Source: an uncultured bacterium
Lineage (GTDB): Bacteria; CAYUVA01
DNA: 64,000 bases
Reading direction: 5' to 3'
NCBI GenBank assembly: GCA_964448115.1
Contig: CAYUVA010000006.1
Location: forward strand, 43,608-107,607
The translations under genes were made by a program, and so were the position numbers. Shown in pieces: positions 1-64,000 of this stretch (its first letter is position 1; every line of letters starts with the position of its first letter). A model generated the notes under the pieces. That model saw only the letters and a program-made list of their open reading frames with translations, was not told the DNA's origin and searched no databases.

Positions 1-560
1 AACTTCTCAGGCTGTTGGGGATGCCGAGAGAGGATCTGCGATACCTGAACATCATCTGTTACAATGTAATGGTCAAGGAAAGATGCAAGGTAGATTACCA
101 GTGGTGTTACTACGGTGGGTATAATACTATCTTTAACCGAGCATCCATCCCGGTGAACTTCAATCCATCATTGGCGCCAAAGGGAACTTTTGGCATTTGT
201 ATCGAGGTTACCGCGCTTGATCACCATAAGCTGTGGGAGATGCCCGAAGCGCTGTTCGATATCATCGGGTACCAGGTGATGAACATCGGGCTGATCAGCG
301 ATCTTAGAAACATAATAGACATAAAGGTCGAGAGGGTGGCAAACACCTATCCGATCTATACGCTAGATTACCTTCAGAAGATAAACTCGGCACTGGAAGC
401 GGTGCACGGATTGAGAAATCTCTATGCCTTCGGAAGGACAGGATCATTTTGGTATAATAACATGGATCATTCCCTTCGCGATGCTATGCAGGTGGTGTCG
501 GGCATAATAAATGGGAATTCAAGCCATCCTAGCGATGCCTTAAGACGCAATTTTTATTAA
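1..560 (+). CDS. FAD/NAD(P)-binding oxidoreductase, C-terminal part (gene starts left of the window; the ORF-track 'M' at 15 is a TTG with no upstream stop)
   Basis: The frame is open to the window edge. The C-terminal motif ...YAFGRTGSFWYNNMDHSLRDAM... is typical of amine-oxidase/UDP-galactopyranose-mutase-like flavoproteins. Confidence 0.4.
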   Translation, partial: LLRLLGMPREDLRYLNIICYNVMVKERCKVDYQWCYYGGYNTIFNRASIPVNFNPSLAPKGTFGICIEVTALDHHKLWEMPEALFDIIGYQVMNIGLISDLRNIIDIKVERVANTYPIYTLDYLQKINSALEAVHGLRNLYAFGRTGSFWYNNMDHSLRDAMQVVSGIINGNSSHPSDALRRNFY

Positions 561-577
561 AGGTTTTTTAGTTTTAC

Positions 578-1390
578 CTACTCAACGACCTTGAATTGAA
601 CTCGTCTGTTCTTGGCGCGATTCTCCTCGCTATCATTGGATGCTATGGGTAAAAGATAAGAAAAGTACCTTATCGATAGCCGCTCAGGTGAGATCCCATG
701 ATGCTGCTCAAGGTATCGCTTCACCGTCTCTGCTCTTTGCCGGGAAAGCCTAAGATTATACTCGTAGGAGCCAATATTGTCCGTATGTCCCTCTATAACC
801 AGGTTATATTTGCTCATATTCTGATGCTTTAGGGTTCTAGCCAGCATATCCAGTTGTGGATCTGGTATCTGCTTAAGTTTTGCGGATCCAAACTCAAAGT
901 TTATCTTTATCGGTATCATCGGGGTGCGCGTAATGCCCCGGAGCTTCGAGTTCTTGTCAAGAATCGCTCGAGTCTGCACTGTCGAGTAATCCTTCTCGAA
1001 GCGATCAGGGTCAAGAAATCGTGTCAGCTCTTCCTCGGTCCATAATCCCTGGTGGTTTTCAATATGGGATTGAATCTTTTCCAGTTGAGACAGCACCTGG
1101 CGGGTATCGTGATCATCGGGTCGCAAAGAAAGATAAATGCTATATGTCTCGATAGCCTTGGGATATAAACCCCAGCTATAGTAATGTTCTGCCAGAGCCA
1201 ACTGGTATTTAGCTTTTTTAGGACAAAGGTTCACCGCCTTATTCAGAAGCTCCACCTTTGTCTTTAGATCGCTGGAAGCATTGGCGCGCCTATAAACCTC
1301 GTCAGCGCTGCTGCAATCCTCACCCCACGCCAAACAACTGATGAGAAGAAAGCTCATTATCGAGAGCATTGTAACATTTGCCTTCATCAT
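578..1390 (-). CDS. OmpA-family protein (OmpA/MotB peptidoglycan-binding C-terminal domain) with N-terminal signal peptide and TPR-like region
   Basis: The C-terminus NLVIEGHTDNIGSYEYNLRLSRQRAETVKRYL...NRRVQF is the classic OmpA_C motif. The N-terminus has a hydrophobic signal peptide. Confidence 0.7.
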   Translation of the reverse strand: MMKANVTMLSIMSFLLISCLAWGEDCSSADEVYRRANASSDLKTKVELLNKAVNLCPKKAKYQLALAEHYYSWGLYPKAIETYSIYLSLRPDDHDTRQVLSQLEKIQSHIENHQGLWTEEELTRFLDPDRFEKDYSTVQTRAILDKNSKLRGITRTPMIPIKINFEFGSAKLKQIPDPQLDMLARTLKHQNMSKYNLVIEGHTDNIGSYEYNLRLSRQRAETVKRYLEQHHGISPERLSIRYFSYLLPIASNDSEENRAKNRRVQFKVVE

Positions 1391-1620
1391 ACCTTTAACC
1401 TCCTTTCACTAGACAGACTATAGTCTATCACCAGATGTTCTATTTTTCAAGATCGTTATAGGCTATCTCTGAGAAGAGATTGTCTGGATAGGTGATTTGG
1501 AGCATTAATATCTGAGCAAGTAATCTAAAGGCTATAGACTCCCGAGTTTGAAAGTTGGGAGCTATAAGTTATTAAAACAACGGAATTATCCAATCGCATG
1601 AGAGAGCATGTTCCTACATT

Positions 1621-1668
1621 CTTTGCGTGTTTGCGGAATCCTTTTTTCCTCTTTGTGCCTTTGTGCCT
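1621..1668. repeat. Copy of dispersed octamer-direct-repeat motif (CTTTGCGTGTTTGCGG ... CTTTGTGCCTTTGTGCC) in the nuoN/ompA intergenic region
   Basis: Near-identical motif blocks recur at 13790-13821 (reverse complement), 49309-49333, 53427-53442 and 53483-53500. Confidence 0.5.
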
Positions 1669-1695
1669 TAGTGGCTGATACGCTTGCAGCCGATA

Positions 1696-3120
1696 TCAGA
1701 CTATCGCTAATGTCGGCATCAGGTTGAGGATGAGAGAAGGGAACAGACCAAGCGCGAAGATGCCTGCCATGCTAAGCACTATTACTAAACCAAGTGCAAC
1801 CGGCAGCTTGATAAACGCAGCGCTCTGGCTATCTGCCATGAAGCTGCGCATGATCACCTTGAGGTAAAAGTAGGCTGCCACTACCGTGATAAGCAATCCG
1901 CCTAATGCCAGGGAATAAAGATGCCGGTCAACCAGAGCCTTGAATATAAGCAGCTTGCCGGTGAAGCCGACCGTGGGCGGTATCCCAGCCATGGCGAATA
2001 TACCCAATCCAAGCGCATAAGCCACGAACGGACTCCCCTTTGCCAAGCCAGCGAGATCGTCGAGTGAGGGCGGCCGCCCCAGGTAATGTGCAATGGCAAC
2101 ATAGGCGCCGAATACCAGGAAAACCATGAGGCTGTAACCGACCAGGTAAAACACCGCCGCTTGCGTAACATCGGGACCAACCGCAACCAGTGCCAGAACA
2201 ATATAGCCAGCCTGCCCGATGCTCGAATAGGCGAGCAGCCGCTTCAGATCCCTCTGTGCTATGGCAACGAAATTGCCGATAAGCAGGGTGAGAATAGCCA
2301 TAAAAGCGATGAGCCAGGGGAAATAACCGTGTATCAGCAGAATAAAAACAGCAAAGCCGGCAGCCTTGGATGCGCTCATTAGGAATGCAGTAACCGGATG
2401 GGGTGCTCCCTGATAGACATCGGGGATCCAGAAGTGAAACGGCGCCGCACCCATCTTGAAGCCGACACCGACCATTGCTAACGCCATGCCGATAAACAGT
2501 AAAACTGTGCCATAATGACCAGCATCAATCGGGTAGTTAAAGAATGTAAAATCAGCCAGCAGCGTAGATCCGCTTCCACTCCCCCAGATAAAGGCGATGC
2601 CGAATATTAAGAATGCGCTGGCAAAGGCGCTGACTAAAAAGAACTTGAGCAGCCCCTCGCGCCCCATCGGCTCGCTTTTGCCATGGTATCCGATCAATAG
2701 AAACATGGAGATCGATAAAAGCTCAAAGGCGATGATAAGAGTTATCAGGTCCGCGCTGCGCACCAGGATAAGCGCCCCAAAGGAAGCAGAGAACAACAAG
2801 GCATAGTAGCTCCCTTGAAGATCAGGATAAATGCTCGGCGCTGATATGAGCACGGTAAATAAAAGCGACAGGTATATAATCAAAGAAAATACGAACCCTA
2901 CATCGCTTCCCACCATCGCATTTCCGAAAATGTACTCCTGCGTCCAGTGCATGCAAGGACAGGCAGCCAGCAGAAACAGCGGTACCAGGGCTAGCACGAT
3001 GCTTGTTCCCCAAAACGATCTCGCCCGCAAGCTAGTGAGATCCAATATCAGCATAACTACGGCAGCGACCAGAACCGCCGTCTCAGGTACGAATAACGAG
3101 AAGTCTCCGAGTATATTCAT
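1696..3120 (-). CDS. nuoN: NADH-quinone oxidoreductase subunit N
   Basis: Polytopic antiporter-like subunit. The motif FHFWIPDVYQGAPHPVTAFLMSASK (PDVYQGAP is NuoN/ND2-specific) and LLAYSSIGQAGY are both present. It is the last gene of the nuo operon. Confidence 0.8.
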   Translation of the reverse strand: MNILGDFSLFVPETAVLVAAVVMLILDLTSLRARSFWGTSIVLALVPLFLLAACPCMHWTQEYIFGNAMVGSDVGFVFSLIIYLSLLFTVLISAPSIYPDLQGSYYALLFSASFGALILVRSADLITLIIAFELLSISMFLLIGYHGKSEPMGREGLLKFFLVSAFASAFLIFGIAFIWGSGSGSTLLADFTFFNYPIDAGHYGTVLLFIGMALAMVGVGFKMGAAPFHFWIPDVYQGAPHPVTAFLMSASKAAGFAVFILLIHGYFPWLIAFMAILTLLIGNFVAIAQRDLKRLLAYSSIGQAGYIVLALVAVGPDVTQAAVFYLVGYSLMVFLVFGAYVAIAHYLGRPPSLDDLAGLAKGSPFVAYALGLGIFAMAGIPPTVGFTGKLLIFKALVDRHLYSLALGGLLITVVAAYFYLKVIMRSFMADSQSAAFIKLPVALGLVIVLSMAGIFALGLFPSLILNLMPTLAIV

Positions 3121-3121
3121 A

Positions 3122-5146
3122 TCACACTAGAATGCTCAGGATTATCATTAGAGCTGATGCAGCGAAGAAATACAGTGCATAGTCCGGGAACCTGCCCGTC
3201 TGCAGGTACTTACCAGCCTGGGCAATACGTTTGACAATGGAGCCGAGCAGGTTCACCGCTCCGTCTATCACATAGATATCGAACACGAATGCCATGATGC
3301 GGGCAAGTCCCTTGGTGCCATCGACAAAGATCCGGTAGTAGCTCTTATCGATGTACCAGCCATTATCGAAGCTCTTGAGCACTATATTCTTGAATGCTCG
3401 CTGTTCCATAGCCAATGCGCCCTCACCGCCCTTACGGATGATGATAAGGTATAAGAAAAATAGCCCGATGAATGGCACCGCTATGGAGATCAGCAGAACC
3501 ACGGTATGATTATGCAAAAGGGCGATCACAGGACAGTAGCCTTGCTCGCAGGTATCAGCCGTCTCTTCCCCTTGGTGATGCTCGACCGCCGCATGTTCCG
3601 CAGGATGGACTGCCAGCTCCCTGGCAAAGGGGTATGTGGAGTGCAAGTAATGCTCGATGTGCGGCTTGCCGTGAAGCTCAGCGGGGACATTTACATACCC
3701 GCCGATCACCGACAACACTGCCAGCGCGACCAACGGATAAAGCATCACCTTTGGCGACTCGTGGGGATGGATCTCGTGTCCATAGCGCGGCTTGTCGCAG
3801 AAGGTCAAATAGACCGCGCGGAAGGTGTAAAAGGCGGTCAAGCCAGCGGTTACCAGGCTGATCGCCCAGAACCAGTAATAGACATCGTATCCGCTCTGCG
3901 CCTTGTGCAGGGTGCTTGCCAGTATCTCGTCCTTGGAGAAGAAGCCGCTCAATAGCGGAAGCCCAGAGAGGGCGGCAGCCCCGATGATAAAGGTAAAAAA
4001 GGTGCCCGGCATCTGCTTCTTCAGACCACCCATGCGCCTCATATCCTGCTCCTCGTGCATGCCGTGGATGACCGAACCGCTGCCCAAGAATAGGAGAGCC
4101 TTGAAGAATGCGTGGGTCATCAGATGAAAGAAGGCAGCAGCGAAAGCGCCTACACCGCAGGCTACAAACATATAACCGAGTTGGCTGATGGTCGAGTAGG
4201 CGAGCACCTGCTTGATGTCATACCTGGTCAGCGCAATGGTGGCAGCGACAAGGGCGGTCGCAACCCCGATGAAGGCGATGATGGTGAGAATATACGGCGC
4301 CATGACAAAGAGAACCTGGCAGCGCATCACCATATAGACACCAGCGGTTACCATGGTAGCAGCATGGATCAGGGCGCTGACCGGAGTGGGACCCTCCATC
4401 GCATCCGGAAGCCAGACAAATAATGGGATCTGCGCAGACTTGGCGGTTGCACCCCAGAAAAGTAGCGCGGCGATGCCGAAAAGGGTCATCGGAGCAACCG
4501 TGGATAGAACCTCAACTTTCAGCACATCATCGAAGTTCCAACTGCCAAAGAGCGTGAATATCCACGCCATGCCGAGTAAGAATCCGAAGTCTCCCACCCG
4601 GTTGGTCAGAAATGCCTTGACCGCTGCATCCGAGGCGCTCTTCTTCCTGTACCAGAAGCCGATCAGCAGATAAGACGACAGCCCGACACCCTCCCAGCCG
4701 ATGAACATGGTGAAGAAGTTGCCACTTAGCACCAAGGTTAGCATCATGAAGATAAACAGGTTCATATACGCGAAGAATCTATAGTAAGACTCCTCGTGAG
4801 CCATGTACCCGATGGAATAGACATGGATGATGAAGCCGACCCCGGTAACAACCAGCAGCATAAGCAAAGATAAAGGATCGAAGATCAGATTGAGCTTGAC
4901 ATCGAAATCCCCCAGCCGCATCAGGGTGTAAATATCTAGCACCTGGTGGCGATACTCGGCTGGGAGCATTGTATTGCCGATAAATAGAAGCACACCGAGC
5001 AAAAACGAGATAAGCACGCTTCCACAGGCGATGATATGCACCGTGCGCCTGCTAAATACCGTCCTGCCCAGCAAGCCGTTGAGCACAAACCCAGCCAGGG
5101 GCATAAGTATGGTCATAAACAGCATTGTCCTGGTCGATTCTACCAT
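3122..5146 (-). CDS. nuoL: NADH-quinone oxidoreductase subunit L (674 aa; start possibly at internal Met near 5125)
   Basis: The NuoL signature WLPDAMEGPTPVSALIHAATMV is present, as is the C-terminal long-helix region (IDGAVNLLG). It contains an unusual His-rich insert. Confidence 0.85.
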   Translation of the reverse strand: MVESTRTMLFMTILMPLAGFVLNGLLGRTVFSRRTVHIIACGSVLISFLLGVLLFIGNTMLPAEYRHQVLDIYTLMRLGDFDVKLNLIFDPLSLLMLLVVTGVGFIIHVYSIGYMAHEESYYRFFAYMNLFIFMMLTLVLSGNFFTMFIGWEGVGLSSYLLIGFWYRKKSASDAAVKAFLTNRVGDFGFLLGMAWIFTLFGSWNFDDVLKVEVLSTVAPMTLFGIAALLFWGATAKSAQIPLFVWLPDAMEGPTPVSALIHAATMVTAGVYMVMRCQVLFVMAPYILTIIAFIGVATALVAATIALTRYDIKQVLAYSTISQLGYMFVACGVGAFAAAFFHLMTHAFFKALLFLGSGSVIHGMHEEQDMRRMGGLKKQMPGTFFTFIIGAAALSGLPLLSGFFSKDEILASTLHKAQSGYDVYYWFWAISLVTAGLTAFYTFRAVYLTFCDKPRYGHEIHPHESPKVMLYPLVALAVLSVIGGYVNVPAELHGKPHIEHYLHSTYPFARELAVHPAEHAAVEHHQGEETADTCEQGYCPVIALLHNHTVVLLISIAVPFIGLFFLYLIIIRKGGEGALAMEQRAFKNIVLKSFDNGWYIDKSYYRIFVDGTKGLARIMAFVFDIYVIDGAVNLLGSIVKRIAQAGKYLQTGRFPDYALYFFAASALMIILSILV

Positions 5147-5442
5147 TTGAGCATATCCATCTCGTTAATATCGCTGTAGTCCTTGTCCCGGTAGATGAAG
5201 ATGATGATAGCCAGCCCGATGGCAGCCTCGGCGGCAGCCAGCGCAAGCACGAAGATGATCATCACCTCGCCGCGCACATTGTTCATGTACTTGGCAAATG
5301 CCATCAGCACAAGGTTCGCCGAGTTGAGCATAAGCTCGATGCCCATGAAAATTGCCAACGGATTTCTTCGCGCCAGGCAGACTATAGCTCCGATGATAAA
5401 CAGGATTACAGCCAGAATAATATAATGACCGACATGTATCAT
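5140..5442 (-). CDS. nuoK: NADH-quinone oxidoreductase subunit K
   Basis: A 100-aa, 3-TM protein carrying the conserved ...GIELMLNSANL...AEAAIGLAI... ND4L motifs. Confidence 0.85.
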   Translation of the reverse strand: MIHVGHYIILAVILFIIGAIVCLARRNPLAIFMGIELMLNSANLVLMAFAKYMNNVRGEVMIIFVLALAAAEAAIGLAIIIFIYRDKDYSDINEMDMLKW

Positions 5443-5987
5443 CTAATGGCTCTCCCTTCATCCCTTGGTTGGCTCTGCCGGGCAAAGTAGATCAAGCCTA
5501 TCAGCGCTGCCAGCAATAAGACCGAGATAAGCTCGAAGGCAAAGTAATACTCGGTAAGCAGGACATGGCTGACCTGGTAAGCGGTGCTTTGAACCGGATC
5601 GAAGACCTCCGCCTGGCTAGGCTGGTAATGGCTCGGCTGCATCCCCCTCAACATGCCGAAAATTACGAAAAATGGCGTGCAGAACGCAACCGAGATTAAG
5701 ATCATAAGAGCAATCTTGCCAGATCGTTTCCTTGCCGCATACGGGGAGGGCTTGAAATCTAAAAGCATAATCACGATGACGAACAGGACCATGATGGCGC
5801 CGGCATAGACGATCACCTGGAGTATAGCCAGGAACTCCGCTCCCATAAGTAAAAACAGCCCGGCAATGGCAAGGATAGTTACCACCAGGAACAGGGCATT
5901 ATTGACTAGGTTGCGATGTAGCAATAGCCCCAGCGCCCCGCCGATCGCTATCGCTGCCAAGATGTAAAAAATTGCTATGCTCGCCAT
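5439..5987 (-). CDS. nuoJ: NADH-quinone oxidoreductase subunit J
   Basis: A 182-aa membrane protein with ND6-like topology, placed between nuoH and nuoK. Confidence 0.7.
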   Translation of the reverse strand: MASIAIFYILAAIAIGGALGLLLHRNLVNNALFLVVTILAIAGLFLLMGAEFLAILQVIVYAGAIMVLFVIVIMLLDFKPSPYAARKRSGKIALMILISVAFCTPFFVIFGMLRGMQPSHYQPSQAEVFDPVQSTAYQVSHVLLTEYYFAFELISVLLLAALIGLIYFARQSQPRDEGRAIR

Positions 5988-5991
5988 GTCT

Positions 5992-7008
5992 TTATTTCAA
6001 GTATATGATGTAAAAGCCTGTCCAAAGGATGTTCAAAAGCGCCAGGGGGAACAAGAAGTACCACCCAAAGCGCACCAACTGGTCGAAGCGAAGCCTGGGG
6101 AGTGTCCCCCGCACCCAGATAAAGAAGAATATGAAGAAAGCCATCTTGCCTAAAAGCCAGAAGATGCCTGGAATATAGGTGAATGGCGCAAAGGGTATCA
6201 GCGGCTTGTAGCCGCCTAAAAAAAGCGTGGAGGCGATCAGCGATACAACCACTAGATGCACATACTCACCTAGGAAAAACAGGGCAAACTTCATCCCGCT
6301 GTACTCGACATTGTACCCGCTGACCAGCTCAGCCTCTGCCTCGGGAAGATCGAACGGGGTGCGGTTCATCTCCGCCATAGCGGCGATGAGATAAGCCAGA
6401 AATCCGAGCGGTTGCACCAGGATAAACGGGTACCTGCCCTGTGCCTCGACGATGCTGGTCAGGTTAAGGCTGCCGGTGATCATCACGATCCCGATCACGG
6501 AGAGCCCCAATCCAAGCTCGTAGCTTATCATCTGCGAGGTCGCCCGGACTCCGCCGATAAGCGACCACTTGTTCCTAGACGCCCAGCCACCCAGCGCAGT
6601 GCCATAAACTGCAAGCGATGATAGAGCGAACAGCACCAGGAGCCCGACCTCCATATCGGCTATGGTCAACGAGACCGGCTCAAAGAAAAGTCCGAACAGC
6701 GTGGTTTCAGGGATGATCGGGATCACCGATACCATCAGCATGGCTGGGATGACAAGAAAAGCTGGCGCCAAATAATAAAGCATCTTGCGCACATCAGCGG
6801 GGATAAGGTTCTCCTTGAACTGAAGCTTGATGAAGTCAGCAAAGGGCTGGAACAGTCCCCATGGACCAATGCGGTTGGGTCCTGGTCTCAGTTGTATCCA
6901 GCCGAGTATCTTGCGCTCGAACAGCACCGCATAAGGCATGACTATCATCAGTCCGCCGAAGACGAGCAGAACCTTGATCAGGGCTATGAGCCACGGCGAG
7001 GAGATCAT
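5992..7008 (-). CDS. nuoH: NADH-quinone oxidoreductase subunit H
   Basis: A 338-aa protein with ND1 motifs (...RGPWGLFQPFADFIKL..., EAEAELVSGYNVEYSG). Confidence 0.85.
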   Translation of the reverse strand: MISSPWLIALIKVLLVFGGLMIVMPYAVLFERKILGWIQLRPGPNRIGPWGLFQPFADFIKLQFKENLIPADVRKMLYYLAPAFLVIPAMLMVSVIPIIPETTLFGLFFEPVSLTIADMEVGLLVLFALSSLAVYGTALGGWASRNKWSLIGGVRATSQMISYELGLGLSVIGIVMITGSLNLTSIVEAQGRYPFILVQPLGFLAYLIAAMAEMNRTPFDLPEAEAELVSGYNVEYSGMKFALFFLGEYVHLVVVSLIASTLFLGGYKPLIPFAPFTYIPGIFWLLGKMAFFIFFFIWVRGTLPRLRFDQLVRFGWYFLFPLALLNILWTGFYIIYLK

Positions 7009-7266
7009 GCCGAACCCCCTATTGATGATGTCTCAAACCCCCTAAAACCTGTCATCCCGAGCGCAGTCCCAACTCCGCTGGAAATTGAGACGAAGTCGAG
7101 GGATCTCAGCAAGGCAATGATTACAAAGAGATTCCTCCACTCGCTTGTCCCGAAAAATTGGAACAAGCTCAATCGGAATGACATATTTCGGATTTGCCTT
7201 GACCTTTTTGGACAGACTGCCCTTGTTTGGCGCATCCGCTCGGTTGACACTCTCTTTATATTTCCT

Positions 7267-7290
7267 CTTATCATTCTATCACTTCATATC
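7267..7290. repeat. Repeat copy CTTATCATTCTATCACTTCATATC with preceding GCTCGGTT in the 286-bp nuoA-nuoH spacer; homologous to 54143-54187
   Basis: 26 of 29 nt match between 7259-7290 and 54160-54187. The upstream GCTCGG(A)TT motif is shared. Confidence 0.5.
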
Positions 7291-7294
7291 ATGT

Positions 7295-7657
7295 CTAAAA
7301 GTGAAAAACATTCTTCTTGACAGCATAAAGATATCCCAACAACACGAAGAATAGAAAAACGCCCATCTCGATAAGCCCGAACAAGCCAAGATCCTTGAAG
7401 ATCACCGCCCAGGGGTAGAAGAATACTACCTCGATATCGAATATAAGGAAAATCAAGGCGACCACGAAGAACTTGACGCTGTAGCGCACATAAGTCTTTG
7501 TTGGCGGGATACCGCACTCGTAGGTCTCCTGCTTGATCGGGTTGGGGGAGACGCCGCCAAGTATGCGCTGGAAGAAGACCACCGCCACGACGAATAGAAG
7601 TGCGAACAGAAACAGTATGAAAAAGGCGAGATACTCCATTACTTCTGCTTCCCCCAC
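7295..7657 (-). CDS. nuoA: NADH-quinone oxidoreductase subunit A (alternative start at 7639 overlapping nuoI stop)
   Basis: ND3 motifs YECGIPP...FDIEVVFFYPWAV are present. The position is unusual: it lies after nuoI rather than at the operon head. Confidence 0.8.
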   Translation of the reverse strand: MGEAEVMEYLAFFILFLFALLFVVAVVFFQRILGGVSPNPIKQETYECGIPPTKTYVRYSVKFFVVALIFLIFDIEVVFFYPWAVIFKDLGLFGLIEMGVFLFFVLLGYLYAVKKNVFHF

Positions 7658-8109
7658 TTCTTTATTATATCGTGATGTACTCCGCCGCGGGCAAGAAGCG
7701 CCTCCTTGTTATAAATCAAGGACTGGCGGCTCGGTCCCTGGAACGCCCATTCTTTCTTGCAGAAGATAGCCTGCTCAGGGCAGACCTCCTCGCAGAACCC
7801 GCAGAAGATGCACTTGTTCATATCGATGGTGAACTCGGCAGGGTACTTTTCAACCTTGTTATCTTCGGGCAGCTCCCCAGCTTTTATTGAGATAGCCTGC
7901 GGGGGGCAGATGAACTCGCAGAGGCAGCAAGCCACGCACTTAGCTCTTCCATCCTGGTCGGTTACTAGCACTGGCGCGCCGCGATAGTTGTCCTGAACCT
8001 GCCAGACAACGAACGGGTGCGGGATAGTAGAGTGGGGGCGCAGCATGTTGCGCAGCGTGATCGAGAGACCGCGCACGAACTCGAAGGCTATGCTGAATGG
8101 ATTGCTCAT
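7639..8109 (-). CDS. nuoI: NADH-quinone oxidoreductase subunit I (2x[4Fe-4S] ferredoxin)
   Basis: Two motifs are present, CxxCxxCxxxCP (CVACCLCEFICP) and CIFCGFCEEVCP. Confidence 0.85.
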   Translation of the reverse strand: MSNPFSIAFEFVRGLSITLRNMLRPHSTIPHPFVVWQVQDNYRGAPVLVTDQDGRAKCVACCLCEFICPPQAISIKAGELPEDNKVEKYPAEFTIDMNKCIFCGFCEEVCPEQAIFCKKEWAFQGPSRQSLIYNKEALLARGGVHHDIIKKWGKQK

Positions 8110-9581
8110 GCGGTTACGCCCTTTGCTATCATGGCTAGCAGGTTTATTATCTCGCTCTCTGTTTTCACGCTCTCCGGCTTCTCTGCGCCGGGGGTGAAGT
8201 GCTGCGTGATGCCCTGGAAATTAGTCCAGTCCCCCTCTTTCTCTGTATAGACCGCTGATGGGAGTATGATGCCGAAGTAAGAGTTGGTGCTATGCGAGCT
8301 GGTGCCGACGAATATCGACTGTTGAAGCACCTTTGCCACATTTCCCGAGGCAGCCTCGCCTAGCCAGTTATCGCGGAAGGAGAGCACGAAATCAACGCCT
8401 TGCTTTTCGATCAGGTCAAGGATCTCGCCATCGGTCTCAAATAGCTTATATCCGAGCTGCTTCAAGCCGTATGCGTTGGGTCCCTTGTCAGCCCTGATCA
8501 GCAGCTCATCATCCTGCCCGGCGACGAGGCTCTTGAAGCCAAAGATCGCCTGGGGGAAGATATCCTTGAAGGTCTCCATTAGCAAGCTCGCCTCCTGGTT
8601 GCTCAGCCACTCGCTGGCAAGGATGAGCTGTTTTGCCTTGCGCTCCCTGCCGGCTTGCAAAAGCATCTCCCTGCACTGTGGCACGGCTTGCTCCCAACCG
8701 ACGCTCTCGAAGGCGCTCTTCAGCTTGCGCCAGGGGGTGAGGATGCGCTTAGGTGAATAGGCTTCCTTGTAGGACTCCCGTCCCTTGTCGCACATCCAGT
8801 AACCGTTGACCATCTCGTTGTATCTAGGAAGGATGCGCCGAACCACGAACCTTCTCGACTGCAGCCATATATTGCACCCCCGCGAGCACATGGGGCAGAT
8901 AGACTCGAAGGAGCGCAGAAACCAAACCCGATCCTTGAAGCGGAAATCCTTGGAGGTAAGCGCGCCGACCGGGCAAAGATCCACCGTGTTCAGCGAGTAG
9001 GGATCATCGAACGGCTGACCCGGCGCGGTTGCTACCGAGTTGCGATCCCCCCTTGCGATAAAGGTGAGCTGTTCGCTTTTGGATACCTCAGTGCAGAAGC
9101 GGATGCAGCGCGAGCACTTGATGCAGCGCTCGCCATCGTAAACGATGCGCGGACCTATGGGATATCGCTTGCGATCTTTCTCCTTGGGGAACTCGAAGCG
9201 GCTCCTTCCCCTGCCGCAGTCGTAGGCATAGTCCTGCAGCAGGCACTCGCCAGCCTGGTCGCAGATCGGGCAATCGAGCGGGTGATTTATCAGTTGGAAC
9301 TCCATAGCCGCTGCCCTTGCTACAAGCACCGGCTGCGTATTCGTATATACCTTCATCCCCTGGGTAGGGGAGAGCTTGCATGCGATGGTAGGATTCGGAT
9401 TATCTCCAACTTGTACCATGCACAGCCGGCAGTTGCCGGCAACCGACAGCGCTGGATGATAGCAAAGATGAGGTATGTATATATCATTAGCCAGGGCGAC
9501 CTCGAGGACATTGCTTCCCTTGTTAGCCACAATCTCGCGGTCGTTTAAGAAGAATGTAATCCTGTCGCTATCCTTGCTCAT
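8106..9581 (-). CDS. nuoG: NADH-quinone oxidoreductase subunit G, short form (491 aa)
   Basis: The N-terminal 2Fe-2S ferredoxin (CYHPALSVAGNCRLCMV) and 4Fe-4S clusters (HPLDCPICDQAGEC, CIKCSRCIRFC) are present. The C-terminal molybdopterin-like domain is reduced. Confidence 0.8.
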   Translation of the reverse strand: MSKDSDRITFFLNDREIVANKGSNVLEVALANDIYIPHLCYHPALSVAGNCRLCMVQVGDNPNPTIACKLSPTQGMKVYTNTQPVLVARAAAMEFQLINHPLDCPICDQAGECLLQDYAYDCGRGRSRFEFPKEKDRKRYPIGPRIVYDGERCIKCSRCIRFCTEVSKSEQLTFIARGDRNSVATAPGQPFDDPYSLNTVDLCPVGALTSKDFRFKDRVWFLRSFESICPMCSRGCNIWLQSRRFVVRRILPRYNEMVNGYWMCDKGRESYKEAYSPKRILTPWRKLKSAFESVGWEQAVPQCREMLLQAGRERKAKQLILASEWLSNQEASLLMETFKDIFPQAIFGFKSLVAGQDDELLIRADKGPNAYGLKQLGYKLFETDGEILDLIEKQGVDFVLSFRDNWLGEAASGNVAKVLQQSIFVGTSSHSTNSYFGIILPSAVYTEKEGDWTNFQGITQHFTPGAEKPESVKTESEIINLLAMIAKGVTA

Positions 9582-10849
9582 TCAGCCACTTGCGCCTTTG
9601 AACCCGATTTGATGTATCTCATGAATTCGTCCCTGAACTTGGTAACGAAGCTCTTGACCGGCATAGCGGCGGCTGCTCCCAGCGCGCATATAGTCCTGCC
9701 GTTTATGTTATCCGAGATCTCGCATAGCAGATCCAGGTCCGACTCCTTGCCGTTGCCCTTGAGTATGCGGTCGATGATCTTGAGCATCCATCGGCAGCCC
9801 TCGCGGCAGGGGACGCACTGACCGCAGGTCTCGTGGGTATAAAAGCGAGTGATGTTCCATAGCGCCCTGACCATATCGACCGTCTCGTCCATCACGATAA
9901 CCGCTGCGGATCCCAAGAATGTGCCCTTTGCCTGCAGGGCATCGAAGTCCATTGCCACATCGATCTCGCTCGCCTTGAGCAGCGGCACCGATGACCCGCC
10001 GGGGATGACCGCCTTGAGCTTATTGTCGTTGCGGATGCCCCCGCAGTGCTCGTAGATCAGCTCCTTGAGGTTGATGCCCATGGGGAACTCATAGACCCCC
10101 TGTTTCTTGACATGACCGCTGACGCAGTAGAGCTTGGGTCCGTAATTCTTCTCCCTGCCGTAGCTCTTGAACCAATCGACCCCCTTGTTCATTATCATAC
10201 CTGCGAGGGTAAGCGTCTCCACATTGTTGACCGTAGTGGGCAGGTTCCAGGCGCCGGCGGTGGCGGGGAAGGGTGGCTTGGGTCTCGGATAGCCGCGTCG
10301 CCCCTCAAGCGAGCTGATCAAGCCCATCTCCTCGCCGCAGATATAAGCGCCCGAGCCCCTGTCTATGACCAGGTCGCAACTGAACTTGGATCCAAGAATA
10401 TTCTTTCCGAGATAACCAGCGGCATAAGCCTCCTCGATCGCTTTATTCATTGATGCGAAGCTGTCTGGGTACTCGCCCCTGATATAAATGTACGCAGTAT
10501 CAGCACGGTTGGCGTAAGCAGCGGTCAGGATGCCCTCGATGAGTAAATGAGGGGCATTCTCCATTATGACCCGGTCCTTGAAGGTCCCCGGTTCGGATTC
10601 ATCAGCGTTGCAAATAAGGATATGCCGGCGATCATCCTTGGGCACGAAAGACCACTTGACGCCAGCGGGGAAGCCAGCGCCGCCGCAGCCACGCAGTTGG
10701 CTATCCTTGATGGTTGCGATAACATCATCGGGGCTAAGCTCATGAAGGGTCTTCTTAAGCGCCTCGTAGCCGCCCATGGCAAGATAGTCCTTCAGGCTCT
10801 TGGCTCTGGCATCCTTGGTATAGGCGGTTATCTCCTCGATCTGCTTCAT
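9578..10849 (-). CDS. nuoF: NADH-quinone oxidoreductase subunit F (NADH/FMN-binding, 51-kDa)
   Basis: The motifs GCGGAGFPAG, the SGAYICGEE FMN site, and CGQCVPCREG (4Fe-4S) are all present. Confidence 0.85.
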   Translation of the reverse strand: MKQIEEITAYTKDARAKSLKDYLAMGGYEALKKTLHELSPDDVIATIKDSQLRGCGGAGFPAGVKWSFVPKDDRRHILICNADESEPGTFKDRVIMENAPHLLIEGILTAAYANRADTAYIYIRGEYPDSFASMNKAIEEAYAAGYLGKNILGSKFSCDLVIDRGSGAYICGEEMGLISSLEGRRGYPRPKPPFPATAGAWNLPTTVNNVETLTLAGMIMNKGVDWFKSYGREKNYGPKLYCVSGHVKKQGVYEFPMGINLKELIYEHCGGIRNDNKLKAVIPGGSSVPLLKASEIDVAMDFDALQAKGTFLGSAAVIVMDETVDMVRALWNITRFYTHETCGQCVPCREGCRWMLKIIDRILKGNGKESDLDLLCEISDNINGRTICALGAAAAMPVKSFVTKFRDEFMRYIKSGSKAQVAE

Positions 10850-11332
10850 TTAATCCCTTGCTTTGAGTTCCCTTATTATTTCGATCATCTTCTCTGGCGT
10901 TACCCGGTAGTATGTCTCGAAGTTGACCATTACAACCGGACCCCTGTCGCATCCGCCGAGGCACTCGACCTGCGCTAGCGAGAAGCGCTTATCCTTGGTG
11001 GTTTGCCCCACCTTGATGCCCAGTTCCTTTTGCGCCGCCTCGATGACCTCAAGGCATCCGTTCAGCTCGCAGGAGATGGTGCCGCAGCACTGTATATGGA
11101 ACTTGCCATGATGAGGGAGCTTGTAGAACGAGTAAAAATCGAGCGCTCCATAGACCCGAGCCGGAGCGATCTTGAGGATCTCTGCAAGTTCGGGGATGAC
11201 ATCGTTGGAGACAAAACCGAGGTGATCCTGCACCAGGTAGAATGCCTCCATCAGCCCCCCGCCCGGCTCGTGGAAGCGGGCAGCCACGCTTTGTATCTTC
11301 TCCCTGAGCTGGTTGTCGATCAGATTAGCCAT
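10850..11332 (-). CDS. nuoE: NADH-quinone oxidoreductase subunit E (24-kDa, 2Fe-2S)
   Basis: Thioredoxin-like [2Fe-2S] ligands are present (CCGTISCELNG...CLGGCDRGP). Confidence 0.8.
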   Translation of the reverse strand: MANLIDNQLREKIQSVAARFHEPGGGLMEAFYLVQDHLGFVSNDVIPELAEILKIAPARVYGALDFYSFYKLPHHGKFHIQCCGTISCELNGCLEVIEAAQKELGIKVGQTTKDKRFSLAQVECLGGCDRGPVVMVNFETYYRVTPEKMIEIIRELKARD

Positions 11333-12540
11333 TATTTATCCGCCTCCCCCATTACTGGATCCAGGCTGGCAAAGATGGCGACCGCATCGGCGATCAACTG
11401 CCCCTTGAGCATCTCGCCAGCCAACTGGATATTTACGAAGCTGGGAGAGTGAATCTTCAGCCTCCACGGGGACTTGCCCCCCGCCTTGTGTATGATGGTG
11501 AAGCCGAGTTCTCCCTTGGAGGACTCCACGCCCTGATAAATCTCCCCCTCGGGGAGATCCGGTCCCTCGGTTACGATCTTGAAGTGGTTGATAAGCTCCT
11601 CCATCTTGGTGAGCACATCGACCTTGGGGGGTAGCACGACCTTGGGGAGATCTGCGTTTATAGGACCGCTGGGCATGTTCTCCACGCACTGTCTTACTAT
11701 CTTGGCGCTCTCGTCTATCTCCTGCAACCTGACCAGGTATCTTGCGTAGGTATCCCCCTTTTCCTGTAACGCCATATCGAAGTCGAACTCCTCGTACCCG
11801 CTGTAAGGTCTCGCCTTGCGCACATCGTAAGGTATCCCGCTAGCGCGGGCATTGGGACCGGTTACGCCATAAGCCAGTGCAGTCTCCTTGGACAGGATGC
11901 CGACATCGACCGTGCGCTTCAGCCAGATCTCGTTCTTGCTCAGCAGACCGCGCAGCTCCTTCATCCTCCCCGGCAGGTGATCGAGCAACGCCTTTATCTC
12001 ATCGAGGTTATCCTGTGTAACATCGTTGCGCAGCCCGCCAACCCTGGTGTAGCTGGTGGTAAACCTCGCTCCGCAGATATGCTCGAAGATGTTATATATC
12101 TTCTCCCTGGTATCGAAGCAGTAGAAATAGACGGTCATTGCGCCTATATCGAGCGCGGTAGTAGCTAGCCACAGCAAGTGCGAGGAGATCCTGGCAAGCT
12201 CGCTGACCATTACTCGTATATACTTGCAGCGCGGTGGAACCTCGATACCGCCCAGCTTCTCCACAGCCAGCATGTAGCCGACATTATTGAGCATCGGGTT
12301 CAGGTAATCGAGGCGGTCCGTATGGCAGAGAAACTGCATAAAGGTCAGTCGCTCCGCGGTCTTCTCCTTGCCCCGATGCAGATAGCCAATGATCGGCTTG
12401 ACATCGGTTATATACTCGCCATCAAGGGTGATAAGCAGGCGGCAGACTCCATGGGTGGCAGGATGCTGGGGACCCATGTTCAGAACGATCTGGTTCTTGT
12501 CCTTGTCTGCTATTAACTGTTCAAGCTCTTGTCTCATCAA
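11332..12540 (-). CDS. nuoD: NADH-quinone oxidoreductase subunit D (49-kDa)
   Basis: A 402-aa protein with the NiFe-hydrogenase-large-subunit-like fold motifs (MGPQHPATHGV..., ...RIHSPSFVNI). Confidence 0.85.
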   Translation of the reverse strand: MMRQELEQLIADKDKNQIVLNMGPQHPATHGVCRLLITLDGEYITDVKPIIGYLHRGKEKTAERLTFMQFLCHTDRLDYLNPMLNNVGYMLAVEKLGGIEVPPRCKYIRVMVSELARISSHLLWLATTALDIGAMTVYFYCFDTREKIYNIFEHICGARFTTSYTRVGGLRNDVTQDNLDEIKALLDHLPGRMKELRGLLSKNEIWLKRTVDVGILSKETALAYGVTGPNARASGIPYDVRKARPYSGYEEFDFDMALQEKGDTYARYLVRLQEIDESAKIVRQCVENMPSGPINADLPKVVLPPKVDVLTKMEELINHFKIVTEGPDLPEGEIYQGVESSKGELGFTIIHKAGGKSPWRLKIHSPSFVNIQLAGEMLKGQLIADAVAIFASLDPVMGEADK

Positions 12541-13172
12541 TCACCCTTTGGCTTGTATTTTCTGACCTTAGCCATGGTCCCTTTTCTTATCTTTTGCTTC
12601 TTGCACTCGCCTGTCGTGATCCTAGCCTCGCACTCCTCGAAGGGGTAGAACTCGCACTCCTCGCGCTTGAGGTGGTGCACCTGCTCTGGACCGGCGTGTC
12701 CGGTGAAGGGAAAGTCTTTGCGCAGAGGATGCCCCTCGAAGTCCTCCCACATATATATTCGGCGCAGGTCCGGATGCCCCTCAAAGTGAATGCCCATCAT
12801 GTCGTAGGCTTCGCGCTCCAGCCAGTTGGCGCCCGCATATACCGACACCAGGCTAGGAACCATTGGCTTAGATTTTTCGATATCATCGGTGTCTGGTATG
12901 AGTGCCTTGACCAGGATGCGGTAGTTGTTTTTGATTGAAAGGAAAATGTAAATCAAGGCAAACCTCGGCTGCTTCCACCCGCTGTAGTCAACCGAGACGA
13001 TATCGAGCAGCATCTCGAAGTCGAATGGCGCGACATTGAGCCTCTCGGCAACCTTTACAATGTCGGCTGCATCGATGATGAGCATTATGTCGCCTCGATG
13101 CTCCGAGATCTCCTTTATAAGCTCTGGATTATCAGCCTGGAATCTTGATAGGATGCTCTTCAGGTCTGCCAT
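12537..13172 (-). CDS. nuoC: NADH-quinone oxidoreductase subunit C (30-kDa) with Cys/Lys-rich C-terminal tail
   Basis: The motif [21 protein letters not shown] is present. The tail is [24 protein letters not shown].... Confidence 0.8.
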
Positions 13173-13680
13173 TTTTTATCCACTCGCGAAGTTTCAGCAG
13201 TGCGTCGATTACACTCTCCGGCCTAGGGGGACATCCGCCGACATAAACATCGACAGGGAGGAAGTGATCGATACCAGGTACCACAGAGTAATTGCTGCGG
13301 TACAAGCCACCGGAACAGACGCAGGCTCCCATGGCGATCACCCACTTGGGAGTAGCCATCTGGTCGTAGATCCTGCGCACCACCGGCGCCATCTTGTAGG
13401 TTACCGTGCCTGCCACGATCATGCAGTCAGCCTGCCGGGGCGAAAAGCGCATGACCTCCATTCCGAAGCGGGAAATATCGTACCTCGGCGCCACCAGACC
13501 CATCATCTCTATGGCGCAACAGGAGATCCCCATCGGCATGGGCCAGAGGCTCCCTCGCTGCCCCCACTTGATTAGATACTTATCAATGGTCTCGATGGTG
13601 GTTAGATAGATGTTGCGAAGTAACCCGGACCTCTTTTCCGCTTCCGCTTCAGTTACTGCTAGTTCTGGTTCTGCATTCAT
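13132..13680 (-). CDS. nuoB: NADH-quinone oxidoreductase subunit B (20-kDa, N2 cluster)
   Basis: The motifs CCAIEMM...GACVCSGG...GCPPRP are present. It is the first gene of the operon and overlaps nuoC by 41 nt. Confidence 0.85.
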
Positions 13681-13690
13681 ATCGCCTGCC

Positions 13691-13719
13691 TGTATAAATC
13701 ATTTTTCAACCGATTGCAA
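13691..13719 (-). promoter_or_regulatory. Candidate sigma70-type promoter for the nuo operon (TTGCAA-17 bp-TATACA on minus strand), roughly 10 nt upstream of nuoB ATG
   Basis: Hexamer spacing was read directly. The leader would be very short. Other candidate hexamers exist further upstream. Confidence 0.25.
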
Positions 13720-13789
13720 GAGGAAAATGCACCCAAATCAAAAAAATCGTGTTTTTTTAACTTGTGGCTCTCAAAATGTACGACTCCAT

Positions 13790-13821
13790 CACGCAAAGAC
13801 GCTCACGCAAAGAACGCAAAG
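13790..13821. repeat. Reverse-complement copy of the CTTTGCGT octamer-repeat motif (plus strand reads CACGCAAAGACGCTCACGCAAAGAACGCAAAG)
   Basis: Three tandem CACGCAAAG units lie upstream of the nuo operon. Confidence 0.5.
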
Positions 13822-14009
13822 AAAGAAAGAGATACCGTGCTACCGTTTTTCTTTCATTTATCGATTCGAGCTTAGTAAGAAAAAATCCCACCGGATTCGG
13901 CCATTGCTATTGCAAAAAGGTGAGAATGGACCAAGTATGGATTAATATAATGTCAATCTAGTATTAGGTGTTATATGAATGCTTTCCAGCCTAACTGTAC
14001 CTTGAATAG

Positions 14010-14043
14010 GGCGGTGTCCTTCCTTGTTGTAAAGGACACCGCC
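14010..14043. terminator. Perfect 12-bp GC-rich stem-loop (GGCGGTGTCCTT-N10-AAGGACACCGCC) downstream of the phasin-like gene; possible terminator, U-tract weak
   Basis: The stem was read directly. T-rich sequence follows on the plus strand only. Confidence 0.35.
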
Positions 14044-14073
14044 GGTTAATCTTCTTGGAGCTAGTTTTTCAAA

Positions 14074-14472
14074 CTAGGGGGTTGCTTCTTTTTTTCCCTC
14101 GGAAGTCTGCTCGCTGGCCTGCTCTTGAGCGTTCTCCTCTTTCCTTTGTCGCTTGGTGATTTTTTCCAGTTTATTTGTTATCTCGGATAGCCTGCTTTTA
14201 ACATCCTCGATTTCCTTTTTGAACTGTAGTCGTTCAAATGCTTTGTTGATGCTCTCTTCGATTCGCTTCTGAAGCTCCTCGGTGTTTTGTTTGATTCGCT
14301 CCTTGACCTCATTGACAAATTTACGAGCCTCGATGTCGCTCGCCTCACCTTCCTTGATAAGGGTATCATAGAGTTTCTCAGCCTCAGCTTCGACCACGGA
14401 GAATGCGCCCAGGCTGATCAGATAAACCTTGCGCAGCGATTCCTTTGCTCCCTTAGTTACACTTTCCATCAT
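14074..14472 (-). CDS. Phasin-family (PHA granule-associated, PhaF-like) coiled-coil protein
   Basis: A 132-aa charged helical protein. The N-terminal ...KVYLISLGAFSVVEAEAEKLYDTLIKEGE... resembles the TIGR01837 phasin family. Confidence 0.45.
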   Translation of the reverse strand: MMESVTKGAKESLRKVYLISLGAFSVVEAEAEKLYDTLIKEGEASDIEARKFVNEVKERIKQNTEELQKRIEESINKAFERLQFKKEIEDVKSRLSEITNKLEKITKRQRKEENAQEQASEQTSEGKKEATP

Positions 14473-14509
14473 AATTTAACTCCTTTCTTTTGAAGTGTTC
14501 ATTAGCAAT

Positions 14510-14526
14510 ATAACGCATTGCGTTAT
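14510..14526. promoter_or_regulatory. Perfect palindrome ATAACGCA-T-TGCGTTAT about 38 nt upstream of the phasin-like gene start; candidate operator
   Basis: The 8-bp arms and 1-nt centre were read directly. Confidence 0.3.
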
Positions 14527-14656
14527 GAATGTCAAGAGGCAAAATCAAAAAAAGATTAATATTGATTCGGGCGCCTATGAGACGCTTGTTGGCTTAGGTG
14601 CGGGCAAGATGCAAAGGGCGCTTGCATTGCTCAATACCGTTCGTACTTTTTGTTAC

Positions 14657-14685
14657 TTGACAAGATGACTTTCAGGAGGTATATT
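14657..14685 (+). promoter_or_regulatory. Near-consensus sigma70 promoter TTGACA-17 bp-TATATT upstream of the NYN-domain gene
   Basis: The hexamers and 17-nt spacer were read directly. Confidence 0.45.
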
Positions 14686-14751
14686 ATAGATGATTATTTA
14701 TACTCAGGCGGTAAAGCGATTAGAAGCAAAGCCCCCTGGGATATAATTTAT

Positions 14752-14782
14752 AGGGCAGACTGGCGAGCTGCCCTTTATTTTT
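14752..14782 (+). terminator. Leader hairpin AGGGCAG-N9-CTGCCCT followed by TTTATTTTT, 14 nt before the NYN gene SD; attenuator-like intrinsic terminator
   Basis: Read directly. It is located between the candidate promoter and the AAGGAG SD of the 14796 gene. Confidence 0.4.
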
Positions 14783-14795
14783 AAGGAGAATACGG

Positions 14796-15845
14796 ATGAT
14801 TAAAGTTGCCATTTTTATCGACGGCAAGAACTTCTACAAGTCGCTTCGAGCACATGATCCCAACATCATAATCGACTACAAGAAATTCGCCCAATGGCTT
14901 TGCAACAAGGTCGGAGGCGAAAACGCTCGAATGGTCGGTGCTTACTATTACACTGGTTATGCACCTGACTCAGGCTCACCTTCTGAGAAGCTGCATCACT
15001 TCCTTGAAGGGCTGGATCGCCAAGAAGGCTACAATGTGCGCTATAGTCCCCTTATCTACCGTAAAATGACCTGCAAGCACTGCGGCAAAGAGATCCGCTA
15101 TACTACCGAGAAGAGAGTCGATACCAGGCTGGTCTCAGAGATATTACAGCTTGGGGCGGTAGATGCGTTCGATGTTGCTGTCTTGATCTCCGGCGACCAG
15201 GACTTTGTCCCCGCTGTGAAAGCCCTGAACACGATCGGAAAACAGGTATATATCGCCACCTGGGGAGGGCATGGACTCTCAAGGGAACTGCGCAGCGCAG
15301 CCTTCGGGGAGGTCAACTTGATCCAAGGAAAAAGTGAGTTCGTGTTCCAAAGACAGACTGATGTTATTACCAATATGAAAAAAGAGATCAACCTGGCACA
15401 TAGCTGGTTTTCCCAGAAAAATGGCTTTTTAGGCAAGAGCTTCTTTGTCGAAAAATGGATACCAAAGTTCATTATCCCCGCTGCCGGAGCGGAAAGAGAA
15501 GAACTGCTCAACAAGATGATCGAGAGGGGACAGGTGGAAGAATACAAGGTCTCAGATGCGACCGGTAAGATGATCTCGGCGATAAGGGTGCCAGAAAGAG
15601 AGCAATATGAGCGAATAGATCGCCGAGCTGATTACCGCGATGACTACCAGGAAGATGACCAGCAGTACGACCGATACGATGACTCGGATTACGACACCGA
15701 TGACGAGGACTACGAGCAGGGTAACGACCAACCATTTGATGACTATAAACCGAGTGAAGCCGACCGGGATAACATCCAGCAAGATAAATGCCAGGATGAT
15801 GATAATATTCGCACCGATGATGAGGATAATCGGTTCTCGGAGTGA
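14796..15845 (+). CDS. NYN-domain (LabA/PIN-like RNase) protein with long acidic D/E/Y/Q-rich C-terminal tail
   Basis: The NYN motifs IFIDGKNFY...DTRLV...DVAVLISGDQDF are present. The tail is ...DYRDDYQEDDQQYDRYDDSDYDTDDEDYEQ.... The SD AAGGAG is present. Confidence 0.65.
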   Translation: MIKVAIFIDGKNFYKSLRAHDPNIIIDYKKFAQWLCNKVGGENARMVGAYYYTGYAPDSGSPSEKLHHFLEGLDRQEGYNVRYSPLIYRKMTCKHCGKEIRYTTEKRVDTRLVSEILQLGAVDAFDVAVLISGDQDFVPAVKALNTIGKQVYIATWGGHGLSRELRSAAFGEVNLIQGKSEFVFQRQTDVITNMKKEINLAHSWFSQKNGFLGKSFFVEKWIPKFIIPAAGAEREELLNKMIERGQVEEYKVSDATGKMISAIRVPEREQYERIDRRADYRDDYQEDDQQYDRYDDSDYDTDDEDYEQGNDQPFDDYKPSEADRDNIQQDKCQDDDNIRTDDEDNRFSE

Positions 15846-15898
15846 GATCTGACTGGGATCTTCTGGCACGGAATACGGCGGCTTTGTAATATTGCTGC

Positions 15899-17410
15899 TT
15901 GAAAAAGATAGATATCAATATAATGTTCAAGCGCCCAATCTCCATCGTATTCATAATAACATTATGCCTTCTTGTCTATGTTGAGTCATCAAATCTAAGT
16001 TACATCGATGATGATGCCTTTATCAGCGCACGCTATGCACGCAATCTAGTAAATGGGCATGGTTTGGTCTTCAATCCAGGAGAGCGCATCGAAGGGATCA
16101 CAAACCTGCTCTGGACATTGATCCTGGCAATTCCTCACCTACTTGATATCGATTTTGTAGGTTTCGCACGGGCTTTGTCCATAATCCTGGTTGGGCTGCT
16201 TTTCACTTGTATGGCTGGATATTGCATCACAAGCCTGAAATTAAGTGACCAATCAAGCTGGCTTGCCATTTTGCTGATAGCCCTATCAGCTACACTTTAC
16301 TTATGGTCTCTTTCTGGCTTGGAGTCAGCGCTGTTTACCCTGTTAGTTTTCCTTGGCATAGCCAGAGAATATAAGCAGCAGAGGGTGAATGATCACATAT
16401 TGCAAGGGGTGATTTGGGGGGTATCCTTTGCCATAAGACCTGATGCCCTGGTCTTTCTGGGAGCATTAATCAGCTTCAGATTTTTCTTTGCAAAACAGAC
16501 CCATCGTCCCGGTGGCACCACTTGGCTAGTGATCTTTTTTCTACCTCTTTTTATCATGGTCGAGGGATTTCGGCTATGTTATTATGGTGCTCTAATACCG
16601 AACTCATATTACTTGCGGAGTTGGCAAGGGCTGGATGGATTAGCGATCAACCTCGTTCCGGGGGCAATCTATACGGGAAGGTTTCTCATCTCTAGCGGCT
16701 TATGGATGCTTCTGCCCTTGGCGATGATAGGTAATCTGCAAAAACATAGAGAATTTCAGCGCTTCATGTGGATTTTCTTCTTATATTTTCTGTATATGTT
16801 ATGGGTTGGTGGAGATAGCAAGGTGTTCTACCGGCTATGGCTGCCTCTATTGCCCCTTGGCTATATATGGCTTGCTTATTCGATAGACCGCCTCAACGAG
16901 CGATTAAGGAATCGAAAATACAACAAGGCGATAATAGCTATGGCGGTATTTTTAGTCATTTCAGCGACTTGTGCGCCAACATTCAATTGCCTCGATTTCG
17001 GCGACCACGAGAGAACAAGAAACATAGCCAAGCATCTCCACCCAGACCGGGTGAGAACCGGCAGATACCTGGCTCGTGCAGCAGGTCCTGATGATACCCT
17101 GGCATTGAGTGCCATTGGTGTAATACCATATCTTAGCGGACTTTATACCTATGACTTCATGGGGCTTATAGATCCCAGGATAAAAGCGGTGGAACTCGGA
17201 AGCGGATTCGGCATGACCGCACACAGAAAATCGCTTTTTTATCAGGTAATTAAAGATAGACCAATTTATGTTGTAATGAGTACCGTGATCCGATCTAGGG
17301 AGATAGATTACCTGGAAAAGGTGGGCTATCAAAGAATAGGTGCACCGGCTGCCTTTCCTGTATTCAAGTATCAGCCAACTGGTAGTGAAGCAAGCTCAAT
17401 CAAGCCCTGA
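15899..17410 (+). CDS. Polytopic membrane glycosyltransferase, GT-C fold (ArnT/PMT-like)
   Basis: A membrane protein of about 12 TM. The conserved first-loop motif DDDAFISARYARNLVNGHG...NPGERIEG is present. Confidence 0.5.
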   Translation: MKKIDINIMFKRPISIVFIITLCLLVYVESSNLSYIDDDAFISARYARNLVNGHGLVFNPGERIEGITNLLWTLILAIPHLLDIDFVGFARALSIILVGLLFTCMAGYCITSLKLSDQSSWLAILLIALSATLYLWSLSGLESALFTLLVFLGIAREYKQQRVNDHILQGVIWGVSFAIRPDALVFLGALISFRFFFAKQTHRPGGTTWLVIFFLPLFIMVEGFRLCYYGALIPNSYYLRSWQGLDGLAINLVPGAIYTGRFLISSGLWMLLPLAMIGNLQKHREFQRFMWIFFLYFLYMLWVGGDSKVFYRLWLPLLPLGYIWLAYSIDRLNERLRNRKYNKAIIAMAVFLVISATCAPTFNCLDFGDHERTRNIAKHLHPDRVRTGRYLARAAGPDDTLALSAIGVIPYLSGLYTYDFMGLIDPRIKAVELGSGFGMTAHRKSLFYQVIKDRPIYVVMSTVIRSREIDYLEKVGYQRIGAPAAFPVFKYQPTGSEASSIKP

Positions 17411-17687
17411 CTGCAAGATACCTGTCCATCTTCTCCCTTTTTATTCCCTCCAGGTACTCTTGCCTGCTTATTTGGGTGATCTCCTTGATGGCATCCAATG
17501 TTCCTCTTCTTTTCAGTCGAGGCATCTTGAGGGCATTGCGCATCACGGTAACCATATCCCTTCCCTTGAAGTAGCGCACGAAGGTATGACTCTTACCAGC
17601 TCCCACATGCCCACCATCAAGTATCAATTTGTAATACATCACATTCACCCACCTTAAGTATGGCAAGAATAGTGCCAGGAAGATCAT
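17400..17687 (-). CDS. Hypothetical small protein (95 aa)
   Basis: ORF only. No family recognised. Confidence 0.3.
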   Translation of the reverse strand: MIFLALFLPYLRWVNVMYYKLILDGGHVGAGKSHTFVRYFKGRDMVTVMRNALKMPRLKRRGTLDAIKEITQISRQEYLEGIKREKMDRYLAVRA

Positions 17688-17811
17688 GGGGGTGGAATGC
17701 TGTTAACCTACTGGTATTATTGGATTTTATGAGGAAAGCCCTCGCAGAAAACTTATTCTATAGTGTGCAAATATTGCGCACTACTATCCTTCTGTGCAAA
17801 TCTTGCAGGGA

Positions 17812-18816
17812 TCATCGATCGGGAAGCCCAAATAGATCTCTTTGGCATAGGGCAGCAACCCCCAAGATGGCGGAATCGTGTCCTAGCTTCGAGATCTCTA
17901 TCTTCACCGAGTCGGCTGGAGTAGTAAAGGCTCTTTTTTTCATCTCCGTGATGGCAATTGGCAAAAAATACTCGACAGCCTCGGTCAATCCGCCACCTAG
18001 CACTATGATCTCTGGGTTGAAAATATTGACCAGGTCGGCAAATCCAATACCGAGCCATCTTCCCATCTCAAAGAATATAGACCTGGATAGCTCATCATCG
18101 TTCTCTGCCGCCTGGTAAAGGTGCCGTGGGGTCAGCTCAGGAGCATCCACCTCGCTCAACAGGCTTTTTTTGCCTTGAGCCTGCCACTGATCCAGTTTTT
18201 GCGGTATTATCCTTATGAGCGCATTTGCAGAGACATACGTCTCCAGGCATCCGTTGTTACCACAGCCACACTCAGCGCCATCCGGTTGGATGGTTATATG
18301 TCCCAGCTCTCCAGCGGTTCCATCCTTTCCATGATAGATCTTGCCATCGATGATAATTCCGCCTCCCAAGCCGGTGCCGAGAGTGATGCCTAGCATGTTT
18401 CTATATCGCCGATTGAAGCCATAGACATACTCGCCATAAGCAAAGGCATTGGCATCGTTTTCCAGGATCACAGGTATGCCGAAGCGATCCTTCAAGATTT
18501 TTGTAAGGGGCACATTGTTCCAGTCAGGAAAGTTAGGAAGGGTGATTATAATCCCCTTATCGAGCAGCGCCGGTCCCGGTGTGCCTATCCCTATTCCACT
18601 TATAGCCATTCCCTCAGAGGCTGCCGTGGCAAAAAAACCATCGCACAGGTTGTACAACTTGCCAAGCACATTATCTTTGCCTTCATCTGCTTTGGTGCAT
18701 AGACTCTTTCTCTTAAGTATGGTTCCGTTGCTATCCACCAATCCAGCCTTGATATTAGTGCCTCCAAGGTCGATGCCTAGAACGGCCATGTTCCTTTGTG
18801 TCTCCAAGTCCTTCAT
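17812..18816 (-). CDS. ROK-family sugar kinase (glucokinase-like)
   Basis: The motifs LGIDLGGTNIKAG, ENDANAFAYGE, and the Zn motif CGCGNNGCLE are present. Confidence 0.75.
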   Translation of the reverse strand: MKDLETQRNMAVLGIDLGGTNIKAGLVDSNGTILKRKSLCTKADEGKDNVLGKLYNLCDGFFATAASEGMAISGIGIGTPGPALLDKGIIITLPNFPDWNNVPLTKILKDRFGIPVILENDANAFAYGEYVYGFNRRYRNMLGITLGTGLGGGIIIDGKIYHGKDGTAGELGHITIQPDGAECGCGNNGCLETYVSANALIRIIPQKLDQWQAQGKKSLLSEVDAPELTPRHLYQAAENDDELSRSIFFEMGRWLGIGFADLVNIFNPEIIVLGGGLTEAVEYFLPIAITEMKKRAFTTPADSVKIEISKLGHDSAILGVAALCQRDLFGLPDR

Positions 18817-18843
18817 ACCAAGCGGATCTAATCGATTCTGAAA

Positions 18844-20361
18844 TTATTGTTTCTTGAACTGGTCGATTAGCCTTTGAATCAATGCAAATGGGTTCAACAG
18901 GTGCAATACCCTCGTCTCCTTGGTAGTTGGACTTATGAGAACCTTGTGCTTCAAGCCGCCGGTGATGTTGCGAGCAGCGAATCGCGCCAGGTTCCCGAAG
19001 TCCATGCCCTGCATCCAAAGGTTTATGTAATCCTGGAGCAGCTTCTTATCCATTCCGACTGCGAAGATGTAGCGATCCGGCACCTGTCTCTGACACCACT
19101 GGCGTATCTTCTCCAGCGCTTTATCTCTGGGCAATCGCAGGTTTATCCGTTGTGCAAAGTCGAACTGGTTAATCTCAAATTGAGTTATGACGAATCCATC
19201 CAAATAGAAGCACAGATGCTCCTGTGGCTTGTGATCGAAAAGCTGCACCAGGAATAGAATCTTATTTTCGGGCACCTTGTCCGCATCGGGGAATACCTTT
19301 CCCTGGAGCAGCTTCCTGAATGGATACTCCAGTAGCTTGAAAAATGGGGGCATTGGCGCATAACCGAACTCTTTTTGCAGTGAGTCCGAGATCTCCCAGA
19401 GCCTCTGCCAGGTCAACTCCTGTAGTTTATTGGGCAACTCAAAGGGGATTCCGCTAGTGGATAGAAGGCGATAGACGAACTGCATATTAAAGACTACCGC
19501 TGCGTTGCTGCTCGTCTTGTCCTTCAGGTAGGAAGCGCCCTCCATCAGCTTCTGATAGGGAAGGTTCCTGGTTAGTTCGCTATCGATCGGCTCCAGGGAA
19601 AGCTCGCCTTGATGCGATATTGCCTTATATCCCAAGCCCCAGCGATCCTCGTAGTTTACATACCCGACTGCGAAGCGAAAATCTGGCTGGAGATCAGCGA
19701 TCAGGCTGCGCAACGACTCTATGTCCATCTGCGAGTATGGCTGGTAGAACTCCATTACTCGATTATAGAAGGCTGTCTCCGGCAGGTAGTAAAGCCGGTC
19801 CTCGAATGAGCCAGCGATAAGGCGAACCACCTGAAGGTAATAAAGCAGAAGGTCGCCGTGCTCTCGATATTCCCTAAATACCTTGACCACCTCGTCGAGC
19901 AGGCTTTGTTCCACAAATACCGAGGAATTGGAGCGGATTCCAAGCACTCTATGGCAGGAGTTGTTTATATATTCCTCGAAATTCTTTCGCCGGGAGCGTG
20001 TTGGCCAGGTGAGCCTTAGCTTCTCAAGATCGGGGGCTCCCATCTTGAGCGTCCTGAAAATTGTCTTGTCCTCGAAGTAATAAAGAAAAAGCTTGACCGG
20101 CTTTTGAGCCTTGCATATAACCAGGCATAGAGGATCTAGCTCCGGAAAGCGATCAAGCAGGCTCTCCACATATTGCTTGAGATTCTTCGCTTCCAGGGCA
20201 AGCCCATAGTAATCGAGCTTGATGATCTCCCGCGGCCAGCCAACCACCTTATTGTATTCCTCGGAGAATATCCGTGACAGGACGCCGGTAAGGTGTTCAA
20301 GAAGTTCATGATTGTCGTCTTGATGGTTTGAATCGCCCATGCTTTCCTTATTATAAACCAT
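18844..20361 (-). CDS. Hypothetical protein, 505 aa, no recognisable domain
   Basis: A long ORF immediately downstream of the NtrY-like kinase on the same strand. Confidence 0.55.
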   Translation of the reverse strand: MVYNKESMGDSNHQDDNHELLEHLTGVLSRIFSEEYNKVVGWPREIIKLDYYGLALEAKNLKQYVESLLDRFPELDPLCLVICKAQKPVKLFLYYFEDKTIFRTLKMGAPDLEKLRLTWPTRSRRKNFEEYINNSCHRVLGIRSNSSVFVEQSLLDEVVKVFREYREHGDLLLYYLQVVRLIAGSFEDRLYYLPETAFYNRVMEFYQPYSQMDIESLRSLIADLQPDFRFAVGYVNYEDRWGLGYKAISHQGELSLEPIDSELTRNLPYQKLMEGASYLKDKTSSNAAVVFNMQFVYRLLSTSGIPFELPNKLQELTWQRLWEISDSLQKEFGYAPMPPFFKLLEYPFRKLLQGKVFPDADKVPENKILFLVQLFDHKPQEHLCFYLDGFVITQFEINQFDFAQRINLRLPRDKALEKIRQWCQRQVPDRYIFAVGMDKKLLQDYINLWMQGMDFGNLARFAARNITGGLKHKVLISPTTKETRVLHLLNPFALIQRLIDQFKKQ

Positions 20362-20406
20362 TTACAAAAGGTATTCCATAAAGCAGCATTATAGCAGCCA
20401 TCTTTA

Positions 20407-22620
20407 CTACCATCTTATGGCAGCGACCCGCTCTCGCATGGGTAGCTCGATGATTACTTTTGCACCTTTTGGTTCATTTCTTGCGATCCGAACATAGCCA
20501 TTATGGTCATGTATGATCTTGCCAACTATTGCCAATCCGAGTCCGCTTCCCTTTTCTCCTTTGGTGCTGAAGCCGGGGGTGAAGATGCGATGAGAGATCT
20601 TCTCATCGATCCCGATACCGGTGTCGCTTATAGTTATTCTGGCTGTAGTAATAGCCCTTATCAGCTCGGTCTTGACCGTTATGGTTCCCTGTCCATTCAT
20701 GGCTGCGATAGAGTTGTCGAAGATATTCTGGAATACTCGCTTGAGCTGCTCAGCATCGATGTTCATTACTGTTATCTCAGGATCGAAATCGACCCTGAAT
20801 TCGATATCATGCCAGGCGGACTTGTATAGCTCGATCACATTTATTATCACCTCGTGCAGAGAGTCGGGCTTAGGATTTGCTTTTGGCAAACGGGCGAACT
20901 GCGAGAACTCGTTGACCATGCGCCTTAGCTCCTCCACCTGCTCGACGATCAGCCGAGTGCTGGTATTAAAGACCTCGGGAAAGTCCTTGGACTGCGCCTC
21001 GTACTTCTTGCGAAGTCGTTCGGTTGCCAATTGGATAGGTGTAAGCGGATTTTTTATCTCGTGAGCGATGCGTCTTGCGACCTCCTGCCAGGCAGCGGCA
21101 CGCTCAGCCTTGACCAGCTTGGTAAGATCTTCGAGCATTAACACCAGACCCAGATTGTTGCCTGCATTATCCTTCAGCGGTGTTATATGAGCATCGATGG
21201 TTCGAATATCATCCTGGGTCTTTATCAGCAGTTGGGTGGAACCGCTCTTGAAGAAGCTCTCCGATATAAGCCCGATAAACTTTTTTATTTCACTAAGCCG
21301 GGGGCTATCGAATATGTACCTTGCATCCTGTCCGGGCAGTTGGTCGCTTTCGATGTCGAGTATCCTGGCTATCGCCTTGTTGGCAGTGCTTATTCTGAGG
21401 CTATTGTCCATTGTAAGTACGCCGATGGAGATATTATTCAGCACGGTCTCTATGTAAGCCCGTTTCTGTTCGATCTCTATGTTCTTCTGGTTGAGCACAT
21501 TAGCAGCGGTCTCCAGTTTCGCACGAGAAGATTTAAGCTCAGCGGTCATGCTATTAAAGGCATCGACCAGTATGCCAATCTCGTCATCCGCCTTGATATC
21601 GACCTTGTAATCAAGGTTGCCCTTAGCGATCTGTTCGGTTGCTTCTGCCAGCTCTTGCACCGGCACAGCAACCCGCTTTGCCATTGATCTGCCGAACCAA
21701 CTGGCTGAAAATACTATCACCAGGGTAACCATTAAGAAAATTACTATGTAGATCCACTTGAATGGATTTGCAGAGATGCGAAGTCGTTGGTACTCATCAT
21801 AAGAACTGGAGAGTTCAACCACGGTATCAACCACATTTTTCGTGATCAGTTGATTGATAACAAGTACGCCCTTGATGACATCAGCCTGCTGTAGGGAGGG
21901 GATCGGGATGCCGAAGCGAACCAGAGTGCCCTGGGTCGTCTCCTCCAGGTCATGCATCCTCTCCCCGCGCAACGCCCCTTCTATTATCTTTTTTGACTTG
22001 GTCAATGATTCCGTGATCGCCGTATCTTTTTTCGCTCCCCTGATCAACTCCACCCCCTGGGCATTATATATCTGAATAGCATCGAGGTTATACTCCATTG
22101 CCCAGGTTTGCAGTTGCTGCTTCAAGCTCTCTGGGTCCTCGCCTTGTAACAATCCACTCTTAAGGATGCGGCTCACTAACACGCTTCCATAATGCTCATT
22201 GGTCTTTTTAAGCCATTCCACATGGTAACTAGCTACCTGATAAGCACCCTGTAAAAATTCATCCACCTCCGGGTTGAACCAGTTGTTTATGCTATCAGTT
22301 ATCAGCTTGCTGGCGAAAAAAAATAGCAAGATAGTCGGTATCAACGAGGCTGCTGAGAAGGTGAGCACCAGTTTGCGCTGAAATTTCTCCTTGCGCTCGA
22401 AGAAAACCTTGCCAATATTACGAAAAAGTAGAAGTAAAAGGATGAGAAATGCGATTACATTGACATTTACCAGTGCATGTCGGTAGAAATTTTCTATATG
22501 GTACTTATAAAAAAGAATCGAGGAGACAATACCCACAGCGAACATCAAAACCAGTAGCAAGGCTATGATGCCGTATCTTTTCTTTCTGGGCATCTCTTTC
22601 GATTTAGCTTGCTTAGCCAT
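20407..22620 (-). CDS. NtrY-like sensor histidine kinase (4TM-HAMP-PAS-HisKA-HATPase)
   Basis: The HAMP (VPVQELAEATEQIAKGNLDYKV), H-box (IAHEIKNPLTPIQL) and G-boxes (ISDTGIGIDE...GSGLGLAIV) are present. No response regulator is adjacent. Confidence 0.75.
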   Translation of the reverse strand: MAKQAKSKEMPRKKRYGIIALLLVLMFAVGIVSSILFYKYHIENFYRHALVNVNVIAFLILLLLLFRNIGKVFFERKEKFQRKLVLTFSAASLIPTILLFFFASKLITDSINNWFNPEVDEFLQGAYQVASYHVEWLKKTNEHYGSVLVSRILKSGLLQGEDPESLKQQLQTWAMEYNLDAIQIYNAQGVELIRGAKKDTAITESLTKSKKIIEGALRGERMHDLEETTQGTLVRFGIPIPSLQQADVIKGVLVINQLITKNVVDTVVELSSSYDEYQRLRISANPFKWIYIVIFLMVTLVIVFSASWFGRSMAKRVAVPVQELAEATEQIAKGNLDYKVDIKADDEIGILVDAFNSMTAELKSSRAKLETAANVLNQKNIEIEQKRAYIETVLNNISIGVLTMDNSLRISTANKAIARILDIESDQLPGQDARYIFDSPRLSEIKKFIGLISESFFKSGSTQLLIKTQDDIRTIDAHITPLKDNAGNNLGLVLMLEDLTKLVKAERAAAWQEVARRIAHEIKNPLTPIQLATERLRKKYEAQSKDFPEVFNTSTRLIVEQVEELRRMVNEFSQFARLPKANPKPDSLHEVIINVIELYKSAWHDIEFRVDFDPEITVMNIDAEQLKRVFQNIFDNSIAAMNGQGTITVKTELIRAITTARITISDTGIGIDEKISHRIFTPGFSTKGEKGSGLGLAIVGKIIHDHNGYVRIARNEPKGAKVIIELPMRERVAAIRW

Positions 22621-22635
22621 TTAAAACATACACTC

Positions 22636-23235
22636 CTAGTTATTATTTAGCGGCATTGTTACCTTTACGGTAGGGGTCTCGAAGTCAAAGGATATGAAAA
22701 ATAAGATATAGTTAAACGGGAAGAAGAGATGAGATGAATCAAGGGTTGCTTTCATTAGAAAATAGGCGCCCTCTGCCTGCTCCAAGACATGGCTGCGCAA
22801 GATCAGCGATTTTTCGATATAGCTCATGTAGTCCTTCATCAAATTGACATCATCGGTAAAATAGGTCTGATCACTCCCTCCTCTAGGAACAATAACCTTA
22901 TATTCCATGCTGGCACTATCATAGGAGACCCTGTGGGTAAATTCAGCCTCGAATAGCGTGCTGTCAATCCAGAAACCGCGTGGTTTTTTAAGTTTGATCT
23001 TGAACTTGAAGACGGTCTCAACGCCACTTCTAATAGCTTCCAGTATGTCATCGTTGAAGGCATCTACCAGGTTCCCCTTGAAAAGGAAGTTGTTGTCGTC
23101 TCGTTGGACACTAAGATTAGCGATTACAGGCTTTGCTGTCTTCTCCTTGCCGGCACAGGGGGATTGCCACAAAAACACCATTGCCCCAAAAGAAAACAAT
23201 AATAAAATCCAACGCTCTCTAGCAGCAGTCATCAT
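22636..23235 (-). CDS. Secreted/periplasmic hypothetical protein (DUF4390-like), upstream partner of the NtrY-like kinase
   Basis: The signal peptide, the 199-aa size and the position match the DUF4390-NtrY arrangement. The assignment is tentative. Confidence 0.4.
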   Translation of the reverse strand: MMTAARERWILLLFSFGAMVFLWQSPCAGKEKTAKPVIANLSVQRDDNNFLFKGNLVDAFNDDILEAIRSGVETVFKFKIKLKKPRGFWIDSTLFEAEFTHRVSYDSASMEYKVIVPRGGSDQTYFTDDVNLMKDYMSYIEKSLILRSHVLEQAEGAYFLMKATLDSSHLFFPFNYILFFISFDFETPTVKVTMPLNNN

Positions 23236-23372
23236 TGATCCCTAATTATATCATCTAAAGCCTGGTTGCTCTAATTTTCCATAAAGGGAGTAAAAACAAG
23301 AACCGCCCGGCACCATTTGCTGGCACCGAGCGATCTTTTATAGGGATATCTATCCTTATCTAAGGTTAACCT

Positions 23373-24674
23373 TTACAGTTTGAAGTCAGCTTCCTCGAAG
23401 TTATCCAGAACGCCCTTGATCTTGGGATCTTCTCTTTGCTCCTCGACCGCTTTGATAATGGTGGGGGTGATGAAAAGCACTCCATCGGATCTCCCCTCAC
23501 GGAAGTCCTTGGAGCCGAAGAGATATCCAAGTAGCGGTATCTTGTTGAAACCGGGGATGCCGTCAATCGCTCGCGAGATACGCTTGGTCAAGAAGCCTGC
23601 CAACATCAGGGTCTGATCGCTTTTCAAGTTCACGAAGGTATTGGTCCTCATGGTCTCCAGGGCCGGATTACCCTGTACTTCGTTTGCGAAATCGAGGGCG
23701 CTGAACTCCGATTCAACCTTCATATCGATGTTGTTGATCTTATCGATCTCCGGTTTAATCTTTAGCAGTGTACCATAAGGCTTGTACTCGATATTGGCGA
23801 TACCTAAGCCAGTAGTTATGGTATAAGGTATCTCACCGCCCAACTGGTACTCGATCTCCTGTCCGCTTTTCACCGTTATCTGGTGATTCTGCAGCAACCG
23901 GATCCTGTTATCATCGGAGTTAAGCTTAATAGGATTGAAGGTGTTCTTATAGGTCAGGTAGCCACCAGCCTCGCTTTGTGAGAATGGCATCAACTCGGTA
24001 ACCGAGCCATCTGGATTGATGGTTCTTTGTGGCTGCGCCATGTAAGGGGGACCGCCATCCACCAGTTGCTGATACTCGATTGCAAGGCTGCCTGCGTTCA
24101 GAAGGTCATTCCAATTCAAGCCCATCCTGAGGATATCTTCCTTATAGACCTGATAAAAGCTAAGGTCTAGCAGGATCATCCTTTGCATCTGGATATATGC
24201 TTTAGTGAAGTCAGCGAACAAAGCCACCTGGTTAGGGTAGAGTTCCTGTACCTTGCGGCACCTCTCCAGGTCTCGATCCCTGAAGACCTCGCCATCGATG
24301 ATGACCCTATCACCAACGATATGGATATTCACACCCTCTACTTCACCGATCAGTTCCATGACCTCTTTCTTAATTTCTTTGGGATCTTTAGCTAGGACTT
24401 TGACGGTGAAGGTAACCTCTTCGCCTGCTCGGTTCCAGACCGAGATGGTAGTGATACCAGGGCTCATGCCGATGACCAGAATCTTGTTGGTTCCCTGGAT
24501 GACCTTCACATCAGCAACATCCGGGTTTGCCACTGCAACCCTGTTCAAGCCGGGTATCTCCAGTGATTTTTGTTCACCCATAAGTAGCATGATGAAGTTC
24601 TCCTGGGCATAAGCCATAGTTGCGCATAAGGCAGCCAGGATAACCGCCAGGGAAAAAAGCGCTTTAGATCTCAT
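23373..24674 (-). CDS. cpaC: Flp pilus assembly secretin CpaC/RcpA
   Basis: The signal peptide, the N-terminal BON/secretin_N domains and the C-terminal secretin domain (...GIPGFNKIPLLGYLFG...VLFITPTII) are present. Confidence 0.75.
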   Translation of the reverse strand: MRSKALFSLAVILAALCATMAYAQENFIMLLMGEQKSLEIPGLNRVAVANPDVADVKVIQGTNKILVIGMSPGITTISVWNRAGEEVTFTVKVLAKDPKEIKKEVMELIGEVEGVNIHIVGDRVIIDGEVFRDRDLERCRKVQELYPNQVALFADFTKAYIQMQRMILLDLSFYQVYKEDILRMGLNWNDLLNAGSLAIEYQQLVDGGPPYMAQPQRTINPDGSVTELMPFSQSEAGGYLTYKNTFNPIKLNSDDNRIRLLQNHQITVKSGQEIEYQLGGEIPYTITTGLGIANIEYKPYGTLLKIKPEIDKINNIDMKVESEFSALDFANEVQGNPALETMRTNTFVNLKSDQTLMLAGFLTKRISRAIDGIPGFNKIPLLGYLFGSKDFREGRSDGVLFITPTIIKAVEEQREDPKIKGVLDNFEEADFKL

Positions 24675-24740
24675 TCGAACCTCCGCAACATATTGTATTC
24701 GTTAAACATAAAGTTCTTTGTAACATCAAAAAGAAGCTTC

Positions 24741-25694
24741 TTAATCTCCACCGCGTATGATGGTGATCCTCTCCTCCATCTCGCGATGCGCCCGCCGTCT
24801 GATCTCTGGCTTGATGATATTGGTGAAGGTGATCTTCGGCAGATCCTCGTCCTTGAGTATCTCCAGGTCGCTAGGATTGCGAAGTGCAAGGCTCAGCTTT
24901 CCTTGCTCCAAAGAGAAGACCAATATCTCAGCAGATAAAGGCGTAACCAAAAGGGTAACCGTGGCGTAAGCCCTGCCCTGTCCACCCCCCATGAGGTTTG
25001 CTCTCTGCATTGCCATGGCAGGGGTGATCTGAGCACCCTCTCCGCCAGCGCCAGGGAGCAGTCCAGGGAGCACGCTACCTCTTACCGTGCCTCCAACGAT
25101 ATTGCCAACAGCCAACACCAGTACATTCTGAAGCAGGGTAAGAGTAGTTCTCTTGACTTCCAGTCTCCCACCACGCCCCAGGGCTTCCAGTGCCTCAGCC
25201 ATGCGATCCTCTTTCTTGATGTTCGCCTCGGTGAGCACCATCTCTCTTGGAGTCTCGAAGGTGCCGATGATGTCAACATGATCGTCAGGATGGATGAGTC
25301 CAGCGATCCCGGATACCTCGTCCACCGGAATGGCTATGGCTCGCTGACCAACCTCGATGAGATGTGCCACTGGTGGCTCGGTAACGATGCCGTGAATATC
25401 GGACCACAAGATTGGCTGATCCTTCTTCAACGGAGTTGCAGTGATTTGCCCCAGGATAAGCTCCATATCATTGGGATGGAGCGTCTGGGGATTACGCCAC
25501 TTCAAGGGCATCTTGTCTTCCTTGAGCATGGAGACATCCAAAGCGGTGCCCTGTGGGATATCTCGCGCTGCCACCAGTACGCTTACATACTCCTGCTCAC
25601 CGGTCTTGGTCTTCTGGACGATGTAAAGGTGCATCAAAGCAACCGCGGCGGCTCCAAGGAAGATAGCAAAGATTAAGATACCGACCTGTTTCAT
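24741..25694 (-). CDS. cpaB: Flp pilus assembly protein CpaB/RcpC (SAF domain)
   Basis: The N-terminal TM is followed by the SAF motif VLVAARDIPQGTALD. Confidence 0.7.
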   Translation of the reverse strand: MKQVGILIFAIFLGAAAVALMHLYIVQKTKTGEQEYVSVLVAARDIPQGTALDVSMLKEDKMPLKWRNPQTLHPNDMELILGQITATPLKKDQPILWSDIHGIVTEPPVAHLIEVGQRAIAIPVDEVSGIAGLIHPDDHVDIIGTFETPREMVLTEANIKKEDRMAEALEALGRGGRLEVKRTTLTLLQNVLVLAVGNIVGGTVRGSVLPGLLPGAGGEGAQITPAMAMQRANLMGGGQGRAYATVTLLVTPLSAEILVFSLEQGKLSLALRNPSDLEILKDEDLPKITFTNIIKPEIRRRAHREMEERITIIRGGD

Positions 25695-25789
25695 AGCTAA
25701 CCTAACTTCTCCCTTCTATAAAGGTGATTCTCTCATGTTTCTACAAACAACTATCTCAAGAGCGTTTATATCTGCTTCAAGCTCTTTCT

Positions 25790-26818
25790 TTACCGCATCT
25801 TGTCTCGATCCTGGTAAAAAACATTGGTATATACCCTACCGTCTTCTTTGCTTTTCGAGATACCAATTATACATACTTTTTGATCTTTTACATAGAGCAA
25901 AGTTTTTCCTTCACCGTAAGAGCTTCGCATTATCTCCTCGATGTTATCCATAGTGTTCCAGCCATAATAGCGCATATTGGAACGATAGTACAGCATATTC
26001 GAGGTAACTGATCCGCTGCTGACATAGACCTTCATCATCGCCTCCCCCTTGCTGCCATAAGCGATGTCAAAGACCTTAACCGAACCAGGCGGTCGAGGAA
26101 CATCGGGGAGATCGTCTCCTGGAACCTCCTCGTATTTGGGGCTATTCAAGGCATCGGTTAGCGCCGGTAAAAAGTTGCTTTGCACCTGCGGCTCCCGCCA
26201 GAAATCCTCCGGTAACAGCTTCAGCAGATCCACCGGGCTTATGTTGTTCTTGCCAAAATTCTCCAGTATTTCCGCTGGGATACCATACTGCTGCAGCATA
26301 GCGACAAGATCGAACCCAAGGGTCCCCCCTTCTTTAATAGAGGCGGTAAATAACTTCTCTAGCCTCTCGTTCTCAGCAGTAGGATCATCGCTCCAGGCAA
26401 AGCCGAGCCTGGTCTTTCCGGTCCATTTATCCTTTGAGGCGGTGATAAGGTAGATTGTCTTTCCATCAAAAGCGCCCAAAGCCCCCTTTTCCGGGGTTAC
26501 ATGGTATCGAAGTACAGCCTTGGTTCGCTCCAGCTTCTGAATATAGCTCTCCATTATGGCGATCACCGATGAAGAGCTGTAGGAGCGGGAAAAGTGAAAT
26601 GTCCGCCCATTGAGGGTAACATCACCATAAGGTGTAAAGGGTCTGGCGCCAGGGGGAGGATTGCGATCCGGGCGGATGAAGCCAACCGTACCCTCGACCG
26701 TTGCATATAAAGGGGATCCCAGGAATGACAGGATCAATAAGGTCGCAACCGTTGCAACCATGATCGTTTTATCTTCGAAACCAAAGTATTTACCGTTTGT
26801 TATCAACATCACGCTCAC
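25790..26818 (-). CDS. Hypothetical secreted/membrane-anchored protein (342 aa) embedded in tad locus
   Basis: It has an N-terminal hydrophobic segment and no known family. It lies between the pseudopilin genes and cpaB. Confidence 0.5.
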   Translation of the reverse strand: MSVMLITNGKYFGFEDKTIMVATVATLLILSFLGSPLYATVEGTVGFIRPDRNPPPGARPFTPYGDVTLNGRTFHFSRSYSSSSVIAIMESYIQKLERTKAVLRYHVTPEKGALGAFDGKTIYLITASKDKWTGKTRLGFAWSDDPTAENERLEKLFTASIKEGGTLGFDLVAMLQQYGIPAEILENFGKNNISPVDLLKLLPEDFWREPQVQSNFLPALTDALNSPKYEEVPGDDLPDVPRPPGSVKVFDIAYGSKGEAMMKVYVSSGSVTSNMLYYRSNMRYYGWNTMDNIEEIMRSSYGEGKTLLYVKDQKVCIIGISKSKEDGRVYTNVFYQDRDKMR

Positions 26819-26944
26819 CCCCTTTGGAGCCTTCTGTCTATCAAGCTCACAAAAGGATTATACAAGGTTAACAACTCAGCATAACAATGTCAAACCATTT
26901 CCTCGATCAACTCGGTCAAATTCAAGCAAACGGTTGAGCATCCT

Positions 26945-26991
26945 ATTCCAAAGAAAAGGGAAGGCATCCCCTATTATGGACTCCTTCCCCC
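26945..26991 (-). terminator. Intrinsic terminator on minus strand (GGGAAGG-N19-CCTTCCC followed by TTTTCTTTGG) after the pseudopilin genes
   Basis: The stem and T-tract were read directly. Confidence 0.4.
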
Positions 26992-27022
26992 TATAATTAA
27001 AAGCTTGATCCTCTGATTGTCT

Positions 27023-27649
27023 TTATAACAGCAAAAGTATGTAGCTGAACGGTACCCCCCACCAGAGGGTGTCGCCGCCAAAGTTGATGAAGTGCCCATA
27101 GAAGACCAGCCAATGCAGCCAATACAGGTGTTTTATTCCCCAGACATCGAACCAGTATGGCTTTCGCCACGAGTTGGCATCTATCCCGCAGTCTGCCGAG
27201 ACGCTATGGGTTCCCACCCAACTTAGCCCCGGCGGCGGCTGTATCACCGCGGATGCATGTCCATAATAGGCATCCTCCGGAAGTGCTATTATGGCATAAA
27301 TCCAAGGAAACAGATGCGGATAGTCCCCATGGAACAAAGGATCTACAATCATGACCAAGGAGAGCCATAGCCATGCAGCATACTTAGTCCAGGGATCCGA
27401 ACGATACCAGTAGTTCAATGGTGGTCCATCATGGAAAAACTTATGGTGCAGATCCCCTATGTTCTCTTGTCTTGCCTGCTTGAGCGCAACATAACGAGCC
27501 GCTCCGGCTACCCTGACCTTGTAGGAATACGCGTTGCCAAGGTACATGGTGCAAAGTAGAATGAGCACTAAGGGAGGTATAACGATCAGGGTTTCTACCA
27601 TTGCTTGACCATCTCTTCTTTTTAACCTGCCCATAATTCTATTTATCAT
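27023..27649 (-). CDS. TadE-like pseudopilin
   Basis: The N-terminus RRDGQAMVETLIVIPPLVLILL is the TadE-like motif. Confidence 0.55.
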   Translation of the reverse strand: MINRIMGRLKRRDGQAMVETLIVIPPLVLILLCTMYLGNAYSYKVRVAGAARYVALKQARQENIGDLHHKFFHDGPPLNYWYRSDPWTKYAAWLWLSLVMIVDPLFHGDYPHLFPWIYAIIALPEDAYYGHASAVIQPPPGLSWVGTHSVSADCGIDANSWRKPYWFDVWGIKHLYWLHWLVFYGHFINFGGDTLWWGVPFSYILLLL

Positions 27650-27667
27650 TGGCTTCTCCCTCCCTTT

Positions 27668-28573
27668 CTAGTGAAGAATAACAAAGTCGGTGATCAGTCC
27701 AAGGATTGGACCTATAAACGGTATTAAAGCCAGTAGCCTGTTATCCACGGTAATGGGCATCAGTTGCACCTCCCAGTCGGTGTCCGGCCACCAGTTCCAG
27801 ACATCATCTCCGAGTAGTTGTGGGTCCCCGCGACACGGTCTCGCTTGCGCCAGTGCCAGGTATCCATTGAATAGATAGCTTTCCGCCCTGAATGTACGAT
27901 GTAACAATGGCTCCTCGTGGAAGTTCTTGTAGCAGGCAGCGAAAACGAAGGTGGCATCAGGATAGTTGGGCTTCTGGCAGGCTGATGTCTTCAGGTTGCC
28001 AAAGAACCAGCCGGTACTCTGATTCTGATGGATATAAAGTTGTGGCCATAAGAACCAGAAGCCACCTAGTGGAATAGTAAGATCGGCGTCGTTCAAACCC
28101 CAGCCGAACATACCACCTATCCACAGCGGCTCTATCAGGGCGGTTATAGGAACCCAGATATTGGCTATATCTCTTTGTACTCCATTAAGAAACCCATTAT
28201 ACATCTGGATCCTGGAAAGCTCGGAGAAGTAGTCCGCGGTCTGGGTGATGCACCCCTCGATCTCGTAAATACCGATTGTGCACCAGTAGATCGCCTCCAG
28301 TTCCTCCATCATCAGGTGCCATCCGAGCCACATTATGTGTACATTCATCATCTCGATGAGGTTCAATCCCCTAGCCTGCCAGGAAGCGCCGGATAGTGCA
28401 GCCGCATCTGCTATGCCCTGTAGATCGGCCTTGGTGTAGATGAAATCACCTACATTTATAGCCAAGGCGATAAACACGATCAGCCCGGTAATTATCAATG
28501 CCACAAAGGCGAGGGTTTGACCATCCTCATCTCTGGAGACCTTGAGCAAGTCTTTGAATAGTATGTTAAACAT
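27668..28573 (-). CDS. TadG-like pseudopilin / pilus assembly protein
   Basis: The N-terminus DEDGQTLAFVALIITGLIVF plus a large C-terminal domain are present. Confidence 0.5.
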   Translation of the reverse strand: MFNILFKDLLKVSRDEDGQTLAFVALIITGLIVFIALAINVGDFIYTKADLQGIADAAALSGASWQARGLNLIEMMNVHIMWLGWHLMMEELEAIYWCTIGIYEIEGCITQTADYFSELSRIQMYNGFLNGVQRDIANIWVPITALIEPLWIGGMFGWGLNDADLTIPLGGFWFLWPQLYIHQNQSTGWFFGNLKTSACQKPNYPDATFVFAACYKNFHEEPLLHRTFRAESYLFNGYLALAQARPCRGDPQLLGDDVWNWWPDTDWEVQLMPITVDNRLLALIPFIGPILGLITDFVILH

Positions 28574-28593
28574 CTTCTATTATCCCCCTATCA

Positions 28594-29406
28594 TCATGGC
28601 CAATACCAGGTCCATTGGCTTGGTTCCCATTCAGCACTGACCTCCTTGCCCTCATAAGGCATGGTGCAGTAGGACTCTATTGCCCAGAAGTTGGTGTCGT
28701 AATTGCCAGCCAGGGCGGTTGGTGGGTTGGGTGGCTCTCCCCGCAGGTAAGGCGCATACTGGGCTATAAAGTGATTGATGAAGGGGATGCCCAGAAACAT
28801 GTAGTAACGAACCAGGACCACTATATCCCCGCGATCCCATTGAGATTCGTTTATGTAGTGATCCGTGCCCCATATCTCTTGGTTAACATCTTTGGAGATA
28901 GAGGTGCCGCAGCCAAACCAAGGCGCAAAGCCATTGACGCTGACTGCGGCATAAGCATATACGAATCTATCCACCCCGTCTGCGATAGTGTGCCAGATAC
29001 CGGGAAGTGACTCTATGATCGCTCGAATTATCCCGGCGATCCCACCAACGCCTGGCCAGGTCTGGATGACCTCGGTTACTCCTGGCGATACGACCATAAG
29101 TGGCATAGCTACTGCCACATGTATCTTAAGGTACTTCTTGAACCAGTCAACTTGCCCCGCCTGTCCACTGAATGAGTAGCCAAATACAGTTATCCACTCC
29201 CAGCGTGGAACAAATACCGTGGCGCACCTGGCGCCGCAGAAGGCAGCGTAGTCCACCATTGCCTTGGCATTATACATCAGGGCAATCTGCATGATGGCAA
29301 GGACGATGAGAACTACCCAGGGAAAGGTGATGGCGAACTCCACCATCGCCTGCCCGTCCTCACCGAGCTTGCGCTTTCGATATCCCTTTATCCTGAATCT
29401 ATCCAT
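28594..29406 (-). CDS. TadE-like pseudopilin
   Basis: The N-terminus is GEDGQAMVEFAITFPWVVLIV. Confidence 0.55.
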   Translation of the reverse strand: MDRFRIKGYRKRKLGEDGQAMVEFAITFPWVVLIVLAIMQIALMYNAKAMVDYAAFCGARCATVFVPRWEWITVFGYSFSGQAGQVDWFKKYLKIHVAVAMPLMVVSPGVTEVIQTWPGVGGIAGIIRAIIESLPGIWHTIADGVDRFVYAYAAVSVNGFAPWFGCGTSISKDVNQEIWGTDHYINESQWDRGDIVVLVRYYMFLGIPFINHFIAQYAPYLRGEPPNPPTALAGNYDTNFWAIESYCTMPYEGKEVSAEWEPSQWTWYWP

Positions 29407-29434
29407 GTAATCAGCCTCCCTTTGAAGCCTTAGT

Positions 29435-29920
29435 TTACCTTGCTTGTCGTATCAGTATCTTCATTCTCATGTAAGTTATAACCATCAAAAGAGCTATGAT
29501 TGCGAAGCCGAGAGCATATAAAAAGTAAACCTTGACCGACTCAGCCCTGTACTTCCAAAGAGCCTCCTTGTACTGCTTCGGATCCGTGCGTATCTTGGAG
29601 TACTCGCTCTGGTAGCGAGCGATCACCTTTTCGCGCAGTGTCATCGGCTTTGGCGGGGTGGAGGCTTGCGCCTTAACCTCGCCCTTTTTCCCCTGCCTCT
29701 GCTGTCTCCCTTTCCCTGCATCCCCTTTTAGCTCATCAGTAGAGACTTCGGATTCAACGCTCTTGCCAGCTCTGAAGATCAGGCTGATCAACGAGTCGCT
29801 GAAAAGCATAAGGGAGAACATGCTCGACAAGACAACCACCGACAGCACCAAGATATACTCGGTAGTCGCTTGAGCAAGCTCCCCAGCATCTTTACTCAGC
29901 GGCCGGGAGATCGCTCGCAT
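29435..29920 (-). CDS. Flp/TadE-like pseudopilin with extra C-terminal TM
   Basis: It contains a prepilin-like GELAQATTEYILVLSVVVL segment. Confidence 0.45.
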   Translation of the reverse strand: MRAISRPLSKDAGELAQATTEYILVLSVVVLSSMFSLMLFSDSLISLIFRAGKSVESEVSTDELKGDAGKGRQQRQGKKGEVKAQASTPPKPMTLREKVIARYQSEYSKIRTDPKQYKEALWKYRAESVKVYFLYALGFAIIALLMVITYMRMKILIRQAR

Positions 29921-29922
29921 GA

Positions 29923-30528
29923 CTAAAGCTGATACTCCTTGATAACACCACCAAGAAACAAAAGCCAGGTTATTAGCGTCCCGACCGAGATGCCGTATCC
30001 ATAAGGTATCTTGAAGCTATCCTTGGGATCCGGCAGCTCGGTCTTGTAGCCCGGCATCAATGCGGTAAAGACCGTCCTTGCCACATTGCGCAGGCTCTTG
30101 AACAACCTGCCCCTTAGGATAATGACCACGATGGCGATCAGTCCGCCGACCATTGCCGAGAGGAAACTTGCATATATGACAAAGGGGTAACCCTGGAGGG
30201 CGCCGATAGCTCCGACCAGTTTCACATCACCCCCGAAGATCCCGCCCATCATGTATGCCAGGAAAAACAGCCCGAAGCCGATGATGAAGCCTAGGATGCT
30301 TATCTTAGCTCCCGACCATCCCGAAGCGATACTGTTCAGGGCAATACCTATTGCCACCGTGGGCAAGGTTACCAGGTTGAAGATCTTCTTGTAGATCACA
30401 TCGGTAAAACCGCAGACCACCAAGAAGACTATGGTGTACATGTTTATCACATGAAGCACCATAAGGTTGGTGGTGTTATCCAACCATGCTGGACTATTCT
30501 GAACATCAAAGATCAATTGCTCGAACAA
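29923..30528 (-). CDS. cpaA: Prepilin peptidase CpaA/TadV (A24 family)
   Basis: A polytopic protein with the catalytic motif GGDVKL. Confidence 0.75.
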   Translation of the reverse strand: MFEQLIFDVQNSPAWLDNTTNLMVLHVINMYTIVFLVVCGFTDVIYKKIFNLVTLPTVAIGIALNSIASGWSGAKISILGFIIGFGLFFLAYMMGGIFGGDVKLVGAIGALQGYPFVIYASFLSAMVGGLIAIVVIILRGRLFKSLRNVARTVFTALMPGYKTELPDPKDSFKIPYGYGISVGTLITWLLFLGGVIKEYQL

Positions 30529-30564
30529 GGCAAGTTCCTCTCGGCAATATGTGAGACTTGCATT

Positions 30565-30735
30565 TTACGCCTGGTCTAGGCTCTGGGCTGCGAAGTTGAT
30601 CTTCCTTCTAAGCGCCCTTCTGAAGTACACGAAGGCGGTAATCGCAGCCAGTGCGACCAGCACAAGGATCAGGACATACTCGGTCATACCCTGTCCTGTC
30701 TCATCCTTGAGGCATCTTTTTAGCGCCTGTAGCAT
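30565..30735 (-). CDS. flp: Flp-family type IVb pilin (56 aa)
   Basis: My own translation is MLQALKRCLKDETGQGMTEYVLILVLVALAAITAF.... The G/xxxEY processing motif is present. A perfect SD (GGAGGTG) lies 8 nt upstream. Because it is below 60 aa it is absent from the ORF track. Confidence 0.7.
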   Translation of the reverse strand: MLQALKRCLKDETGQGMTEYVLILVLVALAAITAFVYFRRALRRKINFAAQSLDQA

Positions 30736-30801
30736 ATTCTTTCACCTCCTAATTTATATAGTCGGACTCCGATACAGTCGAAGCCCCAAACAGCCTGGAT
30801 A

Positions 30802-30981
30802 TCACGGAAAGGGCATAGAAACCCACTTGGTTATCGTTGTGTAATACTCCATGAGGATCTGCCCGAACAGTTTGAAGGAGGCAGACAGTGCAACCGCAAC
30901 CGAGGCGATGAGCAGAAAATACTCTGACAGTGCTTGCCCCTTCTCGTTCCCTAGATATCTTTTTGTCATCTCTTTTATCAT
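30802..30981 (-). CDS. flp: Flp-family type IVb pilin, second copy (59 aa)
   Basis: My own translation is MIKEMTKRYLGNEKGQALSEYFLLIASVAVALSASF.... Confidence 0.65.
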   Translation of the reverse strand: MIKEMTKRYLGNEKGQALSEYFLLIASVAVALSASFKLFGQILMEYYTTITKWVSMPFP

Positions 30982-31169
30982 CTTTTAGTCCCTCGTATCT
31001 TTTCTTATGTCTCTACCTTTTCACAATCATAATATAGCAATTTCCATTCCACAAGTACAACCTCAGATCCAACCATCATCAAATACCAAGAAACTGCTTG
31101 TCTTTATTATTAAAAGCCTGCCGCACCGGATAAACTTTTTCCACTCAAAGTCTCTATTTTACGATGAAA

Positions 31170-31189
31170 CTATGCAATCTATTGCATAG
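31170..31189. promoter_or_regulatory. Perfect 20-bp palindrome CTATGCAAT-CT-ATTGCATAG plus third half-site ATTGCATA 12 nt downstream, in divergent flp/mnmA region
   Basis: Read directly. Confidence 0.3.
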
Positions 31190-31312
31190 TTGATGGACTA
31201 TGATTGCATACCCTTTGGCAAGGGGGCTCCTCTTACACGCCCGGTACTATCCTGCATTACATGCAACATAGGCTTGACAAAGACAACTCCAAGTACAACA
31301 TATAAATCTAAT

Positions 31313-32374
31313 ATGCAAAAGACCAAGGGCAAAACGGTGATTGTTGCCATGAGCGGCGGAAGCGACAGCTCAGCAGCAGCACTATTGCTAAAAGACAAAG
31401 GCTTCCAGGTGCATGGTGCAACCATGCTGATCAAGCCCGATAGCGATCCCACTAGGGAATTAAGCATACTCCATGCACAAAGGATTTGCAGGAAATTAGG
31501 CATAGATCACAAGATAGTCGATCTAAGGAAAAACTTTGAGGAAAGAATTATCTCTTACTTCGAGCATGAATATTTAAGGGGAAGAACCCCCAATCCATGC
31601 ATCCTGTGCAATCCACTGATGAAGTTCACACTGCTATGGCAAGCTATGCAGGGGCTTGATCCCGATTACATGGCTACTGGACACTATGCGAGGTTAAGAT
31701 ACAATCCGGATCTCGATGAGTATGAGCTGCTCAAGGGAAAAGACGAACATAAGGATCAATCATATTTCCTGTGCCGACTTAACCAGCAGATCCTAGCTAG
31801 AACCTTGTTTCCTCTGGGAACAATGACCAAGAGACAAGCGCGTAGGATGCTGACGGATAGGGGAATAGATGCCTATATTCAACAAGAGAGCCAGGAGATA
31901 TGCTTTATACCAAATAATGACTATCGAGCCTTCCTTTATTCAAGGGGTCTAGGCACCGGCATCGACGGCCATATCGTGGATCGACAGGGCAACATACTGG
32001 GTAGGCATAATGGCTTGGCAAATTATACAATAGGACAACGCAAGGGTTTAGGTATCAGCCTCGGCAAGCCTGCTTATGTGGTTAACATTGACCACGAGTC
32101 AAATCGTATCGTTATTGGCAGCGATGGCGATCTTTTCACCGATGGGCTGAAGGTTAGGGATATCAATTGGATAACAAGACAATTGCCCACTGAGGGAACT
32201 GAGATGTCTGTCAAGATTCGTTACCAGCATCCTGGAGCCAAAACCATTCTGCTTGGGCTTGACCAGGAAAAAGCTTATTTCAGGTTCAAGGATCCTCAAC
32301 GAGCGGTTACCCCTGGGCAGGCTGCCGTGTTTTACAAGGACGAGAAAGTGCTAGGTGGTGGATGGATAATGTAG
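31313..32374 (+). CDS. mnmA: tRNA-specific 2-thiouridylase MnmA
   Basis: The PP-loop motif VIVAMSGGSDSS is present and homology runs full length. I chose the ATG at 31313 rather than the ORF-track TTG at 31190. Confidence 0.85.
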   Translation: MQKTKGKTVIVAMSGGSDSSAAALLLKDKGFQVHGATMLIKPDSDPTRELSILHAQRICRKLGIDHKIVDLRKNFEERIISYFEHEYLRGRTPNPCILCNPLMKFTLLWQAMQGLDPDYMATGHYARLRYNPDLDEYELLKGKDEHKDQSYFLCRLNQQILARTLFPLGTMTKRQARRMLTDRGIDAYIQQESQEICFIPNNDYRAFLYSRGLGTGIDGHIVDRQGNILGRHNGLANYTIGQRKGLGISLGKPAYVVNIDHESNRIVIGSDGDLFTDGLKVRDINWITRQLPTEGTEMSVKIRYQHPGAKTILLGLDQEKAYFRFKDPQRAVTPGQAAVFYKDEKVLGGGWIM

Positions 32375-32441
32375 TATAATGAAACTCGTGGTATTGAAAA
32401 ACGACTTCTAGGGCAACAAAATTAAGGAGACCAAGATATTT

Positions 32442-32651
32442 GTGTATGATATTAAATATTTGATTTATAGCCTGATCCTGTCGGGCTTCTTTATGGCAAT
32501 CGGAACCATCGGCATATTCGCCAAGCCAAGGGAGACAACAAGAGGTCCGCTCAGACGGCTGTCATTAAGAGGCAAGCTGATCCTCTACCGTATTACAGGC
32601 TGGATCTTCTTCATCTTTGGTGTAATCAACATTATCTGGCAGGTAATCTAG
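32442..32651 (+). CDS. Small 2-TM membrane protein
   Basis: ORF with two hydrophobic helices. No family recognised. Confidence 0.3.
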   Translation: MYDIKYLIYSLILSGFFMAIGTIGIFAKPRETTRGPLRRLSLRGKLILYRITGWIFFIFGVINIIWQVI

Positions 32652-32666
32652 GAGCATACTGATATT

Positions 32667-35039
32667 ATGATAAACAAGATCCTGATCAAGATAGTAAATA
32701 GCGTGATCAACAAGCTACTTCGCAAGTATAAGATCCCGGACGAGGTGCTTTTATACCTAAGGAGCGCCTCGGCGATCAGTAGCAAGGGGAAGGTCAAGTA
32801 TCCGACCGAACTTTTGCCATTGGGGGCTAGGCTCTATAGTCAAGGATTCCTTAATTTCATGGTGCTGCAGACCAACCTGGACTGGGTATTGCCCTACTGG
32901 GCTTGTAAGCAGTACGACTACAAGACTCCCAGCTTCATCCCAAGAGCGCTCTATCCGATCTCTTTGAACGCCTCCCATCGCGATTGGACTATGTTCGGCA
33001 ATCTCGATTCCAAGCTGGAGGGTATAGTTGATCCCCGGGGGCTAACTACCCCCTGGATCAACTCCTACTCGGTAGATGTATGGCTCAAAGGGGCAGATGG
33101 GTGGATATTCCCTTCCCGGCTCACTGAATTCGAGCAGTCGGTTCCTGAGCATGCGCCAGTTGTAACCAACCGATTTAGCAGCGATGCAGCCGATGTCGCC
33201 ACCCGCATATATGCCGTTAAGGCACGAGAGAAAGACCTTTGCCGCATGGAGGTAACCGTAACAAATGTCTCCGAGGAAAAGATCGAGACCTCGCTGGCAA
33301 TAGCGGTGAGACCATTCAATCCCGAAGGGGTTACTACATTATTCGATCTTGAGTTCAAGTATCCTGGGTATTTCATACTCGACGGCAATATCGGACCGGT
33401 TTTTAGGGAATTCCCTAGCAGGATTGCTTGTTCTAGCTATGAAAGGGGCGATGTGGCCCTTGCTCTTGATGGGGCCAGCGATCGGTCATCGGCATCTTGC
33501 CCAGCCGGTTTGGCTAGCGGGGCAGCAATCTATGATATCGCCCTTAAGAAGGGAGAAACATACTCGGTGAACCTTGCCTTTCCGATGAGGGCAATCAAGG
33601 CGAACCTGGATGAAGTCCAGCATATCAAGGCATCGATGGATACCATCGTGATCGATGATGTTATATCTAGCTGGGAAGAAAGGCTCTTCGAGGGGATGCT
33701 GGTCAGATTGCCTGATAAGGAACTGGAGCGCCTTTTCAATGTAAACAAGTATTACTTACTTCTTCTCGATGATGCTGGTTCGATCACTCCCGGTCCAGCC
33801 ACCTACCATCACTTCTGGTTTCGCGATGCTGCCTACATGGTTTATGCGCTGGACCTGGTCGGATATCACAGCCTGGCAAGACGCATCCTGTTTAGCTATC
33901 CCTATCGCCAGGATGTAAATGGATTCTTCATCTCTCAAAATGGCGAATGGGACTCGAATGGGCAGGCGATCTGGGCACTGATGAACCATTACTACCTAAC
34001 CCGGGACAAGAGATTTCTGCGAGAGGTTTATCCTTCGATTAGCCGTGGCGTTGGCTGGATAAGGGAAGCGAGACTGCTCAAGGGGCATGAGAACACCCCA
34101 CATCATGGTCTCTTGCCGGCGGGGTTTAGTGCTGAACACCTAGGGAATGTTGATTATTATTTCTGGGATAACTTCTGGTGCCTTGCCGGCGTAAGGGAGG
34201 CGTTATTTGCGGCTAAGATCCTGAACAAGGTGGAGGATACAATCATGTTTCACGACCTCTTCGAGGATTATCGCAGAAGCATCGAGAGGGCGATGGATCA
34301 TGCCCAGGAGAAGCTGGGAGACAAGCTCATCCCGGCAGGTCCCTATCGGCGCATGGACTGCGGCGCCATCGGCTCGATATGCGCTGTATATCCATTGGAC
34401 CTGTTAGCCTATCATAATACAGCGGTGAGGAATACGCTAAATTATATACTAACCAACTTTTGTCATAATAAGTGCTTCTTCCAGGATATGGTGCACTCCG
34501 GCATCAATGCATACCTGACATTGCACCTGGCGCAGTCTTACTTGATGGGACGCGATAAAACTTGCCTGGAGATCTTTGAGGAGATACGCAAGCTGGCAAC
34601 TCCTACCCTTACTTATCCGGAGGCGATCCATCCGAGCAGCGGTGGAGGCTGTATGGGAGATGGGCACCATGGATGGGCAGCCGCCGAGATCTTGACCATG
34701 ATTCGAAACCTGATCTTCATGACCCATAACAACATACTGGAGCTGTTCCCGGTACCAATAGAATCATGGTTCAAAGAAGGCTCGACAATCTCGGTAAAGG
34801 ATGGGGGCAGCATATTTGGAGCGATCAGCTTTACCCTCAAGGTAGGCAAGGACCTGTTGGAGATCGACCTGGAACCGAGGTTTTTGGTCTCGCCGGATAA
34901 GATAGCCATCAATATCCCCTTGCCGTTGGCTGTTGCCGAGGCTGATGGGAGCGAGGTTGCCATACAACAAAGAGGGGATATCAGCTACCTCGAATGCGAT
35001 GTAACAACTCGACGATTGATTGCAAAGTTCAAGACATAA
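32667..35039 (+). CDS. Six-hairpin (alpha/alpha)6 glycoside hydrolase, glucoamylase/GDE_C-like
   Basis: A 790-aa protein with the central ...HHFWFRDAAYMVYALDLVGYH...NGEWDSNGQAIWAL... toroid-type motifs. The exact family is unresolved. Confidence 0.45.
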   Translation: MINKILIKIVNSVINKLLRKYKIPDEVLLYLRSASAISSKGKVKYPTELLPLGARLYSQGFLNFMVLQTNLDWVLPYWACKQYDYKTPSFIPRALYPISLNASHRDWTMFGNLDSKLEGIVDPRGLTTPWINSYSVDVWLKGADGWIFPSRLTEFEQSVPEHAPVVTNRFSSDAADVATRIYAVKAREKDLCRMEVTVTNVSEEKIETSLAIAVRPFNPEGVTTLFDLEFKYPGYFILDGNIGPVFREFPSRIACSSYERGDVALALDGASDRSSASCPAGLASGAAIYDIALKKGETYSVNLAFPMRAIKANLDEVQHIKASMDTIVIDDVISSWEERLFEGMLVRLPDKELERLFNVNKYYLLLLDDAGSITPGPATYHHFWFRDAAYMVYALDLVGYHSLARRILFSYPYRQDVNGFFISQNGEWDSNGQAIWALMNHYYLTRDKRFLREVYPSISRGVGWIREARLLKGHENTPHHGLLPAGFSAEHLGNVDYYFWDNFWCLAGVREALFAAKILNKVEDTIMFHDLFEDYRRSIERAMDHAQEKLGDKLIPAGPYRRMDCGAIGSICAVYPLDLLAYHNTAVRNTLNYILTNFCHNKCFFQDMVHSGINAYLTLHLAQSYLMGRDKTCLEIFEEIRKLATPTLTYPEAIHPSSGGGCMGDGHHGWAAAEILTMIRNLIFMTHNNILELFPVPIESWFKEGSTISVKDGGSIFGAISFTLKVGKDLLEIDLEPRFLVSPDKIAINIPLPLAVAEADGSEVAIQQRGDISYLECDVTTRRLIAKFKT

Positions 35040-35044
35040 GAATC

Positions 35045-36184
35045 ATGGGCGTTTATGGCGATGTAAGAACCTTCTCTATCCCTGATATTATCAATTGGAT
35101 AGCTATGGGGAAGCGTACCGGTATCCTTGTTTTGAATAAAGTCAGGGAGACCAAGAAGATCTTTTTCATCAAGGGGGATCTCGCCTCGGCATACTCCAGT
35201 CTTGCCAGCGACTCATTGGCTAACTTCATCGTAAAAAAAGGTATTCTATCCCGTGAGATGGTTTATGCACGAATAAACACCATCAAGGATAGCGACAAGG
35301 ATGTAGCCCTCAAGCTGATGAACCAGGGACTTATCACCCTGGAGGATGTAGTGCAGAGCCTATATATGAAGATCGAGGATGTCTTTTACTCGGTATATGG
35401 CTGGGATAAGGGGCAGTTTTTATTTTTGGATCAGGATCTTCCATATAGCCAGTTCCTCTTCGTTCGTATGCCGAGTCAAAAGTATATACTTGAAGGCTCG
35501 CGGCGAAGGGATGAGTGGAAGATCATCCGACAGGAATTCCCTGAATATGACATGATGATCCACCCCATCGAGGATAAAAAACTGGTCAAGAAAAAGGCAT
35601 CATCGCTCAGCCAGACCGCCAGGCAGATACTAGGTATGCTGGATAAGTCAATGGCAATCTTTCAGATAATCGCACTAAGCGAATTCTCCGAGTTCGATGT
35701 CATGTTCGAGCTTATGCAGCTAAAAAAAGAGGGCTTGATCAAGGTTCAGGATATTTATAAATCAGAGATCTTCGACAAGGAGGAGCGAATAGAGCAGCAT
35801 TTCAAGGAGGGTGTCAAGTACTTCCACGAGGGAAGGATAATCGATGCCATAGACTCCTTCGAGAAGGTACTCTCCCTGGAGCCAAGACACTTTTCCTCCA
35901 AGAGATATCTTCAGCAGGCAAAAAATCTCATCTTCGAGAAGATCTACAACACTATCGGACACAGCAAGAAGGTTCCACAACGCTTTGCTGAGGTCGCTGA
36001 CTGCACAATAAACGAGTTCTATTTGACCGAGCAAGAAAAACGAATCTTAGAGAAGATAGACGGAAAGGCCACGGTAAAAGACCTCTATTCGCAGGATGAA
36101 GCTGATATGAACACGGTCTATTATACGCTTTATCGGCTAATCGAGGCGAATATTATCGTGCTTTCCGAGGAGCCGGCGGCATGA
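35045..36184 (+). CDS. DUF4388 (PATAN/receiver-like) domain protein with C-terminal TPR-like region
   Basis: The N-terminal FSIPDIINWIAMGKRTGILVL is characteristic of DUF4388. Confidence 0.5.
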   Translation: MGVYGDVRTFSIPDIINWIAMGKRTGILVLNKVRETKKIFFIKGDLASAYSSLASDSLANFIVKKGILSREMVYARINTIKDSDKDVALKLMNQGLITLEDVVQSLYMKIEDVFYSVYGWDKGQFLFLDQDLPYSQFLFVRMPSQKYILEGSRRRDEWKIIRQEFPEYDMMIHPIEDKKLVKKKASSLSQTARQILGMLDKSMAIFQIIALSEFSEFDVMFELMQLKKEGLIKVQDIYKSEIFDKEERIEQHFKEGVKYFHEGRIIDAIDSFEKVLSLEPRHFSSKRYLQQAKNLIFEKIYNTIGHSKKVPQRFAEVADCTINEFYLTEQEKRILEKIDGKATVKDLYSQDEADMNTVYYTLYRLIEANIIVLSEEPAA

Positions 36185-36588
36185 GGAAAGATAAAATCCC
36201 AAAGAAACTACTAACTCCTCTAATCATCGTATTTATCGGTGCATTGCTCATCTATCTCGGATTAAGGGAGAGCACGGTCTATTACTATACTATCGAGGAG
36301 TTCAAGACCAATTATCAAGATCTGAAGGACAAAACCTTTCGTATAAACGGCTTGGTCAAGGATGGCTCCATAGTGAAAATCAATCGTCCCGAAGACAACC
36401 TGCTGTTCGATCTAATCGACAAGGATGACAACAAATCAGATAGCGTACAGATTCTCTACAGCGGCGCTGTGCCTGACCTGCTGGTCGATTCTGCCGAGGT
36501 TGTAGTGGAAGGCAGACCGATCAGCCTCCGAAAATTCAAGGCTACAACTATAATCACTAAATGCCCCTCCAAGTATGAATCTAAATAA
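36181..36588 (+). CDS. ccmE: Cytochrome c-type biogenesis heme chaperone CcmE, CxxxY (Cys) variant
   Basis: The N-terminal TM plus OB-fold are present. The C-terminus ...ITKCPSKYESK replaces the canonical HxxxY heme-binding His with Cys. Confidence 0.7.
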   Translation: MRKDKIPKKLLTPLIIVFIGALLIYLGLRESTVYYYTIEEFKTNYQDLKDKTFRINGLVKDGSIVKINRPEDNLLFDLIDKDDNKSDSVQILYSGAVPDLLVDSAEVVVEGRPISLRKFKATTIITKCPSKYESK

Positions 36589-38530
36589 CCTCGGCTCCCA
36601 CCTTTTATTCCTATCCTTTTTCACATCCATAGCAACCGTGATATTTTGTGTGATCGGGTACATAAGATCCGATGGCACTTACCTGCGAGCCGCAAGAAGG
36701 GGGCTTTTAGCGGTTGCCGTAATGGTGGGATGCTCCAGCTTCATCTTACTTAGAGCCTTAATCAATAGCGACTTTTCGGTCAAGTATGTCTGGGGCTATA
36801 CCAGCCTGGAGCTGCCCTTTCTTTACAAGCTATCAGCCTTTTGGGCAGGTAATGCCGGCTCATTGTTATTCTGGACTTTAGCCATGAGCTGGATGGTGCT
36901 TTTCGGCACCCGCAAGGTCGAGGCTACCTTTGATCTTAGAACCAGCTATTCTATCTATGGTTTAATCGCGCTTATCGAGACATTATTCCTTTTCCCACTA
37001 CTTAAGATAAGCTCCCCCTTCGTTTTATTTACCACCTGGTTGCCAAATGGAGCAGGGTTGAATCCGCTGCTACAGAACCTGGGCATGATATTCCATCCGC
37101 CGCTGTTATTTTTGGGATATGCCGGCTTCACCATCCCCTTTGCACTGGCACTAGGGAACCTGGTTGCGGGGAGTTCCAATGCGGACTGGATTCGCCTGAC
37201 CAGAAGATGGACGCTAATCTCATGGCTGTTTCTGACCATAGGTATCGTGCTAGGTGCAGCCTGGGCTTATGTGGAGCTTGGCTGGGGTGGATACTGGGCG
37301 TGGGATCCAGTGGAGAACGCATCATTCTTGCCCTGGCTCACTGCGACTGCCTTTTTGCACTCGGTGATCCTGCAGCAGCGTCGCGGGTTGTTCAAGGCGT
37401 GGAACATATCCCTGGTGGTGATAACCTTTCTGCTTTGCATCTTTGCCACCTATTTGACACGCAGCGGGGTGCTAAGCTCGCTGCACGCCTTTGGAGAATC
37501 GACCATTGGTAATTATTTTCTCGTATTCATGGGGCTGATTACCATTTTTAGCCTGGTAATCATCTTAGCCAGGATGCGGATGCTGGAGTCAGAGGAATTG
37601 AGCTTTGGATTTCATCGCGAGACCTACTTCCTGGCGAACAACTTCGTATTCGTACTTATGGCAGTGGTGGTCTTCTATGGCACAATGAGTCCAATGATCT
37701 GGCGCGTGCTGGCAGATAGGGAGGTTACCTACCAGGCTAGCTTTTATGTTCGTACCCTTGCACCGCTTAGCATTATCCTGGTTGTATCACTAGGCTTGTG
37801 TGTCATCTCAGGCTGGTCGCGGAGCATTTCGAGCAGGGTTGCTTGGCGTCTGCTTGCCTGCATAGTTACTGGGTTTGCTGTTCAGGTGGCACTTTGGGCA
37901 ACCAAGGTCAGCGAACGCTGGATACTTATTTTCATACCTGTATTAACCTTTGCACTAAGCGCGGTTTTATTGGACCTGGGAAGGCTAATGATGGCTTCAA
38001 ATTCAAGTGTAAAAAAGAGCCAAGGCTATCGATCGATCGGCTTCAAACCCCGTCAACTAGGCGCTGCTATCATCCACCTGGGAATGGTGTTGTTTCTTGT
38101 CGGCACGGTGGTCTCATCGGTTTACAATTACGAGAAGGACTTGGCGCTTCTGCCCGGCGAGAGTGCAGCGCTCGATAACTATCCACCCAGGGATTATAGC
38201 ATAGAGTACCTTAGAGAGATATCGTATTCAACGCCACTTAAGGATGTCTTTGGCATCGAGGTTATGCTTTACGAGAAGAATCGGGCAATGGCGTTACTCA
38301 ACCCGCGCAAGGATCTGCACCATCTCCACGAGCAGCCACAGACCGAGGTAGCAATACGAACCGGGCTTATGGAGGATGTTTATGTTATCCTGCGCGGCTT
38401 CGAGAATGGGCGAGCACACATATCGATAAGCGTCAAGCCGATGGTGATCTGGCTCTGGATCGGCACCGGGCTCATAGTTATCGGCGGCATGATCGCCCTG
38501 ATAGAGCCATCCCGTCCCCGCATTCAATAG
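36575..38530 (+). CDS. ccmF: Cytochrome c-type biogenesis protein CcmF (heme lyase)
   Basis: The WWD motif WGGYWAWDPVENASFLPWL is present in a 651-aa polytopic protein. Confidence 0.8.
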   Translation: MNLNNLGSHLLFLSFFTSIATVIFCVIGYIRSDGTYLRAARRGLLAVAVMVGCSSFILLRALINSDFSVKYVWGYTSLELPFLYKLSAFWAGNAGSLLFWTLAMSWMVLFGTRKVEATFDLRTSYSIYGLIALIETLFLFPLLKISSPFVLFTTWLPNGAGLNPLLQNLGMIFHPPLLFLGYAGFTIPFALALGNLVAGSSNADWIRLTRRWTLISWLFLTIGIVLGAAWAYVELGWGGYWAWDPVENASFLPWLTATAFLHSVILQQRRGLFKAWNISLVVITFLLCIFATYLTRSGVLSSLHAFGESTIGNYFLVFMGLITIFSLVIILARMRMLESEELSFGFHRETYFLANNFVFVLMAVVVFYGTMSPMIWRVLADREVTYQASFYVRTLAPLSIILVVSLGLCVISGWSRSISSRVAWRLLACIVTGFAVQVALWATKVSERWILIFIPVLTFALSAVLLDLGRLMMASNSSVKKSQGYRSIGFKPRQLGAAIIHLGMVLFLVGTVVSSVYNYEKDLALLPGESAALDNYPPRDYSIEYLREISYSTPLKDVFGIEVMLYEKNRAMALLNPRKDLHHLHEQPQTEVAIRTGLMEDVYVILRGFENGRAHISISVKPMVIWLWIGTGLIVIGGMIALIEPSRPRIQ

Positions 38531-38534
38531 GCGA

Positions 38535-39209
38535 TCACAGATCTTCAAGCACTGCTCTAGCTGGCGCGCCATCAAGCCCTATAAATGCTAAAGGAAGGCA
38601 GATCAGACGGTAATCGCCGGGTTCTATGGCAGACAGATTCAAGCCCTCAAGGATAATCACTCCAGCACCGAGCAACCTTCGATGAACCCTGGCTTCTCTT
38701 GCGCCATAGCGCTCCACGGATATATAATCGAAGCCTACAAGCTGCACGCCGGCATCGATAATCGCCTCTGCTGCCGATAGGTCAAGGTATGCATGATCCT
38801 CCCTGAATCGATTATCGCTAGTCCAAATCCGCGAGTTGGGGGTTCGGATGAGTAAACGCTTGCTCCATTGAATACCTACATTTAATAGATCCTCACCGGC
38901 AATAGCACCCCCATGTTGGACCTCGATTACTCTCGCATTGCCAACAAGAAGCTCCAGGGGCACCTGATCACTCCTGATTCCGCTGTTAACGAAGTGATAA
39001 GGGGGATCGATATGGGTGCCAGCGTGGCTGCTCATTGTAAGGCGACTGAGATTACACTTAGCCCCTTTGTCCATGGATTGCACTTGTTCTATCTTGAGCT
39101 TCGGGTCCCCGGGATAGCATAACATTCCCTCGAACAAGCGCATGCTGATGTCATGGATTTTCTTTTCTTCCATGTTTTTATGATAGTCTAGTAGCAATGT
39201 TAATATCAA
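38535..39209 (-). CDS. Cyclase-family protein (kynurenine formamidase-like)
   Basis: The motif SSHAGTHIDPPYHF (HxGTHxDxPxH) is present. Confidence 0.65.
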   Translation of the reverse strand: MILTLLLDYHKNMEEKKIHDISMRLFEGMLCYPGDPKLKIEQVQSMDKGAKCNLSRLTMSSHAGTHIDPPYHFVNSGIRSDQVPLELLVGNARVIEVQHGGAIAGEDLLNVGIQWSKRLLIRTPNSRIWTSDNRFREDHAYLDLSAAEAIIDAGVQLVGFDYISVERYGAREARVHRRLLGAGVIILEGLNLSAIEPGDYRLICLPLAFIGLDGAPARAVLEDL

Positions 39210-39365
39210 CCTTGAAATGAGAGGGGGAAGTGATATTATAAGCCATCGAAAACGGTTCGTATCGTGCGAGGCTAGAGCGACCTATCGATCTAGCCTGTGA
39301 TACGATCTGATATGGCAAAAACAAATGGCCTTATGTAAAAATGAGAAAGATGCGGGAGGACAAGG

Positions 39366-40205
39366 ATGCGAGAGATCCATGTAGATGAGATAGCGAAGCT
39401 GGTTGCGCCACTGACCTACCAGGCGAACTACTACCTTGGTGAAGATGTACTCAATTCCCTTAAAGAGGGGCTGGAAAAGGAAATAAGCCCTGCTGGCAAG
39501 GATATCTTCAGGCAGCTTATCAAGAATGCAGAGATCGCCCGTGATGAGCAGATGCCGATCTGCCAGGACTGCGGTCTGGCGGTCTATTTTGTCGAGCTGG
39601 GCGTGGATGTGCATATAGTCGGCGGCACCCTGCGCGATGCATTGGAGCAGGCTACACGAGTCGGCTACAAGGAGGGCTACCTGCGCAAATCTACCTGCGA
39701 CCCATTCACCAGAAAAAACATAGGGGACAACACCCCCAGTATTATTCATCTCGAGCAGGTTCCCGGCGACAAGATAAAGATCATCTTTGCTCCCAAGGGT
39801 GGTGGCAGCGAGAATATGAGCCGGGTTACAATGTTGGCACCTTCACAGGGAATTGAGGGAGTAAAGAAATTCGTAGTCAATCGCGTGTCAGAAGCTGGCG
39901 CTAATCCATGTCCTCCGATAGTAGTCGGCATCGGTGTCGGGGGTACATTCGAGCGCTCGGCTTATCTTGCAAAAAAGGCGCTTATCCGTGAGTTCGGACA
40001 GAGAAATCCCGAAGAGCGTTTCGCAAACTTCGAGCGCGAGGTCTGGGAGGAGTGTAACAAGCTCGGCATCGGTCCACAGGGGCTGGGTGGCAGGTTCACC
40101 GTCCTGGAAGTATTCATGGAGGTGGAGCCTTGTCATATCGCAAGCCTACCCTGTGCGGTAAATATAAACTGCCATGCGACAAGACATAAGGAGATATTGA
40201 TATAG
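39366..40205 (+). CDS. Fumarate hydratase class I / Fe-S hydro-lyase, alpha subunit (TtdA/FumA N-terminal type)
   Basis: A 279-aa protein with the motifs ...DEQMPICQDCGLAVYFVELG... and ...KGGGSENMSR.... No beta subunit gene is adjacent. Confidence 0.75.
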   Translation: MREIHVDEIAKLVAPLTYQANYYLGEDVLNSLKEGLEKEISPAGKDIFRQLIKNAEIARDEQMPICQDCGLAVYFVELGVDVHIVGGTLRDALEQATRVGYKEGYLRKSTCDPFTRKNIGDNTPSIIHLEQVPGDKIKIIFAPKGGGSENMSRVTMLAPSQGIEGVKKFVVNRVSEAGANPCPPIVVGIGVGGTFERSAYLAKKALIREFGQRNPEERFANFEREVWEECNKLGIGPQGLGGRFTVLEVFMEVEPCHIASLPCAVNINCHATRHKEILI

Positions 40206-40268
40206 GCTTTAGGCTTTAGGCTTTAGGCTTTAGGCTTTAGGCTTTAGGCTTTAGGCTTTAGGCTTTAG
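40204..40268. repeat. Tandem heptamer array (AGGCTTT)x9, beginning at the fumA-alpha stop codon
   Basis: Nine perfect 7-nt units were read directly. Confidence 0.95.
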
Positions 40269-40630
40269 TTTTTGGAAGAGCGAAGTGAGGCAATTAGACC
40301 TTGGAGAACCCTGCAAGCTTCTTGTTGAAGAACCGATAATTTTCTATGCTGGTCGCGTTTCAGGTAGCCAAGATCTTTTGACAAATCAAGTAGATAGGCA
40401 ATCTCGAAAAGAGAACCAAGTGAAATTCCTAGGAAGTGTACATAATCGCGTTGTGAAAACCTGGCACTACCTTCGACTATATTTGTTGGAACTGAAACAG
40501 CAGCGCGCCTTAGCTGAGATGTCAAACCATACAACTCTTCCTTTGGAAAGTATTGTGTTTCCTTGTAGATCTCTTTCACCAAACAATCGGCAAGTTCGAA
40601 TGCTTTTAGCCTATGATAATCCCTGGGCAT
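40265..40630 (-). CDS. Four-helix-bundle protein (23S rRNA intervening-sequence protein family)
   Basis: A 121-aa protein. The motif ...RRAAVSVPTNIVEGSARFSQRD... matches the family signature. Confidence 0.75.
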   Translation of the reverse strand: MPRDYHRLKAFELADCLVKEIYKETQYFPKEELYGLTSQLRRAAVSVPTNIVEGSARFSQRDYVHFLGISLGSLFEIAYLLDLSKDLGYLKRDQHRKLSVLQQEACRVLQGLIASLRSSKN

Positions 40631-40689
40631 ACTTGAAAACTAACATAAATAAAGAAAAAAACAACAAAAAACTATTTTCCCAAAAGCAA

Positions 40690-40731
40690 AAAGCCAAGAG
40701 CCTAAAGCCTAAAGCCTAAAGCCTAAAGCCT
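40690..40731. repeat. Inverted copy of the heptamer array: (AAAGCCT)x4 perfect plus 2 degenerate units
   Basis: It is the reverse complement of the 40204-40268 array, so together they bracket the four-helix-bundle gene. Confidence 0.9.
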
Positions 40732-40739
40732 TAAAAACC

Positions 40740-42392
40740 ATGCGATTGCCTTTTAAACGATATGGGCGACCATTCTTGGTACTGCTGGGCATTGCCCTAA
40801 CGCTCGGAATAGTGCTTAGAGTTATGGGGCTTGGCTGGGGGATCGGACCCGATCTGTTTCACCCCGATGAGTGGAAGATCGTCAACGATGTGATCCTGAT
40901 TAACGATGGTAATTTCAAGCTCGGAGACTACAATTATCCGAGCGGATTTCACTATATTTGCTCGCTGGTAACTTTCATAGCTGCCAAGGTTGGCATAATC
41001 TGGGAATCCCTGTACAGTCCTCATATTCAATTACTCTGTCGCTGGATGACCATTTTGTTCGCCATGGCGAGCATAGTATTTATAGCTCTTTGCGGAGCGA
41101 GGCTTTATTCATGGCGAGTTGGTGCTTTCTCAGCCCTCTTTTTAGCCATTGCCACTATCCATGTAGTGCACTCGCATTACTGCACGGTTGATGTTGCAGC
41201 CACCGCCTGGATTCTATTCGTGCTTTATATCTCCACTTTTATCCTGGAAAAACCGAGTATGAAGCATTATATCTGGGCGGGTATCGGGGCTGGATTGGCA
41301 GCAGCCACCAAGTACAATGCTGGTCTGGCAGTAGTTATGCCTATAACAGCACATTTATTGAACTCGATCGCCGGCGATAGCCTCAATTATAAGCTGAAAA
41401 GCTTATTCAGGGCATTATTTTCATTCCGCCTGGTGGTCTTGGGATTCGTTGCCCTGATTGCCTTTATCGCGCTGGTTCCCTATGCGGTGCTTGACTTTCA
41501 GTGGGTCATAGTTGATGGCATGATCAAGCAGATACGCCAAGCCAAGGAGGGACCGGACTTCATGCCATACATGGATAAACCGCCCGGCTGGTATTATTAT
41601 CTAATTGAATTACTCCCCATAAGCATGGGGGCGCCGCTTTTAGCCCTATGCCTACTTGGCGGAATGATAACCCTCACCCGCTGGCGAAGGGCTGATATCA
41701 TCCTTTTGTCGTTCTTGGTGCCTTATTATCTGGGGCTTGGGTCAGCAAGCCTGATGTTCATTCGCCACGCGTTGTTTTTAGTCCCCATCCTGGTGTTATG
41801 GGGAGGTATAAGCTCGGATTGGTTGATAGGCATCCATGAAAAGTCGAAGAATAAGCTGGTCGCTTATGTTCCGATTACCCTTCTCGCCATGGTGCTCATC
41901 TATTCATTGGCACATTCGCTAGCTCACTCGCTGCTGTTTGTGCGCAAGGACACCAGGGATCAGGCAATGGAATACCTGGTTCAGTGCTACGATCCCCTGA
42001 CACCGATCGGTGTTATGATAAGTCCAGTAGGTCTTGATCGCTCAGATAAGCCTGCCTTGCATGAATTCTTTGATAATATATGTTTAGGATATTACCTACA
42101 GGAGATCTTCGAGTATAAGCCAGAAGTAATGGTATTTAGCAATTATGACTACCGACAGATCTTGCGTATGCACCATAAGCTAAAGCGTAGCGAGTGGCCG
42201 CACCAGCGCGATATGGTCTGGGAAGCTGACCTTTGGAGGATATTTCTCGCTGAAAGGTTCGATGGATGGTGGGAGGAAGCCAGGTTAGAGCGCAGGGCAA
42301 CCTTGCTTGGCATGGATTTCTCCGCTGATTGGATACCGCACGACTGGATGTACCTTAACCCAACAGTTCATATATTTAGACGAGATAACTGA
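40740..42392 (+). CDS. GT-C membrane glycosyltransferase, PMT/ArnT-like (family 39/83-like)
   Basis: A polytopic protein. The first-loop motif FHPDEWKIVNDV is present. Confidence 0.6.
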   Translation: MRLPFKRYGRPFLVLLGIALTLGIVLRVMGLGWGIGPDLFHPDEWKIVNDVILINDGNFKLGDYNYPSGFHYICSLVTFIAAKVGIIWESLYSPHIQLLCRWMTILFAMASIVFIALCGARLYSWRVGAFSALFLAIATIHVVHSHYCTVDVAATAWILFVLYISTFILEKPSMKHYIWAGIGAGLAAATKYNAGLAVVMPITAHLLNSIAGDSLNYKLKSLFRALFSFRLVVLGFVALIAFIALVPYAVLDFQWVIVDGMIKQIRQAKEGPDFMPYMDKPPGWYYYLIELLPISMGAPLLALCLLGGMITLTRWRRADIILLSFLVPYYLGLGSASLMFIRHALFLVPILVLWGGISSDWLIGIHEKSKNKLVAYVPITLLAMVLIYSLAHSLAHSLLFVRKDTRDQAMEYLVQCYDPLTPIGVMISPVGLDRSDKPALHEFFDNICLGYYLQEIFEYKPEVMVFSNYDYRQILRMHHKLKRSEWPHQRDMVWEADLWRIFLAERFDGWWEEARLERRATLLGMDFSADWIPHDWMYLNPTVHIFRRDN

Positions 42393-42487
42393 GTTACACC
42401 GCATGGACGAGTGCTTGGGCTATACCTGGCTTGGAATTATTGCTTTACTGATTTTGTTTCTTTAGAATATCCTATTGAGTTGACATA

Positions 42488-43549
42488 ATGGAAGTGCTTA
42501 TCAAGACAGCGGCTCGGCAGCCAATCTTGCTTCTACTGCTAGTGGCTCTTTATTTTCTACCGGTTATTGCTTGTGCACAGGAGAATCTTATCCCAAGACA
42601 TCCTCCCGAATCGCCATTTGGCATAAATATCCATCTACTGGACTGCGGCTCGTCGGAATGGGGTTTAGTGGAATATCTCGGCGTGGACTGGGTTAGGGTC
42701 GATTTCAACTGGGCTGATATAGAAGTTCAGGATAACCAGTATATCTGGAACCTGACCGAATCGAACTATTATGATTGCACTGCCCAGACAGCTAATAAAC
42801 TTGGCTTGAATGTATTTGCAACCATATCCAAGACCCCATCGTGGCTCGGCGAGAGTAACTCGGTTCCTGAAGTTCATGCCTGGATGGAATTTGTTCGCCA
42901 TGTAGTCGAACGCTATGATGGAGATGGATACGCCGATGCGCCGGGATCTCCTGTTATACGATACTGGGGGATGTGGAACGAGCCAGACAATACGGCATTT
43001 TTCACCGGCACTCTGGAGCAATATCGCGAGATCATCCTAAAGCCCGGATATCGTGCAGCCAAGAGCGCAGACCCGACCTGCAAGGTTGTGGGGCTGGCGG
43101 CAGCGGAGTACCTCTATCTGGGCTGGAATTGGGAGCCTATCTTCGATGATGGCGGAATAAATGCGCTCGATATAATTAGCACCCACGAGTACTACTACGA
43201 TGGCGATCCACTATACGAGGTGCTCAATGTGCTCGGAATTCTCGATGATCTCAACCCTTACGGCATACAGAAGGAGATCTGGATTACCGAGACCGGCTCA
43301 TATACTTATGGCGGTTCCCGCAAGGTAAGCGAGGCAGAGCAGGCCAAGAAGCTGAGAGAGATGTGCCATCATCTGATGTGTTTCTACAATGTGAGTAAGG
43401 TCTTCTTCTATGAGCTGAAGGACCTCCCCAACAGCGCTGGTTGGGGGCTTTTCAACATGAACAATACTCCCAAGCAGGCTGCCATTGCCTACCGGGAGAT
43501 CATCGAGCGATACAAGTGCAAACAGGGCGGAGATGTAACGCTGCCATGA
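42488..43549 (+). CDS. Secreted clan GH-A (GH5/GH39-like) glycoside hydrolase
   Basis: A signal peptide is present. The acid/base motif WNEPD and nucleophile motif WITETG are present. Confidence 0.5.
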   Translation: MEVLIKTAARQPILLLLLVALYFLPVIACAQENLIPRHPPESPFGINIHLLDCGSSEWGLVEYLGVDWVRVDFNWADIEVQDNQYIWNLTESNYYDCTAQTANKLGLNVFATISKTPSWLGESNSVPEVHAWMEFVRHVVERYDGDGYADAPGSPVIRYWGMWNEPDNTAFFTGTLEQYREIILKPGYRAAKSADPTCKVVGLAAAEYLYLGWNWEPIFDDGGINALDIISTHEYYYDGDPLYEVLNVLGILDDLNPYGIQKEIWITETGSYTYGGSRKVSEAEQAKKLREMCHHLMCFYNVSKVFFYELKDLPNSAGWGLFNMNNTPKQAAIAYREIIERYKCKQGGDVTLP

Positions 43550-44829
43550 TATCACAATATCGATCATTTCTGATATTGACGCTCATCTTCTACTCGATCA
43601 TACAAGCTGGCTGTCGGGAGGACTCGGTGATATTGCCATTGGAGGGGAGGGATTGGATGCGTATTGAGGCGGCGCAGATGGATGCCTCTGGGAGCCTGGA
43701 GGTAATAGCAGCCAACTACCAGGACAACGCCATCTTCGTTCTATCCGATGATGTCTCCCTGGGATGGCAGATAACTTACAAGATTGAACCTAATTTCCAG
43801 CTCGCCGATTTCATTGTGCTTGACTTCGGTGGGGGAAGGCTGAATCCATACTCGGCAAAGGATGATATTGCATATCTGCTCAAGGAATATACCCGCTATA
43901 ACACCGTGTTTATCAACCATTATTTGCAGGGAAACAAGTATGCCTTTCATGGCTGGGACATCAATCATCTAACCACCGGCGATATCGATGGAGACGGCAA
44001 CCATGAAGTCCTGTTCACTAACACATCGACTATGGGCTTCGATACCGAGCAGATCGTCTGCCTTGACCTGGTTAGCGGCATCATGGAGGAGATCATTGTG
44101 TGCGATGTGGTCATGGATTGGTGCCAGTTGATCTGCGGGGATGTGAGCGGGGACGGCGCTGATGAGGTGATCGCTGCCTCGAGGAAGTATGGTGTTATAG
44201 TGATATTCAGGTTCTGCCCTACTGACAGGAGTTTTCATATATATAAGAAGGCTTACCTGACCACCCCGATGTACGCTGGGCATATAGCGGATATGCAGAT
44301 GGCCGATAACCGTCTCTTTGTTGCCTCGGAGACACACCCCAGGGGAACTGTATTCGAGTTCATCCCTGAAGTGCTCCCCTGGCAGTATGGCTTCATTCAA
44401 AGACCGGTCGAGACCAACCCGTTTTATACCGCTCCAACGATTAGTACCGCTGATCTCGATGGAAATGGCGATATCGAGGTGGTATTCGCCAGCAAAGATC
44501 GCGGGGAGCTGTTCGCCTACGATATCGTAAATAACAACTGGCAACGAAATATCATTGCTGATATCGGAGTTCCAATAAAAGATATGGTTGCTGGCAGATT
44601 CTTAAGTCCATTCAGGCAGCAGGTGGCAGTGATCTATGATCAGGATCAACCAATATACCTGTATTCATTGCAAGATGGGCAAAAGGGATATGGTATCAAG
44701 CAGTTGACCGATCAAGGCAACAGGTTCCATGAGGCTGGCGCGGTCGATATCTATCAAGATGGTATCGATGAGCTTTTAATCGGCTGCCAGCAGGGTATCA
44801 TGCTCATCAGTCCGATCGCTGCCCAGTAA
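43546..44829 (+). CDS. FG-GAP/VCBS-repeat beta-propeller lipoprotein
   Basis: The ATG overlaps the upstream stop (ATGA). A lipobox ...IIQAGC is present. Repeats GDIDGDGNHEV, GDVSGDGADEV and ADLDGNGDIEV are present. Confidence 0.55.
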   Translation: MISQYRSFLILTLIFYSIIQAGCREDSVILPLEGRDWMRIEAAQMDASGSLEVIAANYQDNAIFVLSDDVSLGWQITYKIEPNFQLADFIVLDFGGGRLNPYSAKDDIAYLLKEYTRYNTVFINHYLQGNKYAFHGWDINHLTTGDIDGDGNHEVLFTNTSTMGFDTEQIVCLDLVSGIMEEIIVCDVVMDWCQLICGDVSGDGADEVIAASRKYGVIVIFRFCPTDRSFHIYKKAYLTTPMYAGHIADMQMADNRLFVASETHPRGTVFEFIPEVLPWQYGFIQRPVETNPFYTAPTISTADLDGNGDIEVVFASKDRGELFAYDIVNNNWQRNIIADIGVPIKDMVAGRFLSPFRQQVAVIYDQDQPIYLYSLQDGQKGYGIKQLTDQGNRFHEAGAVDIYQDGIDELLIGCQQGIMLISPIAAQ

Positions 44830-44957
44830 TCGACGCGGGTAGCGTAAACAAGTGGTCATTTATCCGAGCCGTGAGTTTAAGCGAGCGTTTATTCATTGCA
44901 ATTGATCACTCCCTAACAGTCGTGGCTCGGATTAGGGGCGCTGCCCAGTAATCTACG
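44818..44957. repeat. MITE-like element: 18-bp direct repeats GCTGCCCAGTAATC(G/T)ACG flanking about 104 bp with imperfect terminal inverted repeats ATCCGAGCCGTGAG / CAGTCGTGGCTCGGAT
   Basis: Read directly. The GGCTCGGAT core recurs at 53404 and 54143. Confidence 0.45.
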
Positions 44958-46358
44958 AAAGTTATCCCCTAATGAAGAAAAGATAAGCATCACCAGCAGC
45001 CCATACAAAGGCACAAAGATGCGCTCGAAGGACTGGATGATCACCACCTTAAGTGTTTCTGCGCCCGGTGCGCTCATGGATAATAACGATAATACTGCAA
45101 GATAAAGCAGGATCGGCGTTGTTAATAACCGGTTCTTATTGCTCCTTGTGAAATTCCTCGGAGCTAATAGAAACAGGATGGTCAATACAGTCCACAAATA
45201 TAGCCAGCAACCATCAAGGGCTATATCGTTTATAAAGCTGCTCCAGAAAATAAAGAGGTGATCAAGGTTGGATAGTATATGTAGCATTCCTGGTAACGAT
45301 AGCTCCAGGTAGTGAGCCTGCACTGCGCCCAGACCATGAACAAGGCAAAATACCTGCCAGGGTAGCACAATAAAGAAAAAAGAGAGGATGATAGGTAGCA
45401 GCCTAATAGCTTTCCTTGTTGGCGATCGCACCACCAGTACTGCGATGGCAAATCCGATGGATAATACAAGCCCCTCGTTCTTGATCATAGCTGATTGAGC
45501 ACAAAACAGCGAGGCTAGAACCAAAGCTGCTCTATCCTTTCTCTTTAGCCACCTGAGTAACCATCTCGCTGTCGCCGCCAGATATAGCCCCAGGCATAAA
45601 TCTACCTGCGCAACCACAGCTTGACTTAGAATAAGTGGGGAACTGCAGAAGATTAGGGAGATCACAAGGTTGACCCACTTTAATTCTGGATTCAATCCAC
45701 CCAGCCCCTGTGCGATGACCAGCACGAATAATAACCATAATAAAGTGGGAATTAGCTTGATCAGCCGCTCGTTGAACGAGCCGGCAAAATGGCAAACCCA
45801 AACCCCAAGCAGCGGGAAATGAAGCGGATAGTTTAAGGTAAGCGGATGCAACAATGGCATGGTAGCATTGGGATCAACCCTCGGATAAGGAGGATCCTGA
45901 TAGCGACCTGGATCTGTGAAATGCTCACCTAGCTCCCCCTGGTAATACAACAGCTTCGCCTTTAAGCCCCACACCGCGTACTCATCCAACTGTCGGAAGC
46001 CGAAATCGACTGAGGTGCTCGCCAAGGAAGCAACCAAAACCCCCATTATCCCTATTAGGGCAGTAGTGCGCTTCCATCTTATGGATAAGCATATAGAATA
46101 TAGATTTTCCCCTAGTCTCCAGAATCTAATTACGCAAACAAGAAAAGTGAAAAATAACATCAAACCCAACCAAAATGTAATGGTTAATCTGATGCCAACA
46201 AGTAACATGAGGTTTCCCGTAAAGCCGATCATTACAAGCCCCAGAAGCATTCCCCAAAGCATCACTTCGCCGAGCCTTTTGGCTTTTTGAGCGATGGACA
46301 AGTAGAGCAGGCAGCCCAGTAACAGCGGTATGAAAAGGCTGAGAACGACTGTCAGCAC
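44913..46358 (-). CDS. Polytopic membrane protein (possible GT-C glycosyltransferase or polymerase/ligase-like); last 14 codons encoded by the repeat element
   Basis: An ORF of about 12 TM. The C-terminal ...LLGSAPNPSHDC maps onto 44916-44957. Confidence 0.45.
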   Translation of the reverse strand: MLTVVLSLFIPLLLGCLLYLSIAQKAKRLGEVMLWGMLLGLVMIGFTGNLMLLVGIRLTITFWLGLMLFFTFLVCVIRFWRLGENLYSICLSIRWKRTTALIGIMGVLVASLASTSVDFGFRQLDEYAVWGLKAKLLYYQGELGEHFTDPGRYQDPPYPRVDPNATMPLLHPLTLNYPLHFPLLGVWVCHFAGSFNERLIKLIPTLLWLLFVLVIAQGLGGLNPELKWVNLVISLIFCSSPLILSQAVVAQVDLCLGLYLAATARWLLRWLKRKDRAALVLASLFCAQSAMIKNEGLVLSIGFAIAVLVVRSPTRKAIRLLPIILSFFFIVLPWQVFCLVHGLGAVQAHYLELSLPGMLHILSNLDHLFIFWSSFINDIALDGCWLYLWTVLTILFLLAPRNFTRSNKNRLLTTPILLYLAVLSLLSMSAPGAETLKVVIIQSFERIFVPLYGLLVMLIFSSLGDNFRRLLGSAPNPSHDC

Positions 46359-46369
46359 AGATAGGATTA

Positions 46370-46954
46370 TTACCGTTCCTCCTTTCTTTTCAGAATATAA
46401 GCTGATTCGCTGTATGCCAGGACTTTCTCATACTTACTTTCCAGGATGTTTCGCAACTCCTCATCCTCCAGCTTCAGGGGATCCCTGAAATATACTAGCG
46501 CATATTCGGCATCCGGTGGCAGTGCCCAGATATCACGCGGCGCAAGCAGATACTCGGCGCGCACATAATGATAGGGAAAGTCGGCGATCATCAATAGAAA
46601 TACAGAGTCATCCTGGTTGATCATCGCGCAACTGGCTGCTAGGAAATTCTCCAGCAAGGTAAATTTTGATGGCAACCCGGAACTGCTATATTCAGCTTGC
46701 AAATAATCCCGATTGAAAGTCAAACAATTCCAGAGATCTGGCACTGATTTAATTACCCCTAGTAGCAAAAAAACAAGCGCCAGGGTTAATGCGTATCCTC
46801 TCCATATACGAAGCGCCTGTGCCCATCGAGCCTTTCTAAGCGCCACTAAGGTCAGCATGACTAGCCAAAATAGAACTATAAATAAACCAGCAATGACCTC
46901 GAGACGATTCAATCCCCAGGTGAGAGCATAAAAGCGTAAGGCAGGCAAGCTCAA
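46370..46954 (-). CDS. Hypothetical membrane protein (194 aa)
   Basis: ORF with 2-3 TM segments. Confidence 0.4.
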   Translation of the reverse strand: MSLPALRFYALTWGLNRLEVIAGLFIVLFWLVMLTLVALRKARWAQALRIWRGYALTLALVFLLLGVIKSVPDLWNCLTFNRDYLQAEYSSSGLPSKFTLLENFLAASCAMINQDDSVFLLMIADFPYHYVRAEYLLAPRDIWALPPDAEYALVYFRDPLKLEDEELRNILESKYEKVLAYSESAYILKRKEER

Positions 46955-46957
46955 CCG

Positions 46958-49243
46958 TTATCTACCTCCTTTTTGTCGAGATATCTCACGCTTGAGCACG
47001 GACAGATTACGCATAAGGTTTATATTGCGGGGATCTATATTCAAGGATAGCTCCCAGTGCTTTATTGCCTTATCATAGTCGCCGGTGATATAATAGATGT
47101 TGCCCAGATTGGCGTGTGCGTTTGCATCATTGAAATCATAGTTCAGGATCACCTGGTATTGGTCTAGCGCGGCGCGGTAATTGCCCATCTGGGTATATGC
47201 CACTGCCAGGTTGAAATGCGCTGACATAAGGTGGTAATCGAGACGAATAGCACGCTTGAAATAATCGATTGCTTTTGCGTATTCTTTCCTGTCGAGATGA
47301 ATATTTCCTAGATTGATCAATGCTTGGGTCATCTTTGGGTTTTTCTCGATCACCTGTTCATATAACCTTTGTGCAAGTTGCAGTTCTCCCTGCTCATAGG
47401 CTATATTGCCCATGATGAAGTAAGCCAGGTGAAGCTTGGGATTTCTCTGGATTGCCAACTGAAGGTGCTGCCATGCCCTGCTTTTTTGCTTAAGATGTGC
47501 ATATACCATGCCTAGTCCGAGCTGCTCGGCGCCGATAGTTCCTATTAAACTGGCATCGGATACTATCTCCTCAGCCTGCAGGTGGGCTTTGGCAGCCTTG
47601 CCTTCTTCGCCTGTATTGGCATAATAACCCGCCAGCAGGTAAAGATAGTTTGCCACAAGATTCTTCATGATAAAGTCGATATAGACTCGCTTATCATGCA
47701 GGTTCCTCAATCCAAAGACCATTTTCTTTTCTCCAAGCGCCCTGTACCAACCGTTCAGATCATAGCCTGAATCGACCACTCGGCAGGTGGCACCGTGATA
47801 AAGGTGCTGGTAACCATCGATAAAGTCGAGCGAGCGGGGGTATATATAAAAGACAGGCTTATGCCCCTGGCTAATCAGCTTCGCCTCTATGCGCAGGCGC
47901 TCTGCCGGGGGAAGCAAGAAGAAGTCATAACCACCTTGAAAGATGTATCCGTTGATATCCAGGATCTCGACATCCTGGCGCATCCTATTCACCATCTGCA
48001 TGTAAGCACAAATAAAGGCTGCGTTATCCCCTTCCACATGCAGCACGCAGCCTGGCGGAAGGTGCAATAAAAGCTCCCTGCCATAGTCGAAGGCGATGTA
48101 ATTGTCCTGGCGATGGGCTTTATAGTAATTATTTATGAGAATATAAATATTGAGTAAAATTGCGATTATTACTGCTGATAAAGCTATCCATCGCTTTTTT
48201 ATCCTATAAACCAGCCTTAACAGCCAGTTAAAGCCTACGGCAGCAAACATGCCCATTATCAAGTAGGATGGGATGAAGAAGGGATCGATCTCAGCCAGTC
48301 CCCTCGGCGAGGTGGGATACTTCAATATGAGCATGAATCCAACCGATGATACGAGATATAATACGAGCAGTAGGGTCATGGCTCTATTTCGCGTCTTTAT
48401 TACCTTATACAATCCGAGCAAAGACAATAATGTCCAGGGGAATGCCTGCCATAGAGAAGATTTGAGATACTCCTTCAATTGGCTGAGTAAAAGCGACCCG
48501 CTGAGAGGATTCTTACTCAGGGTGCCATACTGTCGGCGTACAACATGCTCGGTAAACTCGGTCATCGTGTCCGGGCTTCCCCAGTTGAGCGCTGGATGCG
48601 CCGATGATCGCAATGGAAGGTATAGATAAAGGCTAGCGCCAAGCATAATCAAACAAACAATTATCCAAAGGGTATTCATTCTCAAGGCACCTTTGCCCAT
48701 AAAGGGGATTATCAGCGCTACGATAGTAACAACTAAAACCATTGGGGCTGTATAATGATTGCCGATACCGATCGACATGAGGAAAAATCCTGCCAGGATG
48801 TATGGTTTTCTAGGTGCCCTGATTTCCCTCATGACAAAGTAAAGCCCTGCCATGATACTAAGAGCATTGATAGCATAGACCTCGGCGGTAACTGCATTGC
48901 TCCATATCGAGCTGAATGTCGATATAATAAGGGTGGATATTGCCGCAACCCTGGTCGATTTTACCAGCGCTTGAATGATTAGAAAAACGAAGCAGAGAGC
49001 TATTGACATAAAGGCTGCGTTGGCGACATTGCTCCGAAAGGCGATGTTGCCAAAGGGTAGCAACTGCCATGGCTTGACGGCAAGGCTGAACAGGGGGTAT
49101 CCTGGAGGGTGTGCGATGCCCAGGTAATGAGCTGCGGTGATAAGCTCGCCATTGTCGCCGATATAGACATTAGGGCAGGCAGTATTCAGGTAGAGCGCAA
49201 AAACGGCTAGACATAGTATTAACTCGTACTTCCTATTTTGCAC
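46958..49243 (-). CDS. DUF2723-family GT-C membrane glycosyltransferase with C-terminal TPR repeats (TMTC-like)
   Basis: The N-terminal motif NVYIGDNGELITAAHYLGIAHPPGYPLFSL is present. The C-terminal roughly 250 aa are TPR-like repeats. Confidence 0.65.
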   Translation of the reverse strand: MQNRKYELILCLAVFALYLNTACPNVYIGDNGELITAAHYLGIAHPPGYPLFSLAVKPWQLLPFGNIAFRSNVANAAFMSIALCFVFLIIQALVKSTRVAAISTLIISTFSSIWSNAVTAEVYAINALSIMAGLYFVMREIRAPRKPYILAGFFLMSIGIGNHYTAPMVLVVTIVALIIPFMGKGALRMNTLWIIVCLIMLGASLYLYLPLRSSAHPALNWGSPDTMTEFTEHVVRRQYGTLSKNPLSGSLLLSQLKEYLKSSLWQAFPWTLLSLLGLYKVIKTRNRAMTLLLVLYLVSSVGFMLILKYPTSPRGLAEIDPFFIPSYLIMGMFAAVGFNWLLRLVYRIKKRWIALSAVIIAILLNIYILINNYYKAHRQDNYIAFDYGRELLLHLPPGCVLHVEGDNAAFICAYMQMVNRMRQDVEILDINGYIFQGGYDFFLLPPAERLRIEAKLISQGHKPVFYIYPRSLDFIDGYQHLYHGATCRVVDSGYDLNGWYRALGEKKMVFGLRNLHDKRVYIDFIMKNLVANYLYLLAGYYANTGEEGKAAKAHLQAEEIVSDASLIGTIGAEQLGLGMVYAHLKQKSRAWQHLQLAIQRNPKLHLAYFIMGNIAYEQGELQLAQRLYEQVIEKNPKMTQALINLGNIHLDRKEYAKAIDYFKRAIRLDYHLMSAHFNLAVAYTQMGNYRAALDQYQVILNYDFNDANAHANLGNIYYITGDYDKAIKHWELSLNIDPRNINLMRNLSVLKREISRQKGGR

Positions 49244-49308
49244 CTCGCACCATCTTTCTTACTTGTATCCTCTGTATCTCGGTGGTTATCTTCTCTTTAT
49301 TGGTCTTT

Positions 49309-49333
49309 TCTTTGTGTCCTTGTGCCTTTGTGG
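49309..49333. repeat. Copy of octamer-repeat motif TCTTTGTGTCCTTGTGCCTTTGTGG
   Basis: Same motif family as 1621-1668. Confidence 0.5.
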
Positions 49334-49363
49334 TTAACCAATCCTAGTGCATCAAGCCTATAC

Positions 49364-50890
49364 TCACCCGCCGAAGTCCACTCGTTGCACCTGCAGGGCA
49401 GCGCGCCTTGCTGGAGATAAGCGATTCTTAAAGCGACGCAATACGAAATATATCCAGCGATGTCTCATTGGGCGCACTAACTTCCAGTAGGCAGCATAGA
49501 CCGTGTAGTAATAAAGGTAAAAGCTCGCCTTGCGAAAGCGACTCCTGGGATTTGCATTCCAGAATCGAATCAGAAAGTAAGGAGTTCTGGGGATGATGCG
49601 CAGGATTCGGTTCAGGTAATTCGGCTCATAACACCAGAACTCCCTGGTGAAGACCTCATTGAGCCTTTCTTGCGGTATCCCTTCCTGGCGCGCCCTTTTT
49701 TCTAGTTGGGTGGCAGGGTAGAACATAAGGTGGGTGATCCCCAGGAAATAGGGCTTTTTAACCTTGGTTACCAGGTCGATGGTCTGTTGTGTATCCTCCT
49801 CGGACTCCCAGGGGCAGTCGGTAATGATATCGAGCCGAAGATCGAGTATGCGATCTCTGTACCTGTCAATAATTTCCATCACTTTCAGGAACTTTTTTCG
49901 GGAGGAATGTCGGTTGTATATATGCCTGGCTATGCGGTCGCTTCCGGTCTCCAGTCCAAGGTGAATGCCGACCAGTCCGGCATCGACCAGCAGGGCTAGC
50001 TTATCCTCCTTGATGGAGTTAGGATTTGACCAGCAAAAAAATGGCATATTTACCCGTTTCTTGTATTCCTCAGCAAAGCGCACCATCCATTCTTTTTTAT
50101 GAAACAAAAAGCTATCGTCCATGAAGACGAAAGCCTCGACAAAGGGAAGCCTATGTTTGATATCCTCAAGCTCGGTGATGAAGTTCTCGGCAGACCTTTC
50201 CCGCAAATACCTTCCGCCAGCAAGGCTATTGAAGAAGGAATTCAGGCAGTACGTACAGGAATACGGACAGCCGCGACTGGAGATGACATAGTGCAACCTC
50301 ACCGTTCCGGGGTATGTTCTTTCCATTATCTCCAGGCTCATGGGCACAATTTTCCCCCTGATTTGTATGAAATGATCCCGGTAGTCATAATCGGGGAATT
50401 CAAAGATATCGAGGTTACCGATTCGGTCCCTAGGCTCGTTTTTATGGATCACCCCGTCCTTTCTTACCCAGAGGTTGGGTATCTTGCGGTAGTCTTTTCC
50501 ATCCCTGATCGCCTCGGCAAGCTCGACCATAGGAAGCTCACCCTCCAGCACGCAGTTTATATCGACATGCTCCATGGAGACTTCAGGGAATGAGGTGGCA
50601 TGGACCCCTCCCCAGACAATAGGTGCATGGTTTACCTCTTTAATCCGCCTGGTGATGGCCACCCCCCTGGGGACATGACTGGACATGAGGCTGACACCGA
50701 TAAGGCCAGGCTTCTGCTCCCTTATCCAGCCAGCGATCTCGTCCAGCTCCAGCTCACTCTCCATGTCATGATGCTCCCTGACCAGGAAAAGGATGCTGGT
50801 GTCGAAGCCTGCTTTCTTGAGCATGGCAGCGATATACCTTATACCAAAGGCGACCAGGGTGTTTTCAAGGCTGATCAGGAGTACCTTCAT
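49364..50890 (-). CDS. B12-binding-domain radical SAM protein
   Basis: The N-terminal cobalamin-binding fold is present, followed by SSRGCPYSCTYC (CxxxCxxC). Confidence 0.75.
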   Translation of the reverse strand: MKVLLISLENTLVAFGIRYIAAMLKKAGFDTSILFLVREHHDMESELELDEIAGWIREQKPGLIGVSLMSSHVPRGVAITRRIKEVNHAPIVWGGVHATSFPEVSMEHVDINCVLEGELPMVELAEAIRDGKDYRKIPNLWVRKDGVIHKNEPRDRIGNLDIFEFPDYDYRDHFIQIRGKIVPMSLEIMERTYPGTVRLHYVISSRGCPYSCTYCLNSFFNSLAGGRYLRERSAENFITELEDIKHRLPFVEAFVFMDDSFLFHKKEWMVRFAEEYKKRVNMPFFCWSNPNSIKEDKLALLVDAGLVGIHLGLETGSDRIARHIYNRHSSRKKFLKVMEIIDRYRDRILDLRLDIITDCPWESEEDTQQTIDLVTKVKKPYFLGITHLMFYPATQLEKRARQEGIPQERLNEVFTREFWCYEPNYLNRILRIIPRTPYFLIRFWNANPRSRFRKASFYLYYYTVYAAYWKLVRPMRHRWIYFVLRRFKNRLSPARRAALQVQRVDFGG

Positions 50891-51771
50891 GATTCCTTTT
50901 TTCTTAAAAGCAGATATTCACCGGCAGGTATTCGATAGCATATTCGAGCCAGGTTCTCCATCCTATCGAGCATCCTGTAGCCTCTTTCATACTTGCCTGC
51001 CAGCCTGGTTAGCAGCTTTCTCATCGGTCCAACTATGTTTATGAAAGCAATGGGATATCGCTGCAATAACCTTAATCCGCTGCTATCGATCTTTGTTTCA
51101 ATGCCTCGTGGAGTAAAGAATCGATAATATTGAAGCTTCTCGGAAAAGCTCAAGTAGTGTTTCAACCGCACCGGTTCGCCCCAATGCTTAGGGCTTTGCC
51201 CGAAGAGGAGGTAGGTGAAGAAAGATAGGCTATATTTTCTCGGATATGCCAGTAGCATGTAACCACTGGGTTTCATAACAGAGGCGAGATTGCTCAACAC
51301 GGCAGCCGGATCATCCAGGTGCTCGATAACACCAAAAAAATGTACCATGTCAACCTGGGGGATATCTAGCTTTGCTGCCTCTTCCAGGTCGCCAAGGATA
51401 GGCTTGAAGCGGTCGTTGAATCCCAGGCTCTGTGCCCTGGATTGAGCTGCTTTAAGCATCGCCTCGCTCATATCCAAGCCATAAATAGCGCTTGCGCCTA
51501 ATTGTGCGTATATCTGGGAAAATTGTCCGTTTCCGCACCCGGCATCGAGGACGCTGAATCCACTGCCTTGAAAACATCTAGCTGTGAAATGGAGCAAGGG
51601 GGCGTACATAAAGCGCATATAATTCCAGTGATCGTAGGATGGCTGCGTGATAATGCCATCAAGCTTAATGATGCCATAAGAACCCGCGATACGCGAATGG
51701 GCGGTTATTATGTCTTGCTTGATCGATCCCATGGACTGTCGAATCCCCCAAAATCCATTATAGACTCTCAT
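50887..51771 (-). CDS. Class I SAM-dependent methyltransferase
   Basis: Motif I VLDAGCGNGQFS is present. Confidence 0.7.
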   Translation of the reverse strand: MRVYNGFWGIRQSMGSIKQDIITAHSRIAGSYGIIKLDGIITQPSYDHWNYMRFMYAPLLHFTARCFQGSGFSVLDAGCGNGQFSQIYAQLGASAIYGLDMSEAMLKAAQSRAQSLGFNDRFKPILGDLEEAAKLDIPQVDMVHFFGVIEHLDDPAAVLSNLASVMKPSGYMLLAYPRKYSLSFFTYLLFGQSPKHWGEPVRLKHYLSFSEKLQYYRFFTPRGIETKIDSSGLRLLQRYPIAFINIVGPMRKLLTRLAGKYERGYRMLDRMENLARICYRIPAGEYLLLRKKES

Positions 51772-51874
51772 TATCTATCCTAAATACCAATAAATATCAA
51801 TATACACATATCTCCGGGTCTCGGTAAACTAAATTCGATTTGAAAAAGTGTTAAAGTACCATTACCATTGAGTC

Positions 51875-53320
51875 ATGGATTCAATATCGGTAACTTCTTA
51901 CCGCATAGAAAAGGGAGGGTATAAGTTGAGAATACGGGTGTTCTTTTTAATCATTTTAGCTTTCTTGGTTGGGGCTCAAAGCGCTTCAGCCAATCCTTAT
52001 GATGTTTTCAGCTATGACTCGCGCAGCGCAGCCATGGGGAGTGCATTCGTAGCGATGAGTGATAGCCTGGCTGCGCCATACTTCAATCCAGCACTGCTAA
52101 TGTCCGATGGCAAAGCGGACTGCGGCGTTAGCTACTTCAGCTCTTATCCATCGCTCGACTTTCAGGTCATCGGTGAGAATAGCTACATGGATCCTGATAT
52201 CGATGGAAATATCATCGAGAGGAACCAGCGACTGGCAGAGGAAGCCAGGGATGTTGAGTCGGTAACTGGCTACAGCCTGGTCATTACATCTCCTTTAAGC
52301 GAAAGGATCTCTGCCGGCGTTGCCATCCACCTGCCAAAGCACAGGATTATCAGGGAGCGCTTCCAACTGCCCACCAAGCCATTTTATCTCGATTATGACA
52401 ATCGTTGCCAGCGTCTTGTGGTTCTTCCCAGCCTGGCATATAAAGTCAACCAAAGACTGAGCGTTGGCGCTTCGGTATCCCTTCTTTCCGATACAACGGG
52501 AGTAATAGTCGGCGATGTGCCACTAGGTGACGAAAACAAGATAGTAGAGATAAGCACCGACCTTTCACTCGATCTCATCATGGCTGGTATATACGGCTTG
52601 CATTATCGTTTCTCCGACAAGTGGTCTGTAGGCGCAGCCTACCATGAGAAGATGTACCTTTGGGTCTCGACCCACCAGGATATAACCTCCACCATCGGCA
52701 CCGTACCGATCAGCATACCGCTCGATGTCAAGTCTGTAACCCTATTCCAGCCGGCACAGTGGATCATCGGCTCGGCATGGACTCCGAGCCAACGATTCTC
52801 CATGGGGTTCGATTTGGCTTATGTGGTCTGGCATGAATATATTCCGCCATTCCCGGAGATAGATATAGACTTCAGCGATGTAGAGGAACTTGCCGAGCTA
52901 CCCAAGGTGCTGGATATCCACGATCCCTTGATCAAGAAATACTGGGACTTCAAGGATACAATAGTTCCTCGCATGGGCTGGGAGTACGCAGTGAACGATT
53001 TATTAACTCTACGATGGGGATATACATTCGATCCCTCGCCGGTGCCCAAGCAGGATGGCATGGTAACCATTTTAGACGAGGATACCCATATCTTAAACGG
53101 CGGATTCGGATTAAAGCTGAGCAAGAATCTCACTGTTGATATGCATGCACAGTTCTTTTATATGCCAAATTACAAGGTAACTAAAGATCCTGATATGTTC
53201 GAGGACGAGGTCTCGGATAACACTCGTCCTGGAAAGCAGATCTTCAATCCGGCATTTCCATCCTTCGAGGCGGGGGGAAGTATCCTGAGCCTGGGAGCAT
53301 CCTTGATGTTCCGATTTTAA
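51875..53320 (+). CDS. Outer-membrane transporter, OMPP1/FadL/TodX family (likely true start TTG at 51927 after GGAGGG)
   Basis: The signal peptide ...FLVGAQSASA is present, as are the N-terminal hatch motif ...SLAAPYFNPALL and a C-terminal Phe. Confidence 0.6.
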   Translation: MDSISVTSYRIEKGGYKLRIRVFFLIILAFLVGAQSASANPYDVFSYDSRSAAMGSAFVAMSDSLAAPYFNPALLMSDGKADCGVSYFSSYPSLDFQVIGENSYMDPDIDGNIIERNQRLAEEARDVESVTGYSLVITSPLSERISAGVAIHLPKHRIIRERFQLPTKPFYLDYDNRCQRLVVLPSLAYKVNQRLSVGASVSLLSDTTGVIVGDVPLGDENKIVEISTDLSLDLIMAGIYGLHYRFSDKWSVGAAYHEKMYLWVSTHQDITSTIGTVPISIPLDVKSVTLFQPAQWIIGSAWTPSQRFSMGFDLAYVVWHEYIPPFPEIDIDFSDVEELAELPKVLDIHDPLIKKYWDFKDTIVPRMGWEYAVNDLLTLRWGYTFDPSPVPKQDGMVTILDEDTHILNGGFGLKLSKNLTVDMHAQFFYMPNYKVTKDPDMFEDEVSDNTRPGKQIFNPAFPSFEAGGSILSLGASLMFRF

Positions 53321-53348
53321 TGTCCTTGATCGTAAGGCTTGAGGATCT

Positions 53349-53365
53349 CCCGACAAAGTCGGGAC
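53349..53365 (+). terminator. Hairpin TCCCGAC-AAA-GTCGGGA after the FadL-like gene
   Basis: A 7-bp stem. The downstream tract is only moderately T-rich. Confidence 0.35.
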
Positions 53366-53403
53366 CACTTCTTCTGGGCAAGGAAGGATTACCACTCCCT
53401 TAC

Positions 53404-53500
53404 GGTCGTGGCTCTGATTTTGCTATCTTTGTGCCTTTGTGATTTAATAATCATCGAATTTCGCACTCTTTCTTCTTTTCGCCTTTGCGTGTTTGCGTGA
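53404..53500. repeat. Composite repeat: GTCGTGGCTCTGATTTT + CTTTGTGCCTTTGTGA (53427-53442) + CTTTGCGTGTTTGCGTGA (53483-53500)
   Basis: It matches motifs at 1621-1668 (15 of 15 nt CTTTGCGTGTTTGCG) and the GGCTCGGAT family. Confidence 0.5.
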
Positions 53501-53823
53501 GATCTGCGGCTGGTGACGAAGATTTTTGGAGGCGGCACCCCCCAAGAGCCGAGTTATAAGCAATATCAATTATTATTAACTAATTAAAATCTTCAATTAT
53601 ATCAATGAGTTATCCCCCTTGTGTGCCATTTTGGCACGATATATTTGTGGTGAACTCTCCTGAGTGAGGATCCTCGGAAGAGGTTTTTAAAAAAATACTT
53701 CTTTAATATCAAGGAGATATCCTAAATAGATCAATTAGCAACCCTCTTTTTGGGCTTTTAAACTTGAGTCGATCCACGAAGATTTCGAGCAAAACCACCT
53801 AAAAAATCAAATAGTTAAGTCAT

Positions 53824-53841
53824 ATGTTCCACATGGAACAT
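53824..53841. promoter_or_regulatory. Perfect palindrome ATGTTCCA-CA-TGGAACAT in the long AT-rich intergenic region
   Basis: Read directly. Confidence 0.25.
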
Positions 53842-54142
53842 TAATTCATTTTTTGACAAAGCTCCTGTTTGCGCGATCTAGTTTTAAAAAATAGCAGTGG
53901 CACTCGGATCCTCAAATTTTAACCCTATAAATATTGGCTTAAAAGGGTGGTTTATATGCCCTATTTAGGCAATTATACTTATCAAATAGCCTGATATCGG
54001 GTATAATGTAGAATAATTGGATCTTTAGGAGGGTGGTTTTCGGATTCGCCTTTTTGAAGCTGCTATGAAAAGATTACCACTCGATTATCCCGACCATAAG
54101 GGAGTGGTCAAAGACAGACCGCTCATCGCGATTTAATCGGGA

Positions 54143-54187
54143 CTCACGGCTCGGATTTTTTCCCTTATCACTCTATCACTTCATTTC
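54143..54187. repeat. Repeat copy CTCACGGCTCGGATTTTTTCCCTTATCACTCTATCACTTCATTTC (homolog of 7233-7290; GGCTCGGAT core)
   Basis: Aligned by eye to the nuoA-nuoH spacer copy. Confidence 0.5.
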
Positions 54188-54264
54188 TTGACTACGATAG
54201 ACTATTTTACTATCAATGAGAGGGTTCAGCGGTAATTTATCCGCCTTTATATGGGTATTGAAGC

Positions 54265-54873
54265 ATGAAGGTTACCGATTATAACTACTATAAGATCCTT
54301 GGCGTAAATCAGAACGCCTCGCCGGATGAAATCAGAAGCGCCTTCAGGTTCATCTCCAAGCGCCACCGACCATCTGCCGATGAAGAAAAATACGAAGAAG
54401 AGACCCCAATAGAGGAAAAACTGCAATTCGTAAAGGCGCACCTGGCTTATGATATCTTAAGCGATGAGGATAAAAGGAGGGAACATGACGAATTTCTTAG
54501 ACGAATCGCCAATAAAGAACAGCTCATTGAACAGGCGGACAAACAAAGGCGAATAAAAGAAGTCAAGCAGGGTGAGGATGCCGGCGCTCAAGGGATCGAA
54601 ATCCTGCTGCTAAAGGGCGAACTTTTCCAGATAATAAGCCGCCAAAGGCGAAAGTTCTTCGAGCTTCTTAAGGAAAAGGCTGAACAGTTGGATATATTCG
54701 AGCTAATCGATTATATAACCGAGCTTGAGGAGACCACGGTGGAAAGAGAGCGAGAATACCTATCCGAATCGCTCAAGGCACCAGTGGATTACACAGGATA
54801 TCGAGTGGATCCGGAAGCTAAGAAATTGAGATATGATAAAGCATTAGCCATTATCAAAGAGCTGACCTGGTAA
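54265..54873 (+). CDS. J-domain-like protein with degenerate HPD motif and charged coiled-coil C-terminus
   Basis: The N-terminal sequence is YYKILGVNQNASPDEIRSAFRFISKRHRPSAD...AYDILSDEDKRREHD. HPD is replaced by HRP...SAD. Confidence 0.5.
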   Translation: MKVTDYNYYKILGVNQNASPDEIRSAFRFISKRHRPSADEEKYEEETPIEEKLQFVKAHLAYDILSDEDKRREHDEFLRRIANKEQLIEQADKQRRIKEVKQGEDAGAQGIEILLLKGELFQIISRQRRKFFELLKEKAEQLDIFELIDYITELEETTVEREREYLSESLKAPVDYTGYRVDPEAKKLRYDKALAIIKELTW

Positions 54874-54877
54874 CTTA

Positions 54878-55849
54878 TTGAAGACATTGAGCATAAGTAT
54901 AGAGGAAATCAATGGCGCTATCGAGGTAAAAAGATTGCTCACCGCTAAAGCGCTATACTCGGGCGACCTGTTCGTGCTCCAGGAATACTACCGTCGCCCC
55001 TTTGAACGGTTCGATGAATATACCAGGCACTTGGTCCCTCCCAAGAATATTCTTGAAGATCCTGAATTCGAGAGGATATACAACTCGGTACCCATTGAGC
55101 ATCTTGAGTCTGATGTGCCTTATGCGACCGTGCTCGAAGAGGTCGGTTTTCAGGCTATACGGCTCGGAAAGCTCTCCTATGCAGCCAAGTGCTTTGAGAT
55201 GATAAACAACACCGAGGGATACTTCGATGTTTTCACTCAGGTGGGCGAAGATCTTATAAATCTAGGCGATATAATGGGAGGTGGCAAGGCATGGGTGATC
55301 GCCTCGGCGATCAGGGACCCGGTGCTCAAAGTCCAGTATAAAGCCATAGAAAGACATCGCAATTGCCTGCAAAAGCCCTTCAATTGTATAGACAAGATCA
55401 AGCCGGACAACTGGATAAAGTCGGGAATAACTTACCTGCTCAACGATATCAAGATGCCCCAGGTGCAGGATCTTGCTCCCCAGAGGGCTGCCGAGCTGTT
55501 TCGCTTCCTGTGTCTCTTTCGTGATTATAACTTCGATGAGCTTCTGGATAATCTTACCAGGGCTGCGGACTATGTGCTCTCCAAGAGTAGTTTTACCAAA
55601 GAGGATTACCAGAGGGTACAAGACATGATACTCGGCTTTGATAGCAGCAACCAAAGCCTCGACTTCAACCTTGCCGATCTCGCCTTGGAGCATCCAGCGG
55701 GAGCGCTGTTGGTTTGTCCCCTGCGATACGAGGATGAGTATTACCTGTTCCCTATCCTGGTCAAAAATAAGCCCTTATTCAAGGTAGTTGAGTTGCACAA
55801 GGCTTTGACATTCAGGGCTAGCCTGCCCGAATCGAATCAGCGTGAATAA
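54878..55849 (+). CDS. Hypothetical protein (323 aa)
   Basis: ORF between the J-like gene and the radical SAM gene. No family recognised. Confidence 0.5.
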   Translation: MKTLSISIEEINGAIEVKRLLTAKALYSGDLFVLQEYYRRPFERFDEYTRHLVPPKNILEDPEFERIYNSVPIEHLESDVPYATVLEEVGFQAIRLGKLSYAAKCFEMINNTEGYFDVFTQVGEDLINLGDIMGGGKAWVIASAIRDPVLKVQYKAIERHRNCLQKPFNCIDKIKPDNWIKSGITYLLNDIKMPQVQDLAPQRAAELFRFLCLFRDYNFDELLDNLTRAADYVLSKSSFTKEDYQRVQDMILGFDSSNQSLDFNLADLALEHPAGALLVCPLRYEDEYYLFPILVKNKPLFKVVELHKALTFRASLPESNQRE

Positions 55850-55864
55850 TCGCCATACTCACTT

Positions 55865-56998
55865 ATGAACTATGATCGCATCTATCGGCTTGCAACCAAC
55901 TTGTATAGCGGAGCGCAGAGATATCTTATTCCAGCCGGCTGGGCATATCGTCCCTTATCGGTCATAATGGTTGTTACGCTAAGGTGTAATTTTAGGTGCT
56001 CAATGTGCTTCATCAACAAGGAGAATGCTCTTAGTAGCGATCAGACAGAGGTTCCAGCCAGGGAGCTATCCAGGGATAGCATCCTTAGCTTCATAAATAA
56101 ACTACCTCGATACACCATCCTGACTTTCACCGGCGGTGAGCCTTACATGCGCAAGGATTTCGATGAGATACTCCAAGCCACGGCAACAAGGCATCCATGT
56201 CATATAATTACCAACGGAATGCTGCTTAATGATTCGAGGATCCAACAACTGGTCGAGCTTAGGCAAAAGGGAGCATTTTCGCCGGGTGTGGCACTGGTAG
56301 GTGTTTCCTTGCTTGGACCTCGTGATGTACACGATGATCTATGCAAGGTAAAAGGCTCTTTTGAGCAGGTAGTTGACCAGACCGTGCTTCTCAGCGACAT
56401 GGCGCATCACCAGGATAGTTTGAAGCCCTTAATAGACCTAAAGGTTGTGGTAACAGCCGACAACTATGAATCATTACCCGAACTACTGCCGACCATCCGC
56501 AAGATAAAACCAAGATATCTCACCCTTCAAGCCGAGTCCCAGATAAGCTATTACTGGTACACGCCGATTCCTAAGCATAATCAGGATGTGAACCACCTGG
56601 ATGCAACCGCCTTTGATAGGTATCCCCCGGCAACACACATACCTGATATCTATACATTGAAGCGAAACATCGAGGCGATAAGGCAGGGATTAAAAGGACA
56701 GGGAACTAGGCTACGCCTGTATCCTCATGCACCTTTGGAGCGATTTATCGAACAATTCGATAAGCCGCTGACCGGCAGGTATCACTGTAGTATTCCCTGG
56801 TACACGATGGTGGTCGATGCTGCCGGCAATGTAGGTAACTGTATCGATGGAGTCTATGGCAACATAAGCGAATATTATGAAGATCCCTTGAGGATGTTCA
56901 ATCATCCCCGGATGCGTGCCTTTCGTAAGCTCTTAGGAAAACATCGCTTTTTCAAGGCTTGTCGTGGCTGCTGCTGGCTCGAGTACATGCCGTGGTAA
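55865..56998 (+). CDS. Radical SAM protein with C-terminal SPASM/twitch-like Cys cluster
   Basis: The N-terminal motif is VTLRCNFRCSMC. The C-terminus has CSIPW...NCIDG...CRGCCW. Confidence 0.7.
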   Translation: MNYDRIYRLATNLYSGAQRYLIPAGWAYRPLSVIMVVTLRCNFRCSMCFINKENALSSDQTEVPARELSRDSILSFINKLPRYTILTFTGGEPYMRKDFDEILQATATRHPCHIITNGMLLNDSRIQQLVELRQKGAFSPGVALVGVSLLGPRDVHDDLCKVKGSFEQVVDQTVLLSDMAHHQDSLKPLIDLKVVVTADNYESLPELLPTIRKIKPRYLTLQAESQISYYWYTPIPKHNQDVNHLDATAFDRYPPATHIPDIYTLKRNIEAIRQGLKGQGTRLRLYPHAPLERFIEQFDKPLTGRYHCSIPWYTMVVDAAGNVGNCIDGVYGNISEYYEDPLRMFNHPRMRAFRKLLGKHRFFKACRGCCWLEYMPW

Positions 56999-57021
56999 GA
57001 TGGAACGAATATAGCAGTATC

Positions 57022-59391
57022 TTACTGAAATCTCAGCTCTACCAGCCCAACGGATAACCGCCTAGGATCATCGCTCATACCGAGAGCTTTCGGGGAGCGA
57101 GCCTTGGATGCAAACAGCTCGATGGTATTGATGCCCCTTACTATACAATTCCCGTTAAATCTAAAATAGTACTCCCTTATTTCAGGTTCGAGCTGGATAT
57201 TAAATTTCGCTTTGCGGTTGATGACTACGATTAGGTTTTGATCTTTTGCATCATAAGGAAATGGAAGAGCCTTGATTATCATCTGGTCTATCTCATTGTT
57301 TGTTGCGTAGAGGATAATTTCTCCCCGGAACCCTTCCATCCAGGTGCCGAAGGATTCGGGTTCAGAGAATCCCTTTACCAGGTAGCGTTTGCTTTCTTGG
57401 ATATTGAACTCGATGCGATTGTCCTTTACTTCAAGGTATTTCAGGTCCGAGATATCGGCGTTTGCCGTTGGATAATAAAGATGATCCGAGCCTTTTATAG
57501 CTATTGCCTTGAACAGTGGCAATCTTTCAATGATCGCCTCATACTGCCTGGGAGCAGTTTTGATTATGCTGCCGGTCTCCTTGTCCAAAGCGACCAGGTT
57601 CAATCCGGGAAGATCAGGGGATACCTGACGGCCATTAACATAGATATGTGCGAAATCTCCCATATCAAAGGCTCCGAGTTCGATTCTTATACCAGTCGGC
57701 ATCCTTGCGTTGAACATGCCTTGATAATCGTTGGGATAAAGGTTCACTGCACCGAGATTATCGATAGTTCTTATCATGCAGGTTCCCATCAGGTTGCCGA
57801 TGATACAAAACGGCTTGTCCGCGCTTCTATGGTTGAGATCATGGATGCACCCAAGCATCGACTCGAAATCGAGCAGCTCGCTCAGCCATCTTCTCCCCTG
57901 TTTACGCTCTGCTAGGAGTATTACCGCATCCCGCTCGAGATCGCTTAATGCCCGATAGACCGCCTGCCCGGGTGATGGCTGGCGAATACGCCGAAACAGC
58001 ATCTCATCGGCAATGCCGGCAGGCAACTTGTATGCGTAAGCCCGCATAGGCTGGTTAGGCTTTTCTATCGATCCAATAACAGGGATCCAAAGGTCATCTC
58101 GATATCGCATCACCGAAGATGCATAAGCGAGAGTCCAGTACCATTCCCATTGCACTGGCAGATAAACTGCCGCATTGAATCCCAGCGGATCGAGCATCTG
58201 GTGGATCAACCTCATGCCATCGGTTTGGGTCGATGCTTCTATGCTAGTAAGTTTCCCAGGAAGCATACCAATGCAACGGCTTATTACGATAAGGACGACC
58301 AGAACGGCGAGCCATCCATGGAGCTTTCTTTTATCCTGTAGTATCCATCGCAACGAGAAGGCAGCGAAAATGGCTAGTAGAGCAGTGGTGGGCAACAGGA
58401 AATACCTGATATCACTTATCGCATAGCCTAAGGCAAAGGCGACCTGCAAAAGGCACCCTATGCTCATCGCTAGCCAGATCATGGATCTACTTGCCAGGAG
58501 CAATGCAAAGCCGATTGATGCTAATAATAGGACGATAAATGGCATATCCCTTGTGATATAGATTCCGAAGAGTCGCAGCCGATCAGCGAGTTTCTCCAGC
58601 GGTAAGGCATATACAAGCTGACTGTATTGCCTGGCGGTTATGTGATGCAGCGCCCCTTTTAGTCTGCTCAGATCCTGCGGATACGCCGATTCGGGCAGCC
58701 TTATGAAGACAAACAAATAAACAGAGATCCCCATGAGAAAAAGTAAGACCAGGATGGGTGCTTTTCGGAGAAAAAACCGCCAATCTTTGATGACAATGAC
58801 AAGCGCACCCGGTAGCAAAAATGCTATGAAAGTGAGGTGGTGAGCAACTCCTAGCCCTGCAATGAAGCCTGATAGATATAATAATCGCTCTCTTCCAAAA
58901 TGAAGGTATGCATAAATGGAGGTTATAAAGAAAAGGGTCAATACCAGGTTTAACGAGTAAACCTCAGCCTGCATGCTCGATTCCAGGAATATACCCCCCG
59001 TGCCAACGAATATCGCTGCTCCGAGTGCACAAAACCAAGAGCCGGTGGCTAATAAAAGAAGATAATACGTCGCCTGCACCGCGATGGATGCAAACATTGC
59101 GTTGATGACATGAGCCTTGAAACAGGCAGAGCCAGTCGGAAGCAACATGCCAAATCGGGTCAACAGCACGGCGAGAGGATAGCCGGGGGGATGCAGAGGA
59201 TGCAATCGCCAGCTATTTACCGCTATCGAGGAGGTATCATAATAACCGATATCCTGGTTGATGGATAATAGGAAAAGCTGAAGAGCAACTAAAAACACCA
59301 CTGGAAGATGTTTAAGTGAGCAACCTGTCTTGGCTTGGTCTTTGCAGTCATATTTAATGCGCCGAGCTGGAAACATGGTTTTTTCAAGCAC
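57022..59391 (-). CDS. DUF2723-family GT-C membrane glycosyltransferase with large C-terminal extracytoplasmic domain
   Basis: The motif ...WRLHPLHPPGYPLAVLL is shared with the 46958 gene. An N-terminal roughly 450-aa polytopic region is present. Confidence 0.6.
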   Translation of the reverse strand: MLEKTMFPARRIKYDCKDQAKTGCSLKHLPVVFLVALQLFLLSINQDIGYYDTSSIAVNSWRLHPLHPPGYPLAVLLTRFGMLLPTGSACFKAHVINAMFASIAVQATYYLLLLATGSWFCALGAAIFVGTGGIFLESSMQAEVYSLNLVLTLFFITSIYAYLHFGRERLLYLSGFIAGLGVAHHLTFIAFLLPGALVIVIKDWRFFLRKAPILVLLFLMGISVYLFVFIRLPESAYPQDLSRLKGALHHITARQYSQLVYALPLEKLADRLRLFGIYITRDMPFIVLLLASIGFALLLASRSMIWLAMSIGCLLQVAFALGYAISDIRYFLLPTTALLAIFAAFSLRWILQDKRKLHGWLAVLVVLIVISRCIGMLPGKLTSIEASTQTDGMRLIHQMLDPLGFNAAVYLPVQWEWYWTLAYASSVMRYRDDLWIPVIGSIEKPNQPMRAYAYKLPAGIADEMLFRRIRQPSPGQAVYRALSDLERDAVILLAERKQGRRWLSELLDFESMLGCIHDLNHRSADKPFCIIGNLMGTCMIRTIDNLGAVNLYPNDYQGMFNARMPTGIRIELGAFDMGDFAHIYVNGRQVSPDLPGLNLVALDKETGSIIKTAPRQYEAIIERLPLFKAIAIKGSDHLYYPTANADISDLKYLEVKDNRIEFNIQESKRYLVKGFSEPESFGTWMEGFRGEIILYATNNEIDQMIIKALPFPYDAKDQNLIVVINRKAKFNIQLEPEIREYYFRFNGNCIVRGINTIELFASKARSPKALGMSDDPRRLSVGLVELRFQ

Positions 59392-59578
59392 TCCGAAAAA
59401 TCAAACGAGCATTAGCACTAATACTATCATCAATACCGATTATATCCACTCATTATCCCGGTTATTAAGCCGGGTTTTTCCTGGCATTTGCATCTTGATT
59501 ATCTGAAGGGGTAATATTTCTCTGTTTATGGCACGAGACTTTGGAAACATGAATGTTTAATGTGGAAAACGAAAGGGA

Positions 59579-61273
59579 TTGCAAATGTCATCCAAAAGCT
59601 CAAGACGAATAGTGATTATAGGCGGTGTAGCTACGGGTCCCAAGGCTGCTGCCCGGATAAGACGACTCGACCCAGATGCGGAGATAATAATAATCGAACA
59701 AGGAGAGTACTTCTCCTATGCATCCTGTGGATTGCCATACCTGGTTGCAGGTGCAGTGCCAGGCGTTTCCGATTTGCTCACCACCCCCTGGGGCGAAAAG
59801 CGAGATGCAGATTTCTTCAAGCGGACAAAGAATATCGAGGTGAGAAACTGTACCCGCGCCTTGAGCATCAATCGAGAGATGAAAGTGCTTAAGGTCGAGG
59901 ATCTACAAAATGGCAGTAAGTACGATTTGCCCTATGATAAGCTAGTAATTGCCACTGGAGCCGAGCCGGTAAAACTCGATATCCCGGTCGATGAATATGA
60001 GAATGTCTTCGGTGCCCACAGCATAGACCAGGCGCAACGAATAATCGATTACATCAATGATATGGATGTTGAAAATGCGGTTGTTGTCGGGGCAGGGCTT
60101 ATCGGACTGGAGATGGTCGATGCATTATCAGCCATGGCAGTTGAAGCGACTCTAATTGAATCTCAGCAACACATTGCACCCTATATCCTCGACCCCGAGA
60201 TGGCGACCTTGCTTAAAGCCAACCTGGAGAAGATGCAAGTAAAGGTTATCGCCGGTCAGCGAATCGTCGATCTCGAAGGTGAAAATAAAAGGGCAAATAC
60301 AGTGATTACCGATAAAAGCCGCCTCCAAACCGAGATGATCATCCTCTGTACCGGCATGAAACCGAATGTTCGGCTGGCTCAACAGGCAGGACTGAAAATA
60401 GGAGAAACTGGAGCTATCACGGTTAATCAATTCATGCAGACCAGCGATCCTGACATCTACGCCGGCGGTGATTGCATTGAAAATATCCATAAGATCACCG
60501 GCAAGCCCTATAATCAGCCCCTAAGCGGCTCTACAGCCAATCGGCATGGCAGGATCATCGGCAGCAATATCTGTGGTATAAAGGAGACGCTTCCACCGGT
60601 TGTAGGGACGGTTATCTTCAAGACTATGGGTATGAATATGGGCAAAGTAGGTCTTGGCGAAAGGGAGGCAATTAACCTTGGCTATGAGACCATTTGTGCC
60701 TATGCTCCTACAAAGGACAAGGCGCACTATTTCCCCGGTGGCAAGCCCTTTATTATAAAGCTGATCGCAGATAGAAAGACGCAAAGGCTGTTAGGTGCTC
60801 AATTCCTCGGCTCTGGGGAGATCTCCAAGCGCCTGGATGTGGTAGCCACCGCATTGTACCTGGGGGCGAGCATCGATGATCTTTCCTCGATTGAATTAGG
60901 TTATTCGCCACCTTTTAGTGGCGCGATACACGGGCTGACACATGCGGCAAACACCATGAGAAACAAAATCGAGCTCAATATTCCATCCATGCCCATTCAA
61001 AAGATAAAGCAAAAGATAAAACTAGGCGAGGATTTCATTTTGCTCGATGTGCGCACAACTGCCGAGTTCGACAAGGGAAGCATCAATGATCCTAGAACTA
61101 GAAATATACCACTTGACCAGCTTCGAGGTAGATTGAAAGAGCTTCCTTCTGACACGCAGATTATTACCTTCTGTAAGATTGGCGCGCGCGGATATGAGGC
61201 AGCAAAGCTACTCAGGGATTCTGGTCTCAGGAATGCTTGCTTTATGGACGGCGGCTTCGAGATGTGGTGGTGA
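59579..61273 (+). CDS. CoA-disulfide reductase/NADH oxidase-family flavoprotein fused to C-terminal rhodanese domain
   Basis: The FAD motif RIVIIGGVATG is present, as is the single redox Cys SYASCGLPY. The rhodanese domain has ...FILLDVRTTAEF...FCKIGARG. Confidence 0.75.
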   Translation: MQMSSKSSRRIVIIGGVATGPKAAARIRRLDPDAEIIIIEQGEYFSYASCGLPYLVAGAVPGVSDLLTTPWGEKRDADFFKRTKNIEVRNCTRALSINREMKVLKVEDLQNGSKYDLPYDKLVIATGAEPVKLDIPVDEYENVFGAHSIDQAQRIIDYINDMDVENAVVVGAGLIGLEMVDALSAMAVEATLIESQQHIAPYILDPEMATLLKANLEKMQVKVIAGQRIVDLEGENKRANTVITDKSRLQTEMIILCTGMKPNVRLAQQAGLKIGETGAITVNQFMQTSDPDIYAGGDCIENIHKITGKPYNQPLSGSTANRHGRIIGSNICGIKETLPPVVGTVIFKTMGMNMGKVGLGEREAINLGYETICAYAPTKDKAHYFPGGKPFIIKLIADRKTQRLLGAQFLGSGEISKRLDVVATALYLGASIDDLSSIELGYSPPFSGAIHGLTHAANTMRNKIELNIPSMPIQKIKQKIKLGEDFILLDVRTTAEFDKGSINDPRTRNIPLDQLRGRLKELPSDTQIITFCKIGARGYEAAKLLRDSGLRNACFMDGGFEMWW

Positions 61274-61297
61274 TACAGGCTTGAGGTTGGAGATTTT

Positions 61298-64000
61298 TTA
61301 GCTGCCGACCGCTATTTGCTGTTTACGCTTGAGTTGCTTTGTCTGAGCTGATATCGCCTCCACATAACCGGGATCAATCTTCAGTATATCGAGCTTTTCT
61401 TGGAGTAGATCCTTAAGTTCAAGCTCGCCGAGGCTTAGCATTCTAAGGTTGAAATGAGGGTTCTTATCCAATGCCATCGATCTAAAGCGAGTAAAATGAT
61501 TTACACAATCCTGGTAGCGATGTTCCATCCCATAGGCGATGCCAATAAGCAGGTAACTAAGCGGAGCCCCTTTCTCGGCGAGGTTCTGACTATCGATATA
61601 CTCTAATACCTTTTTGTAGGCGTTACCGCGCAATAGTTCGATGGCGAAGCGGAGCTTTTCCTTGTTGTTTTTGAAAAGTGCGCCGATGTCATACCCCCTG
61701 AGATACATTTCGCAGAGCCTTCCCCAATCACCAGTTTTATAATAAACCCTCGCCAGGGGATCATCGAATACGGCGGGATCGGGGCTGCGAAGCTGACATT
61801 GCTGGTAAAAAAACTTGGCAGGGCTGTAAAGATGCAGCCCATAAGCAATCCTGCCCATAAGGCGATGAATCTGGTATGCAATCCCCCCTATAGTGTATAT
61901 ACCTACCTTGTCGATAATCGCAGAGTCAACCGATCCAGGGCTATTGATAATCGATATCTTGCCAGCTATCCCAAGCTCAAGCTTAATCTTTCCAGCCTGC
62001 CAGAATAAGTACCTGCTATTGAAGCGCCCAAGCTCCTGATTATTATTCTTCACCAGCACTTCTGCTTTGGCTGGGGATTTACAGAATACTACCAGTCTTC
62101 TTGGATGCTTGGTTGGCTTGATTTCAAGGCTTATCCAGTCGCCGGGCTGAAGTTCCCAGCCATAATATGACTCGCCATGATAGTAGGGATCCTTTTTTAC
62201 AGGGAAGATTCTGCCTCCATTTTTGTAAAAATCGTGCTTGTCCTCAGCCTCGAAGACATGCTGCCTGAGGGTCGCTGCAAAAAATAAGATGATGACAACC
62301 AGGCTAAAAATAGCTAAAAAACAGGTGGAGCGTGCCAGATACAATGGATATTTATCAAGGCACGGCTTTTTGCGTATCACTAAGAAAAGTCCAAGGAGGA
62401 CTATCCCCAATAGTGCCATGATAATTCCAATGCCGTTTACTCGGATAAAGGAGGGGAATACTTGTGTGAAGGCGAGGCGGCTGCCGTCATCGAATATCTC
62501 GAAGAGTACACCAGTTCCATCAGCCATGTTTGCCCGCACATCTGGTATGCAATAGGATAGGGCTAATATAATTGATGATAGCAACATCAACGGCGGAAAT
62601 AGAGCCGATGAGATCGCTGGATATCGTTTTACCAAGGCAGCCAGGTAAAGACCGCCAAACGGGATAAGCAACCCAATATACCTCCCCGGTGGCGTGGGGG
62701 CGCTGTGCCACATCGGATGACACGAGTAAACAAAATATCCCAGAACAATGGCAGCCTTTATTATTCTATCAAGATGCCGATATTCCAGCCTTGCTAGTAA
62801 CATTCCCACTAACACTAGTCCTAAAACCGGGCTGTAGATCAGCAATCCAGCCTCCTGATCAAAGAGCAAGCCAAACAAGCCCCTTATCGCACTTGAATCA
62901 GGAAGGTAGTTTTTTAGCTGGTAGATGGCGCCAAAGCGTTTGAAAATGAGATCCCCCTTCAAGAGCGTTAAATCCCCTAGGATTATGATCCCAATCAAGG
63001 GGATCAGTGTTAGCAGTAGGTACAATCTAAGGGCACGCTTTTGGGCATGAGTCAATACAATAAGCGCACCGATAACCAAGGTCAAAGCCACCGGCGCATA
63101 TCGTATCTTCAAGACCATCAACCCTAGTGCTAGCAGTAATATAATTGTGGTCGCTCCAAGGATTTGCTTTAAGGTGGGATTTGATGAACCATGCTTCAAT
63201 AAAAGCGCCAACATGCCCCCCAAAATGAGCATTGCCACTGTCTCTGGATATATCTGGGTAGCTAACAGCCCAATGGGCATGGTAAAGGCGATCGCCGTCC
63301 AGGCAATTATGGATCCCCTCCCCTCGCCGATAACTTTTACATAGAGTCGGTAATAAACAGCCATTGCACAGGCTGAGATGATGGCAATGGTTAATGTGGC
63401 GCCTAGCCGCCCGAGAACCGCAAATAAAGGCAACAAGACCAGGGGAAACAAGACACCTAGCCCCTGAGAACGTATCTCCCCTTTTATGACTATATCAGAT
63501 GGCTTCGGCTCCAGTTCATACCAATAAAAATCTTGGTAGTCCTTATCTTGATAACCCCGATACTGATTTATGCTGCCGTCCTTCAGGATCGCATTAGTGA
63601 TCATCAGGTAATGTGGCTCATCGCCGGTTGTGCTATAAGATATGACCGCCAGGTGTGCGAGCGAAATATAGACTACAGTGCAGACAAGCAAAGCTTTAAG
63701 GAACCCATGTTTACTCGATGATTTGCTTGATGCCCCCAGGAGCCTTGAGGTGCAAAGAATGACAAAACCCGCTGCATAAGCCAGGTGAACTAGTTGAATG
63801 AAGAGTATCTGCGACCAGACCGATCGACTGGCAAATAATCCAATCAAAGGCAGAAGGCTGATATTTATCGAGCTTAACAATAAAGGGGATGGGGAACCTG
63901 GAAAAAACAAGGTCCTATGAAAAAAGGCTGCCAGCGGAAAAATGAATGACCATATAGCGATCAGATCAATAAAAGGCTTGGATCGTGCACAGAAGTGGAT
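61298..64000 (-). CDS. Large polytopic GT-C-like membrane protein (GDEPHYL loop motif) with C-terminal TPR region; 5' end beyond window
   Basis: The reading frame is open to 64000, and the ORF-track start at 63910 is a TTG. TPR-like repeats are present in the C-terminal 300 aa. Confidence 0.55.
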   Translation of the reverse strand: MHFCARSKPFIDLIAIWSFIFPLAAFFHRTLFFPGSPSPLLLSSINISLLPLIGLFASRSVWSQILFIQLVHLAYAAGFVILCTSRLLGASSKSSSKHGFLKALLVCTVVYISLAHLAVISYSTTGDEPHYLMITNAILKDGSINQYRGYQDKDYQDFYWYELEPKPSDIVIKGEIRSQGLGVLFPLVLLPLFAVLGRLGATLTIAIISACAMAVYYRLYVKVIGEGRGSIIAWTAIAFTMPIGLLATQIYPETVAMLILGGMLALLLKHGSSNPTLKQILGATTIILLLALGLMVLKIRYAPVALTLVIGALIVLTHAQKRALRLYLLLTLIPLIGIIILGDLTLLKGDLIFKRFGAIYQLKNYLPDSSAIRGLFGLLFDQEAGLLIYSPVLGLVLVGMLLARLEYRHLDRIIKAAIVLGYFVYSCHPMWHSAPTPPGRYIGLLIPFGGLYLAALVKRYPAISSALFPPLMLLSSIILALSYCIPDVRANMADGTGVLFEIFDDGSRLAFTQVFPSFIRVNGIGIIMALLGIVLLGLFLVIRKKPCLDKYPLYLARSTCFLAIFSLVVIILFFAATLRQHVFEAEDKHDFYKNGGRIFPVKKDPYYHGESYYGWELQPGDWISLEIKPTKHPRRLVVFCKSPAKAEVLVKNNNQELGRFNSRYLFWQAGKIKLELGIAGKISIINSPGSVDSAIIDKVGIYTIGGIAYQIHRLMGRIAYGLHLYSPAKFFYQQCQLRSPDPAVFDDPLARVYYKTGDWGRLCEMYLRGYDIGALFKNNKEKLRFAIELLRGNAYKKVLEYIDSQNLAEKGAPLSYLLIGIAYGMEHRYQDCVNHFTRFRSMALDKNPHFNLRMLSLGELELKDLLQEKLDILKIDPGYVEAISAQTKQLKRKQQIAVGS

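Follow-up and report, generated by a model that had tools for sequence, protein, structure and literature searches.

Do membrane glycosyltransferase genes packed closely on a bacterial chromosome serve one machine, or are they separate enzymes with different targets? The question arises at positions 40740–64000 of the 64,000-nt stretch analysed here (the window), from an uncultured bacterium. A preliminary description had read this region as a candidate multi-enzyme system glycosylating envelope proteins or glycolipids. We consider it fairly probable that it is a paralog-rich chromosomal neighbourhood of separate GT-C enzymes acting on different targets (protein, polysaccharide), not one machine, with two operon modules that are plausible within it. 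Genes are named below by their lower coordinate (Table 1).

Table 1. Features of the region and the outlying GT-C gene
Position	Strand	Feature	Remarks
15899..17410	+	Sixth GT-C-like polytopic protein, IDDDAF loop	23 kb from cluster
40740..42392	+	PMT_2 (ArnT/PMT-like) GT-C	550 aa; HPDEW loop after TM1; first gene of putative operon A
42488..43549	+	Secreted PslG-like GH39 (clan GH-A) glycoside hydrolase	Signal peptide; NEP and TETG catalytic motifs
43546..44829	+	FG-GAP repeat protein, lipoprotein-type signal (…IIQAGC)	Pfam FG-GAP_3 41.2 bits (cut-off 26.9)
44913..46358	-	Minimal GT-C, membrane core only, without large periplasmic domain	Last gene of putative operon B
46370..46954	-	Small protein, 194 aa, two TM segments and C-terminal soluble part	No family match
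46958..49243	-	TMEM260-family (DUF2723) GT-C with C-terminal TPR, 761 aa	Pfam TMEM260-like 86.4 bits; strong TPR
49364..50890	-	B12-binding radical SAM (rSAM) enzyme, CxxxCxxC motif	Pfam B12-binding, Radical_SAM
50887..51771	-	Class I SAM-dependent methyltransferase (MTase)	Pfam Methyltransf_31, _23, _11, others; first gene of putative operon B
51875..53320	+	FadL/Toluene_X-family outer-membrane beta-barrel	Pfam Toluene_X 87.7 bits; divergent from operon B
54265..56998	+	Three-gene unit: J-domain protein, unknown 323-aa protein, radical SAM/SPASM enzyme	
57022..59391	-	Divergent TMEM260-like GT-C, 789 aa, without TPR	Pfam TMEM260-like 36.3 bits
59579..61273	+	CoA-disulfide reductase-like flavoprotein, C-terminal rhodanese domain	Pfam Pyr_redox_2, Rhodanese
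61298..64000	-	GDEPHYL-family GT-C with CBM-like beta-sandwich and helical C-terminus	Gene extends past window end

Organization of the region

GT-C genes make up 5 of the 15 genes at 40740–64000, against 1 of ~45 at 1–40739. Such crowding, five genes in 23 kb, is striking and counts against a reading as separate enzymes, and gene clustering often signals shared function. Yet the genes of the region occupy both strands and, from their order and strands, fall into at least six transcription units.

Both the FadL-family protein and the radical SAM/SPASM enzyme noted previously are present. The DnaJ–unknown–rSAM/SPASM unit is probably unrelated to the GT-C genes, and the 59579 protein scored 388.8 bits against the NCBIfam CoA-disulfide reductase model, below its equivalog cut-off. 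If the region is a set of separate enzymes, these three units are bystanders; no link between them and glycosylation was seen.

Identity of the polytopic proteins

All five polytopic proteins of the region, and that of 15899, are GT-C-type glycosyltransferases, which are membrane-embedded and lipid-sugar-dependent. The earlier count of five or six such genes within 24 kb is upheld by family matches, profile alignments and AF2 models; every candidate is polytopic, and all the open reading frames listed before were found in place. By sequence the five belong to four families: PMT_2; a minimal core that resembles PMT_2 but is divergent; TMEM260/DUF2723, with two members; and the GDEPHYL family, which lacks a Pfam model.

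The 40740 protein, with ~11 hydrophobic segments and an LFHPDEW loop, matched Pfam PMT_2 (E 3e-9, 37.7 bits; cut-off 26.1). The 44913 protein, for which the deposited annotation has a later start (46262; 449 aa), had no direct Pfam or NCBIfam family match, but a full HMMER search returned 373 homologs, with PMT_2 in 33 of 50 of them. Its alignment to DUF2723 had an hhalign probability of 94.7% (E 6e-8), and the significant PDB matches of its AF2 model (pLDDT 88.5) were all GT-C enzymes: AglB, ArnT, STT3, Pmt4, PimE, ALG9, AftB and PglB.

The 61298 protein likewise had no Pfam or NCBIfam match, and its family has no Pfam model. GDEPHYL, in the first periplasmic loop, is invariant across this family; hhalign against DUF2723 gave 94.2%, and the membrane part of the AF2 model (pLDDT 77, pTM 0.79) matches AftA, ArnT and ALG12. 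The earlier extent of the gene needs correction: as deposited it encodes 916 aa and starts at ~64048, beyond the window end. The protein had been described as combining GDEPHYL with TPR. The GDEPHYL GT-C part stands, whereas the TPR assignment is weak, with no Pfam TPR match and a low-confidence helical C-terminus. A CBM-like domain had been missed: residues ~598–719 of the model match CBM36, CBM6 and CBM35. The 15899 protein, with no Pfam match, gave two NCBIfam matches far below cut-off, a partial one to an AftB-type beta-arabinofuranosyltransferase model (E 4.5e-11) and one to the LA_3751/2 putative GT family.

The polytopic proteins might instead be transporters, or membrane proteins of some other kind without glycosyltransferase activity, that resemble the motifs by chance; the missing direct matches of 44913 and 61298 could be cited for this. 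We find this scarcely credible. Structure comparison, a check proposed in the preliminary description, returned GT-C enzymes and zero transporters among significant fold matches, and the acidic loop residues are invariant. A transporter identity is effectively refuted by these matches together with the profile–profile hits to DUF2723 (94–95% probability) and the PMT_2 homologs of 44913.

A TMEM260-family enzyme and a divergent paralog

DUF2723 had been equated with TMTC; it is instead the TMEM260 family, and no TMTC_DUF1736 match was seen. The 46958 protein aligned with human TMEM260 (9rql) over residues 12–431 (E 1.6e-37) and keeps five of six TMEM260 functional residues: D30 (D52), H45 (H67), R236 (R264), Y239 (Y267) and D406, the equivalent of the catalytic base D441. 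The R355 equivalent is Pro. On sequence grounds this is a bona fide TMEM260-family enzyme, and because the donor-binding residues, catalytic-base Asp and TPR domain are all present, a role as periplasmic protein O-glycosyltransferase is a reasonable prediction.

The 57022 protein is a paralog of 46958 (E 1e-20) that matched the DUF2723 profile at E 1.4e-45, a value for a search with this single sequence. In the profile alignment it has neither the family-invariant Glu nor an equivalent of the catalytic-base Asp, and its ~350-aa C-terminal part is not TPR, with a weak DUF7024 match below cut-off.

Two putative operons

Module A (40740–44829, plus strand) plausibly unites the GT-C, GH39 and FG-GAP lipoprotein genes at operon scale. 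The earlier view of a secreted clan GH-A hydrolase translationally coupled to the lipoprotein fits the sequence: the hydrolase stop codon overlaps the FG-GAP ATG (ATGA, 43546–43549), the correct FG-GAP start being 43546 and not 43441 as first given. The top PDB match of the hydrolase is PslG (4zn2/5bx9; E 7.4e-6, residues 61–338), and Pfam GH39 and Glyco_hydro_cc matches were weak, both below cut-off. A PslG-like GH39 in the same putative operon points to a glycan acceptor for 40740, and module A probably acts on a glycan. For 61298 it is the CBM-like domain that suggests a glycan acceptor; CBMs mark such acceptors in the GT-Cs GT136 ORF12, Emb and AftD. These two features point away from proteins as acceptors for some of the enzymes.

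The hydrolase and the CBM-like domain, along with the literature on GT-Cs with CBMs acting on O-antigen and arabinan, would also suit a locus for a surface polysaccharide, be it EPS, capsule or an LPS-like polymer. In such a locus the GT-Cs would glycosylate the polymer in the periplasm after its polymerisation, like Gtr-type three-component systems and GT136, and the hydrolase would process it. We regard this as unlikely. Wzx/Wzy, ABC transporter, synthase and GT2/GT4 genes were not found in the 64-kb window, the whole of which encodes no polyprenyl-phosphate sugar synthase (GT2) and no recognisable flippase, and the TPR and conserved catalytic base of 46958 favour a peptide acceptor.

Module B (51771–44913, minus strand) is a plausible operon-scale module of MTase, B12-rSAM, TMEM260/TPR, small TM protein and minimal GT-C genes. 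The previously noted rSAM–MTase pairing is borne out by Pfam matches and by a 4-nt overlap of the rSAM start with the upstream MTase stop; gaps of 3 and 11 nt occur further along. This tight spacing, which joins two GT-Cs with the rSAM/MTase pair, counts against separate enzymes. Module B probably acts on a protein, and the pair may, speculatively, tailor the sugar donor or the product. The 46370 protein is a possible partner of the minimal GT-C. Upstream of 44913 homologs in L084 and L085 lies a small overlapping ORF with a Y..Y.[LI].PR motif and weak similarity to 46370; homology of 46370 to the TMEM260 luminal domain was not detectable.

The rSAM enzyme raises another reading, lipid modification, in which it and the MTase would modify a membrane lipid by hopanoid-like or ladderane-like chemistry while the GT-Cs glycosylate lipids, as ArnT does lipid A. 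Its best NCBIfam similarities are to a lipid-biosynthesis B12-rSAM model and HpnJ, ArnT is among the structural matches of 44913 and 61298, and a FadL-type lipid porin gene adjoins operon B. But the NCBIfam scores are far below cut-offs (98.9 vs 360; 89 vs 578), the top PDB match is the sugar-modifying rSAM AprD4 (E 5e-10), and the 64-kb window holds no hopanoid or lipid A genes. To our knowledge, lipid-directed GT-Cs carry neither TPR nor CBM domains. We judge a lipid locus very unlikely.

Gene neighbourhoods in other genomes

In other genomes we surveyed the loci of DUF2723 genes (79) and GDEPHYL genes (82), at family level (~25–32% identity, not orthologs), since no close relative of this bacterium is in the databases. 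GT-C paralogs were the only recurring neighbours. Next to 77 DUF2723 homologs we counted 144 immediate neighbours, of which only TMEM260-like (11), TPR (6) and PMT_2 (4) recurred, and a second DUF2723 gene lay within 10 kb at 11 of the 79 loci. GH, FG-GAP, small-protein, MTase, FadL and 44913 homologs were absent from the surveyed DUF2723 loci, GDEPHYL homologs sat in unrelated gene contexts, and the 40740–64000 gene set did not recur at this level of identity.

An unrelated MAG (L047) has a DUF2723 gene as the last of a tightly overlapping operon with GT2, polysaccharide deacetylase, B12-rSAM and MTase genes, so a pathway joining rSAM/MTase to a GT-C is real at least there. This operon counts against the separate-enzymes reading.

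One system or several

Under the single-system proposal, a glycan is assembled on envelope proteins, or transferred to them, through O-glycosylation by several of the GT-Cs; the hydrolase trims it, the rSAM/MTase pair methylates it, and the outer-membrane protein and lipoprotein are substrates or accessories. The intact split active site of the TPR-bearing 46958 enzyme, the bacterial precedent of a TPR-bearing GT-C acting on a protein (TfpW on pilin), the GT-C density and the module B spacing speak for it. Set against these are the split into at least six transcription units across the two strands, the unrelated genes that lie between them, the missing donor synthase and recognisable flippase, the glycan-directed CBM and GH39 features and the non-recurrence of the gene set; moreover, only one of the five GT-Cs has a clear TPR and catalytic-base Asp, and the second TMEM260-like protein has neither. 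We therefore think a single system quite improbable. From the earlier multi-enzyme claim we retain glycosyltransferases rather than transporters, and protein O-glycosylation by 46958 as reasonable, but not the 23 kb as one system.

For the separate enzymes that we favour, fold and family suggest that each would work at the outer face of the inner membrane, using a polyprenyl-phosphate carrier as its source of sugar and passing that sugar to a periplasmic acceptor selected by the appended domain. Catalysis would fall to the acidic loop that follows the first periplasm-facing helix and is conserved. We infer all acceptors from domain types. With its TPR and catalytic-base Asp, 46958 would use an extended polypeptide, as human TMEM260 does; 61298, with its CBM-like sandwich, and 40740, with its PslG-like endoglycosidase and beta-propeller lipoprotein, would act on glycans of the surface or of exopolysaccharide. 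Other parts of the genome presumably encode the enzymes that make and flip the lipid-linked donors, as is usual in this family.

Comparison with known systems

Human TMEM260 (Pfam PF11028, DUF2723) is the ER protein O-mannosyltransferase for IPT domains, with cryo-EM structures 9RQL, 9RQM and 9RQN. The alignment of the 46958 protein with it spans the GT-C core and reaches into the first part of the luminal Rossmann-like domain; the 46958 protein ends in TPR, and 57022 shares the N-terminal core and HPPGYP motif. Besides the residue and domain differences given above, the donor carrier of a bacterial enzyme would be undecaprenyl-type, and the putative operon with B12-rSAM, MTase and a second GT-C has no eukaryotic counterpart.

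In the ArnT/PMT_2 clan (GT83/GT39; Cupriavidus ArnT 5F15, fungal Pmt1/2/4), 40740 belongs by its PMT_2 score, and the models of 44913 and 61298 can be superposed on ArnT (TM-scores 0.41–0.51), each with an acidic motif in its first periplasmic loop. By sequence, however, the GT-Cs here fall outside the ArnT and PMT equivalog models; they have no MIR domain, and no arn or dpm genes lie near them.

The best solved relative of the 42488 hydrolase, matching near full length, is PslG (GH39), which serves the Psl exopolysaccharide pathway as its periplasmic endoglycosidase. A signal peptide and clan GH-A motifs are common to the two. The 42488 gene differs in its setting, beside genes for a GT-C and an FG-GAP lipoprotein and with no other psl-type genes nearby.

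Three-component periplasmic glycosylation (GtrA/GtrB/Gtr*) includes GT136 ORF12 with its CBM (Kelly et al. 2024, PMC11127046). The window differs in having no polyprenyl-phosphate sugar synthase gene and no recognisable flippase gene. The likeness of 61298 to GT136 seen here is one of architecture, a GT-C with an appended carbohydrate-binding-type beta-sandwich, and of logic, with a polyprenyl-phosphate sugar as donor for transfer in the periplasm.

Pseudomonas aeruginosa TfpW, which arabinosylates pilin, is Emb/ArnT-like, whereas 46958 is TMEM260-like. The tfpW gene lies directly downstream of its pilin gene; the window does hold a Tad pilus locus, but its genes are >10 kb from the GT-C genes, which no pilin gene adjoins. 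What TfpW offers for 46958 is a bacterial example of a GT-C core with a C-terminal periplasmic TPR domain working on a protein acceptor.

GT-C glycosyltransferases of the cluster

The cluster at 40740–64000 holds 15 genes (named by their start in window coordinates), and five of the products are polytopic. All five are GT-C glycosyltransferases; profile, fold and TMEM260 sequence matches bear out the preliminary description here. Hydropathy gave these five and a sixth candidate outside the cluster, 15899, a polytopic core of ∼7–13 TM helices. 40740 scored 37.7 bits against Pfam PMT_2 (PF13231; ArnT/PMT-like), whose gathering cut-off is 26.1, and 15899 gave a partial AftB-type match. For 40740, 57022 and 15899 the GT-C assignment is predicted from profile matches. 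Acidic motifs were read in the predicted first extracytoplasmic loop of 40740 (HPDEW) and of 15899 (IDDDAF), loops that we infer to be periplasmic. Single-sequence searches of the PDB with 61298, 44913 and 40740 returned nothing useful, and two profiles (A1 and A2) had no success against PDB sequences, so that fold and profile-profile comparison was needed; helical structure models were obtained for the 61298 and 44913 proteins.

The accessory genes were also as first described: a glycoside hydrolase (GH) gene with an ATGA overlap onto an FG-GAP lipoprotein gene, overlapping methyltransferase (MTase) and B12-binding radical SAM (B12-rSAM) genes, a FadL-family outer membrane protein and an rSAM/SPASM enzyme. 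One equation had to be corrected, that of DUF2723 with TMTC, since DUF2723 is the TMEM260 family. TMTC1–4 (GT105) combine a PMT_2-type core, a TMTC-specific DUF1736 region and TPR; no island protein matched TMTC_DUF1736, and the TPR-bearing island protein is TMEM260-like.

Features of the window and of loci (L numbers) from other genomes; single numbers are gene starts
Sequence	Position	Strand	Feature
Window	1696–13680		nuo operon
Window	15899–17410	+	isolated AftB-like GT-C
Window	23373–30528	-	Tad/Flp pilus locus: secretin, RcpC, TadE/G-like proteins, prepilin peptidase
Window	32667–35039		790-aa ORF
Window	34109–34199	+	91-nt tRNA-Pro (anticodon AGG) predicted by ARAGORN
Window	40265–40630	-	"23S rRNA-intervening-sequence protein" gene (four-helix bundle, bAvd-like)
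Window	40740/42488/43546	+	candidate module A: GT-C, putative GH39, FG-GAP lipoprotein
Window	50887/49364/46958/46370/44913 (51771–44913)	-	candidate module B (putative operon B): MTase, B12-rSAM, TMEM260-like GT-C, small protein, minimal GT-C
Window	46370–46954	-	small membrane-anchored ORF before 44913
Window	51875	+	FadL-family gene
Window	53321–54264		∼940 bp between FadL and DnaJ-domain genes
Window	54265/54878/55865	+	DnaJ-unknown-rSAM/SPASM unit
Window	57022	-	GT-C (TMEM260-like)
Window	59579	+	single-gene unit
Window	61298	-	GT-C (GDEPHYL family)
L001	6837–13303		tandem GDEPHYL pair
L002	6819–13315		tandem GDEPHYL pair
L087	4141–10577		tandem GDEPHYL pair
L131	6639–13084		tandem GDEPHYL pair
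L084	1992–2450		small membrane-anchored ORF before 44913-like GT-C
L085	3–689		small membrane-anchored ORF before 44913-like GT-C
L047	6253–11878		MAG CSMAG_2758, overlapping operon: GT2, polysaccharide deacetylase (DUF3473), B12-rSAM, MTase, DUF2723 GT-C last
L016	7347–18202		Nitrospirota MAG: DUF2723-TPR, GT2, deacetylase, GT4, B12-rSAM, CDP-alcohol phosphatidyltransferase

TMEM260-like enzymes

Both 46958 (86.4 bits) and 57022 (36.3 bits) exceeded the gathering score of Pfam TMEM260/DUF2723 (PF11028), which is 24.2. The cryo-EM chain of human TMEM260 matched 46958 with E 1.6e-37 over residues 12–431. In the human enzyme the donor is bound by D52, H67, R264, Y267 and R355, and D441, in the luminal Rossmann-like domain, serves as catalytic base. 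In this alignment 46958 retains D30, H45, R236, Y239 and D406, hence four of the five donor-binding residues (R355 is replaced by Pro321) together with D406; this residue is the counterpart of D441 and hardly varies among bacterial homologs. For the predicted first extracytoplasmic loop, the DUF2723 alignment shows conservation of the acidic residues D30 and E33. The C-terminus carries TPR (TPR_1 and TPR_2, E ∼1e-27). Judged from these alignments, 46958 would be a TMEM260 homolog from a bacterium in which the split active site is intact. Bacteria have numerous DUF2723/TMEM260 homologs, and for TMEM260-type O-glycosylation of bacterial proteins this enzyme is a concrete candidate that can be tested; the split active site was defined only recently for human TMEM260, and in the searchable literature DUF2723 is named only in the paper on that enzyme. 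57022 is distantly paralogous to 46958 (E 1e-20). It retains the donor-site D and H, with the Arg offset by one position, and has Ser in place of the family-invariant Glu and, in the profile alignment, Trp where the catalytic-base Asp is expected. Pfam found no TPR in it.

A minimal GT-C and its small neighbor

44913 had no direct family match, and a word-based search returned only itself; 373 homologs emerged when 1.84 billion representatives were scanned with full HMMER. PMT_2 was present in 33 of 50 homologs, 44913 itself lacking a direct PMT_2 match. Against the DUF2723 profile its hhalign probability was 94.7%. The significant PDB matches of its AF2 model (pLDDT 88.5) were exclusively to GT-C enzymes: AglB, ArnT, STT3, Pmt4, PimE, ALG9, AftB and PglB. 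D93, placed by prediction in the first extracytoplasmic loop, is invariant in the family.

Just before 44913 lies 46370, a small protein with two TM segments and no family match. In 44913-like members such a small membrane-anchored ORF abuts or overlaps the GT-C start (see table), and they have a loose Y..Y.[LI].PR motif in common. They may be a conserved partner of the minimal GT-C, with weak statistical support. Another possible role, as a stand-alone TMEM260 Rossmann-like domain acting in trans with the minimal GT-C, was rejected for 46370 at the sequence level (hhalign probability 0.4%, no HMM match).

The GDEPHYL family

61298, whose gene extends beyond the window end, is a member of a family for which neither Pfam nor NCBIfam has a model. 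The GDEPHYL motif is invariant in this family, including D143/E144, the acidic residues of the predicted first extracytoplasmic loop. Its AF2 model (pLDDT 77, pTM 0.79) was compared with known folds: the membrane part matched AftA, ArnT and ALG12, and residues ∼598–719 matched CBM36, CBM6 and CBM35. Against the DUF2723 profile hhalign gave 94.2%. The TPR previously ascribed to this protein proved to be only a low-confidence helical tail. GDEPHYL, for which JGI metagenomes yielded at least 475 relatives, is a large, widespread GT-C family that could be defined and characterised; its members are predicted to carry a CBM-like domain.

The closest homologs of 61298 lie in contexts unrelated to the window, syntenic among themselves. 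In all four of the loci L001, L002, L087 and L131 two adjacent GDEPHYL paralogs (∼1030–1060 aa and ∼1100 aa) overlap at stop and start, a translational coupling that suggests heterodimeric GT-Cs, perhaps comparable to the obligate pairs Pmt1-Pmt2 or EmbA-EmbB. The tandem arrangement also predicts a paralog just past the window end (>64000), upstream of 61298.

Genomic setting

The window is ordinary chromosome of an uncultured bacterium. Along with the nuo operon and a Tad/Flp pilus locus it encodes mnmA, ccmE/F and a fumarase subunit, and its GC content (0.45–0.56) is flat, giving no sign of a foreign island. NuoF and NuoH had no relatives at 90% identity (singletons among ∼15 billion proteins); the same genes occur on a 5.8-kb Logan contig of this organism from SRR15988951. 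Neither GTDB representative genomes nor JGI metagenomes contained a close relative of the organism.

The bAvd-like gene, directly upstream of the first GT-C gene, forms the left border of the cluster. The tRNA-Pro prediction, which falls within an ORF with no Pfam match, is probably a false positive. Within the cluster, the stretch between the FadL and DnaJ-domain genes is unusually long for an otherwise compact region; it contained no convincing ORF and no Rfam family. A promoter and terminator scan was uninformative. The pilus locus sits between isolated 15899 and the main cluster, and pilins are conceivable GT-C substrates given the precedent of TfpW, a TPR-bearing GT-C of Pseudomonas aeruginosa that arabinosylates pilin.

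One system or several

The whole cluster had been viewed as one multi-enzyme system for envelope protein O-glycosylation, perhaps with methylation. This interpretation is partly supported; the layout, the missing donor genes and the lack of recurrence speak against one system. Transcription units lie on both strands (see table), a layout that argues against one system, and neither the DnaJ-unknown-rSAM/SPASM unit nor a CoA-disulfide reductase-rhodanese gene has an evident tie to glycosylation. The 64-kb window encodes no polyprenyl-phosphate sugar synthase (GT2 or PRTase-type), and no flippase family (GtrA, SMR or MATE) is among its Pfam matches, unlike a Gtr-type three-component system, which has both synthase and flippase beside the GT-C. 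Donor genes are normally located elsewhere.

Since the organism has no close relatives in the databases, co-conservation was examined for families rather than orthologs. A GTDB scan with the DUF2723-TPR alignment yielded 79 loci, with a best identity of 31%. Most belong to lineages such as Firestonebacteria and Elusimicrobiota, and a single genome often has several paralogs; among the best 80 matches, Firestonebacteria MAGs JBBTED01 and MFGS01 each have at least four separate DUF2723-TPR loci (L003–L015, L053), indicating large lineage-specific GT-C expansions. When all island proteins were compared with the 79 loci by tblastn, B12-rSAM homologs appeared in four and a 40740-like GT-C in one; GH, FG-GAP, small protein, MTase, FadL and 44913 homologs appeared in none. 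A second DUF2723 gene lay within 10 kb at 11 loci, and in a Pfam census of 144 immediate neighbors only TMEM260-like (11), TPR (6) and PMT_2 (4) recurred. Other GT-C families are rare as neighbors among 82 GDEPHYL loci. The island gene set thus did not recur in either family, and paralog clustering is the sole recurrent feature of these families. The region is best read as a GT-C paralog cluster with two plausible small modules rather than as a multi-enzyme O-glycosylation system, which tempers its discovery value as a new system.

Two candidate modules and comparison with known systems

GT-Cs of known function that bear TPR (TMEM260, TfpW) act on proteins, and those that bear CBM (GT136 ORF12 (Kelly et al. 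2024, PMC11127046), Emb, AftD) act on glycans. By these precedents the island most likely mixes protein-directed (46958) with glycan-directed (61298) enzymes.

40740 is probably glycan-directed as well. Its unit, module A, may be a real small module, in which a PMT_2 GT-C accompanies a putative PslG-like GH39 and the FG-GAP lipoprotein. Among solved structures the hydrolase is closest to PslG (E 7.4e-6), and it has WNEPDN and ITETG motifs, which would supply the acid/base Glu (NEP) and the nucleophile Glu; its Pfam GH39 score, 17.9 bits, falls short of the cut-off of 26. Module A is reminiscent of periplasmic glycosidases that are paired with polysaccharide machinery, and it suggests a glycan acceptor.

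Module B, with all its genes tightly spaced, may likewise be real. The best solved relative of its B12-rSAM is the sugar-modifying AprD4; JGI metagenomes held no close relatives. A conserved gene link between B12-rSAM and DUF2723 was rejected, an rSAM homolog lying within 10 kb of the DUF2723 gene at only 4 of the 79 loci. In one of these, L021, the genes stand in a row of dnaK/dnaJ size and their proximity is probably coincidental. A functional link looks likely only for L047 and L016, whose rSAMs are just 26–30% identical to that of the window.

Operon B may be a bacterial TMEM260-type protein O-glycosylation pathway. Its sugar may be tailored by the B12-rSAM and MTase, while still on polyprenyl phosphate or once transferred, and the glycan may be extended by the minimal GT-C with its small membrane-anchored partner. 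That all of this holds, along with heterodimers of tandem GDEPHYL paralogs, we consider improbable.

Support for a link between rSAM/MTase and GT-C comes from the operon in L047, an unrelated MAG, of which L016 is a looser version. Its GT2 resembles the polyprenyl-P-sugar synthases AglJ, PpgS and ArnC, and its B12-rSAM best matches BchE and HpnJ, below threshold. This suggests that rSAM/MTase pairs could tailor a lipid-linked sugar that is then moved by the GT-C. The logic of the L047 operon is like that of Arn or HpnI/K/J, but it terminates in a TMEM260-like transferase.
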